From assembly GCF_021869535.1 (NCBI RefSeq), contig NW_026262668.1, positions 71,548,001-71,612,000 on the forward strand: a stretch of DNA of 64,000 nucleotides, written 5' to 3'. The translations under genes and the position numbers were made by a program. This document shows positions 1-64,000 of this stretch, piece after piece (the stretch's first letter is position 1; the number at the start of each line of letters is the position of its first letter). The notes beneath the pieces were generated by a model, which made no database searches, had not been told where the DNA came from, and saw nothing but the letters and a program-made list of their open reading frames with translations. This DNA comes from Mytilus californianus. Lineage: Eukaryota.

Positions 1-2029
1 ATAAGGTCAGAGTTTATGTATAAAAGCGTAAGATAGAGGTTAATTTGGGTACGTTTGTACTTTAAACTTCTTAAAGGCCAAAAGTGGAAAAAAAATATTC
101 AAAATAAATCATTTTAAAACGCTGGCAATGCCGAAAATGACACGAAGCCTTGAACATTAAATTATATCGAGGTACGGAAAGAACGAAGCCTTTTCTGTAA
201 TTCCATTTTTTTTCCCGTGTGACATAAATAACAGACAAAGAACTAGTTCAAAAACAACATACCGGTATTGCTTTATGTTTCATAGTTAATCCATATCAAT
301 GCGGAACCTGTAATTCAGTGGTTGTCGTTTTTTGCTGTATATTATTTTTGTTTTTCTTTATTGTTCTGTACATAGATCAGACCGTTAGTTTTCTCGTTTG
401 AATTGCTTTACATTTATCATTTCGGGCTATGCGGTATGGGTTTTTCTTTTTGTTGAAGACTTGTTAACTTCTGTGTCATGTGGTCTCTGGTGGAGAGTTG
501 CATCATTGGCAATCATACCACATCTTCTTATTTTATAATGAAGGCATCTAGATATGAGATTGCGTAACAATTATTTCACTTTCGTCTGTTTTTATAGCTG
601 TTTAATCGTATTAAGTTCCAATGTGAACCTATTTTGAAATTAATAGATACACATAAATCAGTTGGTAATTCAGTGGTCGTTTATTGCTTTATATTATCAT
701 AAATTAGGCCGTTAGTATTCTCGTTTGAACTGTTTTTCATTTAACATTTCGGGGCCTTCTATAACTGGCTGTGCGGTATGGTTTTTGCTTATTATTGAAA
801 GCCGTACGGTGACACATAGTTGTTTACGGCTACGTCATTTGGTCTCTGGTGGAGAGTTGTCCAATTGGAAATCACACCACATCTATCTTTTTCTAAATTA
901 TGAAATCTTTCTAATTTTGACACAGAATAGATTTTATAATATTTAACCTACAACTGCCATTCCAAAGGTTAATAAAAGTCCACAAAACGGTTATTGTCCC
1001 CCAAAAAGTCAAAATGGTGCACGCCCTCAGAAAATGTTTTCTAGTGTTATCACATGCCCTGAACATTGCACTATCATTGTTTTGTTGTACATACTTATTG
1101 TCTCTGTAATTAGTCAATGAGAATATAATTTCAATCATTCATCCTAAATTAATATTGTTTTACTCTTGGATTCTCAAAATGTGAACAAAGCCCTAAAAAA
1201 TTATTGAGAATACTGAATACTGAATACAAATTCTAATGTAATTATTTCAAAGCAGATATAGCCAAAAAATCAACACACCCACTGCAGATATTATGTTTCT
1301 TTCTCGTATAAAACTGCTTTACAGCCGGCTGTAATATTTGATATCAAGTAGGATTTCTATGCCGTATTCTCCGTGCTTCATGAAAGAGCACTGTTTTTGG
1401 AAAGACATCAGAATACACGATACGAACATTCCTAGAGCAGTCAAAATCATATAACCAATTCGATCCTTTAAAATGGGTTTACTACAAATGAGTTTTACTG
1501 GACAATGGTCAATTCGTTTTAATTTCACTTGAAATGAATGTACAGGTACAGTTATAGCTCATAACAAAAGGCAATACCTGTTCTTTACTACTTTGACAAG
1601 ACGAAAACAAACTCGAATGCTGAGGCCGGTGAACAATATATATTAAATCTGAGCATGCAAATCAAAGAGTTTGCTATATACATTTTATGTAGTACATTAC
1701 ATGAAGAAAAAATGTAAACATGAGATTCCGAGATACACTCAATACAAAATGACACTTTTCAACCAAATTCCACGTGTTCTTATGTGATACTAAGTAGGCA
1801 TAGTTAACTCGTAGTAGTCCACAATGCATTGTGGTTTATTGTGTCGATTGGTAAATTTCTCAGGGTCATGTTTACATTGCATATTTTGGATATTACTATG
1901 CAAACACTGTAATAAGATCTTTGAATATTGTTTTTATTGGTATACATATTGATTTTGTTTTCAGAAAATTAAAACCAAACTAAATATTATTGTAATTTAC
2001 ATATGCACATTCACGGTTCTACAATCTGT

Positions 2030-2657
2030 CGATACTTGTATCTTGGCATTGCACTAGGACATGTTTTTCTCTGACTGTTAATGACGTCTTTACACTAAAT
2101 CCATTGGATGTTGGATGTGTACTGATTAATATTTTAGTCTTAGATACATCTGCATACTCTCAGATCAGTACAAAGTGTCTTTTTTGTTGTCGGGATGGAT
2201 AAATACCCTGCCATCTTTTGTTAGATCTGTTTTTTCTGCTTTGTATCGATCTGATGAGTTAAGCCCTTTTCAACTGATTTATTATATTTTGTTCTTATGT
2301 TGTACTGTTACACCACTGTCCCAGTTAGGGGGGGGGGGGGGGAGTTGGCGCCAACAAATTAGTTAAACCCAGCCATATTCTGTTTGTACCTGTCTTTAGT
2401 CGGGAACCTGTAATTCAGTGGTTGTCGTTTGTTGCTGTATATTATATTTGGTTTCGTTCATTGTTTTGTATATACATCAGGTTTTCTCGTTTGAATTGTT
2501 TTCCATTTGTCAGTTCGTGGCCTTTTATAGCTGACTATGTGGTATGGGTTTTGCTCATTGTTGAAGGCCGTATGGTGACCTATAGTTGTTAACTTCTATG
2601 TCATTTGGTGGAGAGTAGTCTCATTGGCAATCATACCACATCTTCTTATTTTATATT
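2030..2657 (+). repeat. Long copy of a dispersed repeat ending ggagagttgtctcattggcaatcataccacatcttctt. Other copies at ~285-537, 660-900, 19835-19990(-), 20455-20650(-), 23575-23710, 23878-24190(-), 25290-25540(-), 27598-27785, 37160-37380(-), 54940-55262
   Basis: Common 3' terminus with variable 5' truncation, at least 11 copies visible. Confidence 0.85.
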
Positions 2658-2764
2658 AAATGTATTCAGACGTCAGAATTCCAGTGATTTTGAAGTATTA
2701 ATTAACAACTACAGTGAGTGACTGTGATTTCACATTGGATTAGTTACAGACTTGCTGACCTTAC

Positions 2765-5700
2765 CGTTAGGTGTGAGTGTCAGTAGGGCACCATTAGTAG
2801 GTATAGAGCTGTAAGGCTGATTCGCATCACATCGTTTTTGTGCATAACTAACTTGTACATCTCCTGACGACACACCCTGAACAGCCTTTTGTGGAAAAAA
2901 AATTAACATACATAAAGTTTTAAACGTGAAGAATGTAATTGAGTTGAAAATAACAGTTATCATTCAAATGAATTTATTATTTCAGTACATGATAATTGCA
3001 AAATAATTTATGAAAATGAAATATTTTTTTCTGGATAGATTATCGTCCTGTTAAAATGACACCCCTAGAAAAACATATAGAGAATCAATACTAGTTATAG
3101 AATGATAAATACTATGTCTTTCTATCCCTTTTTTAACGACGAAAAGACTACCAAGTCCACAAAATTCTACATAGTCTACATAGAAAACTAAATATTGAGC
3201 AACACGAACCCCACAAAAAAACCGATGGTGATCTCAAGTGTCTCTGAAAGGGAAAGCAGATCTTGCTCAATTCTGCATTTTATCTTGAACGGATACATTA
3301 TTTAGTTCTTTGGTCGTGCAGAAGCTTATTTTCTACTTCTTTGATCGTGCAGATGCTTATTTTCTATTTCTTTTTTACAATTTTTCCCCTTCTTCTCATT
3401 TCAACTGGTGTACATGAAATTGATACATGTCGTATTTAAGCTATTATAACCTTACGTACAGCGCATGTAAATCTAAAAGTTGTTAACCCATTTACACTGG
3501 TATCAAAATTATACAACGATGTGTACAGAGTGCCTGAGCCATCATCTATAGTGGCAACACAGCCAATTCTTCCTTCAGCTGCAAAAGTATATGAACATTA
3601 CTTAACATTTAATGAAAACATCTATTTAAAAGAATTGTGAATAAGGGATAGGTATGACTACAAATGAGTAAAAATCCTTTTGGCAGTTGATTATTTGCAT
3701 AAATACAGTATTTGAGTTTTTTGTTTGTTTTTGTCTTTTGGGTTTTTTTTTAACAAATATTTCACTGTAACATTTGTTTTTGTTTTGTTTGTTTGTTTTT
3801 CTTTCTTCTTTTTTGAGAAAGGGGGGTATGGTCATATAAGTAAGTTTAATAAACGTGGAGAACAAATATCAGACTTAAACTTTATTTAGATTGTAATGTC
3901 CTTTCATTCGAACGCGACTGATGAGTATTGCGTAGACGAAACGCACTTCTTGCGTATCAAACTTTAAGACTGGTATCTTCGAGAAAAAACGATAAGGAGA
4001 TCAGTAAAAGTGAGAGTTTCTACATCATGCATGATAGTTTTTCTGAATTATTGTTTTTTTACTTACACGAGTATGCAATAGACTCAACACATTTTGTATA
4101 ATCAAAATTCATCTCTTGTTGTCCAGGACAGGCAGATACAAAACTGTTTGTAGTGCACTTGTCTCCACTTCCTTCATTGAAGATGTAGGTAAAATTTCTG
4201 TGTAGAGGGTATGGACAATCGGTCAAAGCATTTTCTTCTGACCCTTTTATAATATAATTAAGGAATTAATTTCTCAAAAGTGTAGGCAACAAAAGTGTTG
4301 ATGTCAGATGCACAGTTCACACTAACGAAAGTTATAATATTAAAAACGATTACCATTATTTCCTCAGCAGAAAATAATCTATTTAAAGAGCTATGACTGT
4401 ATAAACTGGTCAAAATCAAATTTAGAACACCATCTTAATAATTGACACTTTGAGTTATGTCTCAAAACTGTTTTAAACTTTCCCATTTGTACTGAATATG
4501 AACTCATTTATCCATTTTTTTTTAATTCCACAGTTCAACCTTATCCCCCCTAACTATACATGTTCCTTTTCCCAATCCAGATGCATCGTTAGTGGTTGTC
4601 TTTAGATGTACAATGTATATTAACTACTTTTGTTTTGTTTTGTTCTTTTAATTCTTCTTTGCCTTTTTTCGATGATGGTTTTCTTTCATATAGGATAGTC
4701 GATACTGATGGCAGATCTTTGATTGATCTGTTAAATTTATACAAAACTTCTCCAGACTTTGGTCAATTTAGTGCTTAACATATAGTCTTTTGGTTAAGGT
4801 CGTATGTTGACCTCTAGACGTCTTTTTGACTTATTTGTCGTTGGGTTGCTGTCTCATTAACATAAACATAGCATCTCCTTTTATTTCTTTAATATTTCTA
4901 TTAGTTTAGGAGTACTTAGTAAATTGTAAATGATGTTTCAATATTCAATTGGTATGATATAGTAATACTTGTTGCCACGCATCACGGTGCAAAGCTTCTA
5001 TTAGTTTCAGTCGATATACACGCCATTTTGAAATTATTACCAAACAACTGTTACAACTAGTTTTGATCAGTTGCTTATTAGTGTGGCTAAGATGATATGG
5101 GCTTGGATGAGTTATAAATTGGGAATACGTCATGAAAGGGAGAAGAAATTATATACAGTCTGACAGTATGTGTATTGCTATAAGATCACATATTGTTGGA
5201 TAAGCGCTCATAGTCAAAATTTGATACATTTATTATTACCCATTTCATTTGCTTTAATCTGTATAACACGGTTAGTTTTGTTCACATTATTTCCCATGAA
5301 TGATGCGTATGGTGTTAATATCATATCATTAGTCATTACATATAATTAATAGGGTCTGGATGAGATGGGTCTTCATTTCTTTTTTCTTTAATATTTTAGA
5401 CCTATTGTCTCTATTTTTTATTTGTTTTGCCTTTTATTTTGCATGTTTTGTCCATTGTTCTCTATTCTGTAAACCACATCCAGACCCTCATAAAACAAAC
5501 GTTTTTAAGCTCTGTTCACTTATGCTTTCACTCGATGCTGACCGATATGTAATAAAAAGATATTTATTTGTTAAAATATCACATTATACAATTTAGAATG
5601 TTGGGGTCTAAATCAGCACTTTACAACAAAACAACTAACACAAAAACCACAAAAACAAAAGCTGACGTTAAGGATGTTCGCTACTCTGTTTCAAAATAAC

Positions 5701-7611
5701 AAGCTTTTTAAAAGACTGTTATAAATTGAACGTATATGAATTAAAGAACTAAAAAAGCAGGAAAAAATGAAGGGTCGGTGTGCTTGTTTTCAAGATCTAA
5801 ACCATTGAATATTTGGCGGGAAGTGATTCTCTCTAGATTTTTCATACATTTAACATTGGCACCTTTTTTCTTTTAAAAACTATGAAAATACAACAAGGAT
5901 TTTATAAGATTTTCAATACGGCTTTTTAAACTATATGTAATAAAAATATAAAAAGAAGGGGTTTGCGGGAAAAAATGTTTTAATGGCACTACATGGATAA
6001 AACCAGAGCATTCTGAATATCTTGCAAAAATTCAAAAACAAGAGGAGCGAACATTTGATACTGCGAAGCACTCCATACCTTTTCGAAAAGTTAAACTTGT
6101 AAATAATTACTATACCTATGTTAACCATGCTAATGAATTCAGCGGTAGATGGCGTTTCTGTACATAATGCTGCAGCAGGATTCCCGGGCGTTGCTGTGGC
6201 AGCATAAACAGTTATACGTTCGTTAGAAAACTGGTTATTTGTAGCTAAAATGAAAAATCAGTATAAACTAAATCAGATTTATATTTTGGCTTTTATGTAA
6301 ACATAGAGAAATCACAGATGTAATTTTAATTGTATTTAAAAAGAAATATCAGCTTTTACTTTCTAGTATTCATATGACATATTTGCAACTAGATATTAAA
6401 CAACCAAGAGTCAAAACAATATTAATGAAATGTCTTTCCTTTCTTTTTATCATTATTGCAAGATCTAGTGGTTAAATTAAGTTATTCATTTTTACTTTTG
6501 AAAAAAAGCATTGATCGGTGGATAGTTGTTTATCATCCAGTAACAAATATCACATGCATATTCAGGACAAGAAAATTTTAATTTGATATGAATATAAACT
6601 CTGCTTTGTACTAAACCCTCCAACACTTTGTCTTCGAGTCGACCAGCATTTGGTCTTATTCCTAATATCACGTGCTTGGCGAAGAAGTAGCACATACTTT
6701 ATTTTTTCAAATCTTTGGATTAACTCGACTGGAGTTCGAACCCTCAATCTCTCAAGGAGATTCAATAGTTTGATTGACGTTAAGAAAAACAACTGCAGAG
6801 TATGTTTTATCCTCCTTTTCTTATTGTCGTATTTTGATTGATCATTAATATTAGATGCATACAGAAGAACAATTTAGTTAAAGGATTACTTTGGCGAAAG
6901 TTCATACTTACGTGAGTGCATATAAAAATAATAACTGTTGGAATTTTCTGCTTGAACATTCATACAGATATAAGCGTACGATGGCGTAGAAAAAAAAGGA
7001 AAAAGTTCCGACCTGTAATTAGAAAGTAAATGTTCTAAAGCTGAACAAAATGTGCTACTTACCTTGAAAAGGAAAATTTATTGACTTAACTTTTTATATA
7101 AATATAATGTTCCGTTAAACTTTTTGACATTATAAAAATCGTTTTATTTTATTATTTCAATAAGAACTCGCCAGCTGGCTTTATCAGCTGAAGTGTTTTA
7201 TTTTATTATTTCAATAAGAGCTCGCCAGCTGGCTTTATCAGCTGAAGCGTTTTATTTTATTATTTCAATAAATGCTCGCCAGCTGGCTTTATCATCTGAA
7301 GCGTTTTATTTTATTATTTCAATAAGAGCTCGCCAGCTGGCTTGATCAGATGAAGCGTTTTATTTTATTATTTCAATAAGAGCTCGCCAGCTGGCTTTAT
7401 CAGCTGAAGCGTTTTACTTTGTATTATACTTACTGCAATATAATATATGGAGATGTAGCATCATTAAAACATGTCCAGTCGGTAGACGATTGACTATTTA
7501 TCTGGAAAGCATGTTCTCCCAAAGTTAGTGTAGTACTGGTTATGGTGATTGTTCCAAATGCATTACTATTCCATGTACCAATGAGACCACTGTCAAATGT
7601 ACATCCGTTTA
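2765..7611 (-). CDS. Paralog P1, Cys-rich ectodomain membrane-protein family, partial. Exons 7611-7434, 7012-6912, 6244-6116, 4243-4067, 3578-3460, 2885-2765; downstream exons not found in window
   Basis: Six AG/GT-bounded exons splice in frame (phases 1,2,1,1,1,0,1): VNGCTFDSGLIGTWNS...WTCF...AYICM...LCTETPSTAEFISMV...DCPYPLHRNFTY...GRIGCVA...RFTCAAVQ...LLTLTPN. They align exon-for-exon with P2 and P3. Confidence 0.88.
3911..3955 (+). ncRNA. Degenerate hammerhead motif, subfamily i. Further decayed copies at 25790-25833(-), 38486-38535(+), 46985-47030(+), 49997-50042(-)
   Basis: CTGATGA-gta[ttgcgta]gac-GAAA-cgcact-TC; the other copies keep gtc-ttaYgta-gac and/or cgcgcg but carry core substitutions. 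Confidence 0.55.
7141..7416. repeat. 54-bp minisatellite, 5 copies, in P1 intron 2
   Basis: Unit gttttattttattatttcaataagagctcgccagctggctttatcagctgaagc. Confidence 0.95.
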
Positions 7612-9409
7612 CTGAATTACAAACACAATTATTATCTACATTATTAATTTTTTTTGGACTGATTTTTGACTACAACTATTGATGATACAAAATGACATGT
7701 AGTTAGGTAATTTTTGTATAAAAAAAAGAGGAAAAGAGCAAAAAACATGAATGTATATTCTCTATAAAGCAGTTCACACTTTCTAAATATACAATTATCG
7801 AATGATGTCCGTTTTGAGAACTTATATAGAAGAATCTTTCATGGTAATGTTCATACCAAAATGTATGATAAGCGGTACGAAGTTTCTTTTTTTTTCTTTG
7901 TTAACATCCCATTCCTTAATGGTGTGTTCCGTTCGCTCCTTCTTATTGAATGTACAGTCCTTAGTTAGTTGTAAAGGTGCGTGTTTATACTATGTTTCGT
8001 GTTTTAATAAACGTTATATTTTCATTAGTGAAAATTATCAAAGCTGGTGAATAGCTAATACAAACTGATCATAATGTTAAATATAGAGATATATTGATGA
8101 GGTATGATTCCGCTTGCAGGATATAGCTTGGTATGTCATATAATGCTTTAAACGTAAATTTTACTTATAAAGCCATCTACTAAAGGAATTTTGCACCAAA
8201 TCTTTCTTTTTGGCTAAAAAGTCTTATTGATAAAGGAAAAGTTATGATGTTCAATCAATGCGTCTGTTTTTTAAGAGGTGAACACTATTAATTTGGCCAA
8301 TTTATAGTTTGAAGCAAGATTAAAAAGTTTTTTTCCTGCTTTGAAATTCTGTACAGTTTAATCTAAGCATGGTACTAGGTCGCGTCTTCCTGTGCATTGT
8401 ATGTCGTTGATGTATGGTGTGAAGTCCTCTATAAAGTTCTAGTCACCAATATTAAAGTATGAGACGGAATGCAGGTCAAGTACGTTGGTCTTTGTTTTCA
8501 GTAAATGCAAGCATTCTTTGAAATGGTATAGAATTGTTTTGTTTGTACTTGTGTTTTTCTTATCTATTATATCGGTATTTTCGAGTTGAGGGCTTTTCCC
8601 ATACTGATCTTTATTGCATGTTTTAATGTAACTCTTGTCAGTCCACTTATTGAGAATAAAATAGGGCGAGTTGATATAAAAATATAGTTCAGATGTTCAT
8701 GTGCCTATTCTAAATCGGGAATTTCGTTTCGTTGGTGGTGGTCTTTTTTCATATCTTAATATGTTTTTGTCATTTACGCGAGGTGACCTATATAATTGTT
8801 TTTTCAAACTTATAATTGTAATATTTCATATCTAAAATATGAGAAATTTCTATCATTTATTTCTTATTGAAAATACAACCGGTAGCGAAAAAGGTGTAAT
8901 TCTCCCTATATATCTATAAAAAAATAGGCTGGAAAAATAAGCTCATAATTCTCTTTCCAATACACCATTAAATATTTAGGGCGCAACACAGTATTCAGAA
9001 TTAAGAGTATAGCTTATCCTGATTTGTCGTTTTGTGCAGCCGATATTTATTATTACTAGATACTCCATGCACTCTGCATTATACTAAGGGCAAAAAAATC
9101 CTAAAAGGAACTAAGAAGTCTTTTCTACGCTGTTACAAGACAAGTATATATAAGAACAGAATTTATAGACAAGGCCAAGGGAGAAAAGTAGAAATTGCGT
9201 TAAGAAAAGCAAGGGAACCTACATGTTTTTACTAAAACTTGCTGTCCTAAAATTGTTTCTTTAATTCTAGCTAGATTTCGTTCTAAAGATCAACTTTTCA
9301 AAGTCTGTATCTCGGAAAAGACTACTTTTGTCGTCTATGTAGAATATAATGGTATTTTGCAATCTTAAATAGCCGGTGACCCAAATTTTGTTCTATATTG
9401 TCAATGTAC

Positions 9410-9473
9410 ATACTGTAAGGATCAACTGTACAAAGTTTAAGAAAATGCTATACCTTTTATTTTCTAACCCCAT
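9410..9473 (-). CDS. Tentative first coding (signal peptide) exon of P1, MGLENKRYSIFLNFVQLILTV
   Basis: ATG plus a hydrophobic run. The phase-1 donor GTACAT at 9409 fits exon 2, but a stronger GTATGT donor 4 nt earlier is phase 0. A CACCTGGTG motif lies upstream, as for P2/P3. Confidence 0.35.
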
Positions 9474-10559
9474 ATCACCTTAAGGTAATTTTGTTGTGAT
9501 GGCAGATCTTTTATCTTATTTGTCTCTGTTAAACTTATTTACCACTTTTCCAAACAGGAATATTTAGATTTATAGATTGACACCAGGTGCTGTCTATTGT
9601 TGAAAACTATATCTTGAATTCAAAATTAATTTATTTAGGTTTTTTTTTTGTGTTGTTGAGATGATGCGTATTTAGTGAACTTTTCTTTCAATGCAGTTAT
9701 GGAATGGCATAAACCTGTTTAACGTTGGACTGTTCTTTCCTTTCTTTGTTGATTGTTTTGTTATACTTTGATTTAAGGAACAGTTTATTTTGCAGCTTTT
9801 GGGAAACTTTGTATTACACAAAAAAAGTTAATTTGTATTTTAATTTTCAAATATCTTCTGTTTGTTTAATATTCCACTCGTAGTTGATTAAATTATGCAT
9901 CTTATCTATAAAACAAGTCTATTAATTAAATACTATACCTACCGGTGGTTGAAAAGACAACAACATACAGTATCGTATGAGATAAACAATTCTTCATTTT
10001 TTGTCCACCATAATTTCCCTTCGGTAAAGATTAGATTTTTCTATTGTTTTAAGGTAAATGGACTGATTAACGACGAAACAAAAGAATTATGTTTTAGCTT
10101 TTACCCCGAGTAAATGAGCAGGAACAATAAACATATGTTACAAATTAAATCGGTTTATCAAATGTCAATAATTAATTAGATCACCGTTAAATAAATATGG
10201 AAGGCACTTTCTTTGTTGAATTAAAATAGAGATCCTTATCAGTAAATACGTTTAGTAATCATGACGTGTCCAATTTGATTTTGAATATCCAATAATGCTA
10301 TCACTAATAGAAACTTATATATATATAAAATTGAAAAATAAGATACGCAATGACACAAAAACAACACGATAATAACTATTAGCACCTTCAACCGGCCTTT
10401 CGGCTCTACAGATAATTACTTATAGTATGTGGCAACGTATGATACTAAAATAGTTATTAACGGGTCCAGCAAAAATGCGACCGATTAATCACGAGGATGA
10501 TATTAAAAAAATTGCAAAGTGTTAAAGGGTCAGGCATATAATCGTATTCAACAGATCAA

Positions 10560-12412
10560 ATATATGGCGAATAGAACGATAACCCTTTGGGAACTTTGAA
10601 ACAGCGACATAGACAGACATAATCATCACAAAAAATGGAATAAAAAAAATTACTATTAGCACTAAACCCACATAAAGCAGCAGGCCCAGACAACTTAACA
10701 CCTAGAGTACTAAAAGAGATGGCATTACAAGTAACACCAATCCTAACAATGATATATAGAAGATCATATGAAACTGAAATAGTACCATCGATATTGAAAA
10801 CAGCAAATGTAAGCCCAGTTTTTAAGAAAGGCAAACGATTTAAATCCATCAGTTATAGACCTGTATCTCTTACCTGCATCTGCTGCAAAATCATGGAGTA
10901 TATAGTCACCTGCCACTTGAATCGTGCAGATAAGAATAACATCCTCTACAAAATGCAGCATGGATTTAGAAAACAATTGTCACGCGAGACACAACTAGTG
11001 GAGTTCATTGACGACATCACAAAGAACCTTGACAATGGACAACAAACAGACTGCCTCATCATAGATTTCTCGAAGGCCTTCGACAAAGTAAGCCACAGTC
11101 TCTTAATCCATAAACTTGATGATTATGGAATCAAAGGAAAAACAAATGCTTGAATAAAAGGTTTTCTTTCTGACAGAACACAGCGCGTTGTCATGGAAGG
11201 GGAGAAGTCTGACATCATAAATGTAGAGTCCGGGGTCACGCAGGGATCAATACTGGGACCAAGCCTCTTCCTTTTCTACACAATGACATGCCGGACAACA
11301 TTTCATTAACGGTGAGGCTATTTGCAGATGACACCATTGCATACCTCACTGTCTCATCAGAAAGCAAAAGTCTACAAAGGACCTGAACAACCTAGCCACG
11401 TGGGTAGAAAAATGGATGATGCAGTTCCATCTCGATAAATGTGTAGTTTTGCCAATCACCAAAAAGAAGGAACCAATACTCAAAAAATACATTCTCCATG
11501 GACACAACTTAGAACATGTATCATTAGCCAAATAGCTGGGAGTCACCATAACATCTGATCTATGAAAAGGTGATCATATAAACAACATCTGTCAAAAAGC
11601 TAACAGGACAATAGGATTCCTTAAACGAAACTTAAATATAGCAAACAGTGAGATCAAGGAAAAAGCATATACAGCTTTACTAAGACGGACAGTTGAATAT
11701 GCAAGTTCGGTATGGGATCCTCACCTACAAAAAGACAAGCATAAACTAGAAATGATACAAAGAAATTTAGCAAGGTACGTAACAAACATGTACCACAACA
11801 CATCATCAGTTGAATCTATGCTACAAAAACTACAATGGCCAACACTAGAATGGAGAAGAAAGAACGCTAGACTCACCCTCTTATACAAAATTTCAAATGA
11901 GGAAGTAAAGATTGATGCTGGCGACAAACTGACACCACCAGATAGATTATCAAGACATACCAAAATTCACTCTTTCCATATACCATCTTGCAAGACTAGC
12001 ATCAGGAAAGAATCTTTCTACCAAAGACCGATAAGAGATTGGAGCATCTTACCTGTCTCGGTGACCGCGGCAGAAAGTCTTGACTCGTTCAAGAGATTAC
12101 TGCATGCATATTAAATTTCAATTTACCATGTATAAATGTTATGTACAGCACAAATCTCATTTTTCTTTTCTGTTAAAATTATTTTGGACTTGTAAGTATG
12201 CAAAAAAGTAAAATAACAAAAATATCGAACTCCGAGGAAAATTCAAAACGGAAACTCCCTAATCAAATGGCAAAAACAAAAGCTCAAACACACCAAAAGA
12301 ATGGATAACAACTGTCATATTCCTGACTTGGTACAGGCGGGCACACCAAACAGTGACAGGAAAGTCAATCTAATGACGGTGGTCACTTAGTGGTAGAAGT
12401 AGAAGTAGAAGA
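10560..12412 (+). mobile_element. 5'-truncated, decayed CR1/L2-group non-LTR retrotransposon (RT pseudogene plus 3' UTR)
   Basis: LNPHKAAGPD, YRPVSLT, QHGFR, DFSKAFDKV, GVTQGSILGP, LFADD, EYASSVWDPH and RRKNARLTLLYKI motifs across frames; stops (e.g. 11151) and frameshifts; (TAGAAG)n-like tail at 12394-12412. Confidence 0.93.
12202..12338 (-). repeat. Dispersed repeat inserted in the LINE 3' UTR; same family at 32618-32800(-) and 44925-45097(+)
   Basis: Shared aaagtaaaataacaaaaat...ggaaaattcaaaacggaaa...caactgtcatattcctgacttggtacaggc. Confidence 0.8.
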
Positions 12413-13639
12413 GGCCTTATTTACGCTGGTGTAGGAAAATTGGCCTTACTGTGATCTGTTCTCTGTGACAAAGAAATCTAACAAATATTGTCATATATAG
12501 TCCGACATTCGCTATGTAAGATACAGAAAAAGATGCAACCATCTAGACAACCACAGGGTACATCAAAATATATGTAAGATAACTTAGCAGGAAATAACAC
12601 CAAAATAGGACACATTATTCGGGTAGCCTGCATAATGATTTAAATAAACAAACTGGCTGAAATCGAGAAAATGAAGTACATGAAAGAAGTTATCTCTAGA
12701 ATAAATACGCCATAACTATAAAAATATAATCTTATAATAACATCATCATTAAGATATGATATAAAATAGAAAATATTGAAAAATTGAGACCAAAACTAAA
12801 TTGATTGTTCCCAGTCCTAACACAACGGAAGTAAGTACAGGGAAATGAAACAATTTGAGTCTGAGTATTAATCTTATACTGTGTTCTTTATTGCTGGAAG
12901 CAAGTTTCAAGATAAAGAATAGCAATAAAAGCATATCTGTTCAATTCAAACATGTCTGATCGATCTATATGAGTATTGAAATAAGTTGTGGTATTATTAC
13001 CAACTCGATAGCTAATGTTGATAGGATGTCCAGCCCGCTCAGTTTTAAAACCTGTACTTTTACTGTTCACAATAGTCTATATGGGATCTATTGTAAATCA
13101 GAACTTTTACCTTACAAACTTTTCCCTTGGTATTCAGAGGCAATGCCCCCTTCTCAATGTCAATCAGTCAGATTCCACCATTTAATGCATTGTCAAATTA
13201 ATCTCATCCTGAATAAGCATGACATAGATTACACAAATAAAGTTTAATTGTTATAGTGTTCCTTCCATTTAATGAAGTTACACGTATGTTAACACAGTCA
13301 CCAGTTTCGCTATACTTCTAAGAAAGGTTACTATTATTACTATATTTCAGTTACGCTTCGTGGCCAATTTTTCTGGGATGATGTTTTCATTAGATGGATA
13401 TAACTTCGTCTGATATAAATTTTTTTCCTAAAGGAATAAGTTCTTATACTCAGCATTTTGTTTTACGCAAGAGAGAATAATTCAATGGAGGAAAAAACTA
13501 TATTTATTAGTTTGATAGTCTTCCATTTCAAATGTGGTTACAGCGTTACGTAAATCCGCCTCCCCATATTTTTAGGCTTATTTAAAGTTCATTAACTACA
13601 AAAGGCTTCAATTCAGAACCGGATAGATAACCCTGATTT

Positions 13640-14150
13640 CATCCCCTTTGTTTAAATGAAGCATCTACTAGTACGATAATTACTGATAGCAGCATACTAA
13701 CAACTTCGATCCTGACGCAACATCCCTCCAGAGACTTATTTACTACAAGATAAACAAGAATGAAATGAATAGCCATAACTATTGGACAATACACTAACGC
13801 CCGATTCATAGAAAAAGACGTAAAAAAACAAACAACATGGAACAACTCATGGTCCAAATAATCTCACTTTGTGCAGGCGTTGCGATTAAACCAATTCAAC
13901 GTGCACGCCAGCATCCCCTGTTTCATAACGATAAGCATGAGAATCAAAAAGATGCAACAGTAGTTAACCGATCTTCAAATAGCGTTAATTCATTTTGAAA
14001 ATACAAACAACCGCGGGTGTCGCAAGAACTCTAAGAGGAGCGAGAACGGATCCATTGACAAGATAGTGTTTCATTTCCAACTATGTATGCATCACTTGCC
14101 ATTTGAATCCAGACATAGAAGTACAAGTATGAGCAAACATCGTTACATCG
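13640..14150 (-). pseudogene. Probable decayed intronless claudin/PMP22-like tetraspan pseudogene
   Basis: Stitching frames gives four hydrophobic blocks: CLLILVLLCL-IQMASDAYIVG, a two-Cys loop (SCQW...SCDTRGC), TM2 ILMLIVM...LACTL, TM3 IIWTMSCSMLFVF, and SYGYSF-ILVYLVV resembling the claudin-superfamily YGWSF motif. Many stops and frameshifts. Confidence 0.42.
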
Positions 14151-14280
14151 ATTTATTATAAATCATATTAGTACTGACGCAATGGCTTATGAGCTAATTA
14201 TACCCTCGGGGACTAGCAGTTTACCAGCAAAAGTATCGGTCCAGTACTAGTAAATGAAAATGATACTTTATAACTTTCGT

Positions 14281-14322
14281 ACGTTTGAAGCGCTTTACTG
14301 GATTTACCATCATCAAGAACGC
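14281..14322 (-). ncRNA. Degenerate hammerhead motif, subfamily iii. Further copies at 52691-52733(+), 50623-50668(-)
   Basis: gcgttc-TTGATGA-tgg[taaat]cca-GTAA-agcgct-TC-aaacgt; 52691 reads agcgttg-CATATGA-agg[taaat]gca-GAAA-agcgct-TC-ggacgc. Confidence 0.55.
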
Positions 14323-14689
14323 TTAAACTCAAATATTTAATGGCCAATGATGAATAAATACTGCTGTGTTGTAGGTGCAAAATATCTGTAAAAGATCAAT
14401 ATAGCAGGTTTTTTTTTATAGAATATCGAATTCTGATTAAAACATGTAAATGTCGTAGGATTAAGTAAAACACCTGTTTTTATATACCTTCTTTTCAAAT
14501 ATAGAGTTTACCTGGTTTCTGTTATGTAAATAAATTTTAATTCAAATATGACATTAATGTTTTCTATCAATAGTTTTGAATTTTTTCTAGTTCTTTTATC
14601 AAATCAAAACATTTCTAATAGACAAACATAATCAATATGAAGAGTTTCGTCTTCATGTTTCTCTCTTTCGGAATACACTATCAGAAACT

Positions 14690-17600
14690 TTATCGCCACG
14701 GCCTCACATAACTCTTCTGTTTTGTTTCAAGGTGAGGAAGTTTAATTTGCTCATCATTTTTCTGTTGTTCATTATTGCCAACTTCTGAGTGCGTCGTTAT
14801 ACTTGGAAGTTTAGTAGCACAGTACGATCTTTGTCTATCTAGTGATGACTCATCGGCAGATATGCCAGAATCTACAATTTAAAACATTTTCACATTCATA
14901 CTACACAAAGGAGTAAAACAATAACCTTTTTACCATTTTCCAGTTGAGTTTGTAATGTAAGTGTAATACTTCGTTCAAATGTCATGATTTTTGGTACTGG
15001 CAAGAAAATAAGGATATTGTTCTATTTTTGTTATATAATTTCGAATAATTTAAGGAATGTATCTCCCACATGCATAGCTATGATTCCTCGTCTTTAACGT
15101 TGGTCTTTTTTTTTATCTGCTCTTTAACATTTGTATTATGTTTTGGATTTCAAATATTCTGGCCTCGAGCATCGCTGAAGAGACATTTTAAATTGCAATA
15201 CATTTGGTACCGTTAATGTTTTTACTACCACTGCGTCGATACCTGTGCGGTGAACTGTTAGTTCCCGAGGATATCACTGCGTCGATACCTGTGCGGTGAA
15301 CTGTAAGTTCCCGAGGATATCACTAACCCAGTAGTCAGTACTTCGGTACTGGGATAAAAATACGGATATTGTTCTACTTAAATTTGCTGTTATAAAATTT
15401 TGAAATCATTTTAAATTAAGGAATGAATATCCTCATGCATAGCTCTGGTTCCTTGTCCTTGATTGGATTTTCCATTGGTCCTGTTTGGTTTTATCTGCTC
15501 TTCTACGTTTGTATAAGGTTTTGGACTTCATATATTTAGGCTTTGATCATCACTGAAGAGACATGAATTTTCGAAATGTGCATCTGATGCAATAAAATTG
15601 TTATTTTTTTCAACGAAAATATATACTTTTTTTAAACCAACAACTTATTAATTAGTATTCAACCAATTAGTCTATAAGTTGATATCAATCTATAGAAACA
15701 GAAATAAATCAATGAAATTTACTTTTTTCCTCCAAAGATTACCTTGAAAATCTGTCGCAGAGGATTTCATTCTATGTAAAAAGTCAGTTGTAGCTGGTAT
15801 AAGCTCAGCGTCTTCTTGTTTTCTGACAAATGTTTCGGATTTCATTCCAAGGTTTGGGGAAGGCTGATATTTTTCTTGAAATATAACAAGATAGTTGAGG
15901 ATAAAATAACACAAATGTGAATATAAAAGTGGACTGATTATTGATGGCTTATAAATCATCTCATCAGATATAAATAATTCCTATATTATATCCTTATTTG
16001 AATAAAGTAATTAAATCCATATGTCAGTGATGTTATATCTAGCAATAAGCCTGTATCTCAAATTTCAAGACAACACAGGTATTTCTGGTCAGTGGTGCAA
16101 AAAACATATATTGTAAATCCGAAATGACAAAGGTTTGGAAACAAAAAGGGCAATTTTTTTTTCTATGCAATTTCAAGCAGAATTGATACCATCACACAAT
16201 TCTTCTATTGTCTCAAACGTGTTTTTTTTTTCATTGACAGATACCTCAAAAGTTACTTTTGTAATATCATCACATACTACTTTAAAACGATAAAAGAAGA
16301 CCATAACAACCAATAACACAGGCTCAATGATTGATGAATTTGGTATGATTTTCTAAACGAAAACGCAGGTCTTTGACGTGTTATACAATGCCTGTTTTTT
16401 AAAATTGATGAATGTATTTGAATTCATTCCTGTATTTACTCATCATAATGAATAAATAGAGATAATTGGGAAAGACAAAAACCCATATAACCAAAAAAGG
16501 CCAATAAACATTCCTTTTAATGGTTAAAACAGAAAAGCATTTCAATCGTAGTAAATTCAATGTGTTTCTCTATGGCCTAGGCATACGCATATTCGTGTAG
16601 CGGGATTATACTAGCAATACGAGTTTACACGTACTTATTACCATGTAAACAACATTATGAGTGTCTGGTCTTGTTAAAAGTAAACGAACTAAAAATATAT
16701 CAAAAAGGAATTATCGGATGTTAACGCTTGTTGTTCTACACTGGTCCGCCACTGGGGGCGACCGGTATGGTAACATGATTGCATACTTTGTTAAAACGTT
16801 ACTAGTACATGAAAAAAATCTGCGAATTTTCTTTCAGATACAAATCAATTTCTGTTGTTTATGGATCATAAAAACAATACATGTGTTTGAATAAATTGAG
16901 TACAACGCACATTACTTTACAGAATGCAGTCTAAGATAAAGTATAATGTATTTCTACAACATCATTAACCCGAGTTGGATAAGGAATGTACATTTTGCAC
17001 TCTTTGTAGTGGTACATCAATTAGAACGTAGGACAGAAAGTCACAGGAAAAATATATAACGAGAAAAAGACACAATTTTGTATTTTGATATTTTTTTGTA
17101 TTTGATAAAGTCAAACATTTAAGTCTGACCAGTGCTAAGCTTACACCAATTATCAAAATTATCAAAACTGACATAAGAAGAATATGAATATTCTCCATAG
17201 GCCCTTCATGGTATTGCTATCTCTGCCACGTTTTATATATTTAGTTTCCACGTTTGGATCTTAATCAAACCAGGCGAACCTTATTCTAGAAACACGTATC
17301 ATGCACATTGAAATAGTTTTTTTTATGTAAAAGCATTAAAGATCATTAAATTAGTGTAATGTCATCCATTAATATTGAAATAAATTCATATCACAAAAAA
17401 CAACCCAAACGAAATTTTTAGCATCTATGGTGGATCTTATACTGTATCATATCAACAGTAATTATCAGTTATCATGAATAATAATACCTGGCGTGTTATC
17501 ATTTTCTGTTGTTGTCGACTTGTTTGACGGACTTCCAGTGTTAAAGTTCGCATTAGTCTTTGATTTTCGCTTCTTGTTTGAGTCAACAGGTTTAACTTTA

Positions 17601-20600
17601 TTGTTATACCCTTTTTTCTGGCTTAACGTTACAATAGGAGGCTGAGCTCTTGGTGTGAGACTGTCTAAATACGGACTGTTCTTAGTTTTCTTTATCTTCT
17701 TTTTCTTCTTTTTCAATGTATTTTTCTTCGGTCTATTTATTTTGTCAGACAGTGGTATCATATCTGTTTTCGATCGTGGTAGGGTCTGGGAGAGAGGATT
17801 TTTGTTTATCTTTTTGTCAAATTTAGTGAGTGAATTTGATCTAATAGGAAACATGTAATGTGGAACTTTTTTAATATATTGTTTTGTTTTATCCATTATG
17901 GAGGGTCTATCTCTATCATTTATTATTTCTGTTTTATTTACTCCATCTGTTTCATTTATTCTCTTCTCTTCTTCCATCAATATTTCTGTTTGTGTTCTGT
18001 CTGAGAAAGTTCCGATTGACCCAGTAGATAATGCTCTATACATCTGTATTCTCTTTAGTGCAGGTGTCTGTATATCTTTTGTCAAAGAAGCTGAACTTAC
18101 TCCAGTGTTTATGACTGGTTTGTTTATGTTTAAAAGCAACTGTGTTCCCTTCGGTGGGGCAAAAGAGTTAAATGTAGTACTTGGTGTTGGTATTTGAATG
18201 TCTTGCATTGATAAAGGATCTATCGTCGATACGACCTGGCTGTCAAGGTCAGTTGTTGATGTAGCCTGAATATCTTCCATTGACTGAGACCTATAGAACG
18301 ACTCATCATGACTAGAATTGCGTGTTGGTGGTCGAGTTTGGGTCGATTGAGACTCTTTTAGAGAGGGAAGCGAGTTTGATCTAGAGATAACTGAACTTTC
18401 CGTAGACATGCCTACAAAGGATTTCGATGGTGGTATAAATTTTGTTGCTTGTCTAGAAAGTTTTTTGTCGGAAATGGGAATGCCTGTGTCATCATATTTT
18501 ATACCATATTTAGATATCGTATAGTCTGCTAAATTTCCGTTATCCTGTTTCGAACCTGAGACAGGTCCAACTTTTTTCATAGGAAATTCAGATTGATACA
18601 TAGTTTTCTCAGAAGCTCTTTTAGCGGTTCTCCAAGGCCATGGCATATATTTTGGTGGTGGTGTTTTTGGTGGTGGTGTTGGCGGCGGTGGTGGTGGTGG
18701 TGGTGTTGGAGGCTTTTCTGGTTCTCGAAAAGCTATGTTCTTTAGTTTTTTCAGAAGTTCTGTCTGAGACATCATATCTATAAAATAGTAAAAACAAATG
18801 ATATTTAAGTATATCTAATTCTACTGGTCCAGTTACCGTCAGTTACAAGTTACCGCTATCAATCATTTTATGCACTAACATACACTAAGCGTGAGTACGA
18901 CATATTGCTATTATCTTCAGACAAACAAATTAATAGCATTTTCAAAAACTTTGTTTTGTGTGAAATCTCGACTTCCGTTTTTACATGTCGTAGGAAGACA
19001 CTCGTGCGAAGACATGACGTCATCACTTTAAGACGCCCTTGACTTTTAGAAAAATTATTGGTCTAGACACAGTTATATCAAAGCTTTAGAGCACAAATTT
19101 CTATCATGAGAATAAAAAAAGGTTTATAAATTTAAAAATCCAATTGTAGGCTCCACTTCGATACAATGTATTTTGATTTTAAGTGATATAAACTTACGAT
19201 CAGTTCAGCGTAATCGAATTTAGAAAAGTTTAGAATTTAAGAAATAACGATATGTTTGATCCATTTGACATGCATCTTTCTCTTATACCACAAAATGGTA
19301 AAAAGGACATTAATATTCCAATCAAGAGGAGATTTCTATTATTTAGCACTAGATTCTCAAGTGACTTAACTGGTCCTAGAAACCTTAAATTTCACCCAAA
19401 TATAGCCACACCAATAACCCATTTTTTGTTTTTTAAAGTATTTAAAGTCCAAGTCTGTGAACTTTTGATGTTACATGTACAAGAATCTTCCTAACGAAGT
19501 CCCTTTTAAAAATATTTTGGAAAATTGCGAATTTCTGACGGTAACTGGTACTGGTACATTACCTAAAGCAGCACAAGAGAGGCCAATAAGACAAAATAAA
19601 CAATGTTAAGAATATGTTTGGATTCTGTTTAGTAGTATTTCGATTCATTTCATTTCGTATTAGAATCATGTGCAAAACAGTGTAGCCGAGACCATTGATT
19701 GGCGCGCTAAAATATCCCATTGACTGGGTCAGATTAGGTGAACGTTCGTCTATACTAAGTAACTACGCATGAATGACCACAAGGGTAAGATTTTTTATGT
19801 AGATCAAAATAAGGGGGAAATCTGATGAAAATTTGAAGATGTGGTAAGATTGCCAATGAGACCACTTTCCACCAACAAACCAACAAACGAGATTGAAAAC
19901 AAATATTGGTCACCGTGCGACGTTCAACATTGAGCAAAACCAATACCGTATAGTAAGATATTAAAAGCCAAATCATGACAAAAGGTGAAAAAAATCAAAA
20001 GATGAAACCAACATATGGAGGTAAGACAGGTTTCTAACCACATACAGTTTTTGCAGAAAGGGATTGTACAAGTATGTACATACCTGTTCAGTATTTTTTT
20101 TAATTTTTTTATAAACAATCTGATAGTTTTAACCTATTATCTTTATGGATATATTGTTTTCCGTTTTGCTTACAACACAAAGTAAACGATGATTACTTAA
20201 AATAGTTTGTGAGTCTGAATAAATAAGGTATCTTTTTTTATTGGTAAACATAAATCAATGTCGTTTTCTTCGTTGTTTCTACCAATTACGAGTTTGTCTA
20301 TACTTTATCACGAAAAAAGTGTATGAATTTCATTTAAAATTTTCACATTTGTTCATGTTTAAGGATTAGACAATTGACGTGTATATTTAGCAACTTGGTA
20401 ATGTCTTATCGTTAAAAAGAGTAGAATACTAACGCACTTTTATATGAATATAAAAATGAAGAGTTGTATGATTGCCAATGAGACAACTAAACATACTGAA
20501 CAAAGGACAAAACTTTGAACAACTACAGATCACAGTAGGGCCGACAACAATGAGGTAAAATATACCGTATAGAAAGGTAAAAAAAGACCCCGATAAGATA

Positions 20601-23600
20601 AAAAAAGAAATCCAACGGACTGCTCAAAAGTACAACAATGAACGAAGTAAAAGAAATGACAAAAGGTGAAAAAAATCAAAAGATGAAACCAACATATGGA
20701 GGTAAGACAGGTTTCTAACCACATACAGTTTTTGCAGAAAGGGATTGTACAAGTATGTACATACCTGTTCAGTATTTTTTTTAATTTTTTTTATAAACAA
20801 TCTGATAGTTTTAACCTATTATCTTTATGGATATATTGTTTTCCGTTTTGCTTACAACACAAAGTAAACGATGATTACTTAAAATAGTTTGTGAGTCTGA
20901 ATAAATAAGGTATCTTTTTTTATTGGTAAACATAAATCAATGTCGTTTTCTTCGTTGTTTCTACCAATTACGAGTTTGTCTATACTTTATCACGAAAAAA
21001 GTGTATGAATTTCATTTAAAATTTTCACATTTGGTCATGTTTAAGGATTAGACAATTGACGTGTATATTTAGCAACTTGGTAATGTCTTAACGTTAAAAA
21101 GAGTAGAATACTAACGCACTTTTATATGAATATAAAAATGAAGAGTTGTATGATTGCCAATGAGACAACTAAACATACTGAACAAAGGACAAAACTTTGA
21201 ACAACTACAGATCACAGTAGGGCCGACAACAATGAGGTAAAATATACCGTATAGAAAGGTAAAAAAAGACCCCGATAAGATAAAAAAAGAAATCCAACGG
21301 ACTGCTCAAAAGTACAACAATGAACGAAGTAAAGAAAAAAATTGCAGGAAGGATATTCGGCAGAAAACTACATGCACAAAAAGAATGTGCCGGGGTTTAA
21401 TGTTGAAGCCTTAATACCGATTACGAATAAAAGTGTTTCAAAAATATTTTCCTTCCGATAAGCTTGAGATCAAAAGTTTGGAAAGCAAAAAATTAGAGAG
21501 ATCATAAAAACCAAAAAAATAATGGACTTAAATAAACAGCAAATGTTGTCCAAGTACAACTTTGCATAAATGAATTGCAACTTTAGTTAATAGACAACTA
21601 CATAATGAAATCATGACAATATTGAATAATAGCCATTGGAAGATTGTACCCTCGGGTCAACCAGGAGCTAACGCCTTCATCAGGTAACCTCGTGGCCAAA
21701 ATATATGATTGCAGTGAAGAAGGCTTACTAACCGCTCCAAAGCCAATCAGTTCAACCTTTTTGTATTTGGGATTACTAAATTTGTCGTAACGAGCATTTG
21801 TGATAGATATCCTGAATATTGATTCAAAATCAAAGACTCTTACGGAAGATGAATTTTACTCACATATGAAAAGAGGCAATCATTAAAGATTAATTTTCAC
21901 ACACCACCTTTGCATCAAATCTCGCAGTAAACAATTTATTAAAATAACTGAATGTGAAAACAAAAATTAGCACATACTTACAACTTCTCGTCCAATCAAA
22001 TTGCTTATATTTGCCTTCTAATTTTCATAGTACATTTGTACATACTTTTCCTATGTACTAAGTAACTACGCATGAATGACCACAAGGGTAAGATTTCATT
22101 GTATCGTAATCAAGATATTTAAAACAAAAATTGCCACTGGCTATTTTGAAATAAAATGCTGTGTTCCAAATTAAATTAAATAGTTTGTAATTAGTTTCCA
22201 CGTTGATTTTTAAATATCCTGCTATTAAAATCTTTGGATCTAAAAATTGTTTTTGACAATTGAAAATTTTATTATTTAAATAAAGGTAATGCATATGGTT
22301 CTTTATACCTTGATTAGAGTACAACGATATCTTAAAATTATGATAATGTATCATCCATGCAATTACTTTGTACACAGAAAAGTGTGTACTATGAAACCTT
22401 GTGCAGGAAAATTAAAACAACTTGGTGATATTTTTTTAAACTTTCTTCAGGAAGGTGATCTATTTCGTCATGAATTGATTGATTTATTGATTATTGGTTG
22501 CTTAATGTCCAGTGGCAAATATTTCATGCATGTTCAGGACGATGTCATGAATTGAAAAACTGTGATTATGTCTGAAGATAATGTGCCACCTATATATATA
22601 TATATAAACATATTCTGATAAATCTTTTAGTTTTTACTTTGAAATAATAATAAAAAAAAAAACACAAAAGACAAAACCTATAATCTCTGATCTATTGGTA
22701 GTTGCTTTTTAATGCCTATCTGCTAGACTATATCTATGGGGACAAACTATCTCTATGTTTCAAATTTATCATAGCTTTAGTTTTACTGTGAAATTAAAAA
22801 ATGTTTTCAAAACATGTAAAGCTTCCACTGCAATTTAATTATTGCCTGCTTTTGGTCAATTTATTTTGTCATCTTACCATGTAAGAAGAACATGTATAGT
22901 AAAACACCGCTTTATATCAGTATACATACTTACACCAGCAGCTACCATCTTTTCATTCTGGAGTGAAGGGCCTTTTGAAATCACATATTTTACAATAATA
23001 CTAGTGAGTAGATTTACAAAACTTCGTTAATGAGCTCCTTTTTACAAACACCTGTGATACAAGTAGTCAGCCAAAATAAACTATCAATAGACCAATTAAG
23101 ATTACTCGAGTTGAAAATATGTGCTAAATTGGATAGTCTATGAAAAGGTATATACTATGAAATTAAGAGCTCGGGGCAAGCCCCTCGCTCTAAATTTCAT
23201 AGTATATACCTTTCTATAGACTAACCTAGACTTAGGAAAAAATTGATGGAACTGTTTTTTATATAAATTAACTTTTATATGCAACAAGTGGAGGGCTACA
23301 AATAGGTTGGTAAGCACAGACTGATTTTCATTCATCTCTTTTATTGCGATCCATACTATGCGTGTCCAATAGAAATGTCACAGTTAAGATATTAAATAAA
23401 ATAATGAGTAAACAGTTTGAAGACATAATGGAGAATATTTTACCTCTTGTAACGTATCTCCTTAAAGGCCCAATGGGATCTTTTGTAGGCGTGTCCCATG
23501 TCTCTGGATATTCAATAGATGGTATTGATTCATCATCGCTCTCTTCACCGTCTGAAATATTCAAAAACTGGATAAATCTTACTGTTCGGTGTGAGCCAAG

Positions 23601-26600
23601 GCTCCGTGTTGAAGACCGTACTGTGACCTATAATGGTTTACTTTTATAAATTTTGACTTGGATGGAGAGTTGTCTCATTGGCACTCATACCACATCTTCT
23701 TATATCTATATAATATTGTGACCAAGGTAAAATAAAAAGTATTTTTGTGTTTAGTAAATCAAATCTTGATCATTAAATGGTTGCTATAATTTTGATGAAA
23801 AAAATATCTGCGAATCGATTTTAATGTAATGAAAAAGCAGTAGTTCCAGCCCAATCCCCCAAATGTTAGGCATTTATCAATAGATATAAGAAGATGTGGT
23901 TTGAGTGCCATTGAGACAACTCTCCATCCAAGTCACAATTTATAAAAGTAAACCATTATAGGTCAAAGTACGGTCTTCAACACGGAACCTTGGCTCACAC
24001 CGCACAGCAAGCTATAAAGGGCCCCAAAATTTACTAGAGTGAAACCATTCAAACGAGAAAACCAACGGTCTAATCTATATAAAAAAACGAGAAACGAGAA
24101 ACACTTATGAACCACATCAACAAACGACAACTACTGAACATCAGATTCCTGACTTAGGATAGGTGCAAAAAATTGCAGCGGGTTTAAACGATTAATCAAT
24201 GTTCCATTTAGTTTTGATAAAGTATATATATTATTGCGCTTTAATCATTTTTCAGTAATGGAATAGAGTGTCATGCGCGGCCAATTCCGGAAATACCATA
24301 CGATACTCATATGATGTAATAAAAAACTCATCAAATATACCAGGCTTATAATTTTGAACGCCAGATGCACGTTTTTTTTTTACATAAGACTCATCAGTGA
24401 CGCTCGAATAAAAAAGCTGGAAAGCCAAAATAAATACAAAGTTGAAGAGTATAAATATCCGAAAATTTCGAAAAGTTGAATCAAATACGGATAAAGCAAT
24501 CGATACCTGTGGGTAGAAAAACTTGAGTGTTTTGAATACTTCCACATTTTATTTTAACAGTAATGTACAGAAAACGAAATGATATTTTATGTCAGCACAA
24601 AAGTGCTGACTACTGGGTTGGTGATACCCTCGTGGACAAAACACCTACCAGCATTTGAATCAAACCAGTGGTTGTAAAAACTCATCAATGATACCAGGCT
24701 TATACATTGGTACGCCAGACGCGCGCTTCGTCTACATAAAAATCATCAGTGACGCTTCAATCAAAACAGTTTGATAGCCAAATCAAATACAGTATGGAAG
24801 AGTATAAGTAACCGAAAATTTCGGAAAGTTGTTCTAAATACGACTAAGGTTATCTTTACCTGGGGATAGAAAACCTTAGTGTTCTGAATATTTCAACATT
24901 GCATAAACAGTACATTTACAGAAACTGAACATATCAATAATATTTCATGTCAGAACAAAAGTGCTGACTATTGGGCTGGTGATACCCTCGGGGACGAAAC
25001 GAAATGACATCGATCTATTGGTTGTAAAATTTTCAAATCAGTTGAAGAGTATAAGTAACCAAAAATTCCGGAAAGTTGTGCCAAATCTAGCTTATGCAAT
25101 CTGTACCAATACAAGAACAATGATGGGTCAACATGAAATAAACGATGATTTCATAATGGGGGAACTACAGATTTACAAATTGCATAAAAATTAAATGTCA
25201 TAATATGCCTTTTGTCGCCTCAATATCTAGAAGTTACTAACATAAAAAAGTTTGATCATTAAAATCTTCTAGAAAATTAGATGTGAATAAAAGGAGATGT
25301 GGTGTTTGTGTCAATGAGACATCAAACAAACGACAGCGTGAGATCAACATACAGTCTTGAACAATAGACAGATTTTTATACAATATGTCAAGCTCTAAAA
25401 TAGCTGTGAATAAATTAAATGATCTGCTTTCAACACTAAAGTCTCCAAATAACAAACAAAAATATGACATAAGACAACAACTGACGAGGTGTCTGACTTG
25501 GGACAGGTAAATGAATATGTTACGGTGTAAAACCAGTTTATTTTTTAGATCTTATCCCTCCCAATTATTAATCTCGATCGGTTGACAAGCAAAAGGTAGA
25601 TATAAGAAATTACAAAAAAAAAACCTAATACAGGAAAAGCAATTAACTTTAAAACAACGGTATCATACAAGTATATACAAAACAATTCCTGGTCGTGTAA
25701 TATCTTTGGGTTCGAAATGTCCACTAGTAGCGACATCGATCCACTTATTGTAAAAAAACTCATAAAAAATACATGTCTTATAACTTAGTATGCATGACGC
25801 GCGTTACGTCTACTTAAAACCTATCAGTTGCGACTCAAATTGAAACGTGTCCAAAACACCAAAATAGTGAAGTTGGTACGTTCGAACTCTTGTTCAACGC
25901 ATGTTCAAATATTTTAACTCAAATAATTTAGTGACATGTAAGAGATAAAAATAGTACCTGTTTAAAATTGAATCTTGCGGAAATAGTTATATATACGATA
26001 TTATCACTTACCCAAACCATCTTCAACTTTTACCAAGTCATCCTTAGCATCAGGCACTTTCTTTTTCCGCAGAAGACAATAAAGAATAATTAACAATAAT
26101 GAAATAACCAGTAAACCACCCAGTACGGCGCCAACAATGGGCCATATATTACTATCGTTGGAATCAATAGCAGCTGACTCTGTTGTGTTAGTCATAGTTT
26201 CTGTCGTGGTTGCTTCCGGTGCTGTTGTCGGAGTTGTCGTTGTTGTGGTAGAAGTTGTCGTTGATGTTGATGTGGTGGTTATTTCTGTTGAAATTATTTG
26301 ATAATTATTAATAAATAAAAAGAAATAACTTTAATTATCATTTCACTCAAATAAGTGCAGTGCACCAGATTTGCTGTATGTTATATAGTCAAATTTAAAT
26401 AAAGAAACACATTAAATGGATTAATGTATAGCTGTGATGTTTGAACAGATGCTTTCGGAATAGTAAACAAATTAGGTGAATGAACTTTAGTGAAGAAGTT
26501 AGTACATAAAACATCTCCCTCCAAAAAGTGATCCTGCATTTCAGATTTTTTCATAAGAAGGAGGTGATATCCAGGGAACAAAAAAAAGGATGACAAACGA

Positions 26601-29600
26601 ACATACGAAACATAATTTTAAAATTATCTGCCCAAAACATCTGTTAAAATTTGATACTTTTAAAATTTGGATTATAAAATAATCGATATCATTACCTAGT
26701 AAACTTACAATAAAGGCGGGATATTTATAATCACAAAGTATATTTTTTTTCATTATTAAAGTACTAGACCAACATTTTCTTTTGTATATTACAGGGACGG
26801 AATTATAAAAGGGATAAAACTATGTGTTCCGCGATGATCTGTCGAACATTGAATCATTAAATGTGGTTAAAAAAAGAGATTTAGTTTGAACAGTTTGTAT
26901 TTAATGTTTAAACCTTTATTTTGAGAGGGGAAATGTTGATAAAATATATTTTTCTATTATTGCATCAGTTGGTATTTTTGTCCCAGGAAATGTGGTGTTT
27001 GATATAACGTTGAGGACCAACAAAGAACCAATATTGAAACTTTGTGGTTACCCTTCCGGAGCGCCTGAGATCGACCCCGGTTTTTGGTGGGGATCGTGTT
27101 GCTGAAGTCTTTCATTTTCTTTGTTGTGTTTTGTGTACTGTTGTTTGTGTTTTGGTCTTTTTCTTTTTTTTTTTGCCATGGCGTTGTCAGTTTATTTTCG
27201 ACTTATGAGTTTTAATTTGGTATCTTTCGCCTCTCTTGGTCAAAGTGTGTCTCGTAAATGTTACATAACAAATCTGACATGATATATTGAGTTAGTTATC
27301 CTCTTCCCAGATAACATGTATCGTATAATTAGAAATGGCGGTTATGCTAATTGTCCGTCGGGTAATTGAAAACAATCATCAAAATTGAAACAACGGTTGG
27401 CCAACGCCAAATTCTGTTCAAATTTACGAAACAGTTTCGGATTATTTTCGGCAGGAAAGTAAACAACGTACGCCAGTTACAAAGTGATTTTACTGATCCA
27501 AGGTCCAAACTTTACTATATCTTAAATTGAATACATTGATGGTAAATGAAAGTGTAAAAAGAGGATCATCCAAGACCATGCAAGAAAAAAATCAGGCCTT
27601 TAGCTTTCTCGTTTGAATTGTTTAACATCTGTCATTTCGGGCCCTTTTATAACTTGCTGTGTGATATAGGTTTTTTTTATTGTTGAAGGTCGTACGGTGA
27701 CATATAGTTGCTAACTTCGACGTCATTTGGTCTCTGGTGGAGAGTTGTCTCATTGCCAATCATATCAAATCTACTTATTTTTATAAAGACAAAACATAAT
27801 AGAATGTAATACTAAAACTTTAAAATTAGGGCGCACATACTCATAAGAAGACACACTTTCATATTTATAGGATGCAATAAATAGCAAACAGTGTGTTTTA
27901 AGTTTTATCCCCCATCAGTACCTAAAACAATTTATCTCCATTGATGGAACTAAAAATAAATTGGCCTTCCAATGTAACTATATTCTACGTTTTTGTCGAT
28001 TTAATGTACTTTCTATACAAATGTTCACTTGTTTCTTTTAAAGAATTTATTCAGTTATATTTCAGAAAATAAAAAGAGATAAACACATTATTTTTTTCTG
28101 TTTAAGTTTAATTTATCGAAGCTGTATACAAAATTTAACAAAAGTCTGTGACATGATCCATTTACTGTAGTATTGAGAGCGGGTTTTTTTTATACTAGTT
28201 TTTATAAACGTTCATCTAGATGACCGAGGGCAAAAGAGGTATGTGCTAAAGAAACAAGTTTTACCGAATCACATGTCCATAAGCCTTTTTTAAGTCAGAA
28301 ACCTCGTGTGATTTTGTTTTGGCAACACTTTTGTGTTGGTAGCCTTTGCGTATCTATGATGGTCTATGTTAAGTTAAATCTCTGAATTAAACAAAAATTG
28401 GTGCATTCCACCAAAATCTAAAAAACGCTTGATAATTTAGTTTTTTGTGGAATTCTTGTTCCGGTTTTTTTTTCTATTTATTATTGTTTGCTGTTATGAA
28501 TGTTTTTTATTATTTATTGTTTTGGTGTAGATCTCTTAAGATTTTATTTCTGAAATGCTTCCCAAGAAACTTAATTTTATCTATACATACCACATGTACC
28601 TGGAATATGAATAAATATGAATTATTATGCTTAAATACATAACATTCTATAATTTTTTTTAACACATGGCATTCTGAATGGGTAATAATAAAACATTGGA
28701 ACCACTGTGACTTTTACATGCAGTACCTTGTCTCTTTTATATTTTTATTTTATAAATTTATAAATGCATTTTTCCCCTAGTCATTTTAAAAATGTTAAGA
28801 TTCATATTGACAGACACATTTTCAGTAACGGATTATGGTTGTGTTATACACGATCATACCTAAATAACGATTTCTATATTATATAAAAATATTTATATTG
28901 CACATTTAAAATCATATAATCATACCATTGGGGGTTAGTGTAATCAGTCCTCCAGAAGAAGTTGGTCTTGTGTTGTATTCCTGATTAGCAACACACTGGC
29001 CCGGTGTATATGTCACCTGAATATCTCCTGATGCTGCATTTTGGACTGCCTAAGAATAAAATCAACAAGTTCACCTTAATTTTCAAAAGCTGTTGAGAAT
29101 TTTGTTTATCGTCAAAAATGTCTAAGACTCGGATGACTATCAGTGATATCATAGAATTAGTTTTTCCATCTGAATCATCAGAGACTGAATATAAAATTCA
29201 TTGTTCTTATACCGAATGAACATAAAAAATAAATTTATGAGTTTTGATTTATTTTTCGATATAAACCAATAACATTATTTTTTGTAATAAAATTATTACC
29301 AAGCATTCAAGATTTTCTTAAAATGGAGAATTCATTTTTAAGTTTTTAAGTTAACATTATTGTAAGAAAGTTTGTGCTGTTAACGGTTATCGTTGTATTT
29401 TTGTCTTATCTATCTAGTTAAATATCTTTCCCTCCTTTTTATTCCATTTTCTGCTGCCCTTTAAAATGTGTTAACCCAATATCACATGATTTGTACCCTA
29501 GCTCTGCTGTGGCTATTGCTAAGCTTACCGCACAAGTGAATCTGAATGTAGTCAGTTGATTAACTGTATCGTCGAAATTATACAAAGACGTATAGTATGT

Positions 29601-32600
29601 CCCAGATGAATCATCGACGATAGAAGCAACACAACCAAGTCTTCCAAATACTGCATTAAGATAAGAAGATTTATTATTAAAACACGATTTAAATATGCTA
29701 TATCTCGTCGCATACTTGAAATATTGTGTACCGCTTTCTTTTGTTGATTAAAATAATGTATTTGGTTGTCTCTATTTTTTTCTTTTTAACATTTCATGTA
29801 CCTTCGACCTTTTATAGCTTGTCCAATGGTATGTGTCATTGTCAAAGGCAATTATATGACGAGTAAATGTGTATATATTGAATTTGTCTTGACATCTAGA
29901 TGGTCTTTTTGCCATCAAGGTAAGCATTATCTTTTTCTTATTGGTTAATGTATCCTTATTTTTATCACACAAAAGAACAGATCAATACAATTCTGGATCC
30001 CTTCAAAATCGTTCCAAAGCCCACAACAGCTGGACATTTATAAACCTTAATTGTGCTTCAATGGACACTCATTCATAGCACATGTAACAGAAAACGGTTA
30101 AATTGGCATCACCGTAAATATCCATCCTTCATTGTGAGCAATAAAAACTAAATGATTCTTGGCAAAAATGTTTCTATTTGTCTTATTACATTTAATAAGT
30201 ATATATACTAGTATCAACAGAAAAGCACCAGAGAATCCAAGTTTTGTCAAATCGAAAAATGTGTAGCTAATATATGTATGCAAGCGACTGACATAACGCG
30301 AGGTTAACTTTTAAGTTTGACAAAGTCAACACTAGCCTCTGGATTGATTTTTCTTGGGTTGCTGCCTCATCGACGTTTACCCCACATCTCATTTTATTTA
30401 TATCTATATCACGATTTTACTACATACACGTATAAGCTATGGTAGTGGCACATTTGTCGTAGTAAAAGTTCAACTCTTGTCTGCTAGGACAAACTGAGAC
30501 AAATCCGTTGTCCGGCGAAGAACATTTATCTGTTCCATCATTGTTGAAAACGTAGGTAAAATTTCTGTAAAGAGGATCTGGGCAATCAGCTAAAGCACTT
30601 TCCTCTGAACCTTTGAATACAAAATAAAAAGATGTTTTAATGTCAATTTAATGAAACTTTTATGGGGAAATTACTGCACAAAGGTGTTGCAAATGAATTT
30701 TTTAATTTTATCATTTTTAATCCTTTTATTAAAATATTTCAGATGAACCATTTATATCTATTTATCAATGTTTGGATGACTGTTTGATGTCCTGTTCGTC
30801 CATGTTTCTATTCATCGAATTTGATGTGTAGGTATGACTAAAATGAACATATTTGCAAGCAAAACAAAAACCAGTTTAGAACACTCAATCGCACACGAAA
30901 AGAAACAAAAATGACTCAACATTCTTATGAGTTTTGTAAGATTTCTTCCATAGAAAGAGCAAATAATCACGACAAAAACCATTCCCTAATTTACTACTTT
31001 TGATGAATGTTTTAGTGGAAAATTTTGACTGGAACTGATAAAGATAAAAAAGTATATTATATAACAGTCAACTGATTAGCTACAATGAAAAGTTGTTTAA
31101 TGTAGAATAGATGAATTACATTCGCTGTAACATCCAATATTTCATATATGTAACATTATAAGATTTACACAGCTAGATATTCAAAAAGGCTTCTAACGAA
31201 TGAAATGACCGGTCAAACAGTTAGATATGCATGTATATCAAAGGAAATTTTAACAAGAAAAGAGCTGTCAAAACCGTGTTTTCTGTATTTTGAAGGCGCT
31301 TTCAAACTTGTTTGACCTGCCACTTTCTGTGCCGAAAATTGAAAATTGTCAAAATTGAACTTAACCTCCATTTTGTCATCAGTAACAACAGATCAAAGTT
31401 TGATAATATTGGTGGAACGGTTCTTTAGTAATTATACGGAAACGACATAGAGTGCCGTTCTCAAAACTACCAACGACCATATCTCCTGAATGGTAAAAGG
31501 ATGACGACGGATATGTTCCAGTTGTCGTAACTACAATCCCGTCCCCTTTTCCAGAATGTGACCAACCGAATTAGACTTATCACCGGGTTTGTACTTACAT
31601 GAGCAACACGACGGTGGAATAGGATCTGTTAAAGCTTTCGGAGCACCTGAGATCATCCCCAGTTTTGGTGGGGTTCGTGTTGCTCATTCTTTAGTTTTCT
31701 GTGTTATGTTTTGTGTTCTGGTGTTTGTCTGTTTGTCTTTTTTTCTTTTTTAGCCATGGCGATGTCAGTTTATTTTCGAATTATGTGTTTGAATGTCCCT
31801 TTGGTATCTTTCGCCTCTCTTCTAAGGTTCTCAAATAATGTAATAAGATTAAACATAATTATTATTGCTTTAAGTTTAAAAAATCAAATACTCAAACTGT
31901 ATATTCAAAAATATTGGTTTTTACGCAATAAAAAATCAAGTAAAAACAAACAATCCATTGATTATAAATATGAATGACTGTTAAACCCCAATCAACTGAA
32001 AAGTAGACAAAAATATAATTTTCACCAAAGCCTGATTAATTTTTGGGATAATAAAAGAATTATTTTACCTGTCCTGACCATGCTTATGAATTCTGCCTTT
32101 GATGGTGTTTCTGTGCAAATTTCTGTTGCATTTCCCGTTGCATTTAAAACTCCAAATATATGTATTCGCTCATTACCTATAAATATATTTTTTGCTGCAA
32201 TGGAAAAAAAAAGAACTACAACAACAGCATTATAGAAGTTCATATGACAAAACAAAATTAATACATATTTTTCATATAGTATCATAATAAATACTGGTTA
32301 TTTTTTTCTTAGTAATGATAGGCAAACGCTTATTGTTCTTTCTTTTTTTCCTTATTTGAACCTGATTCTGTCAATGTCTCTTTGATTAATAAATGTTAGT
32401 ATTTCTAAACCAGTCTTGTGGGACTGATTGGTAATTGAAAACATTAATAATAAATCTTTTACACCTACTAAACGACTATTATATTGAAACATTGAATAAT
32501 TAATGAGTGATCGTTTTGGTTTTTTTAATATTTATTTTGACATATAAGGTTCTAACGAAAATCGTTATTCATCTTCCTCAGATTTTAATCAGGTATAATC

Positions 32601-35496
32601 CATGAAAAAGAAATGAAGTAAAAAGTAAAATAACAAAAATACCGACCACCAAGGAAAATTCAAAACGGAAAGTCCCTTAACAAATGGTAAATTCAAAAGC
32701 TCAAACACATCAAACGAATGGAAAACAACTGTCATATTCTGGACTTGGTACAGGCATTTCCTTATGTAGAAAATGGTGGATTAAACCTGATTTTATAGCT
32801 AGCTAAAATTAAAGCAAAAATATTTTCAAATTTGCACTTACAAATAAATCCAAGACTGAATAGACAAATAGTAGTTTTTGTTAATGTTTTGTACTTACGA
32901 GAATTCATATAGAAGTAATAGCTATTGTTATTGACTGCTGTTGCCTCCATGCAGATAAAAGCAACGGAATCAGCTTTATATAATACAAATATTTCAGACC
33001 TGTAAAATATTTTTAAATTTAAAGTTTTCTTTACAATTGTGTTAGTTATTGGTAAGAACATTTCTTTTTTTTTTATTATTATATTTAGTTGAAATTCTAA
33101 TTTATGCAGACTTGAATTTCCACATTTTGCAAACCGCTGGAAAGAAATAGACCAATAGATAAACTAAAATCTACAAAACATGAAGCAGACATCAACATAT
33201 TAATGAAAGCAAATCCCACTAAAATCAAGAGCCAACTTAGGTGTTCCGGTCATAAACCAAGGAAAGAGAATGGGATTTTGACTTCAATAAATGGAAAATA
33301 TTCAAGGTAACAGGCATTTTAACTTTTCTTTTTAAATCACCTCTTGAATTACGAAGGTAATAAAACTATGTTACAGTTTGATACAGGACAATTCAAATAA
33401 CGCGATGATGAAAGTCTAATAATGTGTGATTGTTTGCATTTATATACACAATAAGATTTGATAGACGGAAATAAAGATAGCTCTTTACATGATGGAACGA
33501 CACACAAGGGGTTTCAAATGCTGAACTGACAAATTGTGAGGTTTGTGCGCACGTAAAACTGATTTTAATCCCACAACATTTGCGAAGTTCATTGATAATT
33601 GTCCTGTTATCCTTTTTATGTGTTAATCAACTTCTTACTGTACGAAATGACGCGTAACAACAAAATGTGCCGCGCAAAGAATGTTTTTACCAAAAGAGAA
33701 ATAGGTTGAAGAACTCGACAGAACAAGATAAAGTCTCGTTTTTCAATTTCAATAATGGACATGATCTGTTTGAATACACCGAATTCCAATGGGGATTATT
33801 AAGTTTAACATTCGATGTCATTCCAGTACTCTTTCCCTATCAAGGCGTAACTGAATAAAACATCCAAACAAAAGCACACAAATGGTCAAACGTCTACGTG
33901 AAGGGTAAAAAACACATAAGCTTTAGCATAATCCGACTCAGGTCAAGTATGAACGAAATTCATCTAATTAAAGAAAATACATTAACAGTTACGCTACTAA
34001 TCAACCAATAAAAGTACAGGATATTTATACAAGATATAATTATGACTTAAAAAACTCGCAAAAGGGTCGTTCACTATTTATTTACATACAATTCAAATAC
34101 GAAGCAATATCCAATTTTGATTTGTAATAAAACTATTAATAATTAGGGAAATAATGCTGAAATGATATATCTAAGGTAAAGTATTACTTTAACTTTACAC
34201 ACAAACAGTCAGATTATAAAGTTTGAAAATGAACTGATATCAAATAAAAGTATATAAATACCTTAAAATAACATATGGCCCTGTAGAATTATCATGACAT
34301 GTCCAGTCGGATGAAGTCTTTCCGTTTATATTGAATGCATGACTTCCTAAAGTTAATACACTACTAGTGACGGTTATTTGCTCGTAGTCGTTACTCGTCC
34401 ATGATCCAACTAAGCTACTGTCAAACGTGCAATCAGCACTTACTAGAAGATAAACAGTATCTTAAGTATATTAAGATGCGGAATAGAGCATAAATAGGAT
34501 TATAAACGGTCCACAAACAATTGAAGATTGGGCAACAGATAACCCACCAAAGCCATGGGGATATTAGATGTCGTTTAAGGGTACACAGTTCCTGCTCCAA
34601 TAGTGTCTGCCGACGTGTTGCGCATGACAATGTACACAATAAAATTAACTGGAAAAGTGTTGTTAAAATTATTGTATAATTTTACTTAGACTAAGAGTTT
34701 TATTACCTGCTCAAAATAAATTAAAGGTTATTTTATGTGGTTGATTATATGGTCAGGTTCTTATACAATATGTTGTATGTATTTGGCTCTCCAATCTTTT
34801 AACATTGTAAATCAATCAAATGTACTCCAAATGGCAAGACCTATACACAAAAATGATTTAAACAACTAAAAGAGCACACTTTAATGGAACAAATGCGATC
34901 ATTTATAATTGCCATATTTACTTTAGGCAAGTTTTGTTGTTACAACCCATACGAGATACCGCCATATCAGTTGCTTTGCAAATCAGGAAACATTTTGGAA
35001 CAATACAGTCTATACAAATACCACACATTTTATCGATTTATTTGGAAATCCAGGTTCGATCCGCAACAAAGCAACAGAAAAAAAATCAGACCATTACTGT
35101 ATTAATGAAAAAGAAGATTTCTGTAAACAAAAAAAATACAGCTCAAGAAGATTTTATCATTTTCGCTTGTCCAAGACGGGAGTAGACACAAAGTCGGAAA
35201 AACTTCTATATAGTCTAATAGTTCCAATCTTATTGATTAAAACATGTCTCTTCTTTTCTCGTAAGAATTGAACTTACAATGCCCCGTAAAATGAGTTAAT
35301 CTATAGTTTGTAATCAATAATTTTTTTTCCACAAAATATGAGTATTTGTCCATTGTGAGTAGGTGGAATGATCAAATCCAACGAGTTATATTGTATGGAA
35401 TAACAATTAAAGCTTACCTACTGGTTTATACTTACCAGACTGAATGTGAAGAACAAACAAGAGTTCTGATAATAAAATACATCCTTTCTTATCCAT
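14690..35496 (-). CDS. Paralog P2, type I membrane protein, 963 aa. Exons 35496-35436, 34442-34262, 32999-32899, 32194-32069, 30610-30428, 29650-29529, 29049-28926, 28599-28591, 26284-26012, 23551-23444, 18777-17488, 15874-15743, 14871-14690
   Basis: All introns GT-AG, phases consistent, summed CDS 2892 nt. Signal peptide MDKKGCILLSELLFVLHIQSVSA, 12 ectodomain Cys, Thr-rich stalk, TM IWPIVGAVLGGLLVISLLLIILYCLL followed by RKKK, and an ~560-aa low-complexity tail that includes the 436-aa track ORF. The last two exons are less certain. Confidence 0.85.
15547..15590 (+). ncRNA. Minimal type-I hammerhead ribozyme motif, subfamily ii, core intact
   Basis: tcatca-CTGAAGA-ga[catgaattt]tc-GAAA-tgtgca-TC-tgatgc; 5-bp stem I, weakened stem II, cleavage predicted after 15584. 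Confidence 0.7.
19976..21336. repeat. Near-perfect 681-bp tandem duplication
   Basis: tgacaaaaggtg at 19976 and 20657; only a few differences seen (ttgttc/ttggtc, ttatcg/ttaacg, T-run length). Confidence 0.95.
23134..23223. repeat. Foldback/hairpin element; related arm sequences at 22024-22095, 22349-22400 and 19752-19795
   Basis: aaaggtatatactatgaaatt...ggggcaagcccc...aatttcatagtatataccttt. Confidence 0.8.
24358..24403 (-). ncRNA. Degenerate hammerhead motif, subfamily i, in tandem array
   Basis: gcgtca-CTGATGA-gtc[ttatgta], then GAC-GAAA replaced by an A-run, then cgtgca-TC-tggcgt. Confidence 0.6.
24712..24755 (-). ncRNA. Degenerate hammerhead motif, subfamily i, in tandem array
   Basis: gcgtca-CTGATGA-ttt[ttatgta]gac-GAAG-cgcgcg-TC-tggcgt. 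Confidence 0.65.
28591..28599 (-). CDS. 9-nt microexon of P2 (GTACATGTG, G-T-C)
   Basis: ttattcatattccag|GTACATGTG|gtatgt; phase 1-1; positional match to the P3 microexon. Confidence 0.75.
31500..31824 (+). mobile_element. 5'-truncated PLE-derived 3' UTR repeat. Other copies at ~3135-3270(-), 27050-27237(+), 39750-39980(+), 49397-49585(-), 53172-53345(+), 55990-56045(-), 56300-56620(-)
   Basis: Begins at the PLE ORF end (MTTDMFQLS*). Shares ggtggggttcgtgttgct...ggtatctttcgcctctctt with the RT-bearing copies. Confidence 0.75.
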
Positions 35497-36111
35497 GTTT
35501 TAATGTTTATAATGCCCTTTCCACCATTAATATATAGAAGTTAGTATTACAATAAAACCCATTGAATAATTTGGACTATTTGTTTAAAACAAATGAAAAG
35601 GAACATTAGTGATATTTTACGATTTCATGGGGTCACGGGTAAGGTAAGACTAACGTTAAATGCTTTGACTTCGTAGATGTTAATCGAATAAATAAAGCTT
35701 TCAATGGTTTCCATACAGTTTGTCCCATAACTTTCCCTTGTTTGTCTCATGGTATTCATTTATATTCTCTCTTAGTATTATTTTTTTTCTAATTTTAGTA
35801 ACAATGAGTGTGCTCTTAACTAGAATAACATTCATAGGGGAACTAGTTCGACTACTGAAAATATTTATATTCTCATTCTGATTATTTCACTTTGTATCTG
35901 TTATGGTTATTTATTTCTATTTATTTCTTTTTACGTCCGGTTTGGCTTTCTAATTTACTTATTTAATTCAACCAACTTAAAATGTATCTATTTACTAAGT
36001 GATTTGAAACCTACAAGCCGTAAGTTAGGTTCTTTTTTTAAAGAAAGCGATAAATGGAAGGCATGAGTCTGGTGCACCTAAGCCCTAGAAGCTGAAAGTT
36101 ATTTGTACAAA

Positions 36112-36120
36112 CACCTGGTG
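36112..36120. promoter_or_regulatory. Palindromic CACCWGGTG (E-box-containing) site in the P2/P3 divergent intergenic region; identical 9-mer at 9581-9589 upstream of P1
   Basis: Only two occurrences noticed in the window, each near the 5' end of family members. Confidence 0.35.
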
Positions 36121-36774
36121 GAAAAGTTGCAATTGTGTACTTAACAGTAAGCACTCATCTAAAAAATGAATAAATTCATACTTTTTTACTTTTTGAAGTG
36201 CAGTGAAAGTTTTTAATGTTTTAAATAATAAAATTATGTCTTTTTTGGGTTTGATTGTGTTGTTAGATGCTGTCTCATTGATGAATATTTCAGATCTATC
36301 TTCACCTCAATACAGAATAGTTTGATGTGAATGTATAAATGCAGTGTCAACAAATTAAAAAACGCAAGTCATTTAAATTTGTTTACAAATCATTTCAAAA
36401 TATTCCTTTGAAATAAGTCTACATTTTTGTAAAATATTTTCGATGTTTCTATTAACATATACATTCTATTGGTCTGTTTAACAACCTCTCTTTTATAATA
36501 TTTATATTTAAATACATGGTGTTTTAAAAATGAAATGATTTTTACGACTTCTAATTGTAGGTAATTAATCTGGTTGTTAATATCAACACATAGATAATAA
36601 ACATGAACAAAGGTAAAATAACACATGCAATATTGAGTTACAAATTTAAAATCTTGTCTATTGTTTAAACAGTAAAACATGCGAAAAATAATCTAAAATT
36701 GTTAATTTCAATGGCATGTTTTTGCCATAGGTTTAAATAACCATCCTTTTGTAAAATATCAAAATGAAGAAAAA

Positions 36775-39700
36775 ATGTTACATGTTATTTTAATCTTTGG
36801 AGTATTTCTGATGGATCAAGATGTTGGTACATGACGTAAAACTGCTTTATGGCCTGTTCCTATTAATTCGTCAAAGTTGTAAGTATTTGTGTGTGTGTGT
36901 GTGTGTGTGTGTGTAGTTTCATAATAAATATGAGCCGTTTCACATACTTCGTTTGCCGATACAACTCATATTTATGTCGCATCAAATCAAATAATCACAA
37001 GATTGACACATCAACATATTGATGGCACCAGAAAAACTATAACTTCTTAAGCAACATCAGTGATACAGACAAAAAGCTCCCTTAACAACTAAAAAAACAA
37101 TGAAAGTTATGGTTCCTGTTATAGTTGCACAGTATTCAAGAATAATAAATATTCAAAAATAAGAAGATGTTGATTGATTTCCAATTAGACAACTACCCAC
37201 CAGAGACCAAAATAAGCAACTATAGGTCACCAAAAGGCCTTCAACAATGAGCAAAACTCATACCATACGGTATAATCAGCTAAAAAAGACTCAACATAAA
37301 AAAAGTGAAACAACCAAAAGATAACCGAAAAAACAAATATGACAGACCGCAACAAACAACAATACCCATGCAACTATTTCTATACAAAAATCTGCTTTAA
37401 TATTTATTTGAAAAATCTTTTCCATGTTTTCCTCTCATTAAATTTCCGAGTTCAGATGAACCATTATCAAACATTTCATTTGAAGTATCTCGCTCGGCGG
37501 AAGACACCTTACTTTACCTTTTCATGGTTTTTTAAGGTGGGCTATGTACTTATCCAAGTGACTTACGAGGAACATGGTACGACAGTGTTTATGGGACTAT
37601 CGGCTTTACAGATTCTTCTATGAACATGCAGACGAAAGCATTCGTTACGGGTTTCACCAATACAAACTTTACTTGTCAAATAAATAATGGAGATCTGTAT
37701 GTATCAAAGTAAGTAAAATAGATAAAACAGTACATGTATGAAAAGTAATATTCATTTTGTAGTTCTTTTATAATTGTTATTGATCTATTATTTTTTATTG
37801 TTGTTGCGTATCAAAAAACTCCTTTTCAAACAGAACATAAAAAGCGAGAGAAAAATTAAAACTAACTATATGTATTATAATTTTTTATACATATAGGTAA
37901 CACAGTTTTGAATAATCCAAAAAACTGTATTTTTATCATTAAGTATTGAGTCAGTATAAACATCTGGCATACAAAGTTATAAGCCTGGTATCTTTGATGA
38001 GGTTTTAATAAGTGCTATTACCTTTATGGGATATTTTGTACGACTTTATTTTTTTTTTTTTTTGTTACAAATGAATTTTATTTTGAAGAGTATGACCATT
38101 TCATTGGTGCATCTAACCAAACACAAAAACCCTTCAAAAGATATATAGACATCAAAACACGGTCTTCAACAATACAATGAATGTATATTGTTTGTCTATA
38201 AATAAAAGAGATATATATCCTATAAATGCTTCTTTGTTTGAATTTTTTCAGAAGTGTTGAGGCTGTCACGCTAGGTATTCTGGGTGGTTTTACTGTTAAT
38301 GTATGGATATGTTTTGAAATAAAATCATTAACGACTTCATCATTCTATTATTACCTCAGATCAAGTAAGTGTTTTTTTTCTCCAATTGATATAAGAATAA
38401 AGTTCGTTTTTTGTCACCGTTTTAGGCATTATCTGTTTTAATGCTCTGCAACTCATTTGATTAGGCCTTCTTAATGTTTTGATTCGAGTGCCACTAATGT
38501 GTCTTACGTAGACTAAACGTAAACTTATCTCGCGTACCAATTATAAATCTGCTATCTATGTATTTTCCGTGTATATTTTTTTAAGTTGAAAAGACATGCT
38601 CGTTAACAGTACATATAGATTAAGTCTTTGACAATATATTTCAGAGGATCAAGACAATTTGAATTTTGGCGATGTAGTCCCCGTTGCAACAACGGTTTCG
38701 ACTGTAACAGAAGCAGATGTATGTAATACGTCGCCAGGAGTCGGTGAATTCCATATGATAGTAAATCCTGGTGAGTTGTTTAGATTGACTGATATAAAAC
38801 ATGAGTTATTTAGATTGACTGATATAAAACATTTTCAAGCCTTTTCAATTTCATAAAATTGCATATGCGTCGCGGTAACCGAGGTCAAATATTTTCAATT
38901 GCATTGAAAATATGAATAAAATACTATTTTGAACGGTCATTACACCAAATCAGTATATTTCTATGTTTTCGGGATTATTTCGACCGAAACCCCGGCTAGG
39001 CACGCCATTTCTCTTTACTAGATATTCACACAAAAAAAAACAAAAAAAAAAAAACCAAGAGACTCGTTCTAAATCTTATGTTCTACTGATCTCCTTAAAA
39101 ATTAAAACAACACGTTCGAAAACGATTTTCTGTGTTTACCTTCATAAAAAACGTTCACGTCCAAAAATTTGAAAGCCAATGATGTATAGCTACCCAAACA
39201 CGTGAAGAGCTATATGATCAAGAGGGACATTAAGAATAATAAAATCCATCTAACTTTATCATTAAGCTGTGATTAATATTTGATTACTTTGTATAAATGA
39301 CAAAGAAAACCAGAAAAGCAGACTGCTACAGTAATAGTTTATAGGAACTCCAAACAAGTCATATAAAACAATCTGGTTTAAGTACATGATTATTGTAAGC
39401 CTAAAATGGTACAAATGTCTGCGTTTTCTTGTAACACTATTCAATTAATATATTATACAGCTTCGTCAAAAGAAGGATTAAGTGCTGTTCCTGTACCTTT
39501 GCTTGGTGATTTTACCTATTCCATGAACTTTGGAACCGATTCATCGCAATGTGGAGCATCTGCTTTCTGGGAAAGTTGTTCTAATACAACTATTATCACT
39601 CTAAATAATACTGCCTGTGGAAGTCAGTTCGTTGGATATTCAGGTAAATGTATATAGTAGATATATATGTTTCGTACTAATATTCAATAATGTTTAAATG

Positions 39701-42700
39701 GGTTTTAAACATTAAAAAAACGGTCAGTTTTCAATGAAAACAATGTCTTACAGGAGCAACACGACGGGTGCCACATGTGGAGCAGGATCTACTTATCCTT
39801 CAGGAGCACCTAAGATCACCCCCAGTGTTTGGTGGGGTTCGTGTTGCTCAGTCTTTATTTTTCTATGTTTTGTGTATTGTTGTTTGTCTATTTGTCTTTT
39901 TCTTTTTTAGCCATGACGTTGTCAGTTTATTTTCGACATATGAGTTTGGATGTCCCTTTGGTATCTTTCGCCTCTCTTTTACAATGAAGAATGTCTCCAG
40001 TGCACTGATGGAATATCTTCCTTTTTGTCTTTTCAGATTGACGAGGTTGCGCATAAGGAATTTGTAAATTCGTTTTTCAACTGAAACATTTTAAACACTC
40101 ACATTTGTGGTAACCAAAGATAGTTCCGTCCTATTTTCCTCCTATAACATAAGTTATTGGAGAGTATGGCCTGACCCATCGAAAGTTTAATTTAGCATAA
40201 GAGACACGATAAATGTCACTTGTGCTTTCCATTCTCAGCATCTGATTTTTTTAGTGAGATTCGTGTTTCTCAGGCTATAATTTTGAATATTGATTTTATA
40301 TATGTCTTTTTTAAGTATGGACATGGTATTGTCTGTTTTTCGTCCCGTGATAACTTCTTATTGTTTTGCACCAGATCATTTTTGTAAAGTACTTTTAGTT
40401 TTTTAGTTTAATTCACAATAATCCAAAGTATGATACATTTGAAATGCATCTTTGAAATATTTTTACAAAAGATAGATCATAGCAGCTAACAGACGGAATA
40501 TGTAAAATACTTCAATTGGCCGTGATAAAAAAAAATAAAAACCGAACTTAACGCGTGAAGAATACGTGTATCTAAATAAAAAAACACATATTGTGATCAA
40601 TTAGAGACAACAGTTGTTTACCGATGGATAAATCGCCTAAATACATTTAGAACATACAAATCAAGGGGAGGGGGTCAAAGGCTTAAGAAGTCGAATAAAC
40701 TCCAAACGGAGCACGATCTGGTGGATTGACATGATAAGCGTCGTCTGATGTACAATGTACGTGCATACCTCGCCAGGCGAATCCAAACTCGATCGTCCCA
40801 TGTCAGCACTGAATATATGATGCAAACGTATGAAAACGCCAGGATTTATTATATTGACCTTACAAATATAGCAAATCAACTGATTTTTAACAGGGATGTT
40901 CTTAAAAATGTAAACTCTATTTAGATAGTTTAAAAAATAAAGATACACAATTTTAGCAAATTCAGCGCTATCACGCAATGATTCAATTACGTATGAAATA
41001 CATACAAGTATCACTATGAAATCTAAGTCACACATGTAAATTACCAATTTGGTAAAATTTGTTTCTTTTATTTAAGCAAAGTTTTTTCATTCTTTTTACT
41101 TGTATAATAGATAGTTTATAGGTGTGATGTCATTTCTTATGCAGTTTCTTGTTGAGCTTAAATCTTGTCTACTACTGACTATCATAAACACACATTATTA
41201 ACCTGGACAAGCAACTATGCAAAAGCGCACAATTTCTTGGGTTTTTAGCGGAAACCTATTACCCTAAGTACCAAAACAAATGATAAAAAAAAACACAACA
41301 TAAATTCAAATTCATCACACAGTTACATATAATAAATGAATTATTTATTATTACATTCCAGCTTCTGGATCATTAGGTTGTATCATATCAGTGCAAGATA
41401 CAACAAGTACCAGTGTTTACTACGTAGGGGTTTACAACTTTGATTCTACGGTCAATGGAGCGTCAACAAAGCGATTTACGTGTTTCGTGAGTAAAACAGA
41501 CATTCTTATGTTACATTCTGTTTTTGTTTATTTTGGCTATCATATTATTGCTTTACATGAAGTGAATCGAGGGTTAATACAGAATCGCTCGCATGTGCAC
41601 CTACATATACGCATCTTCTGGTAAGACTTAAAACAGAGACTTTATGTTGTAATTGTGTTTATGTAGTCGCATGCCTAATAGAGATCATAAATTGGCCTAT
41701 CAAAGATCGAGTATTCACAACCCCCTCCCTCCCACAAAAAAAACCGGCGCTAATTGCCGTCTTAAACTTGCAGTAAGGGAAAAGATTTTTGCTCCTTTTT
41801 GAAGACCTCACTGTGACTTTAAGATGAAGAACAGCAATAAAAGCGCTGTTCCTTTGCTTTTTGTGTTTTTTGCTGTGCACATACTGATTTTGTGTCATAA
41901 ATAATTATATCCTCCTGACATTAAAGTCAGGATACTCCAGCTCGTTTCAAATTTTAACATACCAAAATGCTTTCCCAATCAATGATATACATATGATAAC
42001 AGGAATTACTAAAATGTTAGACGTACAACAAACTACACCAACCACTAACAACCGACTCCACCAAGAAAATAGATGTACAAACAAAGACAAACATAAACAA
42101 ATAACATATGGTCCTAACTTTGTACAGACACTAAATAATGTTAAACCAGTTGTGCATGCGTATCTATATAGACAATATGTTGTAAAAGAAAATACAAAAT
42201 AGAAAACCTGAACAGTCCAGCTACCAACCGGATGAGTATAAACACTTATTTGCATATTTGAGCCTTGTTATTTACTTATAACTTCATTTACGCGTTGAAA
42301 ATTGACTGATGGAAAATTAAGTCAAATTATGTGCCAGTTATAGTATATGTAGTTAAACTTTAATAGCTCATAAGGGTGCTCAATCAGTTCGGTATTTTTG
42401 TTATACTTTTTCCCTCGCTCCTCCAGTTCTATTAATATTACTTATTAGACCTTTAATTATTACTTGGTGTTCAATAATTGAATGGAGAATCATGGATTTT
42501 TAAAGAATTTTCCAAAGGTGAGCATTTGAACATTTTCGCTGACAATTCTGTAATGGAGAGAGCGATTGCCAACAATTATATTCGAAATGCGAACAGGATT
42601 CTTAATAATGTGAGGTCTTGAAATTCTTTTTATATTATTTTTAGACGGTGGAATATGATACAAATATTACAATGGTCAGTCAAAGTCCAAATAAATGTTC

Positions 42701-45700
42701 ATCAGGTTCCAGTCCCACGGTTCTGCCTACAGATGGTGCTCTTCTTCAACTCACAACTGTCAGTAAGTTGGTAAAAATACAAGTATATTGATTTCAAAAG
42801 ATTCAATATATTGTTTTTCCCTTAAGTTTCATTTTTAATTTTAACGCAGCATAAAATTAAATAAAAAAATGTCAAAAATTGTCATTTTTGAAATATGGTA
42901 TGTTTGAAGAATGTATCATATTCAGAAAATCAAAGATGACTGTTTGATACGTTATGCCTCGTAACTTTTAGTCAGTATCACCAACGAATAGATAGGGTAA
43001 ATATTGCTTTATGCATAGGTCGGAAGGATAAAATAAGGGAATATGAAAAGAAATTAAATTTAAAGGAAAAACTATTTGTTATTAACAGAACAAAAGAATA
43101 GACCTGAAAGGGACTTGGTTCAGCGAGTGTCAGTGATATAAACATTGATTTCTGCAACAATAGTTTGATTCAAAATTTTATATATTACGCTATTGTTTCT
43201 GTTACGATTGTTGGCTTACATTCCGCCGATATATTACATTTAGTATAATTGAATATCCAACTTTTCTTGGGCTCCTACTTTTGTTTTTACAGTTCGGGGT
43301 GTACTGTTTAATTTACTTGTACAGGAAAAACGAGAGTAGCAGTTGTACCCTTATATCATTCAAATATTGTTGTACTTAGTTATGATCTGATGAGTTATGT
43401 TTTTATTCTAATTAACAACATGTACATTACAATCATATTTACCCCCATCAAACAGATAAACGTGGTGTACAGTGATTGCTATTGTATTCTTGTTATTTTT
43501 TATTGGGTTTATGTAATTGACTTGGTTGTCTCTTTTTGAAATTTTAACATTTGGTTTTCTGGGGAAGCTTCATAGCTAAAATTACGATATCCATTATTGA
43601 AAGCCATTGTGTTAATGGTCACCTTTTTGGGTTTGATGGATAGTTGTCTCTGTTGTTATTGCACCGCATCTTTTATACATATAACACTCACATTGTAACA
43701 TGAAGACCGGGAGATTGCCACTTGTTAAAAAATCATTTTTGTCGGCTAAACACTCCAGGGGTAAACAAAAACACTTGTCGGCTCTGAGTAAAATATTGTT
43801 TTCTAACCTGGCACGTTAAAGATACTGTTAGCATTTTATTATTGTACACATTAGGGCTAATGCTGATACAAAATTGATATGTGTTTGGCATAAATATGTA
43901 AACTACCGTACTCGACGTCAACATGCACCAATCTTATCGTGCTTTTTTAATAATACTAGTAAATGAAATGTTTCCTGGTAGCGAATAGGATGCTGAAGCA
44001 TGTGATTTTGAATAAATAATTCAGTATCATTGTATAAAAAATAAGTTAATTTGAGGCAACTAAACGTTACAAAAACTACATAAGCGTCCTTACAAACATC
44101 TTTATATTGCTGTGTCTCCAATACACAAAACCTCTTTCCAAATTATTTTATCAGATTTCAAAGCCTAGTTTGAGAGTTACTATTAAGTTTTCTACCTAAA
44201 GTGAGGTTTGAATCAGATGCAGATACTAAAAGAATCAAAAGATATGTTAGAGTGCATACACTCTAAGTCCTTTTGCAAAAGTATATCATAATACATTTGA
44301 CTTCTCTATCCTTTTCACTAATATTCCTCTTTCTAAACTTAAAGACAGATTGTTATAATTAGTTCAACTTTGTTTCATAAAATAGAATTTTCAATGTATA
44401 TAAAAATATTTTATTTTAGGACGGAATAAGTCATACTTTGTGAAAAGCCACTTTCATTTTAAACAAAAATTCTTTGAAACTGACATTTACAAGATGTTTG
44501 ATTTTTTTTGTAATGACGACACTCTGTACTTATGTATCCCGTCATACTTTGAACGACAAAATTATTTTATTTTATTAATATTACTTTTACTGTTAAGTCT
44601 GTTTTTTGTGATATCCATTTGACGTGACTCTGTACTTATGTATCCCGTCATACTTTGAACGACAAATTTATTTTATATCTACCTGTGTGACGTCAAACGC
44701 GCGATTCTACGCCAGATCTTAAAACCTTCCATCCTTTGTGGGTGGATTTTACATAGATAAATAAAATCGTATAATAAATAAGCAATATGAGGATGTTAAA
44801 TTTGTTTTATGCATTTTTGTGCTACTTTGTTACATTTGTTTGTTTTATAGTGATTAAGATGATAACACAATGTTGACTGCTGTACCCCTATTTTTGACAT
44901 TTTTACCTATTGTGTCTGTTATAAAACCAGGTTAAATCCACCATTTTCTACATAAGAAAATGCCTGTACCAAGTCAGGAATATGACAATTGTTATCTATT
45001 CGTTCGATGTGTTTGAGCTTTTGATTTTGCCATTTGATTAAGGATTTTCCTTTTTGAATTTTACTCGGAGTTTAGTATTTTTGTGATTTTACTTTTTGTT
45101 ACGTTTTGAGGACCTGTTTTTCAACAGACAATCGGTGTTTCTGTAGGAACCAACTGTTCATATCTTCTTGCCGACTTGTTCTTTTAATTCATACGAGGTA
45201 GACTTTATACAGAACCTTCCCAGTGACATTTCAGCAGCGCCTGCATATGGAGAAAATATCTCCCAGTTGATACGATACTACAGAGCTTGTGTTTCCTTCA
45301 TGATTTTCCTTGATTGCTGGTTACTGCTTACAATGAATCTATTGAATTAAAGATGCTTAGTGGTAAAGTTGATGCCATCCCATCGAAAGGTTTATAGACA
45401 TCATCATGATTTAGTTAACAATTATGAAATATCCGTGTCACAGATGACCACTGATATGTTCTGATTGTCGTAGCTAAATCCCGTTCCTATTTCCAAGATT
45501 ATAACATCACAAAATGAGACCTATCACAAAATGTGTACTTACCACGAGAAACACGACGATGCCACTAGAGGAGCAGGATCTGTTTACCCTTCCGGGCACC
45601 CGAGATTACCCAGATTTTGTTAATAGTTTTATTGTTTACTTTTTTTTTGTCATTGTTTTGTTGGTCTCTCTTCGACTTATGAGTTTTTATTGTCTCCTTG

Positions 45701-48700
45701 GTATCTTCCAACATGAACATATTTACATAGTAACCAGGGAGGATATTAGGACTTTACAAAAACAATTCGAAGGTATAGTTTTATAATGAAGTAATATTTG
45801 TAAAGGCAATATAAAAATCCTTATGGACTGTGATTCCTGTTTCTTTATATAATTAACACACAGAAATGCATAGCATTAATAGTAATTAATGAGTAGTAAC
45901 ACCATTATTGTGCTCCTATGTTTGATTTAACATTATTGCTGTCATAAACCATTACAATTTAAAACTTGCCATAAAGTAATTATCAAGAATATAATATGCA
46001 CCAGACATGTCTTTTACTTGAAAGATTAGTAACGAACTTGAAATTGTGTGTATATTTTAGGCAAAAACAACGTATATACTATCATGCAGCTGGTGAATAT
46101 ATCTGGTTTTTGGTAATGCATGCTATTGAATGTGTTGAAAACATTTCGTTTCATTAATCATGTTAATTAATGTTTTTTTTAAATTTAATTATACACTATT
46201 TTCAGCATCCTGTGGTGAGTATCACCTTGTTTTAAATTCTTTGTACACCTGATTGATTACTTTACAGAAACAGCAATATATCAATCAACCGGTCCCAACT
46301 GGTCAATTCAATGAAATTTTCTCAAGAGTTATATTTTTGTCAATTAATTGCTATGTATTGAAATCAATGATACAGTAGTCGTTATCTTAAATACTCTCTA
46401 GTTCTATCGTACCAGTTCAAAATTCAACATTAGAATTTTCTTAATACCAGTATCATTGATCAAATTAAAATACTAGTTGAACTGACAACTTGATTGGTTA
46501 ATATCTGATGGTGTATTAGATTTGTAAACAAAAACAAATGTGTTAAATAATGATCTGTCAAATTACTTTAGCTTTTACAAAAGTACCGAGTCAGTACTAC
46601 AATATTGGCTAACCATTTGTTCTAGCTGATTATCTTTTATAAATATCTTGATATCAATGCTTGCTATGACTTTGGAGTTAATTTTGCACCGACCTTGGAC
46701 TTAAACCCATTATTATTTGCTATTCTATGTTCTATATAATTGATAAAAAAACAAACTTTAGTCGGTGAAATTTTTTCATCGATATCTATGGAAATCTTCA
46801 CTTTGTATGTGTATTACATATATCTTAATTGTCTACAAAATGTTAAATTATTCGCAAACTTAGGTTTTTCAGCCCCCAGGTATAGATTATCTTAGCTTTA
46901 TTTGGCACAAATGTCTTGACTTTTCGGTTTTTAATGCTCTTTGTTTACTTCGTATTTGACTTGGACCTCCAACTGTTTTGATTCGAGCAGCACTGACGAG
47001 TCTTATGTAGACAATACGCGCGGATAGCGTACAAAATTATAAACATGGTATCTTTGACGAGATTCTTAAATTACAAATCAGCCGAACATCAGTTTAACAT
47101 CTCTATTTTCAGCACCAGTATCCCCGCCAGATGATCCTCTGTCAATTGCAGAAATATTTGCAATAGTTTTCTCTCTTATGTTGGTCATATTTCTGGCTCT
47201 ACTAATTGGTATATGCCTTTATAGAAGATATATTAAAAAGCACACAAAGAAAATCATTATAAGTAAGTATAGACAAATTTCCATGTTCTTGTCAAACAGC
47301 TGATTGTAAATTGCACTAACTATATTACACACAGCAGTGGTTTACTGATGTTCAAATCTCATAAATGCATTAAGTAGATACTAATCAAGGTAAAAAGAAC
47401 AAAGACTTGGGGAATCCCTTGAACCCTAAAAGAAGCGAGACAGGGAAAGCGTCCCCTGTCATGCATGCATCTACCGCCATGTGAGTCTACTATAATATTT
47501 GATTTTTCAAAAAAAATCAACAGTAATAAACTTTCTATGTAATCAGCAAAAGCTATTAACCATATGCCACTAATTGTGATAAGTAATCAGTAGAAGTATG
47601 ACGAAGATGACTACAGGAACTGTAACTGTCGGCATTATTTCATTAGTTTTCATGAGTAGAAAAGTACACAAGCTAATATGAAAAAAGATTAAGAAAAATT
47701 CTGAAGACAATACAAAATTAAGATAACAATATCTGAACACAGACAAATTTCTGAAGACCATACAAACCAAAGATAACAATATTTTAAATCAGAATTGGGT
47801 GCGATCTTGGATTCGATTCTCGTTTTATATCTATATTTGGTATTATATGTTATTAAAAAATTGAAAGCAATAAGACAAAACCAATAGTTTGTTATCATTT
47901 TGTGATAAATGCACTTGTTATAAACATTTTATCTTATTTAATATTTAGTCATGAATCTGATTTTTTGCCATCGAACAGATCTTTTTCATATATAAATATG
48001 ATCTAAATCAAATACAAAAATGTTAAGAAAGTCTTCTCTTAGATTAAAGAGAGAGAATAAGTCCAAAAAATGTATTAATAGATGAATATTATTTTTTATT
48101 TTTTTTAGTTCCAAAAACCCTTCCTAGAGGAGCCCATACTGTATTTACTTTGTCAGACACCAATACCATGGTAAACAAGGAAATAATAACAGAGCCTAAA
48201 CTTGTTGTGAAACCAATCAGAAATGGGCAACCACAGAGCATGGAACTTCAACAATGGAAACACAACGCCGAGTTTCAAGAACCAGAAGGACAGCTTAGAT
48301 TAGTAACTAAACCTCAACCCCCTATAGCGACAATAGACACAATGAAAAGTCGAGTCGCAACACAGATGCGCGAAGATACTGAACGGAAACGCAACATGGC
48401 GCTCGTTATCGACAGAGTGAAAACTAACTTAGATAGAGAATTGCGTGTAATAGCAGTATTAAAAGCTAAGGATGCTGCGAATAAAGAGGCATATAGTAGA
48501 GAAGCAGCAGCCAGTAAAATGAGCCAGGCAGTATCAATTTTTCCACCTAAAAGTAGAATGGGTCAATATGTTCATGACCCTCAAGCAAAAAGTCGAACAA
48601 TGAGCATGCGCAAAAATAAAATCACAAATGGGACAATTAAAACAGCAGTGCATGACAATAGTTTTAACAATTCTTTTAATTATGATCCTAGAACTTCAAC

Positions 48701-48914
48701 ACCATTATCGATTCAGAGACCTTCTAGTATTGATATGGTTATGTCTGAAGCAAATTTATCAGTTTTTTCAGTTGATTTGAAACACAGAGCTTCCAAGACC
48801 CCAAGACCTCAACCAGATATAACGGTGACTAAAAAAGTTAGGGATACAAAGAAATTCCCAACAATTAAAGAACTAAGTAATATGCCAGGAGAATTTCAAA
48901 ACTTTGAACGGTGA
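36775..48914 (+). CDS. Paralog P3, type I membrane protein, 617 aa. Exons 36775-36826, 37537-37708, 38252-38364, 38645-38770, 39461-39643, 41362-41486, 42645-42762, 46206-46214, 47113-47262, 48109-48914
   Basis: GT-AG introns, same phase series as P2 through the TM exon, exon 4 and 5 lengths identical to P2 (126, 183 nt), summed CDS 1854 nt. Signal peptide MLHVILIFGVFLMDQDVGG, CTYPSDLRGTW motif, TM IAEIFAIVFSLMLVIFLALLIGICLY followed by RRYIKK. The last exon includes the 254-aa track ORF. Confidence 0.87.
36889..36914. repeat. (GT)13 microsatellite in P3 intron 1
   Basis: Direct reading. Confidence 0.97.
45103..45712 (+). mobile_element. Penelope-like element remnant with internal deletion
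   Basis: FQQTIGVSVGTNCSYLLADLF (GIPMG motif) joined to SDISAAPAYGENISQLIRYYRAC, then the decayed ORF end and 3' UTR. Confidence 0.8.
46206..46214 (+). CDS. 9-nt microexon of P3 (CATCCTGTG, T-S-C)
   Basis: ctattttcag|CATCCTGTG|gtgagt; phase 1-1; Cys codon at the same position as in P2. Confidence 0.78.
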
Positions 48915-50444
48915 ACTGTATTTAACACATTAATAAGCAACAATAGTCATATAACAATTTACCTTGTGTTTTTATGCATTAGTTTATATTTTTCCGGTAA
49001 GAAATTGTATCTTTATTTATTATTGGCTATCATCATAAGCTTGTTTAAACTGAATTTAAACTGTATATGTTTTTTCGTGTGGATAGAAAATTCTCGTTTC
49101 CATCATATAAAAGCAACAAGTACAAGTTTGTGGGTAATTTTACGACATCAACAAATTAATCTCGAGCGAACCTGGTGAATGTTGTTGAAGAAACACGAGT
49201 CGTTCGAAATGACATTGCTATCATATGATATTATGAATTCTTTTGGATTGGTGTCGATGCTTGTGGACTGTTCGTTCTCGAAGTGACCATCCACCAATTA
49301 GGTATATGACTACAATGATTCATTTTTCATTTTATATAAGTTGGCTTTCAAAACTTTTGATCTCGAATGCATCTGATGAAAGTTGTACCAGGTGTAGAAG
49401 AGAGGTGGAAGATTCCAAAGGGATATTCAAACTCATAAGTCGAAGACACATTGACAACATAAAAAACGAAAAACAACAAAAAGACAATGAATATAGAATA
49501 TGACAACAATATAAAAAACACAGCATAGATAACTAAAGACTGAGCGACGCGAACGCCGCCAATACCCGGGGTGATCCCATGTGCTAAATAAAGGCAACAG
49601 TAGTATACCGCTGTTCGAAATTCATAAATCGATTGAGAAAAAACAAATCCGGGTTACAAACTTAAACTGAGGGAAACACATCAAATATAAGAGGAGAACT
49701 ACGACACAACAGAAACACAACATTGAAATGTAACACACACAGAAACGAACTATAATATAACAATGGCCATTTTCCTGACTTGGTACAGGACATTTTAAGA
49801 AAAAAATGGTGGGTTGAACCTGGTTTTGTGGCTAGCCAAACCTCCCGCTTTTATGGCAATGTTAAATATAATATCACAATGACAACATTACATGACAGGA
49901 CTACAATACAAATAAATGGGAGAACATACACAAGTGTATAGGACAGAGAAACATACGAATAATAGCTAATAAAAGGTACCAGGTTTAAAATTTAATACAC
50001 AAGACGCGCGTTTCGTCCACACAAGACTAACCAGTGACGCTCAGATCAAAAAAGTTCGAAAGCCAAAACAAGTACAAAGTTGAAGAGCATTGAGGACCAA
50101 AAGTTCCAAAAGTTGTGCCAAATACGGCTAAGGTTATATGTCTGGGATAAGAAAATCTTTAGTATTTAGAATAATTCATACTTTTGCAAACAGTAAATTT
50201 ATAAAAATGACTATATAATAGATATACATGATAACACCGAAGTGGTGACTAACTACAGAATAAAAACGGATACATAAAACAACATAAAACAGCACATAAA
50301 AATTCACAGCCGAGTTAGCCAAAGAAATCAACGCAAAAAAAGATGACGTCACATTTGAATTTCTGAAATTTCCCTAAAATAGAATAGAATTAGGATGGAA
50401 TTCAAGATTTGGTTTATGATACTCATATAACATGGAAGGGTAAG

Positions 50445-51290
50445 CTAAGGAAGGGTAAGCAGATCCTGTTCCACATGTGAACCCGTCGTGTTGCTCATGG
50501 AAGTACAAAGTCGGTGATCAGTCTCATTCGGGGATGTCACATTCGAGGAATCGATGACTGAATTGTGGTTGCGACTTTTAAACATATCCGTCGTCATCTG
50601 TGAATGAAAATAACACTTTCGTACGTCCGAAGTAGATCTTTTCTGTATTTACCTTCATCGGGAACGTTCAACCCCAAAGTTTGAAAGCCAATGGTGTATA
50701 AGACCTAAACGCTATATCACCAAAAGGGACCAAAAAATAGCCAAATCCATCTAAGGTCAACTTTGCAGATATTCCATAACGGTCCACCAACTCGTGAGGG
50801 CGTCCATAAAATTTTCAAATTAAGAGGAGACTATTTCAACACTTGAAACCCTTAGTTTAATAAGTTTCTTGTTAGCAACAATCTCTATGAAGGAAATTAT
50901 GATAGGAAACCCCAACTCTTGCTTATTGTATCAATTGGGAGATACATGCATATACCTCAATTGCAGGCGCTGCTGGAATGTTGCTACATAGAGATGGAAA
51001 GATCACAATATGGAAGCTGAAATCTTCTCTTTTGTCGTAAAGTTTTGTTCTCAACCGACCCTCCATGTCAATGTCTAGATGCAAGTCAATATATGAGGCA
51101 GACTTAACTGTATCTTTTGTATCTTATTTATCAAGTTAGATTGATAGATGCATTCAATATAGACGCCAAACTTTGAATTATTTAGTGAAAGAACATCATT
51201 TATATAGCGAAACGTGAAGTTAAAGGATAACGTTAGCTTTTTTTCATTCTTCCTAAGAATCTCCTATATGAAGTATGCCTCATATAATAA
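50445..51290 (-). mobile_element. Penelope-like element remnant (RT palm, thumb and 3' UTR), interrupted at ~50603-50765
   Basis: FNFTFRYINDVLSLNN (decayed YIDD) and SASYIDLHLDIDMEGRLRTKLYDKREDFSF...CSNIPAAPA, followed by the shared 3' UTR sequence. Confidence 0.85.
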
Positions 51291-51312
51291 CATTATCGGT
51301 ACCTATTTTACT

Positions 51313-51356
51313 GCACCAGTTGCGCATTTCGACCATTAATGTCTCTTCAGTGATGC
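51313..51356 (-). ncRNA. Minimal type-I hammerhead motif, subfamily ii, one substitution (U16.1 to A) from canonical
   Basis: gcatca-CTGAAGA-gac[attaatg]gtc-GAAA-tgcgca-AC-tggtgc. Confidence 0.75.
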
Positions 51357-53484
51357 TCACATAAAGAAATAAGTCGGCAGGAAGAGGATTACATTTGGTT
51401 CTCATAGGAATGCCGATTTTGGTTCAAGATCACGTCCTCGAAACGTAACAAATATTTCAGAATCAAGAAATCAAGCATTTTGAGTCAATTTCAGAGAATG
51501 TTTTCTTTGAATCAGAGTGTTTTTCTACAAAGTATGATTTATCCCGTCTTAAAAAAAGATATTTGTATCTAAGTTTGCCATTCTATTTTTATTACACAAA
51601 ATTGGACCAATTATCTCAATTTATTTCTAAGTTTGGAATGGGGAATACATGTGTTTGCGTAGAAAGTCAAATGATTTTATGCTATTTTCAAGATGAAAAA
51701 GACTTAGTTTGAATGTAGTCTAAGAGATCTTTGACATTGTTTAGTATCCACACCTAATTCACATCTCCCCTAGAGTAGGTAGTGTGCATTAATAACGATT
51801 TATATTACAAATACTGGTTCGCCATCCGCCTAACCTTTACTTAACTTCGTGCGCTAGATTTGTTTCTCGGATAATAATGTTAAAGGTCGTATCAGTAATT
51901 TTGTCACTGACTTAAGCCAAACATTGATGAGAGATAAAACCTTATCCAAACTAGAATATTTGTCCACAGCACAATATGCTCCCCTCGAACTACATTAACT
52001 TCGTATGTTTAAGATTACATTGACGGATTTAGGGTGCACATGGAGTCCGGGGAACCCTTCCTTATGGAGCTACATATATGGTTAATGCATATACTTTTTA
52101 CATCTCCCACTTCTAACGTTGTCAGGTTTCCCTCACCTTTTTTTAAATCCTGGATTAGCGTTTGAAGAAAGTTCATATCATAATGAACAATGTGCAGTAA
52201 GTTTCAAGTTAATGAGACCATTACTTCATGTAAAATGAGAATGTACTTATATCACATCATCCTTTTTCCATGTTCAGTGAATCGTGAAATCTGACTCAAA
52301 ACCCTAATCTTATATATATTTTTAAATGTTCACATCATGATGAGCACGCTTACTAAATTTCAAGTTGGTGTGCCTGTATCTACAAAAACTCTAACGTGAT
52401 ATGAGAAGGATGAACAGACGAACAAACGGACGGACCGAAAGACCGGAATTAACAATTCCCATACTACCGTAGTCGCGGCATGAGTACAATACAGGCATAG
52501 TAAATAAACCCTGCAACATTTACAGTATAGTATCGGTAAAATGTTTAACGGAAGACTTGAAAAAAAAAATAGGAATGAGTACAATTGAAAGTCTTCTACC
52601 GACGTTAAACTAAAAGGTATAATTTGGGGTAACGTTGCTTTCGAGTATTCAAGTATTTATATATCCTTGTCTTTCATTTTTTTTTTTTTTAGCGTTGCAT
52701 ATGAAGGTAAATGCAGAAAAGCGCTTCGGACGCATTCACACTGAAAAACTGGATATTGAAAAGTTGCAGCTCAAATATCACATCCATCTGCGTTATAAAC
52801 GAAAAATTGTTCAAGTCGGCATTTTATCAATTCAGCAATTCTCTAGTGATCTTTCTTTTATTGTTGAAATTCGGGTCATCGTTATGTGATTTCCATTTTT
52901 TATGAATAACTTGTGATCTCATAGTTCTACATCCTTAATAATTTGAGGTCTAAAATTTGTACATGCTGCATAATTTTCGGTTTGCAAATAAAACATAATG
53001 GATAACTTATCGAGTTCTGTGATCTCCAGTTAAATCCATTTCAATTTATGATTTAAAGTCAATCCTATCCGAAAGGAATAAGTGTATAGTTATGTCAGGT
53101 GACGGATGTTATATACACTATATCATTCACAACTACAAAACTGAATCATTATTATTTTAACTCGTATATTACCCCCGGGTTTTTTTGTGGGGTTCATGTT
53201 GATCAGTCTTTAGTTTTCTATGTTGTGTTTTGTATACGGCTGTTTGTCTGTGGGTCGTTTTTCGTTTTTTTTTTTTTTTTTGCCATAGCATTGTCAGTTT
53301 ATTTTCGAGTTTGAATATCCATATCATGGTATTTTTCCCCTTTCTTTTACTTCAGCTGTCAATAAGCTGAGATATGTTTTACGGACGATTGAACAAATGG
53401 ACAATTGCGACAATCTGATTAATTATGAGTATAACGAAATCAGAGAACTATATTTTAATTAGATTGCAATTGCGATATCCAGCA

Positions 53485-54105
53485 ATATATTCCCCACTCT
53501 GGTATCATTAAAAAATAGAAATGTCCATTGGGTATCATTATAAGCAGACATTATGTAAAGATATGTTCCCATTTGGGCTTCATTAAAAGAGATACTCTCC
53601 GTTGGCATCGTTAGAAAATAGAGATCCCCATTGGGCATCATTCTAAACAGACATTATATTAGAGATATTCCCTTTTGTGCTTCATCAGAAGAAGAAAAAG
53701 ATAGTATCTTTGGGCATCACTATACTAATAAACAGACATTGTGGTAGGAGATTCCCCTTGTGCATCATTAGAAAAAGAAATGATTCCCCTTGGCCATCAT
53801 TATAAACAGACATCATGTTTAGAGATATTCCCTTTGGGCATCATTAGAAAAAGAGAGATTCCCCCTGCGCATCATTATAAACAGACATTAGGTTAAGAGA
53901 TATTCCATTAGGGCATCATTAGAAAAGAGATTCCCCTTGGCCATCTTTATAAACAGACATTATGTTTAGAGATATTCCCTTTGAGCATCATTAGAAAAAG
54001 AGAGATTTCCCCTGCGCATCATCATAAACAGACATTATGTTAAGAGATATTCCATTAGGGCATCATTAGAAAAGAGAGATTCCCCTTGGGCATCATTATA
54101 AACGG
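53485..54105. repeat. Satellite array of alternating ~43 and ~29 bp subunits sharing the core cccttgggcatcatt
   Basis: Subunit A continues ataaacagacattatgttaagagatatt, subunit B continues agaaaagagagatt; diagnostic variants recur at 147 bp. Confidence 0.92.
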
Positions 54106-55262
54106 ACATAATATCGATTTTGTCATCAGCAAATTAAAACATAACTAAATTTGCATTCTTTTCAAACGGTGTTTTGGGATGTATAAATACACATCCACGT
54201 TCATTTTCTATATAGAGATTACTCTGTCTATATATTACATTATACATATTTATTAACAGGTTAACTCCTGACTATCATATTGCCTGTAGATACTTTTATT
54301 TTGTCATTGCACAAGTCTTGTCTTCTTTGACTGTCCATGACGTTAAAACACTAAATCCCTGGGATGTGTTTTAGTTGATTTTAGTCTCTGATGCATGATT
54401 TTTCATTATTAATTGTTTTTGGCTTTTAACTAGCTTTCAGTAACTGCGAGTACTCTCAAATCGTACTTTCGTGTTAATTTGACCTGTTGATACAATTTGT
54501 AATGTGTTTTTGTTATTTAATGTTTACTTATTCAGTGTTATATCTAGTCTCACTATTTTTTTAATATATACCACCTTTGATAAGTGTTTAGCATGAAGAT
54601 AAATTTTCACTTTTGTTCTCGTACTAGGAACAACAAAATTATTTATTTTGTAAAAATTATTTCTGTACTCCATGTATACCTTACAACAAAATTATTTTTA
54701 TTTTCCTGTGTACGTTATTTTATTTGGCGGCATTTTGTCCAAGGTTATGGTTGTCTTTCTGATATTGTTTTAAATCTAACCCCCTTGATTTATTAATTTT
54801 GTATTTACATTGTGTCATAGATCAAATTTATTCGTTCAGTGTATGTTCACTTGTTTTTGTTAATATGTCTTTTGATTGAGTTAAGCCATTTCAATTGATA
54901 TTTTATAGTGTGTCTTTCTATGTTGTGATGTTGGCGCCTATTAAAACGTTTAAACCCGCTGCATTTGTTTGCACATGTCCTTAGTCAGGAACCTGATGTT
55001 CAGTGGTGGTCGTTTGTTGATGTAGTTAATAAGTGTTTCTCGTTTCTCGTTTGTTTTTTTTTATAGATAAGACCGTTGGTTTTCCTGTTTGAATGGTTTT
55101 ACACTATAGTAATTTTTGGGGCCTTTTATAGCTTGCTGTTCGGTGTGAGTCAAGGCTCCGTGCTGAAGGTCGTACTTTGACCTATAATGGTTTACTTTTA
55201 CAAATTGTGACTTGGATGGAGAGTTATCTCATTGGCACTCATACCACATCTTCTTATATCTA

Positions 55263-55985
55263 TAATGTTAAGATATATTCCCCTTGGGCATCATTATAAA
55301 CAGACATTATGTAAGAGATATCCCCCTTGGGCATCATTAGAAAAAGAGAAATTTCCTTTGGGCATCATTATAAGCAGACATTATGTAAAGATATGTTCCC
55401 CTTTGGGCTTCATAAAAAGAGATCATCCCCTTTGGCATCATTAGAAATAGAGATTCCCCTTGGGCATCATTAAAAAAAAAGAGATTCGGGAATCCGCTTG
55501 GGCATCATTCTAAACTGACATTATATATTATATATTCCAATATGAATCATTAGAAACAGAGATTCCTCCAGGGCATCATTATAAACAGACAGTATGTTAA
55601 GAAATATTCCCCTTGGGCATCATTAGAAAAAGAGATATTCTCCTTGGGCATTATTTTTTATACAAACATTACATTTTGAGAAATCACTTTGGGCATCATA
55701 TTTTATAGATATGCTTAGGGATTCCCCTTGGTGCATGATCACATGAAGACATTATGTAATGTGAGATTTTCTTAAGGTATCATGAAAATACTTTCTCTTA
55801 TGCATCATTTTATGCATACACACACAATGTAAATAATTCCTCTATATAATTATGACCAAGGGATATGGTCATAATTATATAGAGGAATTATTGAAAAGAG
55901 ATTACCCTTGGCCGTCATTAATATAAAGATTATGTAAAGTTATTTTCCTTGAGCATCATTATATAAAGATATTATGTTGATAACC
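55263..55985. repeat. Second, more decayed block of the same satellite (remnant also at ~56628-56700)
   Basis: Same core; resumes directly after the dispersed repeat ending at 55262. Confidence 0.88.
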
Positions 55986-56943
55986 ATGCTCCAGAAAGGT
56001 AAGCAGATCCTGTTCCACATATGACACCCGTCGTGTTACTCCTATAGAATACGTTGATCAGCTATATCAAGTGAGTAGGCATCACGCAATAGCTGATAGG
56101 TATTCGACTCTTCTCTTACCCTAAGACATCACCAAATTCATAAACCATCGATCATGTTTTTGTAACCCGAAACTTGACCGAGTGTGAATTATTAAATTGA
56201 AACCTTTTTCATGACAAATGATAGGGCAAGACTTTTATCGGTATAAACAACACAGAAATAGAAAAATTAAAAAGTTCTAAGAACAACACTTAAAAGTAAA
56301 GCAAGAGCAACACGAACATCTTTTCAACAAAACTTGGGCTGATATATGCAGGTTCTAAGTTCGGAAGGGTAAGCAGATCTTGCTCTACATATTGCTACCG
56401 TCGTGTTGCTCATGTAAGTACAAACTTGGTGATAAGTCTAATTCGGTAGGTCACAATTGAGGAAAAGAGGACGGGATTGTTGGGACGACTATTGGAACAT
56501 ATATCCGTCGTCATACTTGCAACATATATTCCATAACGGTCAACCAACTCATGATGGCGTCCGTAAAATTTTTAAAGGGATGATTTCATTTCACCACTTG
56601 AAACTCTTGCTTTAATATTTGGATAATGATTCCCCTTTGGCATCATTAATATACCAGATATAATGTTGAGAAGGATTCCCCTAGGGCTCAGTTATAATGT
56701 ATTATTACGCAAGCAAATGCACTACTTGTCGGTTCCCAAGGTTCACTATCTAGAGTATATTTTATCCACGAGCACATGTTTAAAATCTTTTAGTTCCAAA
56801 TATTTCTCTTTACAAAAACTTTTGATTGAGAAACAAGTTCACCTTCATCTGATTTTTCACTGTATCAAGTTTTTGTCAGTAATGGTTGACTGGTATTCAA
56901 GTTCCAATTTTAAATAATGATGTCAGACATAATAATAATATTC

Positions 56944-56949
<6 letters not shown>

Positions 56950-57014
<65 letters not shown>

Positions 57015-57015
57015 G
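56950..57015. repeat. (ATT)n microsatellite, about 22 units
   Basis: Direct reading. Confidence 0.97.
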
Positions 57016-57904
57016 AGCACTCATATCCAAATTAGTCCAAAGAGCTGATATGGGTCGACAATTCGGCTCGAATATAATGGCGAAAGGAATTAGGGTCGAA
57101 AGGATGTAGATCTGCTTTATGAGTGGTGCTGTTAATTTCAGACGTCCCCGTAAAGAAGGTACTGCCAAATGAAATTGCTTTACAGCTGATGAAGGCCTTC
57201 TATGGTCATTTAACATTGTTAAAATATGTGGTCTTCAGCAGCAGTGTTTTTTGTATATATATAAATGCCGAGAGGGGTGACTGTTACAAACAGTTTTACG
57301 AATACGTTTGCAGAAGAAAGTGGTTTCCCCAACTTGCAATTCGACCCAACAGTTCCACCTAATTTAATACACAAGTATAATCATAAATTATCCAAGAATA
57401 TCATAGTTTACTTATCTTTACATAAAGCATGTGAACATGTAGGCTAACCTGGCAAAGGTAAATCTGCTAATAATGTATCTATATTTTACACTTTTGGTTA
57501 GCTGAATAATGCTCTGAATGACCCTAGCTAGATTATCAGTCTAAATAACCATCTGAGGTCATGCAACAATCACTTTTTATATGCCCATATACAGGAAGTA
57601 TCAGGGTCTACTGTTGTCTGTCTGTCTGTTGTCAACATGTAGGACAATAACTCAAAAATGCTTTAACCATGCAATTTATTAATTATGAGTTAAATTGTAA
57701 TGCCCAATTTTGCCGGAACTTGTGTGATTTGAAGTAATCATTACTAATGGCAGGTGTAAATAAAATACATCTATTCCTGAAACGTGCTACTTTATAGTCC
57801 GGTAATAATATTTGTTTGGTAAGTCCGTCCAATAAACGTATTTACACTTTTGGTATTTAGCTATATTTTGCCTCCGAATGACCTTAGATCTACTCCGAAT
57901 CACC

Positions 57905-58035
57905 TTTTGACGTCAGACAACAATCACTTTTTAATTGTGACGTCAAATGTTTTGAATTATGATGTCAAAGTTTACGGGAACCTGTGTGATTTTTACGTAA
58001 TGGCGGACAAATTTGCATACAAGTGTAAATACGTC
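57905..58035 (+). repeat. Dispersed element with three TGACGTCA-like sites; copies at 63518-63648 and (interrupted) 57555-57760
   Basis: gacgtca..caacaatcactttt..attgtg.cgtca...acgggaacc...gtaatggc.gacaa shared. Confidence 0.75.
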
Positions 58036-58102
58036 TATTCATCGACATAACGTTAAATGAAGGGACTTTTATGACAACCAAATTACCTTACATTTAAGAA
58101 CT

Positions 58103-58278
58103 GAATGCTTCTTTTTGTAAATTCATTGGGGTGTAAAATGCTTCTTTTTGTAAATTCATTGGGGTGTAAAAGCGTTGACCGAAGTACATTTTGTATGAAG
58201 CGCGGAAGCGCTTCATTCTAAAAATGTACGCACGGTCAACGCTTTTACAACCCTATGAAATTACTAAAAGAAGCATTC
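58103..58278. repeat. Long imperfect foldback (arms ~67 bp, centre gaagcgc-ggaa-gcgcttc) with a 34-bp tandem duplication of the left arm end
   Basis: aatgcttctttttgtaaattcattggggtgtaaaagcgttgaccg mirrors cggtcaacgcttttacaaccctatgaaattactaaaagaagcatt. Confidence 0.88.
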
Positions 58279-58499
58279 ATTACTTATAATTACATTTTTT
58301 TGCTATGATCATGAAAACACGATTACTATCAAGTTTTTCTTTTATTTACCTGTGCACTTTATTGTGGAAACGTGTGTCATCATGTATGTTTCAATTCACG
58401 CAATTCATTTTGAAATGAAGAATGACGCGAGATTGCTGTTAGCCAATCAAAATAACGTATAATAATGAAACATACATCTAATGTAATTATAATCAAATG

Positions 58500-58552
58500 A
58501 AGACTTACATTGTAAATACAGGAGGAACAAAATTATCAGACTTGAAGAACGA
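58500..58552 (+). other. DHX9: Candidate non-coding first exon of DHX9 (start approximate)
   Basis: The ATG sits directly after an acceptor (tttgtag|ATG), so an upstream exon is required. A consensus donor GTGAGT lies at 58553. Confidence 0.35.
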
Positions 58553-58853
58553 GTGAGTTATGCACATATATTGTACATGTACTGTCTAAGGGTTACTGAG
58601 TTGCATGCTCCTGACTACACTAACAACAAATACAGTGCCATGCAGTGGTGAGAGATTGGTATCTGACAAAGAATCAGCTTGAAGGATATATGTCTATTTG
58701 AGTCTTTAAAAAAGGTGGTGTGAACAAACAATTTGTTTGCAAATATATAGGATTTATTTAATCTAGTAATTTGATAGGGAATACATTAATTACGATTAAT
58801 ATGATGAACAATGGTATTTTTCATAGATCTATGATTTATTTTACTTTTTGTAG

Positions 58854-61602
58854 ATGGGTGACGTTAAACAGTTTTTATATGCTTGGTGTGGGAAAAGAAA
58901 GGTCACACCATGTTATGAGTTTGGCCAGACAGGATCAAAACATAAACCAAGGTTTAAATGTGAGGTATGTCATTATTTTGGAATTCATTAATGCATGTAA
59001 AACATTACAGATCCTTTCCTAGCTCCCCTGACCCATAGTCAGGTGAGCTATTCTCATCACTTTAAGTGTCCCTCCTCCATTAAGTTTTACAAAAATATCA
59101 TCTCTGAAATGCTGTTCAAATAAAGACAAATTGGCCACAATCATTATCATGATCATTGGGGTATCTAGTTAAAAAATGTGTTTGAAAACCTTGTATGCCA
59201 ACAAATATGGCCTATATGGCTAAAGATAGAACATAAGGTTTGCCTTTTCATCTTGAAAACCACTATAGATAGAGAAAATCTGACAGGGGCAGAAATGTTG
59301 AGATCTTACTTCTGTGCATTTACATCAAAACTGTCAGACAAACTTCATGTAGGAGTTATTGCCCTTTGATGACAAAGTTTACCTATTTTTTTTATACGCC
59401 CGTTTACGGGACGTATTATGGTATACCATTGTCCGTCCATCCGTCTGTCTGTCATCAACATGTCAGACAATAATTCAAAAACACTTTAACCAATTTGCAT
59501 GAAACTTTGGTGAATTGTTTATATCTATTGACGCGAGCTCCTTTTCGTTTTTTATAAATTTTAGATTTTACGTTTCCGAGTTATGGAGTCTTATTCATTA
59601 AAAAAGGGGGATTTTCCAGTTTTCGGACAATAACTCATAAAAGCTTTCAGCAGTTTTATGAAACTTTGGTGAATTGTTTATATCTATTGATGTAAGCTCC
59701 CTTTCTATTTTTATAAATTTCAGATTTTACGTTTCCGAGTTAGGCGATTTTATTCATAAAAAAGGGATGATTTTCCAGTTTTCAGACAATATCTTTAAAG
59801 TGCTTTGAGCAGTTTTCATGAAACTTTGGTTACTGGTTTATATCTATTAAGATAACCTCCCTTTAGTTTTTCATAAATTTCTGAAATGATATTGAGAAGT
59901 TATTGAACTTTATTCTTTGAAAAAGCATGGCGCAGCTTTTTATTGTCTATTATCTTGAAAATTATAAAAAGAGAGAAAATGTAAACAGTAAAACTGATCA
60001 GCAGAACATGATCAACCAAAAGTAGATTCTAGTCTATAATATTGAAGAGTGGCCATTGTTGAAGATGCACAGAGATCCAGGTTAACCACTCAGGCTCTTT
60101 AGAACCTCTAGTTTTTAAGGGTAGATTCCCTCCAGCTTGAACTGCTGTTTCACTTCTTCTTGATAGGTGACCTCCTTTAAATAACTTCTTCAATTACTAG
60201 TTAAAACATCTTAAAACTGTTGTTATAATATAAAATTCTTTGCAAAATGGAAATAGGTAATACTTTTTTTTTGTTTATTGAGTGCCTATGGCATCTGTGT
60301 TTGCATTTACATTGTGCATCCACAGTCTATTGTCAGCCACTGATTGCTTACTTTCTCATGTGAAAGACTAACCTAACTCACATGATTTATAATAAGAAAA
60401 ATGTCAATTGACACATTTCACTGACTTTAAAATTTTGAATTGCAAAGTAAAATACTTGTAAGCTTATACTTTGTGTAAGGATGAGTCCAGAAATATAACA
60501 GCCTCCCACAAAAATTAGATCTTTTTGACTTACATGTGTACATTCTATGCTTTAAAGGCATGGGGTAATCATAATTTGGTTTAAGCAGCATCTAGGGGAA
60601 TACTGAAAAGCGCTTTTTTCGCAGGTGTAAAATTTCACGATTCAGTGGCAACAAAGTATTCGAAAACTTTTGGCGTTTTTTACTTCCCAACTAAATATTT
60701 TGGCGGATACTGAAATGGTTGCAGTTAAAAAGTGGAAAAAATTGACAAACGTGTCTATTGTTATTGTAAGATAATTTGTTCTCATATGACATCTTATTTA
60801 TAACCCGCTATAGGGTATATGCCTACATTGTAGCACACAGTCACCTGCATTTCACCCTTCATTGAAATACTTTGTTTTAATTATATGTTTGAAATTTCTG
60901 TATCCTGTAATTAAATGTGTAGCATCAATTTGAAGATATTCTCTTTATATACATATGAATATTGTAGGTCAGAGTTGAAGGATTTGATTATATGGGTGTA
61001 GGTAACTCTACAAATAAGAAAGATGCACAAGCTAACTGTGCCAAGGACTTTGTTCAGTTTTTGGTTCGTCAAGGCCTGGTACAACAATCAGAAGTTCCTT
61101 CAACAGGGGTAAGTTTACTTTATGTTGTCTACAACATTAAGGGGATTATGGAAGCACCCCTTGCATCCAAATCTTTGTACTTAAGTGTATTCTCATCCTC
61201 ATCATACAATAATTCTGTAAATTCCTTCACTTGGCTTTCTTTGCTGCTGGTTATGAAGTTGTTCTTATAGACATTAAAAATACTCTGATTAGATAAAGAC
61301 TTTTAAATTAAGAACCTTTTATTCCATCACAAAGTAGAAATGTTTAATGTAGTTGCCCCTCACGAGAACATTGAATCAGACTGGAAATAAATGTAATCTG
61401 TATGTTTAATTGTAGAACTCAATGATGTTCACCCGTCAGAAATTTTCTATTTTTCATTGATTATTTGCATTGGTTTTTTCATTGATGTTCTAGTTACAAT
61501 CAGAAATGATGGAACCTAGGCCTGGTCCAAGTGAAGCTAGTAGCGATGTTGGATTTAGTGGATTACCAGGTGGTCTAGCTCCACATCAAGCTTTAGGACT
61601 AG
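58854..61602 (+). CDS. DHX9: ATP-dependent RNA helicase A (DHX9/maleless), N-terminal dsRBD1 and linker. Exons 58854-58964, 60968-61108, 61494-61602; gene continues beyond
   Basis: Spliced translation MGDVKQFLYAWCGKRKVTPCYEFGQTGSKHKPRFKCE|VRVEGFDYMGVGNSTNKKDAQANCAKDFVQFLVRQG...PSTG|LQSEMM...PGGLAPHQALGL matches the remembered vertebrate DHX9 N-terminus (MGDVKNFLYAWCGKRK...GMGNSTNKKDAQSNAARDFVNYLVR). Splice sites are canonical. Confidence 0.95.
59017..59385 (+). mobile_element. Helentron-associated non-autonomous (HINE/DINE-1-like) element
   Basis: 5' subterminal hairpin tagctcccctg...caggtgagcta followed by a decayed core. Confidence 0.55.
59386..59915 (+). mobile_element. HINE-like element with GTCC/GTCT microsatellite and three ~159-bp internal tandem repeats; related fragments at 57580-57690 and 52360-52490(-)
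   Basis: T-run, atacgcccgt-tt-acgggacgtat hairpin, gtccgtccatccgtctgtctgtc, then atgaaactttgg at 59499, 59658 and 59818. Confidence 0.75.
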
Positions 61603-63744
61603 GTAATTATTTGATGAAAAAATACAGTTAGTCAAGTAAACATGGTAAAGGGAAAAAGGTGTACATTGTAGATCTATATAAACTTTGTTAAGAAAATTAT
61701 TCATTTTGTTAAATATTCACTGATTAATGTTTTTTTTCACAAATGATACATGTATACAGTTACTTGTTCTTGAGTACGATTGTAATACACTATCTCCCCC
61801 CATTCATATCCAATCTAGAAATATCTCAATTTCCTAGACTGCTAGAATCTGTGCCAAATTCAACAGCTTTGCCTTTTTCTTGCTTTGATCATTTTCCATA
61901 TCAAGCTATGCCACTGAGAATGGTTTTCTCAGTAGTGTAGATTGAGAAAACAATGATGTCATATGGCAATGTTATTGACTTTGCCAAGAAAATAACCATA
62001 AACATATTATCTATACACCTTATCGCTATTTGAAATCTGTGCCGCTAGACGCAGGGATGATTCTACTATATAATTTAGGGCCGCTTAGCGGCCCTAAAGT
62101 CAGCTGGCAGCCCCAAAAAAAATTATGCAAACATAAATTCCCAATTCAGGAAAAGAAATAAAATTCGATATTTCCGGAAATGTTTCTGTCGCCGATTTAG
62201 GCAACTATAATTTTCTAATTTTGTCTTCAAAGTGTTTTGAAATATTATATAAGAATGCTGTCAACAATCACATTTTACTAACAATGTTTCAATTATTTCA
62301 ACATGTGGTAAACATGCAGCAGAATAAGACCCCTCCTATTCAATTGACAAAAATACGATATGGGAGTATTTGATCTCGTAAAAGTAATCTAAATAATTAT
62401 TGCGTCTTGAAAGGTCAATTTCATGTTTTTGCTGTGACGCCTTACTACGACAGCAAAAACAATTAAATAGGCTTTCAAGACGTCATAATTATTTGGACTA
62501 TCGTAAAAGCAGATCACCAAGCAGGTCAATAAAAAAGATGATTTTTGTCGAAATGGGTCTCGTAAAAGCAGACCTTGACAAAATTTAAAATTTTGATGTA
62601 ACATTGATGAATTTAATGGGCGCCGATCTCGTAAAAGCAGATCGCCAAGCAGAGCCGGTTATATAATATGATGGAAACGTTTTTTAGTTGATATTTTTTC
62701 TGGCTCTATTTCCTCAAGACAAAAGTCTGACTGTCTGAACTTTTTTTGAAATTACATGTTGATAGATTATTCATGAAATAGGATGTCGACACATTATGGA
62801 ACTGTTTCAAAAGTTGTGAAGATGATCCAAATAATATTATAATACAATGGTTCAATGCTTAAATTTCCTGTTTCTTAGAGTTACACCTAAAGTAAAACTG
62901 TGACATTAGTGTAATAGTCCCAGAGTAAAACTATGGCCACCTTCTACATATTAAACAGCAAGCAAAAATCACAAAAAAAATATCTTATCAATTAAGTACT
63001 AAAACTTTTGTAATTACTTTTCTGCTGAATTCAGCAGTTGTACATTTCAATTTGAAATCCATTTACATCAAGGTAAATTTATAAAGATGACCTGTTGTTG
63101 AAAAAAAACACCCAATGGATGATTTTTTTCTGTGATATATCTTAGCTGCTTAATATATAAAAGGTAACACCTAACTAAGATGCATACCTTCAAAAGATAG
63201 TGCATCATGTGCAATGATTTTCATGTAATAACTTCCTTGGTCTCAATCCACTAAATGTCAAGTGATCTGGTAATCATATGTATATCATAACAAATAGCCT
63301 GGCCAGGATTATTCCAAATGTTACAACTTCATACAGCAGTGTACAGGTAAAACTTAATACATTTTCCGTTTTTATAGGAAATAATGCTATTTCGTCTAAG
63401 ATTTTATTCGTAAAAAGTTCCCAATTGGGATAAAAATTCCCAAATTTGATAGTTAAGGGACCCATTTGAAAACACCTGGAATCATCCCTGAGACCTGAGA
63501 ATCTGAGCCTCTTGAACTATTGACGTCATTCAACAATCACTTTTCCATTGTGGCGTCAGATATTTTCTATTGTGACGTCAAAATTTTACGGGAACCTTTT
63601 TGATGTCCAGTAATGGCAGACAAATAGCGATAAGGTGTATTGTCTTTCAACCCTAGGAAGTTTCTTGGCTACATCTCATCTCAGGACTATAGCCTTTCGA
63701 TGAGAAACTCTGTCTCATTTTCAAAACCATAAATAACCTATAAG

Positions 63745-64000
63745 TAAAATTGAGAATGGAAATGGGGAATGTGTCAAAGAGACAACAACCCGACCATAGA
63801 GCAGTCAACAGCCGAAGGCCACCAATGGGTCTTCAATGCAGCGAGAAACTCACGCACCCGGAGGTGTCCTTCAGCTGGCCTCTAAACAAATATGTATACT
63901 AGTTCAGTGATAATGGACGTCATACTCAACTCCAAATTATACACAAGAAACTAAAATTAAAAATGATACAAGACTAACAAAGGCCAGAGGCTCCTGACTT
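63745..64000 (-). repeat. Dispersed repeat related in layout to the 2030-2657 family, cut by the window edge
   Basis: aatggggaatgtgtcaaagagacaacaacccgacc...ggctcctgactt. Confidence 0.6.

What the first reader, a model, noticed from the sequence alone, without database searches (positions are those of the whole stretch)
2765..48914. Hidden three-gene cluster of uncharacterised receptor-like proteins with a shared ectodomain and gene-specific tails
No track ORF reveals this family, but small exons splice into three paralogs with the same phase series. They share a C-x-[FY]-x5-G-[ST]-W N-terminal module and a second module (P-x-P-L-x-x-x-F-T-Y ... C ... C ... C ... G-C ... RFTC). The Cys/aromatic spacing recalls the uncharacterised DUF7044/DUF7042 domains (recalled pattern, not a search result). 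P1 and P2 are clearly closer to each other than to P3. A locally expanded, divergent ectodomain coupled to unrelated signalling tails is the layout expected of a diversified recognition or adhesion receptor family.
Basis: partly seen in the sequence, partly recalled or inferred. Interest (0 to 1): 0.82.

Follow-up and report, generated by a model that had tools for sequence, protein, structure and literature searches.

The report
Mussel membrane proteins with double-barrel ectodomain
Three neighbouring mussel genes encode single-pass membrane proteins whose outer part is two lipocalin-like beta-barrels of an uncharacterised mollusc family (DUF7042); the genes are real and partly unannotated here, but they belong to a family already catalogued.

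Summary
Three paralogous multi-exon genes lie in the window: P1 and P2 on the minus strand, P3 on the plus strand. All share the same exon order and the same intron phases.

Pfam places the second module in DUF7042.

Database proteins show the genome is Mytilus californianus. Its RefSeq models for P1 and P2 hold only the stalk, membrane segment and tail, so the ectodomain exons are unannotated here. Gene models from M. coruscus, M. galloprovincialis and M. edulis confirm every P1 and P3 ectodomain junction.

An AlphaFold model of the P1 orthologue's ectodomain (pLDDT 91.9) shows two eight-stranded lipocalin-like barrels. A stalk, one membrane helix and a disordered tail follow.

- The P1 and P2 tails are homologous (35% identity, E 2e-56). 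Only the P3 tail differs.
- The duplicates are old and conserved (91-94% identity to other Mytilus species), not rapidly diversifying.
- The family is mollusc-wide and has at least 19 copies in this genome.

Function is unknown. A hydrophobic-ligand receptor role, as in APCDD1, is inference only. The scan had only read this same stretch once before, not other DNA.

The parts
9943..9997 (-). P1 signal-peptide exon (18 codons plus 1 base)
   Evidence: 100% match to residues 1-18 of the M. coruscus orthologue P0001; phase-1 donor
7434..7611 (-). P1 e1, start of barrel 1 (C-x-F-x5-G-T-W)
   Evidence: 55/58 identical to P0001
6912..7012 (-). P1 e2
   Evidence: split codon Q matches P0001
6116..6244 (-). 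P1 e3, end of barrel 1
4067..4243 (-). P1 e4, first half of DUF7042 (barrel 2)
   Evidence: Pfam PF23069, 29 bits, E 1.1e-6, profile positions 3-50
3460..3578 (-). P1 e5, DUF7042 continued, ends in RFTC-A
   Evidence: Pfam DUF7042 profile positions 53-89, E 0.01; junction ...AYS-S-EGRIGC identical in P0001
2765..2885 (-). P1 e6, end of barrel 2. The next exons (stalk/TM, mid exon, tail, two more) lie outside the window in L003 and L004
   Evidence: P0121 and P0122 map to window coordinates -1178 to -14317
35436..35496 (-). P2 candidate signal-peptide exon
   Evidence: ATG in a good context, hydrophobic core, phase-1 GTAAGT donor, C-terminal end resembles the P3 signal exon; no orthologue model available, so inferred
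34262..34442 (-). P2 e1
   Evidence: 33/56 identical to P1 e1
32899..32999 (-). P2 e2
32069..32194 (-). P2 e3
30428..30610 (-). P2 e4 (DUF7042 first half)
   Evidence: 36/58 identical to P1 e4
29529..29650 (-). P2 e5
   Evidence: 31/38 identical to P1 e5
28926..29049 (-). P2 e6
26012..26284 (-). P2 exon with Thr-rich stalk, membrane helix and basic stop-transfer
   Evidence: Hydrophobicity scan; phases; RefSeq P0124 residues 1-61 are 100% identical; sub-threshold Pfam hits to mucin-stalk/TM families; helix pLDDT 86-90
23444..23551 (-). P2 acidic mid exon (cytoplasmic)
   Evidence: P0124; 35/35 identical
17488..18777 (-). P2 large tail exon, disordered, homologous to the P1 tail
   Evidence: 429/429 identical to P0124; P1 tail 35% identity, E 2e-56; pLDDT below 50
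15743..15874 (-). P2 exon 11
   Evidence: P0124 residues 528-571 100% identical; splice sites
14690..14871 (-). P2 last exon with stop
   Evidence: P0124 residues 572-631 100% identical
36821..36878 (+). P3 signal-peptide exon
   Evidence: 15/19 identical to M. edulis P0137; GTAAGT phase-1 donor
37537..37708 (+). P3 e1
   Evidence: 49/56 identical to P0137 and to P0002; weak DUF7043 match, E 0.087
38252..38364 (+). P3 e2
   Evidence: HMM of P1/P2 e2; 35/37 identical to P0137
38645..38770 (+). P3 e3
39461..39643 (+). P3 e4 (DUF7042 first half; the first Cys is replaced by Val)
41362..41486 (+). P3 e5
42645..42762 (+). P3 e6
   Evidence: HMM of P1/P2 e6; 38/39 identical to P0137
47113..47262 (+). 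P3 exon with short Pro-rich stalk, membrane helix and basic stop-transfer. The acceptor is uncertain: the M. edulis model P0137 carries three more residues at this junction
   Evidence: P0131 and P0137 map here
48109..48914 (+). P3 tail exon with stop, unrelated to the P1/P2 tails
   Evidence: Junction 47262 to 48109 is used by M. galloprovincialis RefSeq P0131, 247/267 identical; no similarity to the P1/P2 tails

Best explanation
The window holds three old paralogues of a mollusc multigene family of single-pass (type I) membrane proteins. Each protein has five parts. First comes a signal peptide. Second comes an ectodomain of two disulfide-rich, eight-stranded lipocalin-like beta-barrels: barrel 1 is a divergent DUF7043/DUF7044 module starting C-x-F-x5-G-[ST]-W, and barrel 2 is Pfam DUF7042 ending in RFTC. 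Third comes a stalk, Thr-rich and mucin-like in P1 and P2, short and Pro-rich in P3. Fourth comes one membrane helix with a basic stop-transfer. Fifth comes a long, intrinsically disordered cytoplasmic tail carrying short conserved motifs. Shown here: the exons, their phases, the paralogy, the family membership, the fold class, the membrane helix, the disorder of the tail, and the truncated RefSeq models. Inferred, about 30% likely: the barrels hold a hydrophobic or lipid-modified ligand at the cell surface, as lipocalins and the two-barrel membrane protein APCDD1 do, and the conserved tail motifs recruit cytoplasmic partners.
For: Motifs and paralogous exons. Identical phase series and canonical splice sites. 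Pfam DUF7042: 29 bits on P1 e4 alone; 57, 54 and 36 bits on orthologues P0121, P0001 and P0002; 32 of 33 family members hit DUF7042, 9 hit DUF7043 and 6 hit DUF7044. Independent gene models reproduce every P1 and P3 ectodomain junction, and they join the ectodomain to the TM exon and tail: P0001, P0121, P0002, P0137. AlphaFold model of P0001:19-300 (94% identical to P1): pLDDT 91.9, pTM 0.89. Both of its domains align to lipocalin/calycin-type barrels at Z 5.4-8.8, including APCDD1 at Z 6.1-6.5. TM-score is 0.90 to a mollusc DUF7042 cluster and 0.67-0.68 to DUF7042/7043/7044 clusters. Membrane helices. About 24 of 35 longer family hits carry one TM segment 50-80 residues after the RFTC motif. 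The tail is disordered, mean pLDDT 41.5. APCDD1 as a two-barrel, membrane-anchored lipid binder: PMC10193966.
Against: There is no transcript evidence from this species. RefSeq models for P1 and P2 here (P0122, P0124), and for P2 and P3 in M. galloprovincialis (P0125, P0131), all start inside the stalk/TM exon and omit the ectodomain. P0001 skips the TM exon, and P0002 ends after e6. The P2 ectodomain has no independent gene model. Fold matches of Z 6-9 are in the range the tool calls a common arrangement, so they show a fold class and not a function. No pocket analysis was possible. Each ectodomain has 11 Cys, an odd number, which is unexplained.
Confidence: 0.8

Rival explanations
1. The ectodomain exons and the TM/tail exons are separate transcription units or alternative isoforms. 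One product would be a secreted double-barrel protein. The other would be a separate membrane-anchored tail protein made from an internal promoter.
For: Four RefSeq models in two species start inside the TM exon (P0122, P0124, P0125, P0131). P0002 ends just after e6, and P0001 skips the TM exon.
Against: The e6 donor (phase 1) fits the TM-exon acceptor in all three genes. P0121, P0123 and P0137 join the two parts. Most relatives in oysters, scallops, abalone and other mussels, RefSeq models among them, have barrels, stalk, TM and tail in one protein. A TM/tail product alone would have no signal peptide. Starting at an internal Met is typical of 5'-incomplete models.
Confidence: 0.12
2. This is the reader's view: a rapidly diversifying recognition or adhesion receptor family, whose ectodomain binds variable protein or glycan targets rather than a small hydrophobic ligand.
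For: The family is large and clustered: 82 exon-level matches on six of the genome's contigs, including at least 19 e4-type exons. Mucin-like stalks and variable tails are present.
Against: P1 and P3 have clear orthologues at 91-94% identity in three other Mytilus species. The ectodomain is no more diverged than the tail. Between P1 and P2, pS is saturated at 0.75 while pN is 0.23, which indicates old duplicates under purifying selection. The fold is a closed barrel of the ligand-carrier type.
Confidence: 0.2
3. The ectodomain exons are decaying relics that are no longer expressed, and only the TM/tail genes are functional.
For: The RefSeq models of this genome lack them.
Against: All 18 ectodomain exons are open and have canonical splice sites. 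The Cys pattern is conserved: a 33-sequence family alignment has 3 invariant and 5 nearly invariant Cys columns. Identity to orthologues is 91-94%, and pN is far below pS.
Confidence: 0.04

Closest known systems
Pfam DUF7042 (PF23069) proteins with DUF7043/DUF7044 (PF23070/PF23071); UniProt 'DUF7042 domain-containing protein', e.g. M. coruscus CAC5376044.1 and M. galloprovincialis VDI57007.1
   Same: The second module scores above the Pfam cut-off. The two-domain unit superposes on ESM Atlas clusters of these families at TM-score 0.67-0.90. CAC5376044.1 is the P1 orthologue (94% ectodomain identity) and VDI57007.1 is the P3 orthologue.
   Different: The N-terminal module falls below the DUF7043/7044 cut-offs in P1 and P3. 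The canonical intronless members of this genome (L001, L002) have two DUF7043-DUF7042 units and no long tail, whereas P1-P3 have one unit plus stalk, TM and a long tail.
APCDD1 (WNT inhibitor; PDB 8e0p, 8e0r; PMC10193966)
   Same: Both are single-pass membrane proteins whose ectodomain is two disulfide-bonded, lipocalin-like beta-barrels. Barrel 2 aligns to an APCDD1 barrel at Z 6.1-6.5 over 116-122 residues.
   Different: No sequence relationship was detected. The profile search of PDB sequences gave nothing at E up to 10, and no APCDDC Pfam hit appeared at E up to 0.1. The Z values are within the background range for barrels. APCDD1 has a short tail.
Lipocalin/calycin superfamily (lipocalins, avidins, fatty-acid-binding proteins, bacterial lipocalin-like proteins)
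   Same: Both have an eight-stranded up-and-down barrel. A G-x-W motif sits on the first strand. VIA-align matches include Tp0751, Bacteroides lipocalin-like proteins, tear lipocalin and others at Z 5.4-8.6.
   Different: These proteins have two barrels in tandem, are Cys-rich and are membrane-anchored. No lipocalin Pfam hit was found, and ligand binding is untested.

Membership tests
Pfam DUF7042 (PF23069) | HMM score at or above the gathering cut-off of 27 bits | tested here: met
   P1 exon e4 alone scores 29 bits, and e5 continues the profile. Orthologues P0121, P0001 and P0002 score 57, 54 and 36 bits. The genome search places the P1 e4 exon at 27.6 bits.
Pfam DUF7043 / DUF7044 (PF23070 / PF23071) | HMM score at or above 27 bits on the N-terminal module | tested here: inconclusive
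   P3 e1 gives E 0.087. P0001 scores 15 bits. Of 33 family members, 9 hit DUF7043 (best E 3.2e-6) and 6 hit DUF7044. Structure gives TM-score 0.67-0.68 to DUF7042/7043/7044 clusters.
Lipocalin/calycin fold | Eight-stranded antiparallel up-and-down beta-barrel | tested here: met
   Model with pLDDT 91.9. Both domains (residues 7-138 and 145-279) align to lipocalin-like barrels at Z up to 8.8, rmsd about 3 A, about 100 residues aligned. This is fold class only and does not show homology.
Lipocalin/calycin fold | Ligand pocket inside the barrel | not testable with these tools
APCDD1 family (Pfam APCDDC) | Sequence match to the APCDDC domain or to APCDD1 chains | tested here: not met
   No APCDDC hit among the families matched at E up to 0.1. 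No PDB sequence matched at E up to 10.
Type I single-pass membrane protein | N-terminal signal peptide and one membrane helix followed by basic residues | tested here: met
   Signal exons. TM exons by hydrophobicity. Sub-threshold hits to glycophorin, endomucin and EGFR-TM families. Helix pLDDT 86-90. A dedicated signal-peptide or topology predictor was not available.

The most novel reading that the evidence does not exclude
These proteins could be an invertebrate counterpart of APCDD1: membrane-anchored double-lipocalin receptors that capture lipid-modified signals such as WNTs, or other hydrophobic cues, at the cell surface. On this reading the family has expanded in molluscs, and interchangeable disordered tails route the signal differently in each paralogue.
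Probability: 0.1. Interest if true: 0.65.

Novelty: new member of a known kind. Interest (0 to 1): 0.3.

Why it matters
The practical value is annotation. In the Mytilus californianus reference, the P1 and P2 genes are annotated only as tail fragments, and one carries a misleading name ('rho GTPase-activating protein gacO-like'). The exon maps given here restore about 290 residues of ectodomain to each.

There is also a biological lead. DUF7042/7043/7044 proteins are a sizeable mollusc and arthropod family with no literature: a full-text search found no paper naming any of the three. The confident two-barrel, lipocalin-like model gives a first testable idea for them, namely surface binding of hydrophobic ligands. 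None of this overturns anything known.

Tried and rejected
**Spliced proteins not assembled.** Exons were searched one by one by reference. Orthologous database proteins (P0001, P0121, P0002, P0137) stood in for the spliced models in the Pfam scans and the fold prediction.

**Searches that gave nothing useful.**
- Literature search for DUF7042, DUF7043 or DUF7044: 0 papers.
- Foldseek of the whole two-domain model against the PDB: nothing at E up to 1e-3.
- Profile search of PDB sequences: 0 hits.
- The look-up of encoding contigs for P0122: no record, because the window's own genome is left out of that tool.
- ESM Atlas look-alikes for the P2 and P3 tails: nothing usable.
- Pfam on the tails and on P0122: no family.

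**dN/dS.** It could not be computed for P1-P2 or P2-P3 because synonymous sites are saturated.

**The 9-nt cysteine microexon.** I found no need for it. Orthologue models join e4 directly to e5. The TGT that reads as Cys after e4 spans the T|GT donor itself.

**Repeats ruled out as exons.** Similar pieces at 2.3-2.7 kb, 27.6-27.8 kb, 23.3-24.2 kb, 37.1-37.3 kb and 54.9-55.3 kb are a dispersed repeat, not exons.
Full report
**What is in the sequence**

It also finds the P-x-P-L...F-T-Y motif exactly three times. Each of these is followed by an RFTC motif, in three co-linear loci. Two loci are on the minus strand (P1, about 7.6-2.7 kb; P2, about 34.4-28.9 kb). One is on the plus strand (P3, 37.5-42.8 kb).

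Stop-to-stop pieces of the three loci match each other at blastp E 1e-12 to 1e-29 for P1 against P2, and more weakly for P3. Small HMMs built from the P1 and P2 exons found the two P3 exons that were still missing.

**Gene models**

I placed exon borders where the paralogues agree in position, dinucleotide and phase. All three genes have a signal-peptide exon followed by six ectodomain exons, e1 to e6. The intron phases are 1, 2, 1, 1, 1, 0, and then phase 1 into the next exon.

That next exon encodes a stalk, a strongly hydrophobic segment of about 23 residues, and a basic stop-transfer:
- In P2 it is 26284-26012 and has a Thr-rich stalk.
- In P3 it is 47113-47262 and has a short Pro-rich stalk.
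- In P1 it lies outside the window, in L003.

The tails follow:
- P2: an acidic mid exon (23551-23444), the large tail exon (18777-17488) and two more exons, ending at 14690.
- P3: a single exon, 48109-48914.
- P1: a mid exon, a large tail exon and two more exons, between window coordinates -6.7 and -14.3 kb.

The finding's borders, 2765 and 48914, are the P1 e6 donor and the P3 stop codon.

**A rule I followed**

I did not build or search any joined, spliced protein. Exons were searched one at a time by reference. Natural database proteins that turned out to be orthologues served as stand-ins.

**Independent support for the models**

A profile of the three e4 exons (alignment A1) was searched against the 1.84-billion-protein library. 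It gave 114 hits. Every hit I looked up is from a mollusc: Mytilus, Crassostrea, Saccostrea, Mizuhopecten, Pecten, Tegillarca, Potamilus, Sinanodonta, Haliotis and Nucella.

The most useful hits and follow-ups were these:
- P0001 (M. coruscus CAC5376044.1, 'DUF7042 domain-containing protein') is the P1 orthologue. It reproduces the signal exon and every ectodomain junction, including the split codons V, Q, P, G and S.
- P0121 (M. galloprovincialis) carries the whole P1 architecture: e1-e6, stalk/TM, mid exon, tail and two more exons.
- P0002 (M. galloprovincialis) and P0137 (M. edulis) do the same for the P3 ectodomain. P0137 also joins the signal exon, e1-e6, part of the TM exon and the tail.
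- P0131 (M. galloprovincialis RefSeq) uses the P3 junction 47262 to 48109.
- Ectodomain identity to these orthologues is 91-94%, about the same as for the tails.

**Which genome, and what 'hidden' means**

P0122 (LOC127728069) and P0124 ('rho GTPase-activating protein gacO-like') are Mytilus californianus RefSeq proteins. They sit on a contig of 140,809,528 bases, which is exactly the length of the window's contig C88. They map to it at 98-100% identity per exon. The genome is therefore M. californianus.

Both models begin at a Met inside, or just upstream of, the stalk/TM exon and contain no ectodomain. The M. galloprovincialis RefSeq models for P2 and P3 (P0125, P0131) are truncated in the same way. 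This keeps a rival reading alive: separate units or isoforms.

Three things argue against that rival:
- The phases fit in all three genes.
- Three non-RefSeq models (P0121, P0123, P0137) join the two parts.
- About 24 of 35 longer relatives, RefSeq models from other molluscs among them, have exactly one TM segment 50-80 residues after the RFTC motif.

**What family it is**

P1 exon e4 alone passes the Pfam DUF7042 cut-off (29 bits), and e5 continues the same profile. The orthologues score 36-57 bits.

The N-terminal module is below cut-off for DUF7043 and DUF7044 in P1 and P3. However, 9 of 33 family members hit DUF7043 and 6 of 33 hit DUF7044. Two intronless genes of the same genome (L001, L002) show the canonical DUF7043-DUF7042 order, twice over.

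The family is large in this genome. There are 82 exon-level matches, including at least 19 e4-type exons, in clusters on six of the genome's contigs.

**Fold**

An AlphaFold model of P0001:19-300, built with a 33-sequence family alignment, is confident (pLDDT 91.9, pTM 0.89). It is all-beta and has two domains.

Foldseek on the whole model found nothing significant. The exhaustive VIA-align search aligned both domains to eight-stranded lipocalin/calycin-type barrels:
- The top matches were Z 8.8 (3rby) and Z 8.6 (Tp0751).
- Many lipocalin-like proteins matched at Z 5.4-7.1.
- Mouse APCDD1 matched at Z 6.1-6.5 over 116-122 residues.

These Z values establish a fold class and no more. The ESM Atlas search gave TM-score 0.90 to a mollusc DUF7042 cluster and 0.67-0.68 to arthropod and mollusc DUF7042/7043/7044 clusters.

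[quoted passage not shown] The present family has the same gross layout. It shows no detectable sequence relation to APCDD1.

**Tails**

The P1 and P2 tails are homologous (35% identity, E 2e-56), with conserved islands. The P3 tail matches neither. None of the tails has a Pfam family or an Atlas look-alike.

A model of the P2 stalk/TM/tail protein, built with 9 sequences, is confident only for the membrane helix. Elsewhere pLDDT is mostly below 50, which fits intrinsic disorder with short motifs. The shallow alignment limits this conclusion.

**Age and constraint**

Between the paralogues, synonymous sites are saturated (pS 0.68-0.79). pN is 0.23 for P1-P2 and 0.45-0.48 for comparisons with P3.

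Orthologues of P1, P3 and the P2 tail exist in other Mytilus species. The duplications therefore predate the genus radiation, and the copies are under purifying selection. This does not fit a rapidly diversifying recognition family.

**Mechanism**

Shown here: a type I membrane protein with a double lipocalin-like barrel ectodomain and a disordered tail.

Inferred, roughly 30% likely: a barrel binds a hydrophobic or lipid-modified ligand at the cell surface, and the conserved tail motifs recruit partners.

Left unexplained: each ectodomain has 11 Cys, an odd number. P3 has lost the first DUF7042 Cys but gained one next to the signal-peptide junction.

**Verdict**

The genes are new members of a catalogued but uncharacterised family. 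The main practical result is a corrected annotation, plus a structural lead.

Noticed in passing
window 10719-12114 (+): Fragments of a reverse-transcriptase ORF lie between P1 and P2 (Pfam RVT_1, 48.8 bits on 10719-11153). This is probably a decayed non-LTR retroelement.
   Followed up: partly
window 60992-61270 (+): A short ORF ends a double-stranded-RNA-binding motif (dsrm, E 0.009, below cut-off). From memory its sequence resembles the first dsRBD of RNA helicase A (DHX9), so a helicase gene may start near 60 kb.
   Followed up: partly
window 19957-21411: A near-perfect tandem duplication with a period of about 682 bases (95-100% identical translated pieces) sits inside the P2 intron between the mid exon and the tail exon.
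   Followed up: no
window 286-943, 2329-2718, 23314-24159, 27558-27806, 37149-37272, 54929-55296: Copies of one short dispersed repeat occur in both orientations. Several lie in introns or flanks of P1-P3 and could be mistaken for conserved exons.
   Followed up: partly
window 35436-36878: P2 and P3 are head to head. Their first coding exons are only about 1.3 kb apart, which suggests a shared bidirectional promoter.
   Followed up: no
L001 1027-3135 (-) and L002 819-2882 (-), contig C154: Two intronless ORFs of about 690-700 aa carry two DUF7043-DUF7042 units, a Cys-rich linker and a hydrophobic C-terminus. This is a different branch of the family in the same genome.
   Followed up: partly
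RefSeq protein P0124 (maps to window 26195-14693): The name 'rho GTPase-activating protein gacO-like' given to the P2 tail model has no domain support here. The name is not mirrored by any Pfam family: its P1 counterpart P0122 has none, and the P2 stalk/TM exon gave only sub-threshold mucin-stalk hits.
   Followed up: partly

Follow-up and report, generated by a model that had tools for sequence, protein, structure and literature searches.

Can an exon of only nine nucleotides hold its place in a gene family for the sake of a single cysteine, and could its splicing switch one disulfide on or off? The question is raised by a 64,000-nucleotide stretch of the Mytilus californianus genome (C88:71548001-71612000, here called the window), which contains three paralogous DUF7042 genes, P1, P2 and P3. 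An earlier note, made from the letters of the sequence, had placed a 9-nt exon with a cysteine codon in P2 and in P3, and had proposed such a switch. In our reading, which we hold with a probability of about 85%, both 9-mers are real internal coding microexons of a mollusc DUF7042 single-pass membrane protein, and they are probably constitutive.

Gene family and search scope

The exons of the window were searched singly, while database orthologues were used for full-length searches and fold work, and the P2 exons were joined locally only to check the frame and to count cysteines. No N bases were present in the window or in any of the fetched loci with an N count. In the profile scan, full-length family proteins passed the DUF7042 (PF23069) gathering cut-off of 27 bits, with 46.4 bits for the P1 orthologue P0169, 36.9 bits for the P3 orthologue P0210, and 46.1 bits for P0003, which is P4, a fourth paralogue in the M. 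californianus genome (C105). Another protein, P0205, matches P3 exon 7 at 100%. P2 exon D alone reached 22.2 bits (E 1.4e-4), below the Pfam cut-off for what is a single exon of the domain, and P2 exon A alone matched DUF7044 with an E of 0.004, likewise below the Pfam cut-off. In most of the scanned proteins the Pfam DUF7042 match ends before the twelfth conserved ectodomain cysteine (Cys 12), as in P0003, where residues 115-232 correspond to profile positions 3-117 of 123, so that the modelled domain appears with an odd number of cysteines. A full-text literature search on DUF7042, DUF7043, DUF7044 and DUF7045 returned no papers, and no relevant literature was found on a cysteine-supplying or disulfide microexon in molluscs.

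Microexons of P3, P2 and P1

In regard to P3 (forward strand), the exon structure could be read from a cDNA contig of a sister Mytilus (L023, from SRR13891792), which is 95-98% identical to the window over exons 2-10 and 91% over exon 1. Exons 1-6 span 36793..41486 (36793-36878 with the ATG near 36821, 37537-37708, 38252-38364, 38645-38770, 39461-39643 and 41362-41486), and their junctions have a single GT-AG solution each. Exon 7 (42645..42762), with Cys 11, ends in phase 1 at 42762 as ACTGTCA before gtaagt. The microexon CATCCTGTG, exon 8 of 10, lies at 46206-46214 between ttttcag and gtgagt, is phase 1-1 and encodes Thr-Ser-Cys. Exon 9 (47113..47262), holding a short stalk and the transmembrane (TM) helix, starts with CACCAG after cag, and exon 10 (48109..48914), placed by the same contig, carries the cytoplasmic tail to the stop codon. 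The included junction is AACTGTCA-CATCCTGTG-CACCAGTA and reads ..TTV-T-S-C-A.., while the skipped one would be AACTGTCA-CACCAGTA. The contig runs from exon 7 through CATCCTGTG into the TM exon, with all nine microexon bases identical to the window. Its identity to the P3 orthologue as modelled in M. coruscus is 99%, and that model lacks just these three residues. Moreover, the M. edulis protein CAG2229923.1 (P3) reads TTV-TSC-APV, and the RefSeq P3 models of M. edulis and M. galloprovincialis end in ..TSCGEY, implying that the microexon acceptor is used.

P2 lies on the reverse strand. Its ectodomain exons A-E, placed by paralogy to P1, splice sites and open frame, span 29529..34460, with A at 34460 (or 34442)-34262, B at 32999-32899, C at 32194-32069, D at 30610-30428 and E at 29650-29529. 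The last large ectodomain exon, exon 7 or F (28926..29049), contains Cys 11 and ends in phase 1 at 28926 as CCCAATG before gtatga. The microexon GTACATGTG (exon 8, phase 1-1, Gly-Thr-Cys) follows at 28599-28591 between ttccag and gtatgt. Exon 9 (26012..26284) begins in phase 1 at 26284 with cag before AAATAACC, and encodes the Thr/Ser-rich stalk, the TM helix and the start of the cytoplasmic tail; a large open frame at 17465..18775 (reverse strand) is most likely the tail exon, judging from its homology to the tails of P1 orthologues (MMSQTEL..PWPWRTAKRAS). Both junctions are phase 1 and give ..LTPN-G-T-C-E.., the included form being CCCCCAATG-GTACATGTG-AAATAACC and the skipped form CCCCCAATG-AAATAACC. 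The local frame and cysteine count gave 11 cysteines for exons A-F, so the microexon adds the twelfth, just as had been claimed. Scanned twice, the region 34462-36800 showed no signal-peptide exon for P2. If the upstream acceptor at 34460 were used, ..TVYLLVSA would precede DC, a sequence similar to a signal peptide's C-terminal end.

The P1 copy lies just outside the window: exon 7 is at 2765..2885 (reverse strand), the microexon GTACTTGTG at C88:71547614-71547606, and the TM exon starts at C88:71546791. Place, phase and residues are identical to those of P2, and the sole difference between the two 9-mers is a synonymous third base of the Thr codon. The M. edulis P1 orthologue XP_071153543.1 reads LTPN-GTC-ETTTT. 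Word searches with the P1 and P3 orthologues, within limited ranges of protein length, found no P2 orthologue, so that P2 itself is not supported by any protein or transcript; given the conservation between P1 and P2 and the P1 model of M. edulis, we infer that its microexon is probably present in the mRNA. The positions, residues, phases and common TGT of the two exons, and their location between the last ectodomain exon and the TM exon, thus agree with the earlier description.

Chance occurrence and sequence constraint

Since AG..GT pairs are common in AT-rich introns, and several database models join exon 7 straight to the TM exon, the 9-mers might be chance look-alikes of splice sites in a long intron. 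For P3 this is refuted by the presence of the nine bases in the cDNA contig, and as a general explanation we regard it as practically negligible. The pattern AGNNNNNTGTGGTRWGT, although derived from the two sites themselves, matches only these two on both strands of the 64 kb, with 0.02 matches expected, and it then predicted a third match in the equivalent intron of P1, outside the window. In 14 other paralogous loci, a looser pattern matched 11 times on the gene strand and once on the opposite strand, while shuffles gave a mean of 0.42 matches per 140 kb. The 11 loci had exactly one gene-strand match each, lying upstream of the TM exon in all eight in which that exon was located. With P4, whose microexon is ATACATGTC, the exon was found in 15/18 paralogues. 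No candidate exon of 6-15 nt was present in the remaining three (L010, L018 and L019); two of them, L018 and L019, carry two cysteines (C..QTC) within the TM exon itself.

Comparison of 16 copies also argues against chance, as the substitutions are codon-like. Bases 3-4 are AC in 14/16, which the search pattern did not demand, and base 5, the third base of the Thr codon, is A, C and T in five copies each and G in one. Bases 6-7 are TG in every copy and base 8 is T in 15/16, TGY being demanded by the pattern. On the level of the sequence, the microexon evolves like a coding sequence. All 16 copies have strong splice sites, as the earlier note had stated for two of them, and the donor fits GT[AG]NGT in each. 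Recognition of so short an exon would rely on the strong acceptor tract together with the near-consensus GTAAGT donor.

Occurrence in other molluscs

The same 9-mer was to be looked for in homologues, and the search was successful beyond the mussels. In the abalone Haliotis rubra, a gastropod and the one species outside Mytilus in which exon structure was checked, AGACCTGTG lies between the same two exons. The tripeptide is also present in oyster and Pecten sequences: all oyster transcript-like contigs have ITC or QTC, while an old oyster model (K1RUF4) skips it, and EPC is kept in 9/9 Pecten RefSeq isoforms, which vary just downstream, in the stalk. Judging from these sequences, the microexon predates the split of bivalves and gastropods. 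This split is, as a rough age, several hundred million years old, and the 9-nt exon would have been kept for so long because it carries one structural cysteine.

Consequences for annotation

The claim that gene predictors usually miss such exons is borne out by the M. californianus RefSeq annotation. P1 is represented by LOC127728126 and LOC127728069 and P3 by LOC127728124 and LOC127728130, both genes being split at the microexon intron, while P4 is mis-spliced. Likewise, the P3 orthologue as modelled in M. coruscus falls 3 aa short of the cDNA contig, and other mussels, pearl oysters and freshwater mussels have models that are truncated or lack three residues. Pipelines that miss the microexon thus produce truncated, split or shortened gene models. 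On the other hand, the family members Crassostrea gigas LOC105323006, Pecten maximus LOC117328786 and Haliotis rubra XP_046563376.1 already carry the tripeptide in their RefSeq models (QTC, EPC and QTC, respectively), unlike the M. californianus models of P1, P3 and P4, and the microexon is therefore implicitly annotated in some species. Curators could repair the whole family by scanning the sequence that follows exon 7 for the pattern YAG-N2-ACN-TGY-N-GTAAGT. Models lacking the cysteine include P0021, P0126, P0014, P0100 and P0110.

Fold of the ectodomain and partner of the twelfth cysteine

The family alignment has 12 conserved ectodomain cysteine columns, and column 12 is Cys in 29/41 of the sequences reaching it. 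The ectodomain is predicted to consist of two lipocalin-like beta-barrels (pLDDT 89) holding these 12 cysteines; the last strand comprises residues 291-300, and Cys 12 is residue 301. In structural searches, residues 26-158 matched Tp0751 and residues 171-298 matched YLR301w, both with Z 8.8, where best Z values of 7-8 are typical in searches without a clear match. With Foldseek, no PDB entry matched at an E of 0.001 or below. Mouse APCDD1 (PDB 8e0p/8e0r) matched the second barrel weakly, with Z 6.2-6.3, which is within the commonly seen range. Like the genes of the window, APCDD1 encodes a single-pass membrane protein, and its ectodomain is a beta-barrel. The family profile had no match among PDB sequences at E up to 10, and no Pfam match of APCDD1 type was found; the likeness is a resemblance only, with no sequence relation.

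In the predicted structure, the x-Thr/Ser-Cys encoded by the microexon comes immediately after the second barrel's last strand and precedes the Thr/Ser-rich stalk and the TM helix. By elimination, Cys 12 is inferred to pair with Cys 11 from exon 7 within the molecule, and such a disulfide would pin the C-terminal barrel strand. It is also conceivable that the microexon is constitutive while Cys 12 forms an interchain disulfide, giving a covalent dimer beside the stalk, or is a free thiol, as it stands just where the folded part ends and adjoins the flexible stalk. Moreover, P3 lacks Cys 5 and consequently has 11 ectodomain cysteines even with the microexon, so that the argument from parity is good for P1 and P2 and does not apply to P3. 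However, Cys 5 and Cys 9 are lost together, and this pair explains the odd count of P3, whereas P1, P2 and most homologues have an even count of 12. In the multi-module homologues P0004, P0111 and P0116, the same cysteine closes every module, also where another module or EGF repeats follow instead of a TM helix, which fits an intradomain role. We consequently consider the interchain or free-thiol form rather unlikely and prefer the intramolecular pair.

Constitutive or regulated inclusion

A remaining alternative is that the microexon is a regulated cassette, its tissue- or state-specific skipping removing Cys 12, unpairing Cys 11 and thereby turning one disulfide on or off. Skipping would indeed keep the frame, as had been pointed out, both flanking junctions being phase 1, and the GAA codon at the junction would even stay the same in P1 and P2. 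In an intronless transcript contig from an oyster-like species (P0125/L024) the nine bases are absent, and the codon at the junction is exactly the one that skipping would create. In M. trossulus, P1 as modelled in RefSeq runs straight from exon 7 into the TM exon without GTC, which the M. edulis model contains. Nevertheless, Cys 12 is conserved family-wide, and the cysteine of the tripeptide is present in all transcript-derived sequences except L024, including the oyster contigs and the Mytilus cDNA. The nine Pecten isoforms vary in the stalk, yet never in this cysteine. The skipping in the M. coruscus model conflicts with the cDNA of the same or a near species, and several other models lacking the cysteine are plainly truncated or mis-spliced. 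No gene was found to have both included and skipped transcripts within a species, and no included counterpart of L024 is on record. The on/off switch proposed in the earlier note is thus improbable, and constitutive inclusion is the preferred reading. There is a correspondingly small chance that some tissues or states skip the exon and produce receptors with an unpaired Cys 11 at the base of the second barrel. If so, folding, covalent dimerisation or redox sensitivity could shift family-wide through one shared splicing decision.

Relation to known microexon systems

The P2 and P3 exons are internal, do not exceed 30 nt, have AG/GT flanks and lie between frame-compatible neighbours, as microexons do. 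In bilaterians, the neural microexons dependent on SRRM4/eMIC are 3-27 nt long, frame-preserving and strongly conserved. They are switch-like cassettes, mostly in surface loops of cytoplasmic proteins, with a UGC element near the acceptor. The DUF7042 exon shares their size, frame preservation and strong conservation; unlike them, it supplies a conserved extracellular structural cysteine, and almost every transcript seen contains it. Within 30 nt upstream of the acceptor, just 2/16 copies have a TGC, which speaks against regulation of this kind, although the test is a weak one.

The DUF7042 exon represents a clear animal example of a long-conserved 9-nt exon. In plants, conserved and constitutive ultra-short microexons (15 nt or less) are missed by genome annotations (PMC8831610). 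Both are very short internal coding exons, long conserved, whose residues lie inside a folded domain, and in both cases annotation often drops the exon or places a wrong junction. The DUF7042 exon differs from the plant microexons in belonging to an animal, a mollusc, and to a single gene family with which it was copied, and in having an evident job, namely supplying one cysteine.

Results and Discussion

The earlier note on this DNA is right about the 9-nt, phase 1-1 exon lying between exon 7 and the exon of the membrane helix (TM exon): the exon is real, and it proves ancient and family-wide, a broader reach than that note could see. Its closest known kind is that of the conserved ultra-short microexons overlooked by annotation (PMC8831610). 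Because the tripeptide is already present in certain RefSeq models of other molluscs, the novelty is the recognition of the pattern and its consequences for annotation, with no new mechanism.

Six-frame self-comparison of the window (Mytilus californianus, C88:71548001-71612000) resolved three paralogous multi-exon genes: P1 on the minus strand (exons from about 7669 down to 2765, continuing below position 1), P2 on the minus strand (34460 down to at least 26012, with a large tail open frame at 18775-17465, also minus) and P3 on the plus strand (36793-48914). Searched one by one, the window exons matched Pfam DUF7044 and DUF7042 below threshold, while full-length analyses were run on database orthologues, which passed the DUF7042 cut-off. 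P2 and P3 stand head to head, and the gap of about 2.3 kb (34460-36793) suggests a divergent promoter region common to both; a P2 signal-peptide exon looked for in this interval was not located, and no annotated P2 protein was found.

Both 9-mers reported from sequence inspection, at 28599-28591 (minus) in P2 and 46206-46214 (plus) in P3, were confirmed with canonical splice sites. In P2, exon 7 ends CCCAATG/gt at 28926 and is followed by the next large exon, beginning cag/AAATAACC at 26284, giving LTPN-G-T-C-EITTT with the microexon, while in P3 exon 7 ends ACTGTCA/gt at 42762 and the TM exon begins at 47113, giving TTV-T-S-C-APVSPP. In a local frame check, P2 ectodomain exons A-F (F being exon 7), the microexon and the TM exon formed 379 codons with 0 stops and 12 Cys ahead of the membrane helix, the last supplied by the microexon, as the earlier note had it. 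Skipping in P2 does preserve the frame, as also claimed, with an identical GAA codon arising at the junction.

The Cys-bearing exon, called conserved in the earlier note from these two genes, recurs in P1, in the paralogue P4, in 11 of 14 further paralogues and in the abalone Haliotis rubra. A pattern derived from the P2 and P3 sites themselves had no other match in the 64 kb (0.02 expected), and its prediction held in P1, where the equivalent intron, outside the window, has ttctgtttcag/GTACTTGTG/gtaagt, with the TM exon 814 nt after it; this copy codes G-T-C and differs from that of P2 only in the Thr third base. In the distant P4 (contig C105; exon D 24-34% identical), the exon 7-TM exon interval holds ttacag/ATACATGTC/gtaagt, coding Y-T-C. 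The 14 further paralogues were recovered by an exon D profile, and within 10 kb 3' of this exon the pattern YAG-N5-TGY-N-GTRNG had exactly one gene-strand match in each of the 11, upstream of the TM exon in all eight where that exon was found; opposite strands gave 1 match in total and shuffles 0.42 per 140 kb. H. rubra has the microexon as AGACCTGTG (Q-T-C), again flanked by exon 7 and the TM exon, and XP_046563376.1 includes it.

No microexon was found in paralogue locus L010 (C165:48539699-48549698), nor in the near-identical L018 (C165:62018989-62028988) and L019 (C165:62040113-62050112), whose TM exon has two Cys of its own (..NWFCSTMEMQTCYGIL..) just ahead of the membrane helix; possibly the microexon has fused into the next exon there, or these paralogues have a different solution. 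L010 has, at about 1191-1900, a series of at least 10 repeats of the exon E 3' end (..YYRFTCYVSTILH) at 75-nt spacing, and a similar series with 26-nt spacing occupies about 1630-1900 of L012 (C165:48516043-48526042, minus). Both are minisatellites copying the exon end plus its donor.

Judged from 16 stacked copies, the microexon evolves as coding sequence. Bases 3-4, left free by the search pattern, are AC in 14 of 16, while base 5, the Thr third position, varies (A5/C5/T5/G1). TG fills bases 6-7 in all copies and T base 8 in 15 of them, although the search demanded TGY. The donor is GT[AG]NGT in 16/16, and the flanks are unrelated except for the pyrimidine tract.

Hardly anything supports the proposal that splicing switches one disulfide on or off, and the exon is better read as constitutively included. 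Transcript contig L023 (SRR13891792; 2002 nt, intronless, encoding 619 aa) can be aligned to each of the ten P3 exons (95-98% identical; exon 1: 91%), with a single GT-AG solution at every junction. At the boundary of exon 7 with the TM exon it carries CATCCTGTG, identical to 46206-46214. The encoded protein and the M. coruscus model CAC5376046.1 are 99% identical, the model missing precisely the three microexon residues, so its skipped form is an annotation error. Short transcript-like Crassostrea contigs have ITC or QTC, whereas the 2012 model K1RUF4 has the exact skip junction, and in Pecten maximus EPC is kept in 9/9 isoforms that differ just downstream. The only transcript contig without the microexon is L024. 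Among P3 models, TSC is present in M. edulis CAG2229923.1; the RefSeq models of M. edulis and M. galloprovincialis terminate in ..TTVTSCGEY and therefore enter the microexon, then read into the intron. Of the P1 models, that of M. edulis (XP_071153543.1) has the tripeptide, in LTPN-GTC-ETTTT, and GTC is missing from those of M. trossulus (XP_063420701.1) and M. galloprovincialis (VDI27421.1). Near residue 256, XP_071153543.1 also lacks 12 residues at the exon E end (VNGLTTFRFTCA), conserved Cys 10 among them, which could reflect a faulty model or the use of another donor.

That gene predictors miss such exons is evident in the RefSeq annotation of this genome, where the microexon intron is the very point at which P1 and P3 each break into two loci. 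LOC127728126, holding the P1 ectodomain (exon 7 at 2765-2885, minus), reads into the intron (..LTPNGKVSKSVTNPM), and LOC127728069 begins inside it, ahead of the TM exon (C88:71546791 downwards). Likewise, LOC127728124 of P3 (exon 7 at 42645-42762, plus) ends ..TTVSKLVKIQVY, and LOC127728130 begins at a Met within the membrane helix (TM exon at 47113-47262, plus). In the P4 model XP_052103173.1, a false upstream acceptor is used and Y-T-C is missing.

Aligned, 45 ectodomains share 12 conserved Cys columns. The microexon Cys is the last of these, and 29 of the 41 sequences that extend to its column have it. Several sequences without it are demonstrably bad models, such as database protein P0077, whose TM exon matches paralogue locus L013, where the genome sequence has the microexon. 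Cys 5 (exon D start) and Cys 9 (exon E), alignment columns at residues 166 and 224 of the P3 orthologue P0210, probably pair, because both are lost together in five family members of the alignment; by elimination, we infer that Cys 11 (exon 7) pairs with Cys 12. P3 lacks Cys 5, so its Cys count is odd with or without the microexon; P3 and a few others lack Cys 5 only, leaving Cys 9 partnerless. Each module of the multi-module relatives is closed by this same Cys, also where no membrane helix comes next.

The AlphaFold model of the P3 orthologue (m6d74c986bfda; pLDDT 89, pTM 0.85) has two beta-rich domains, each resembling small eight-stranded lipocalin-type barrels (best Z 8.8), and the ectodomain is predicted to form two such barrels in tandem (residues 25-162 and 165-300). 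The last strand covers residues 291-300, the microexon Cys is residue 301, and confidence falls beyond it. Foldseek and a PDB sequence-profile search gave nothing significant; mouse APCDD1, likewise a single-pass membrane protein, weakly matches the second barrel (Z 6.2-6.3).

Between the P2 tail and TM exons (19927-21400), sequence is duplicated in tandem at a period of about 682 bp, the copies being 96-100% identical. Inside P2 and P3 introns, and also downstream of both genes, lie copies of an interspersed repeat, on both strands (27044-27282, 31589-31977, 39734-40067, 49332-49597 and 53099-53314); they share a recurring open frame (..GAPEITPSFGGVRVAHSLVF..AMALSVYFR.MS.NVPLVSFASL) and likely belong to a transposable element family.
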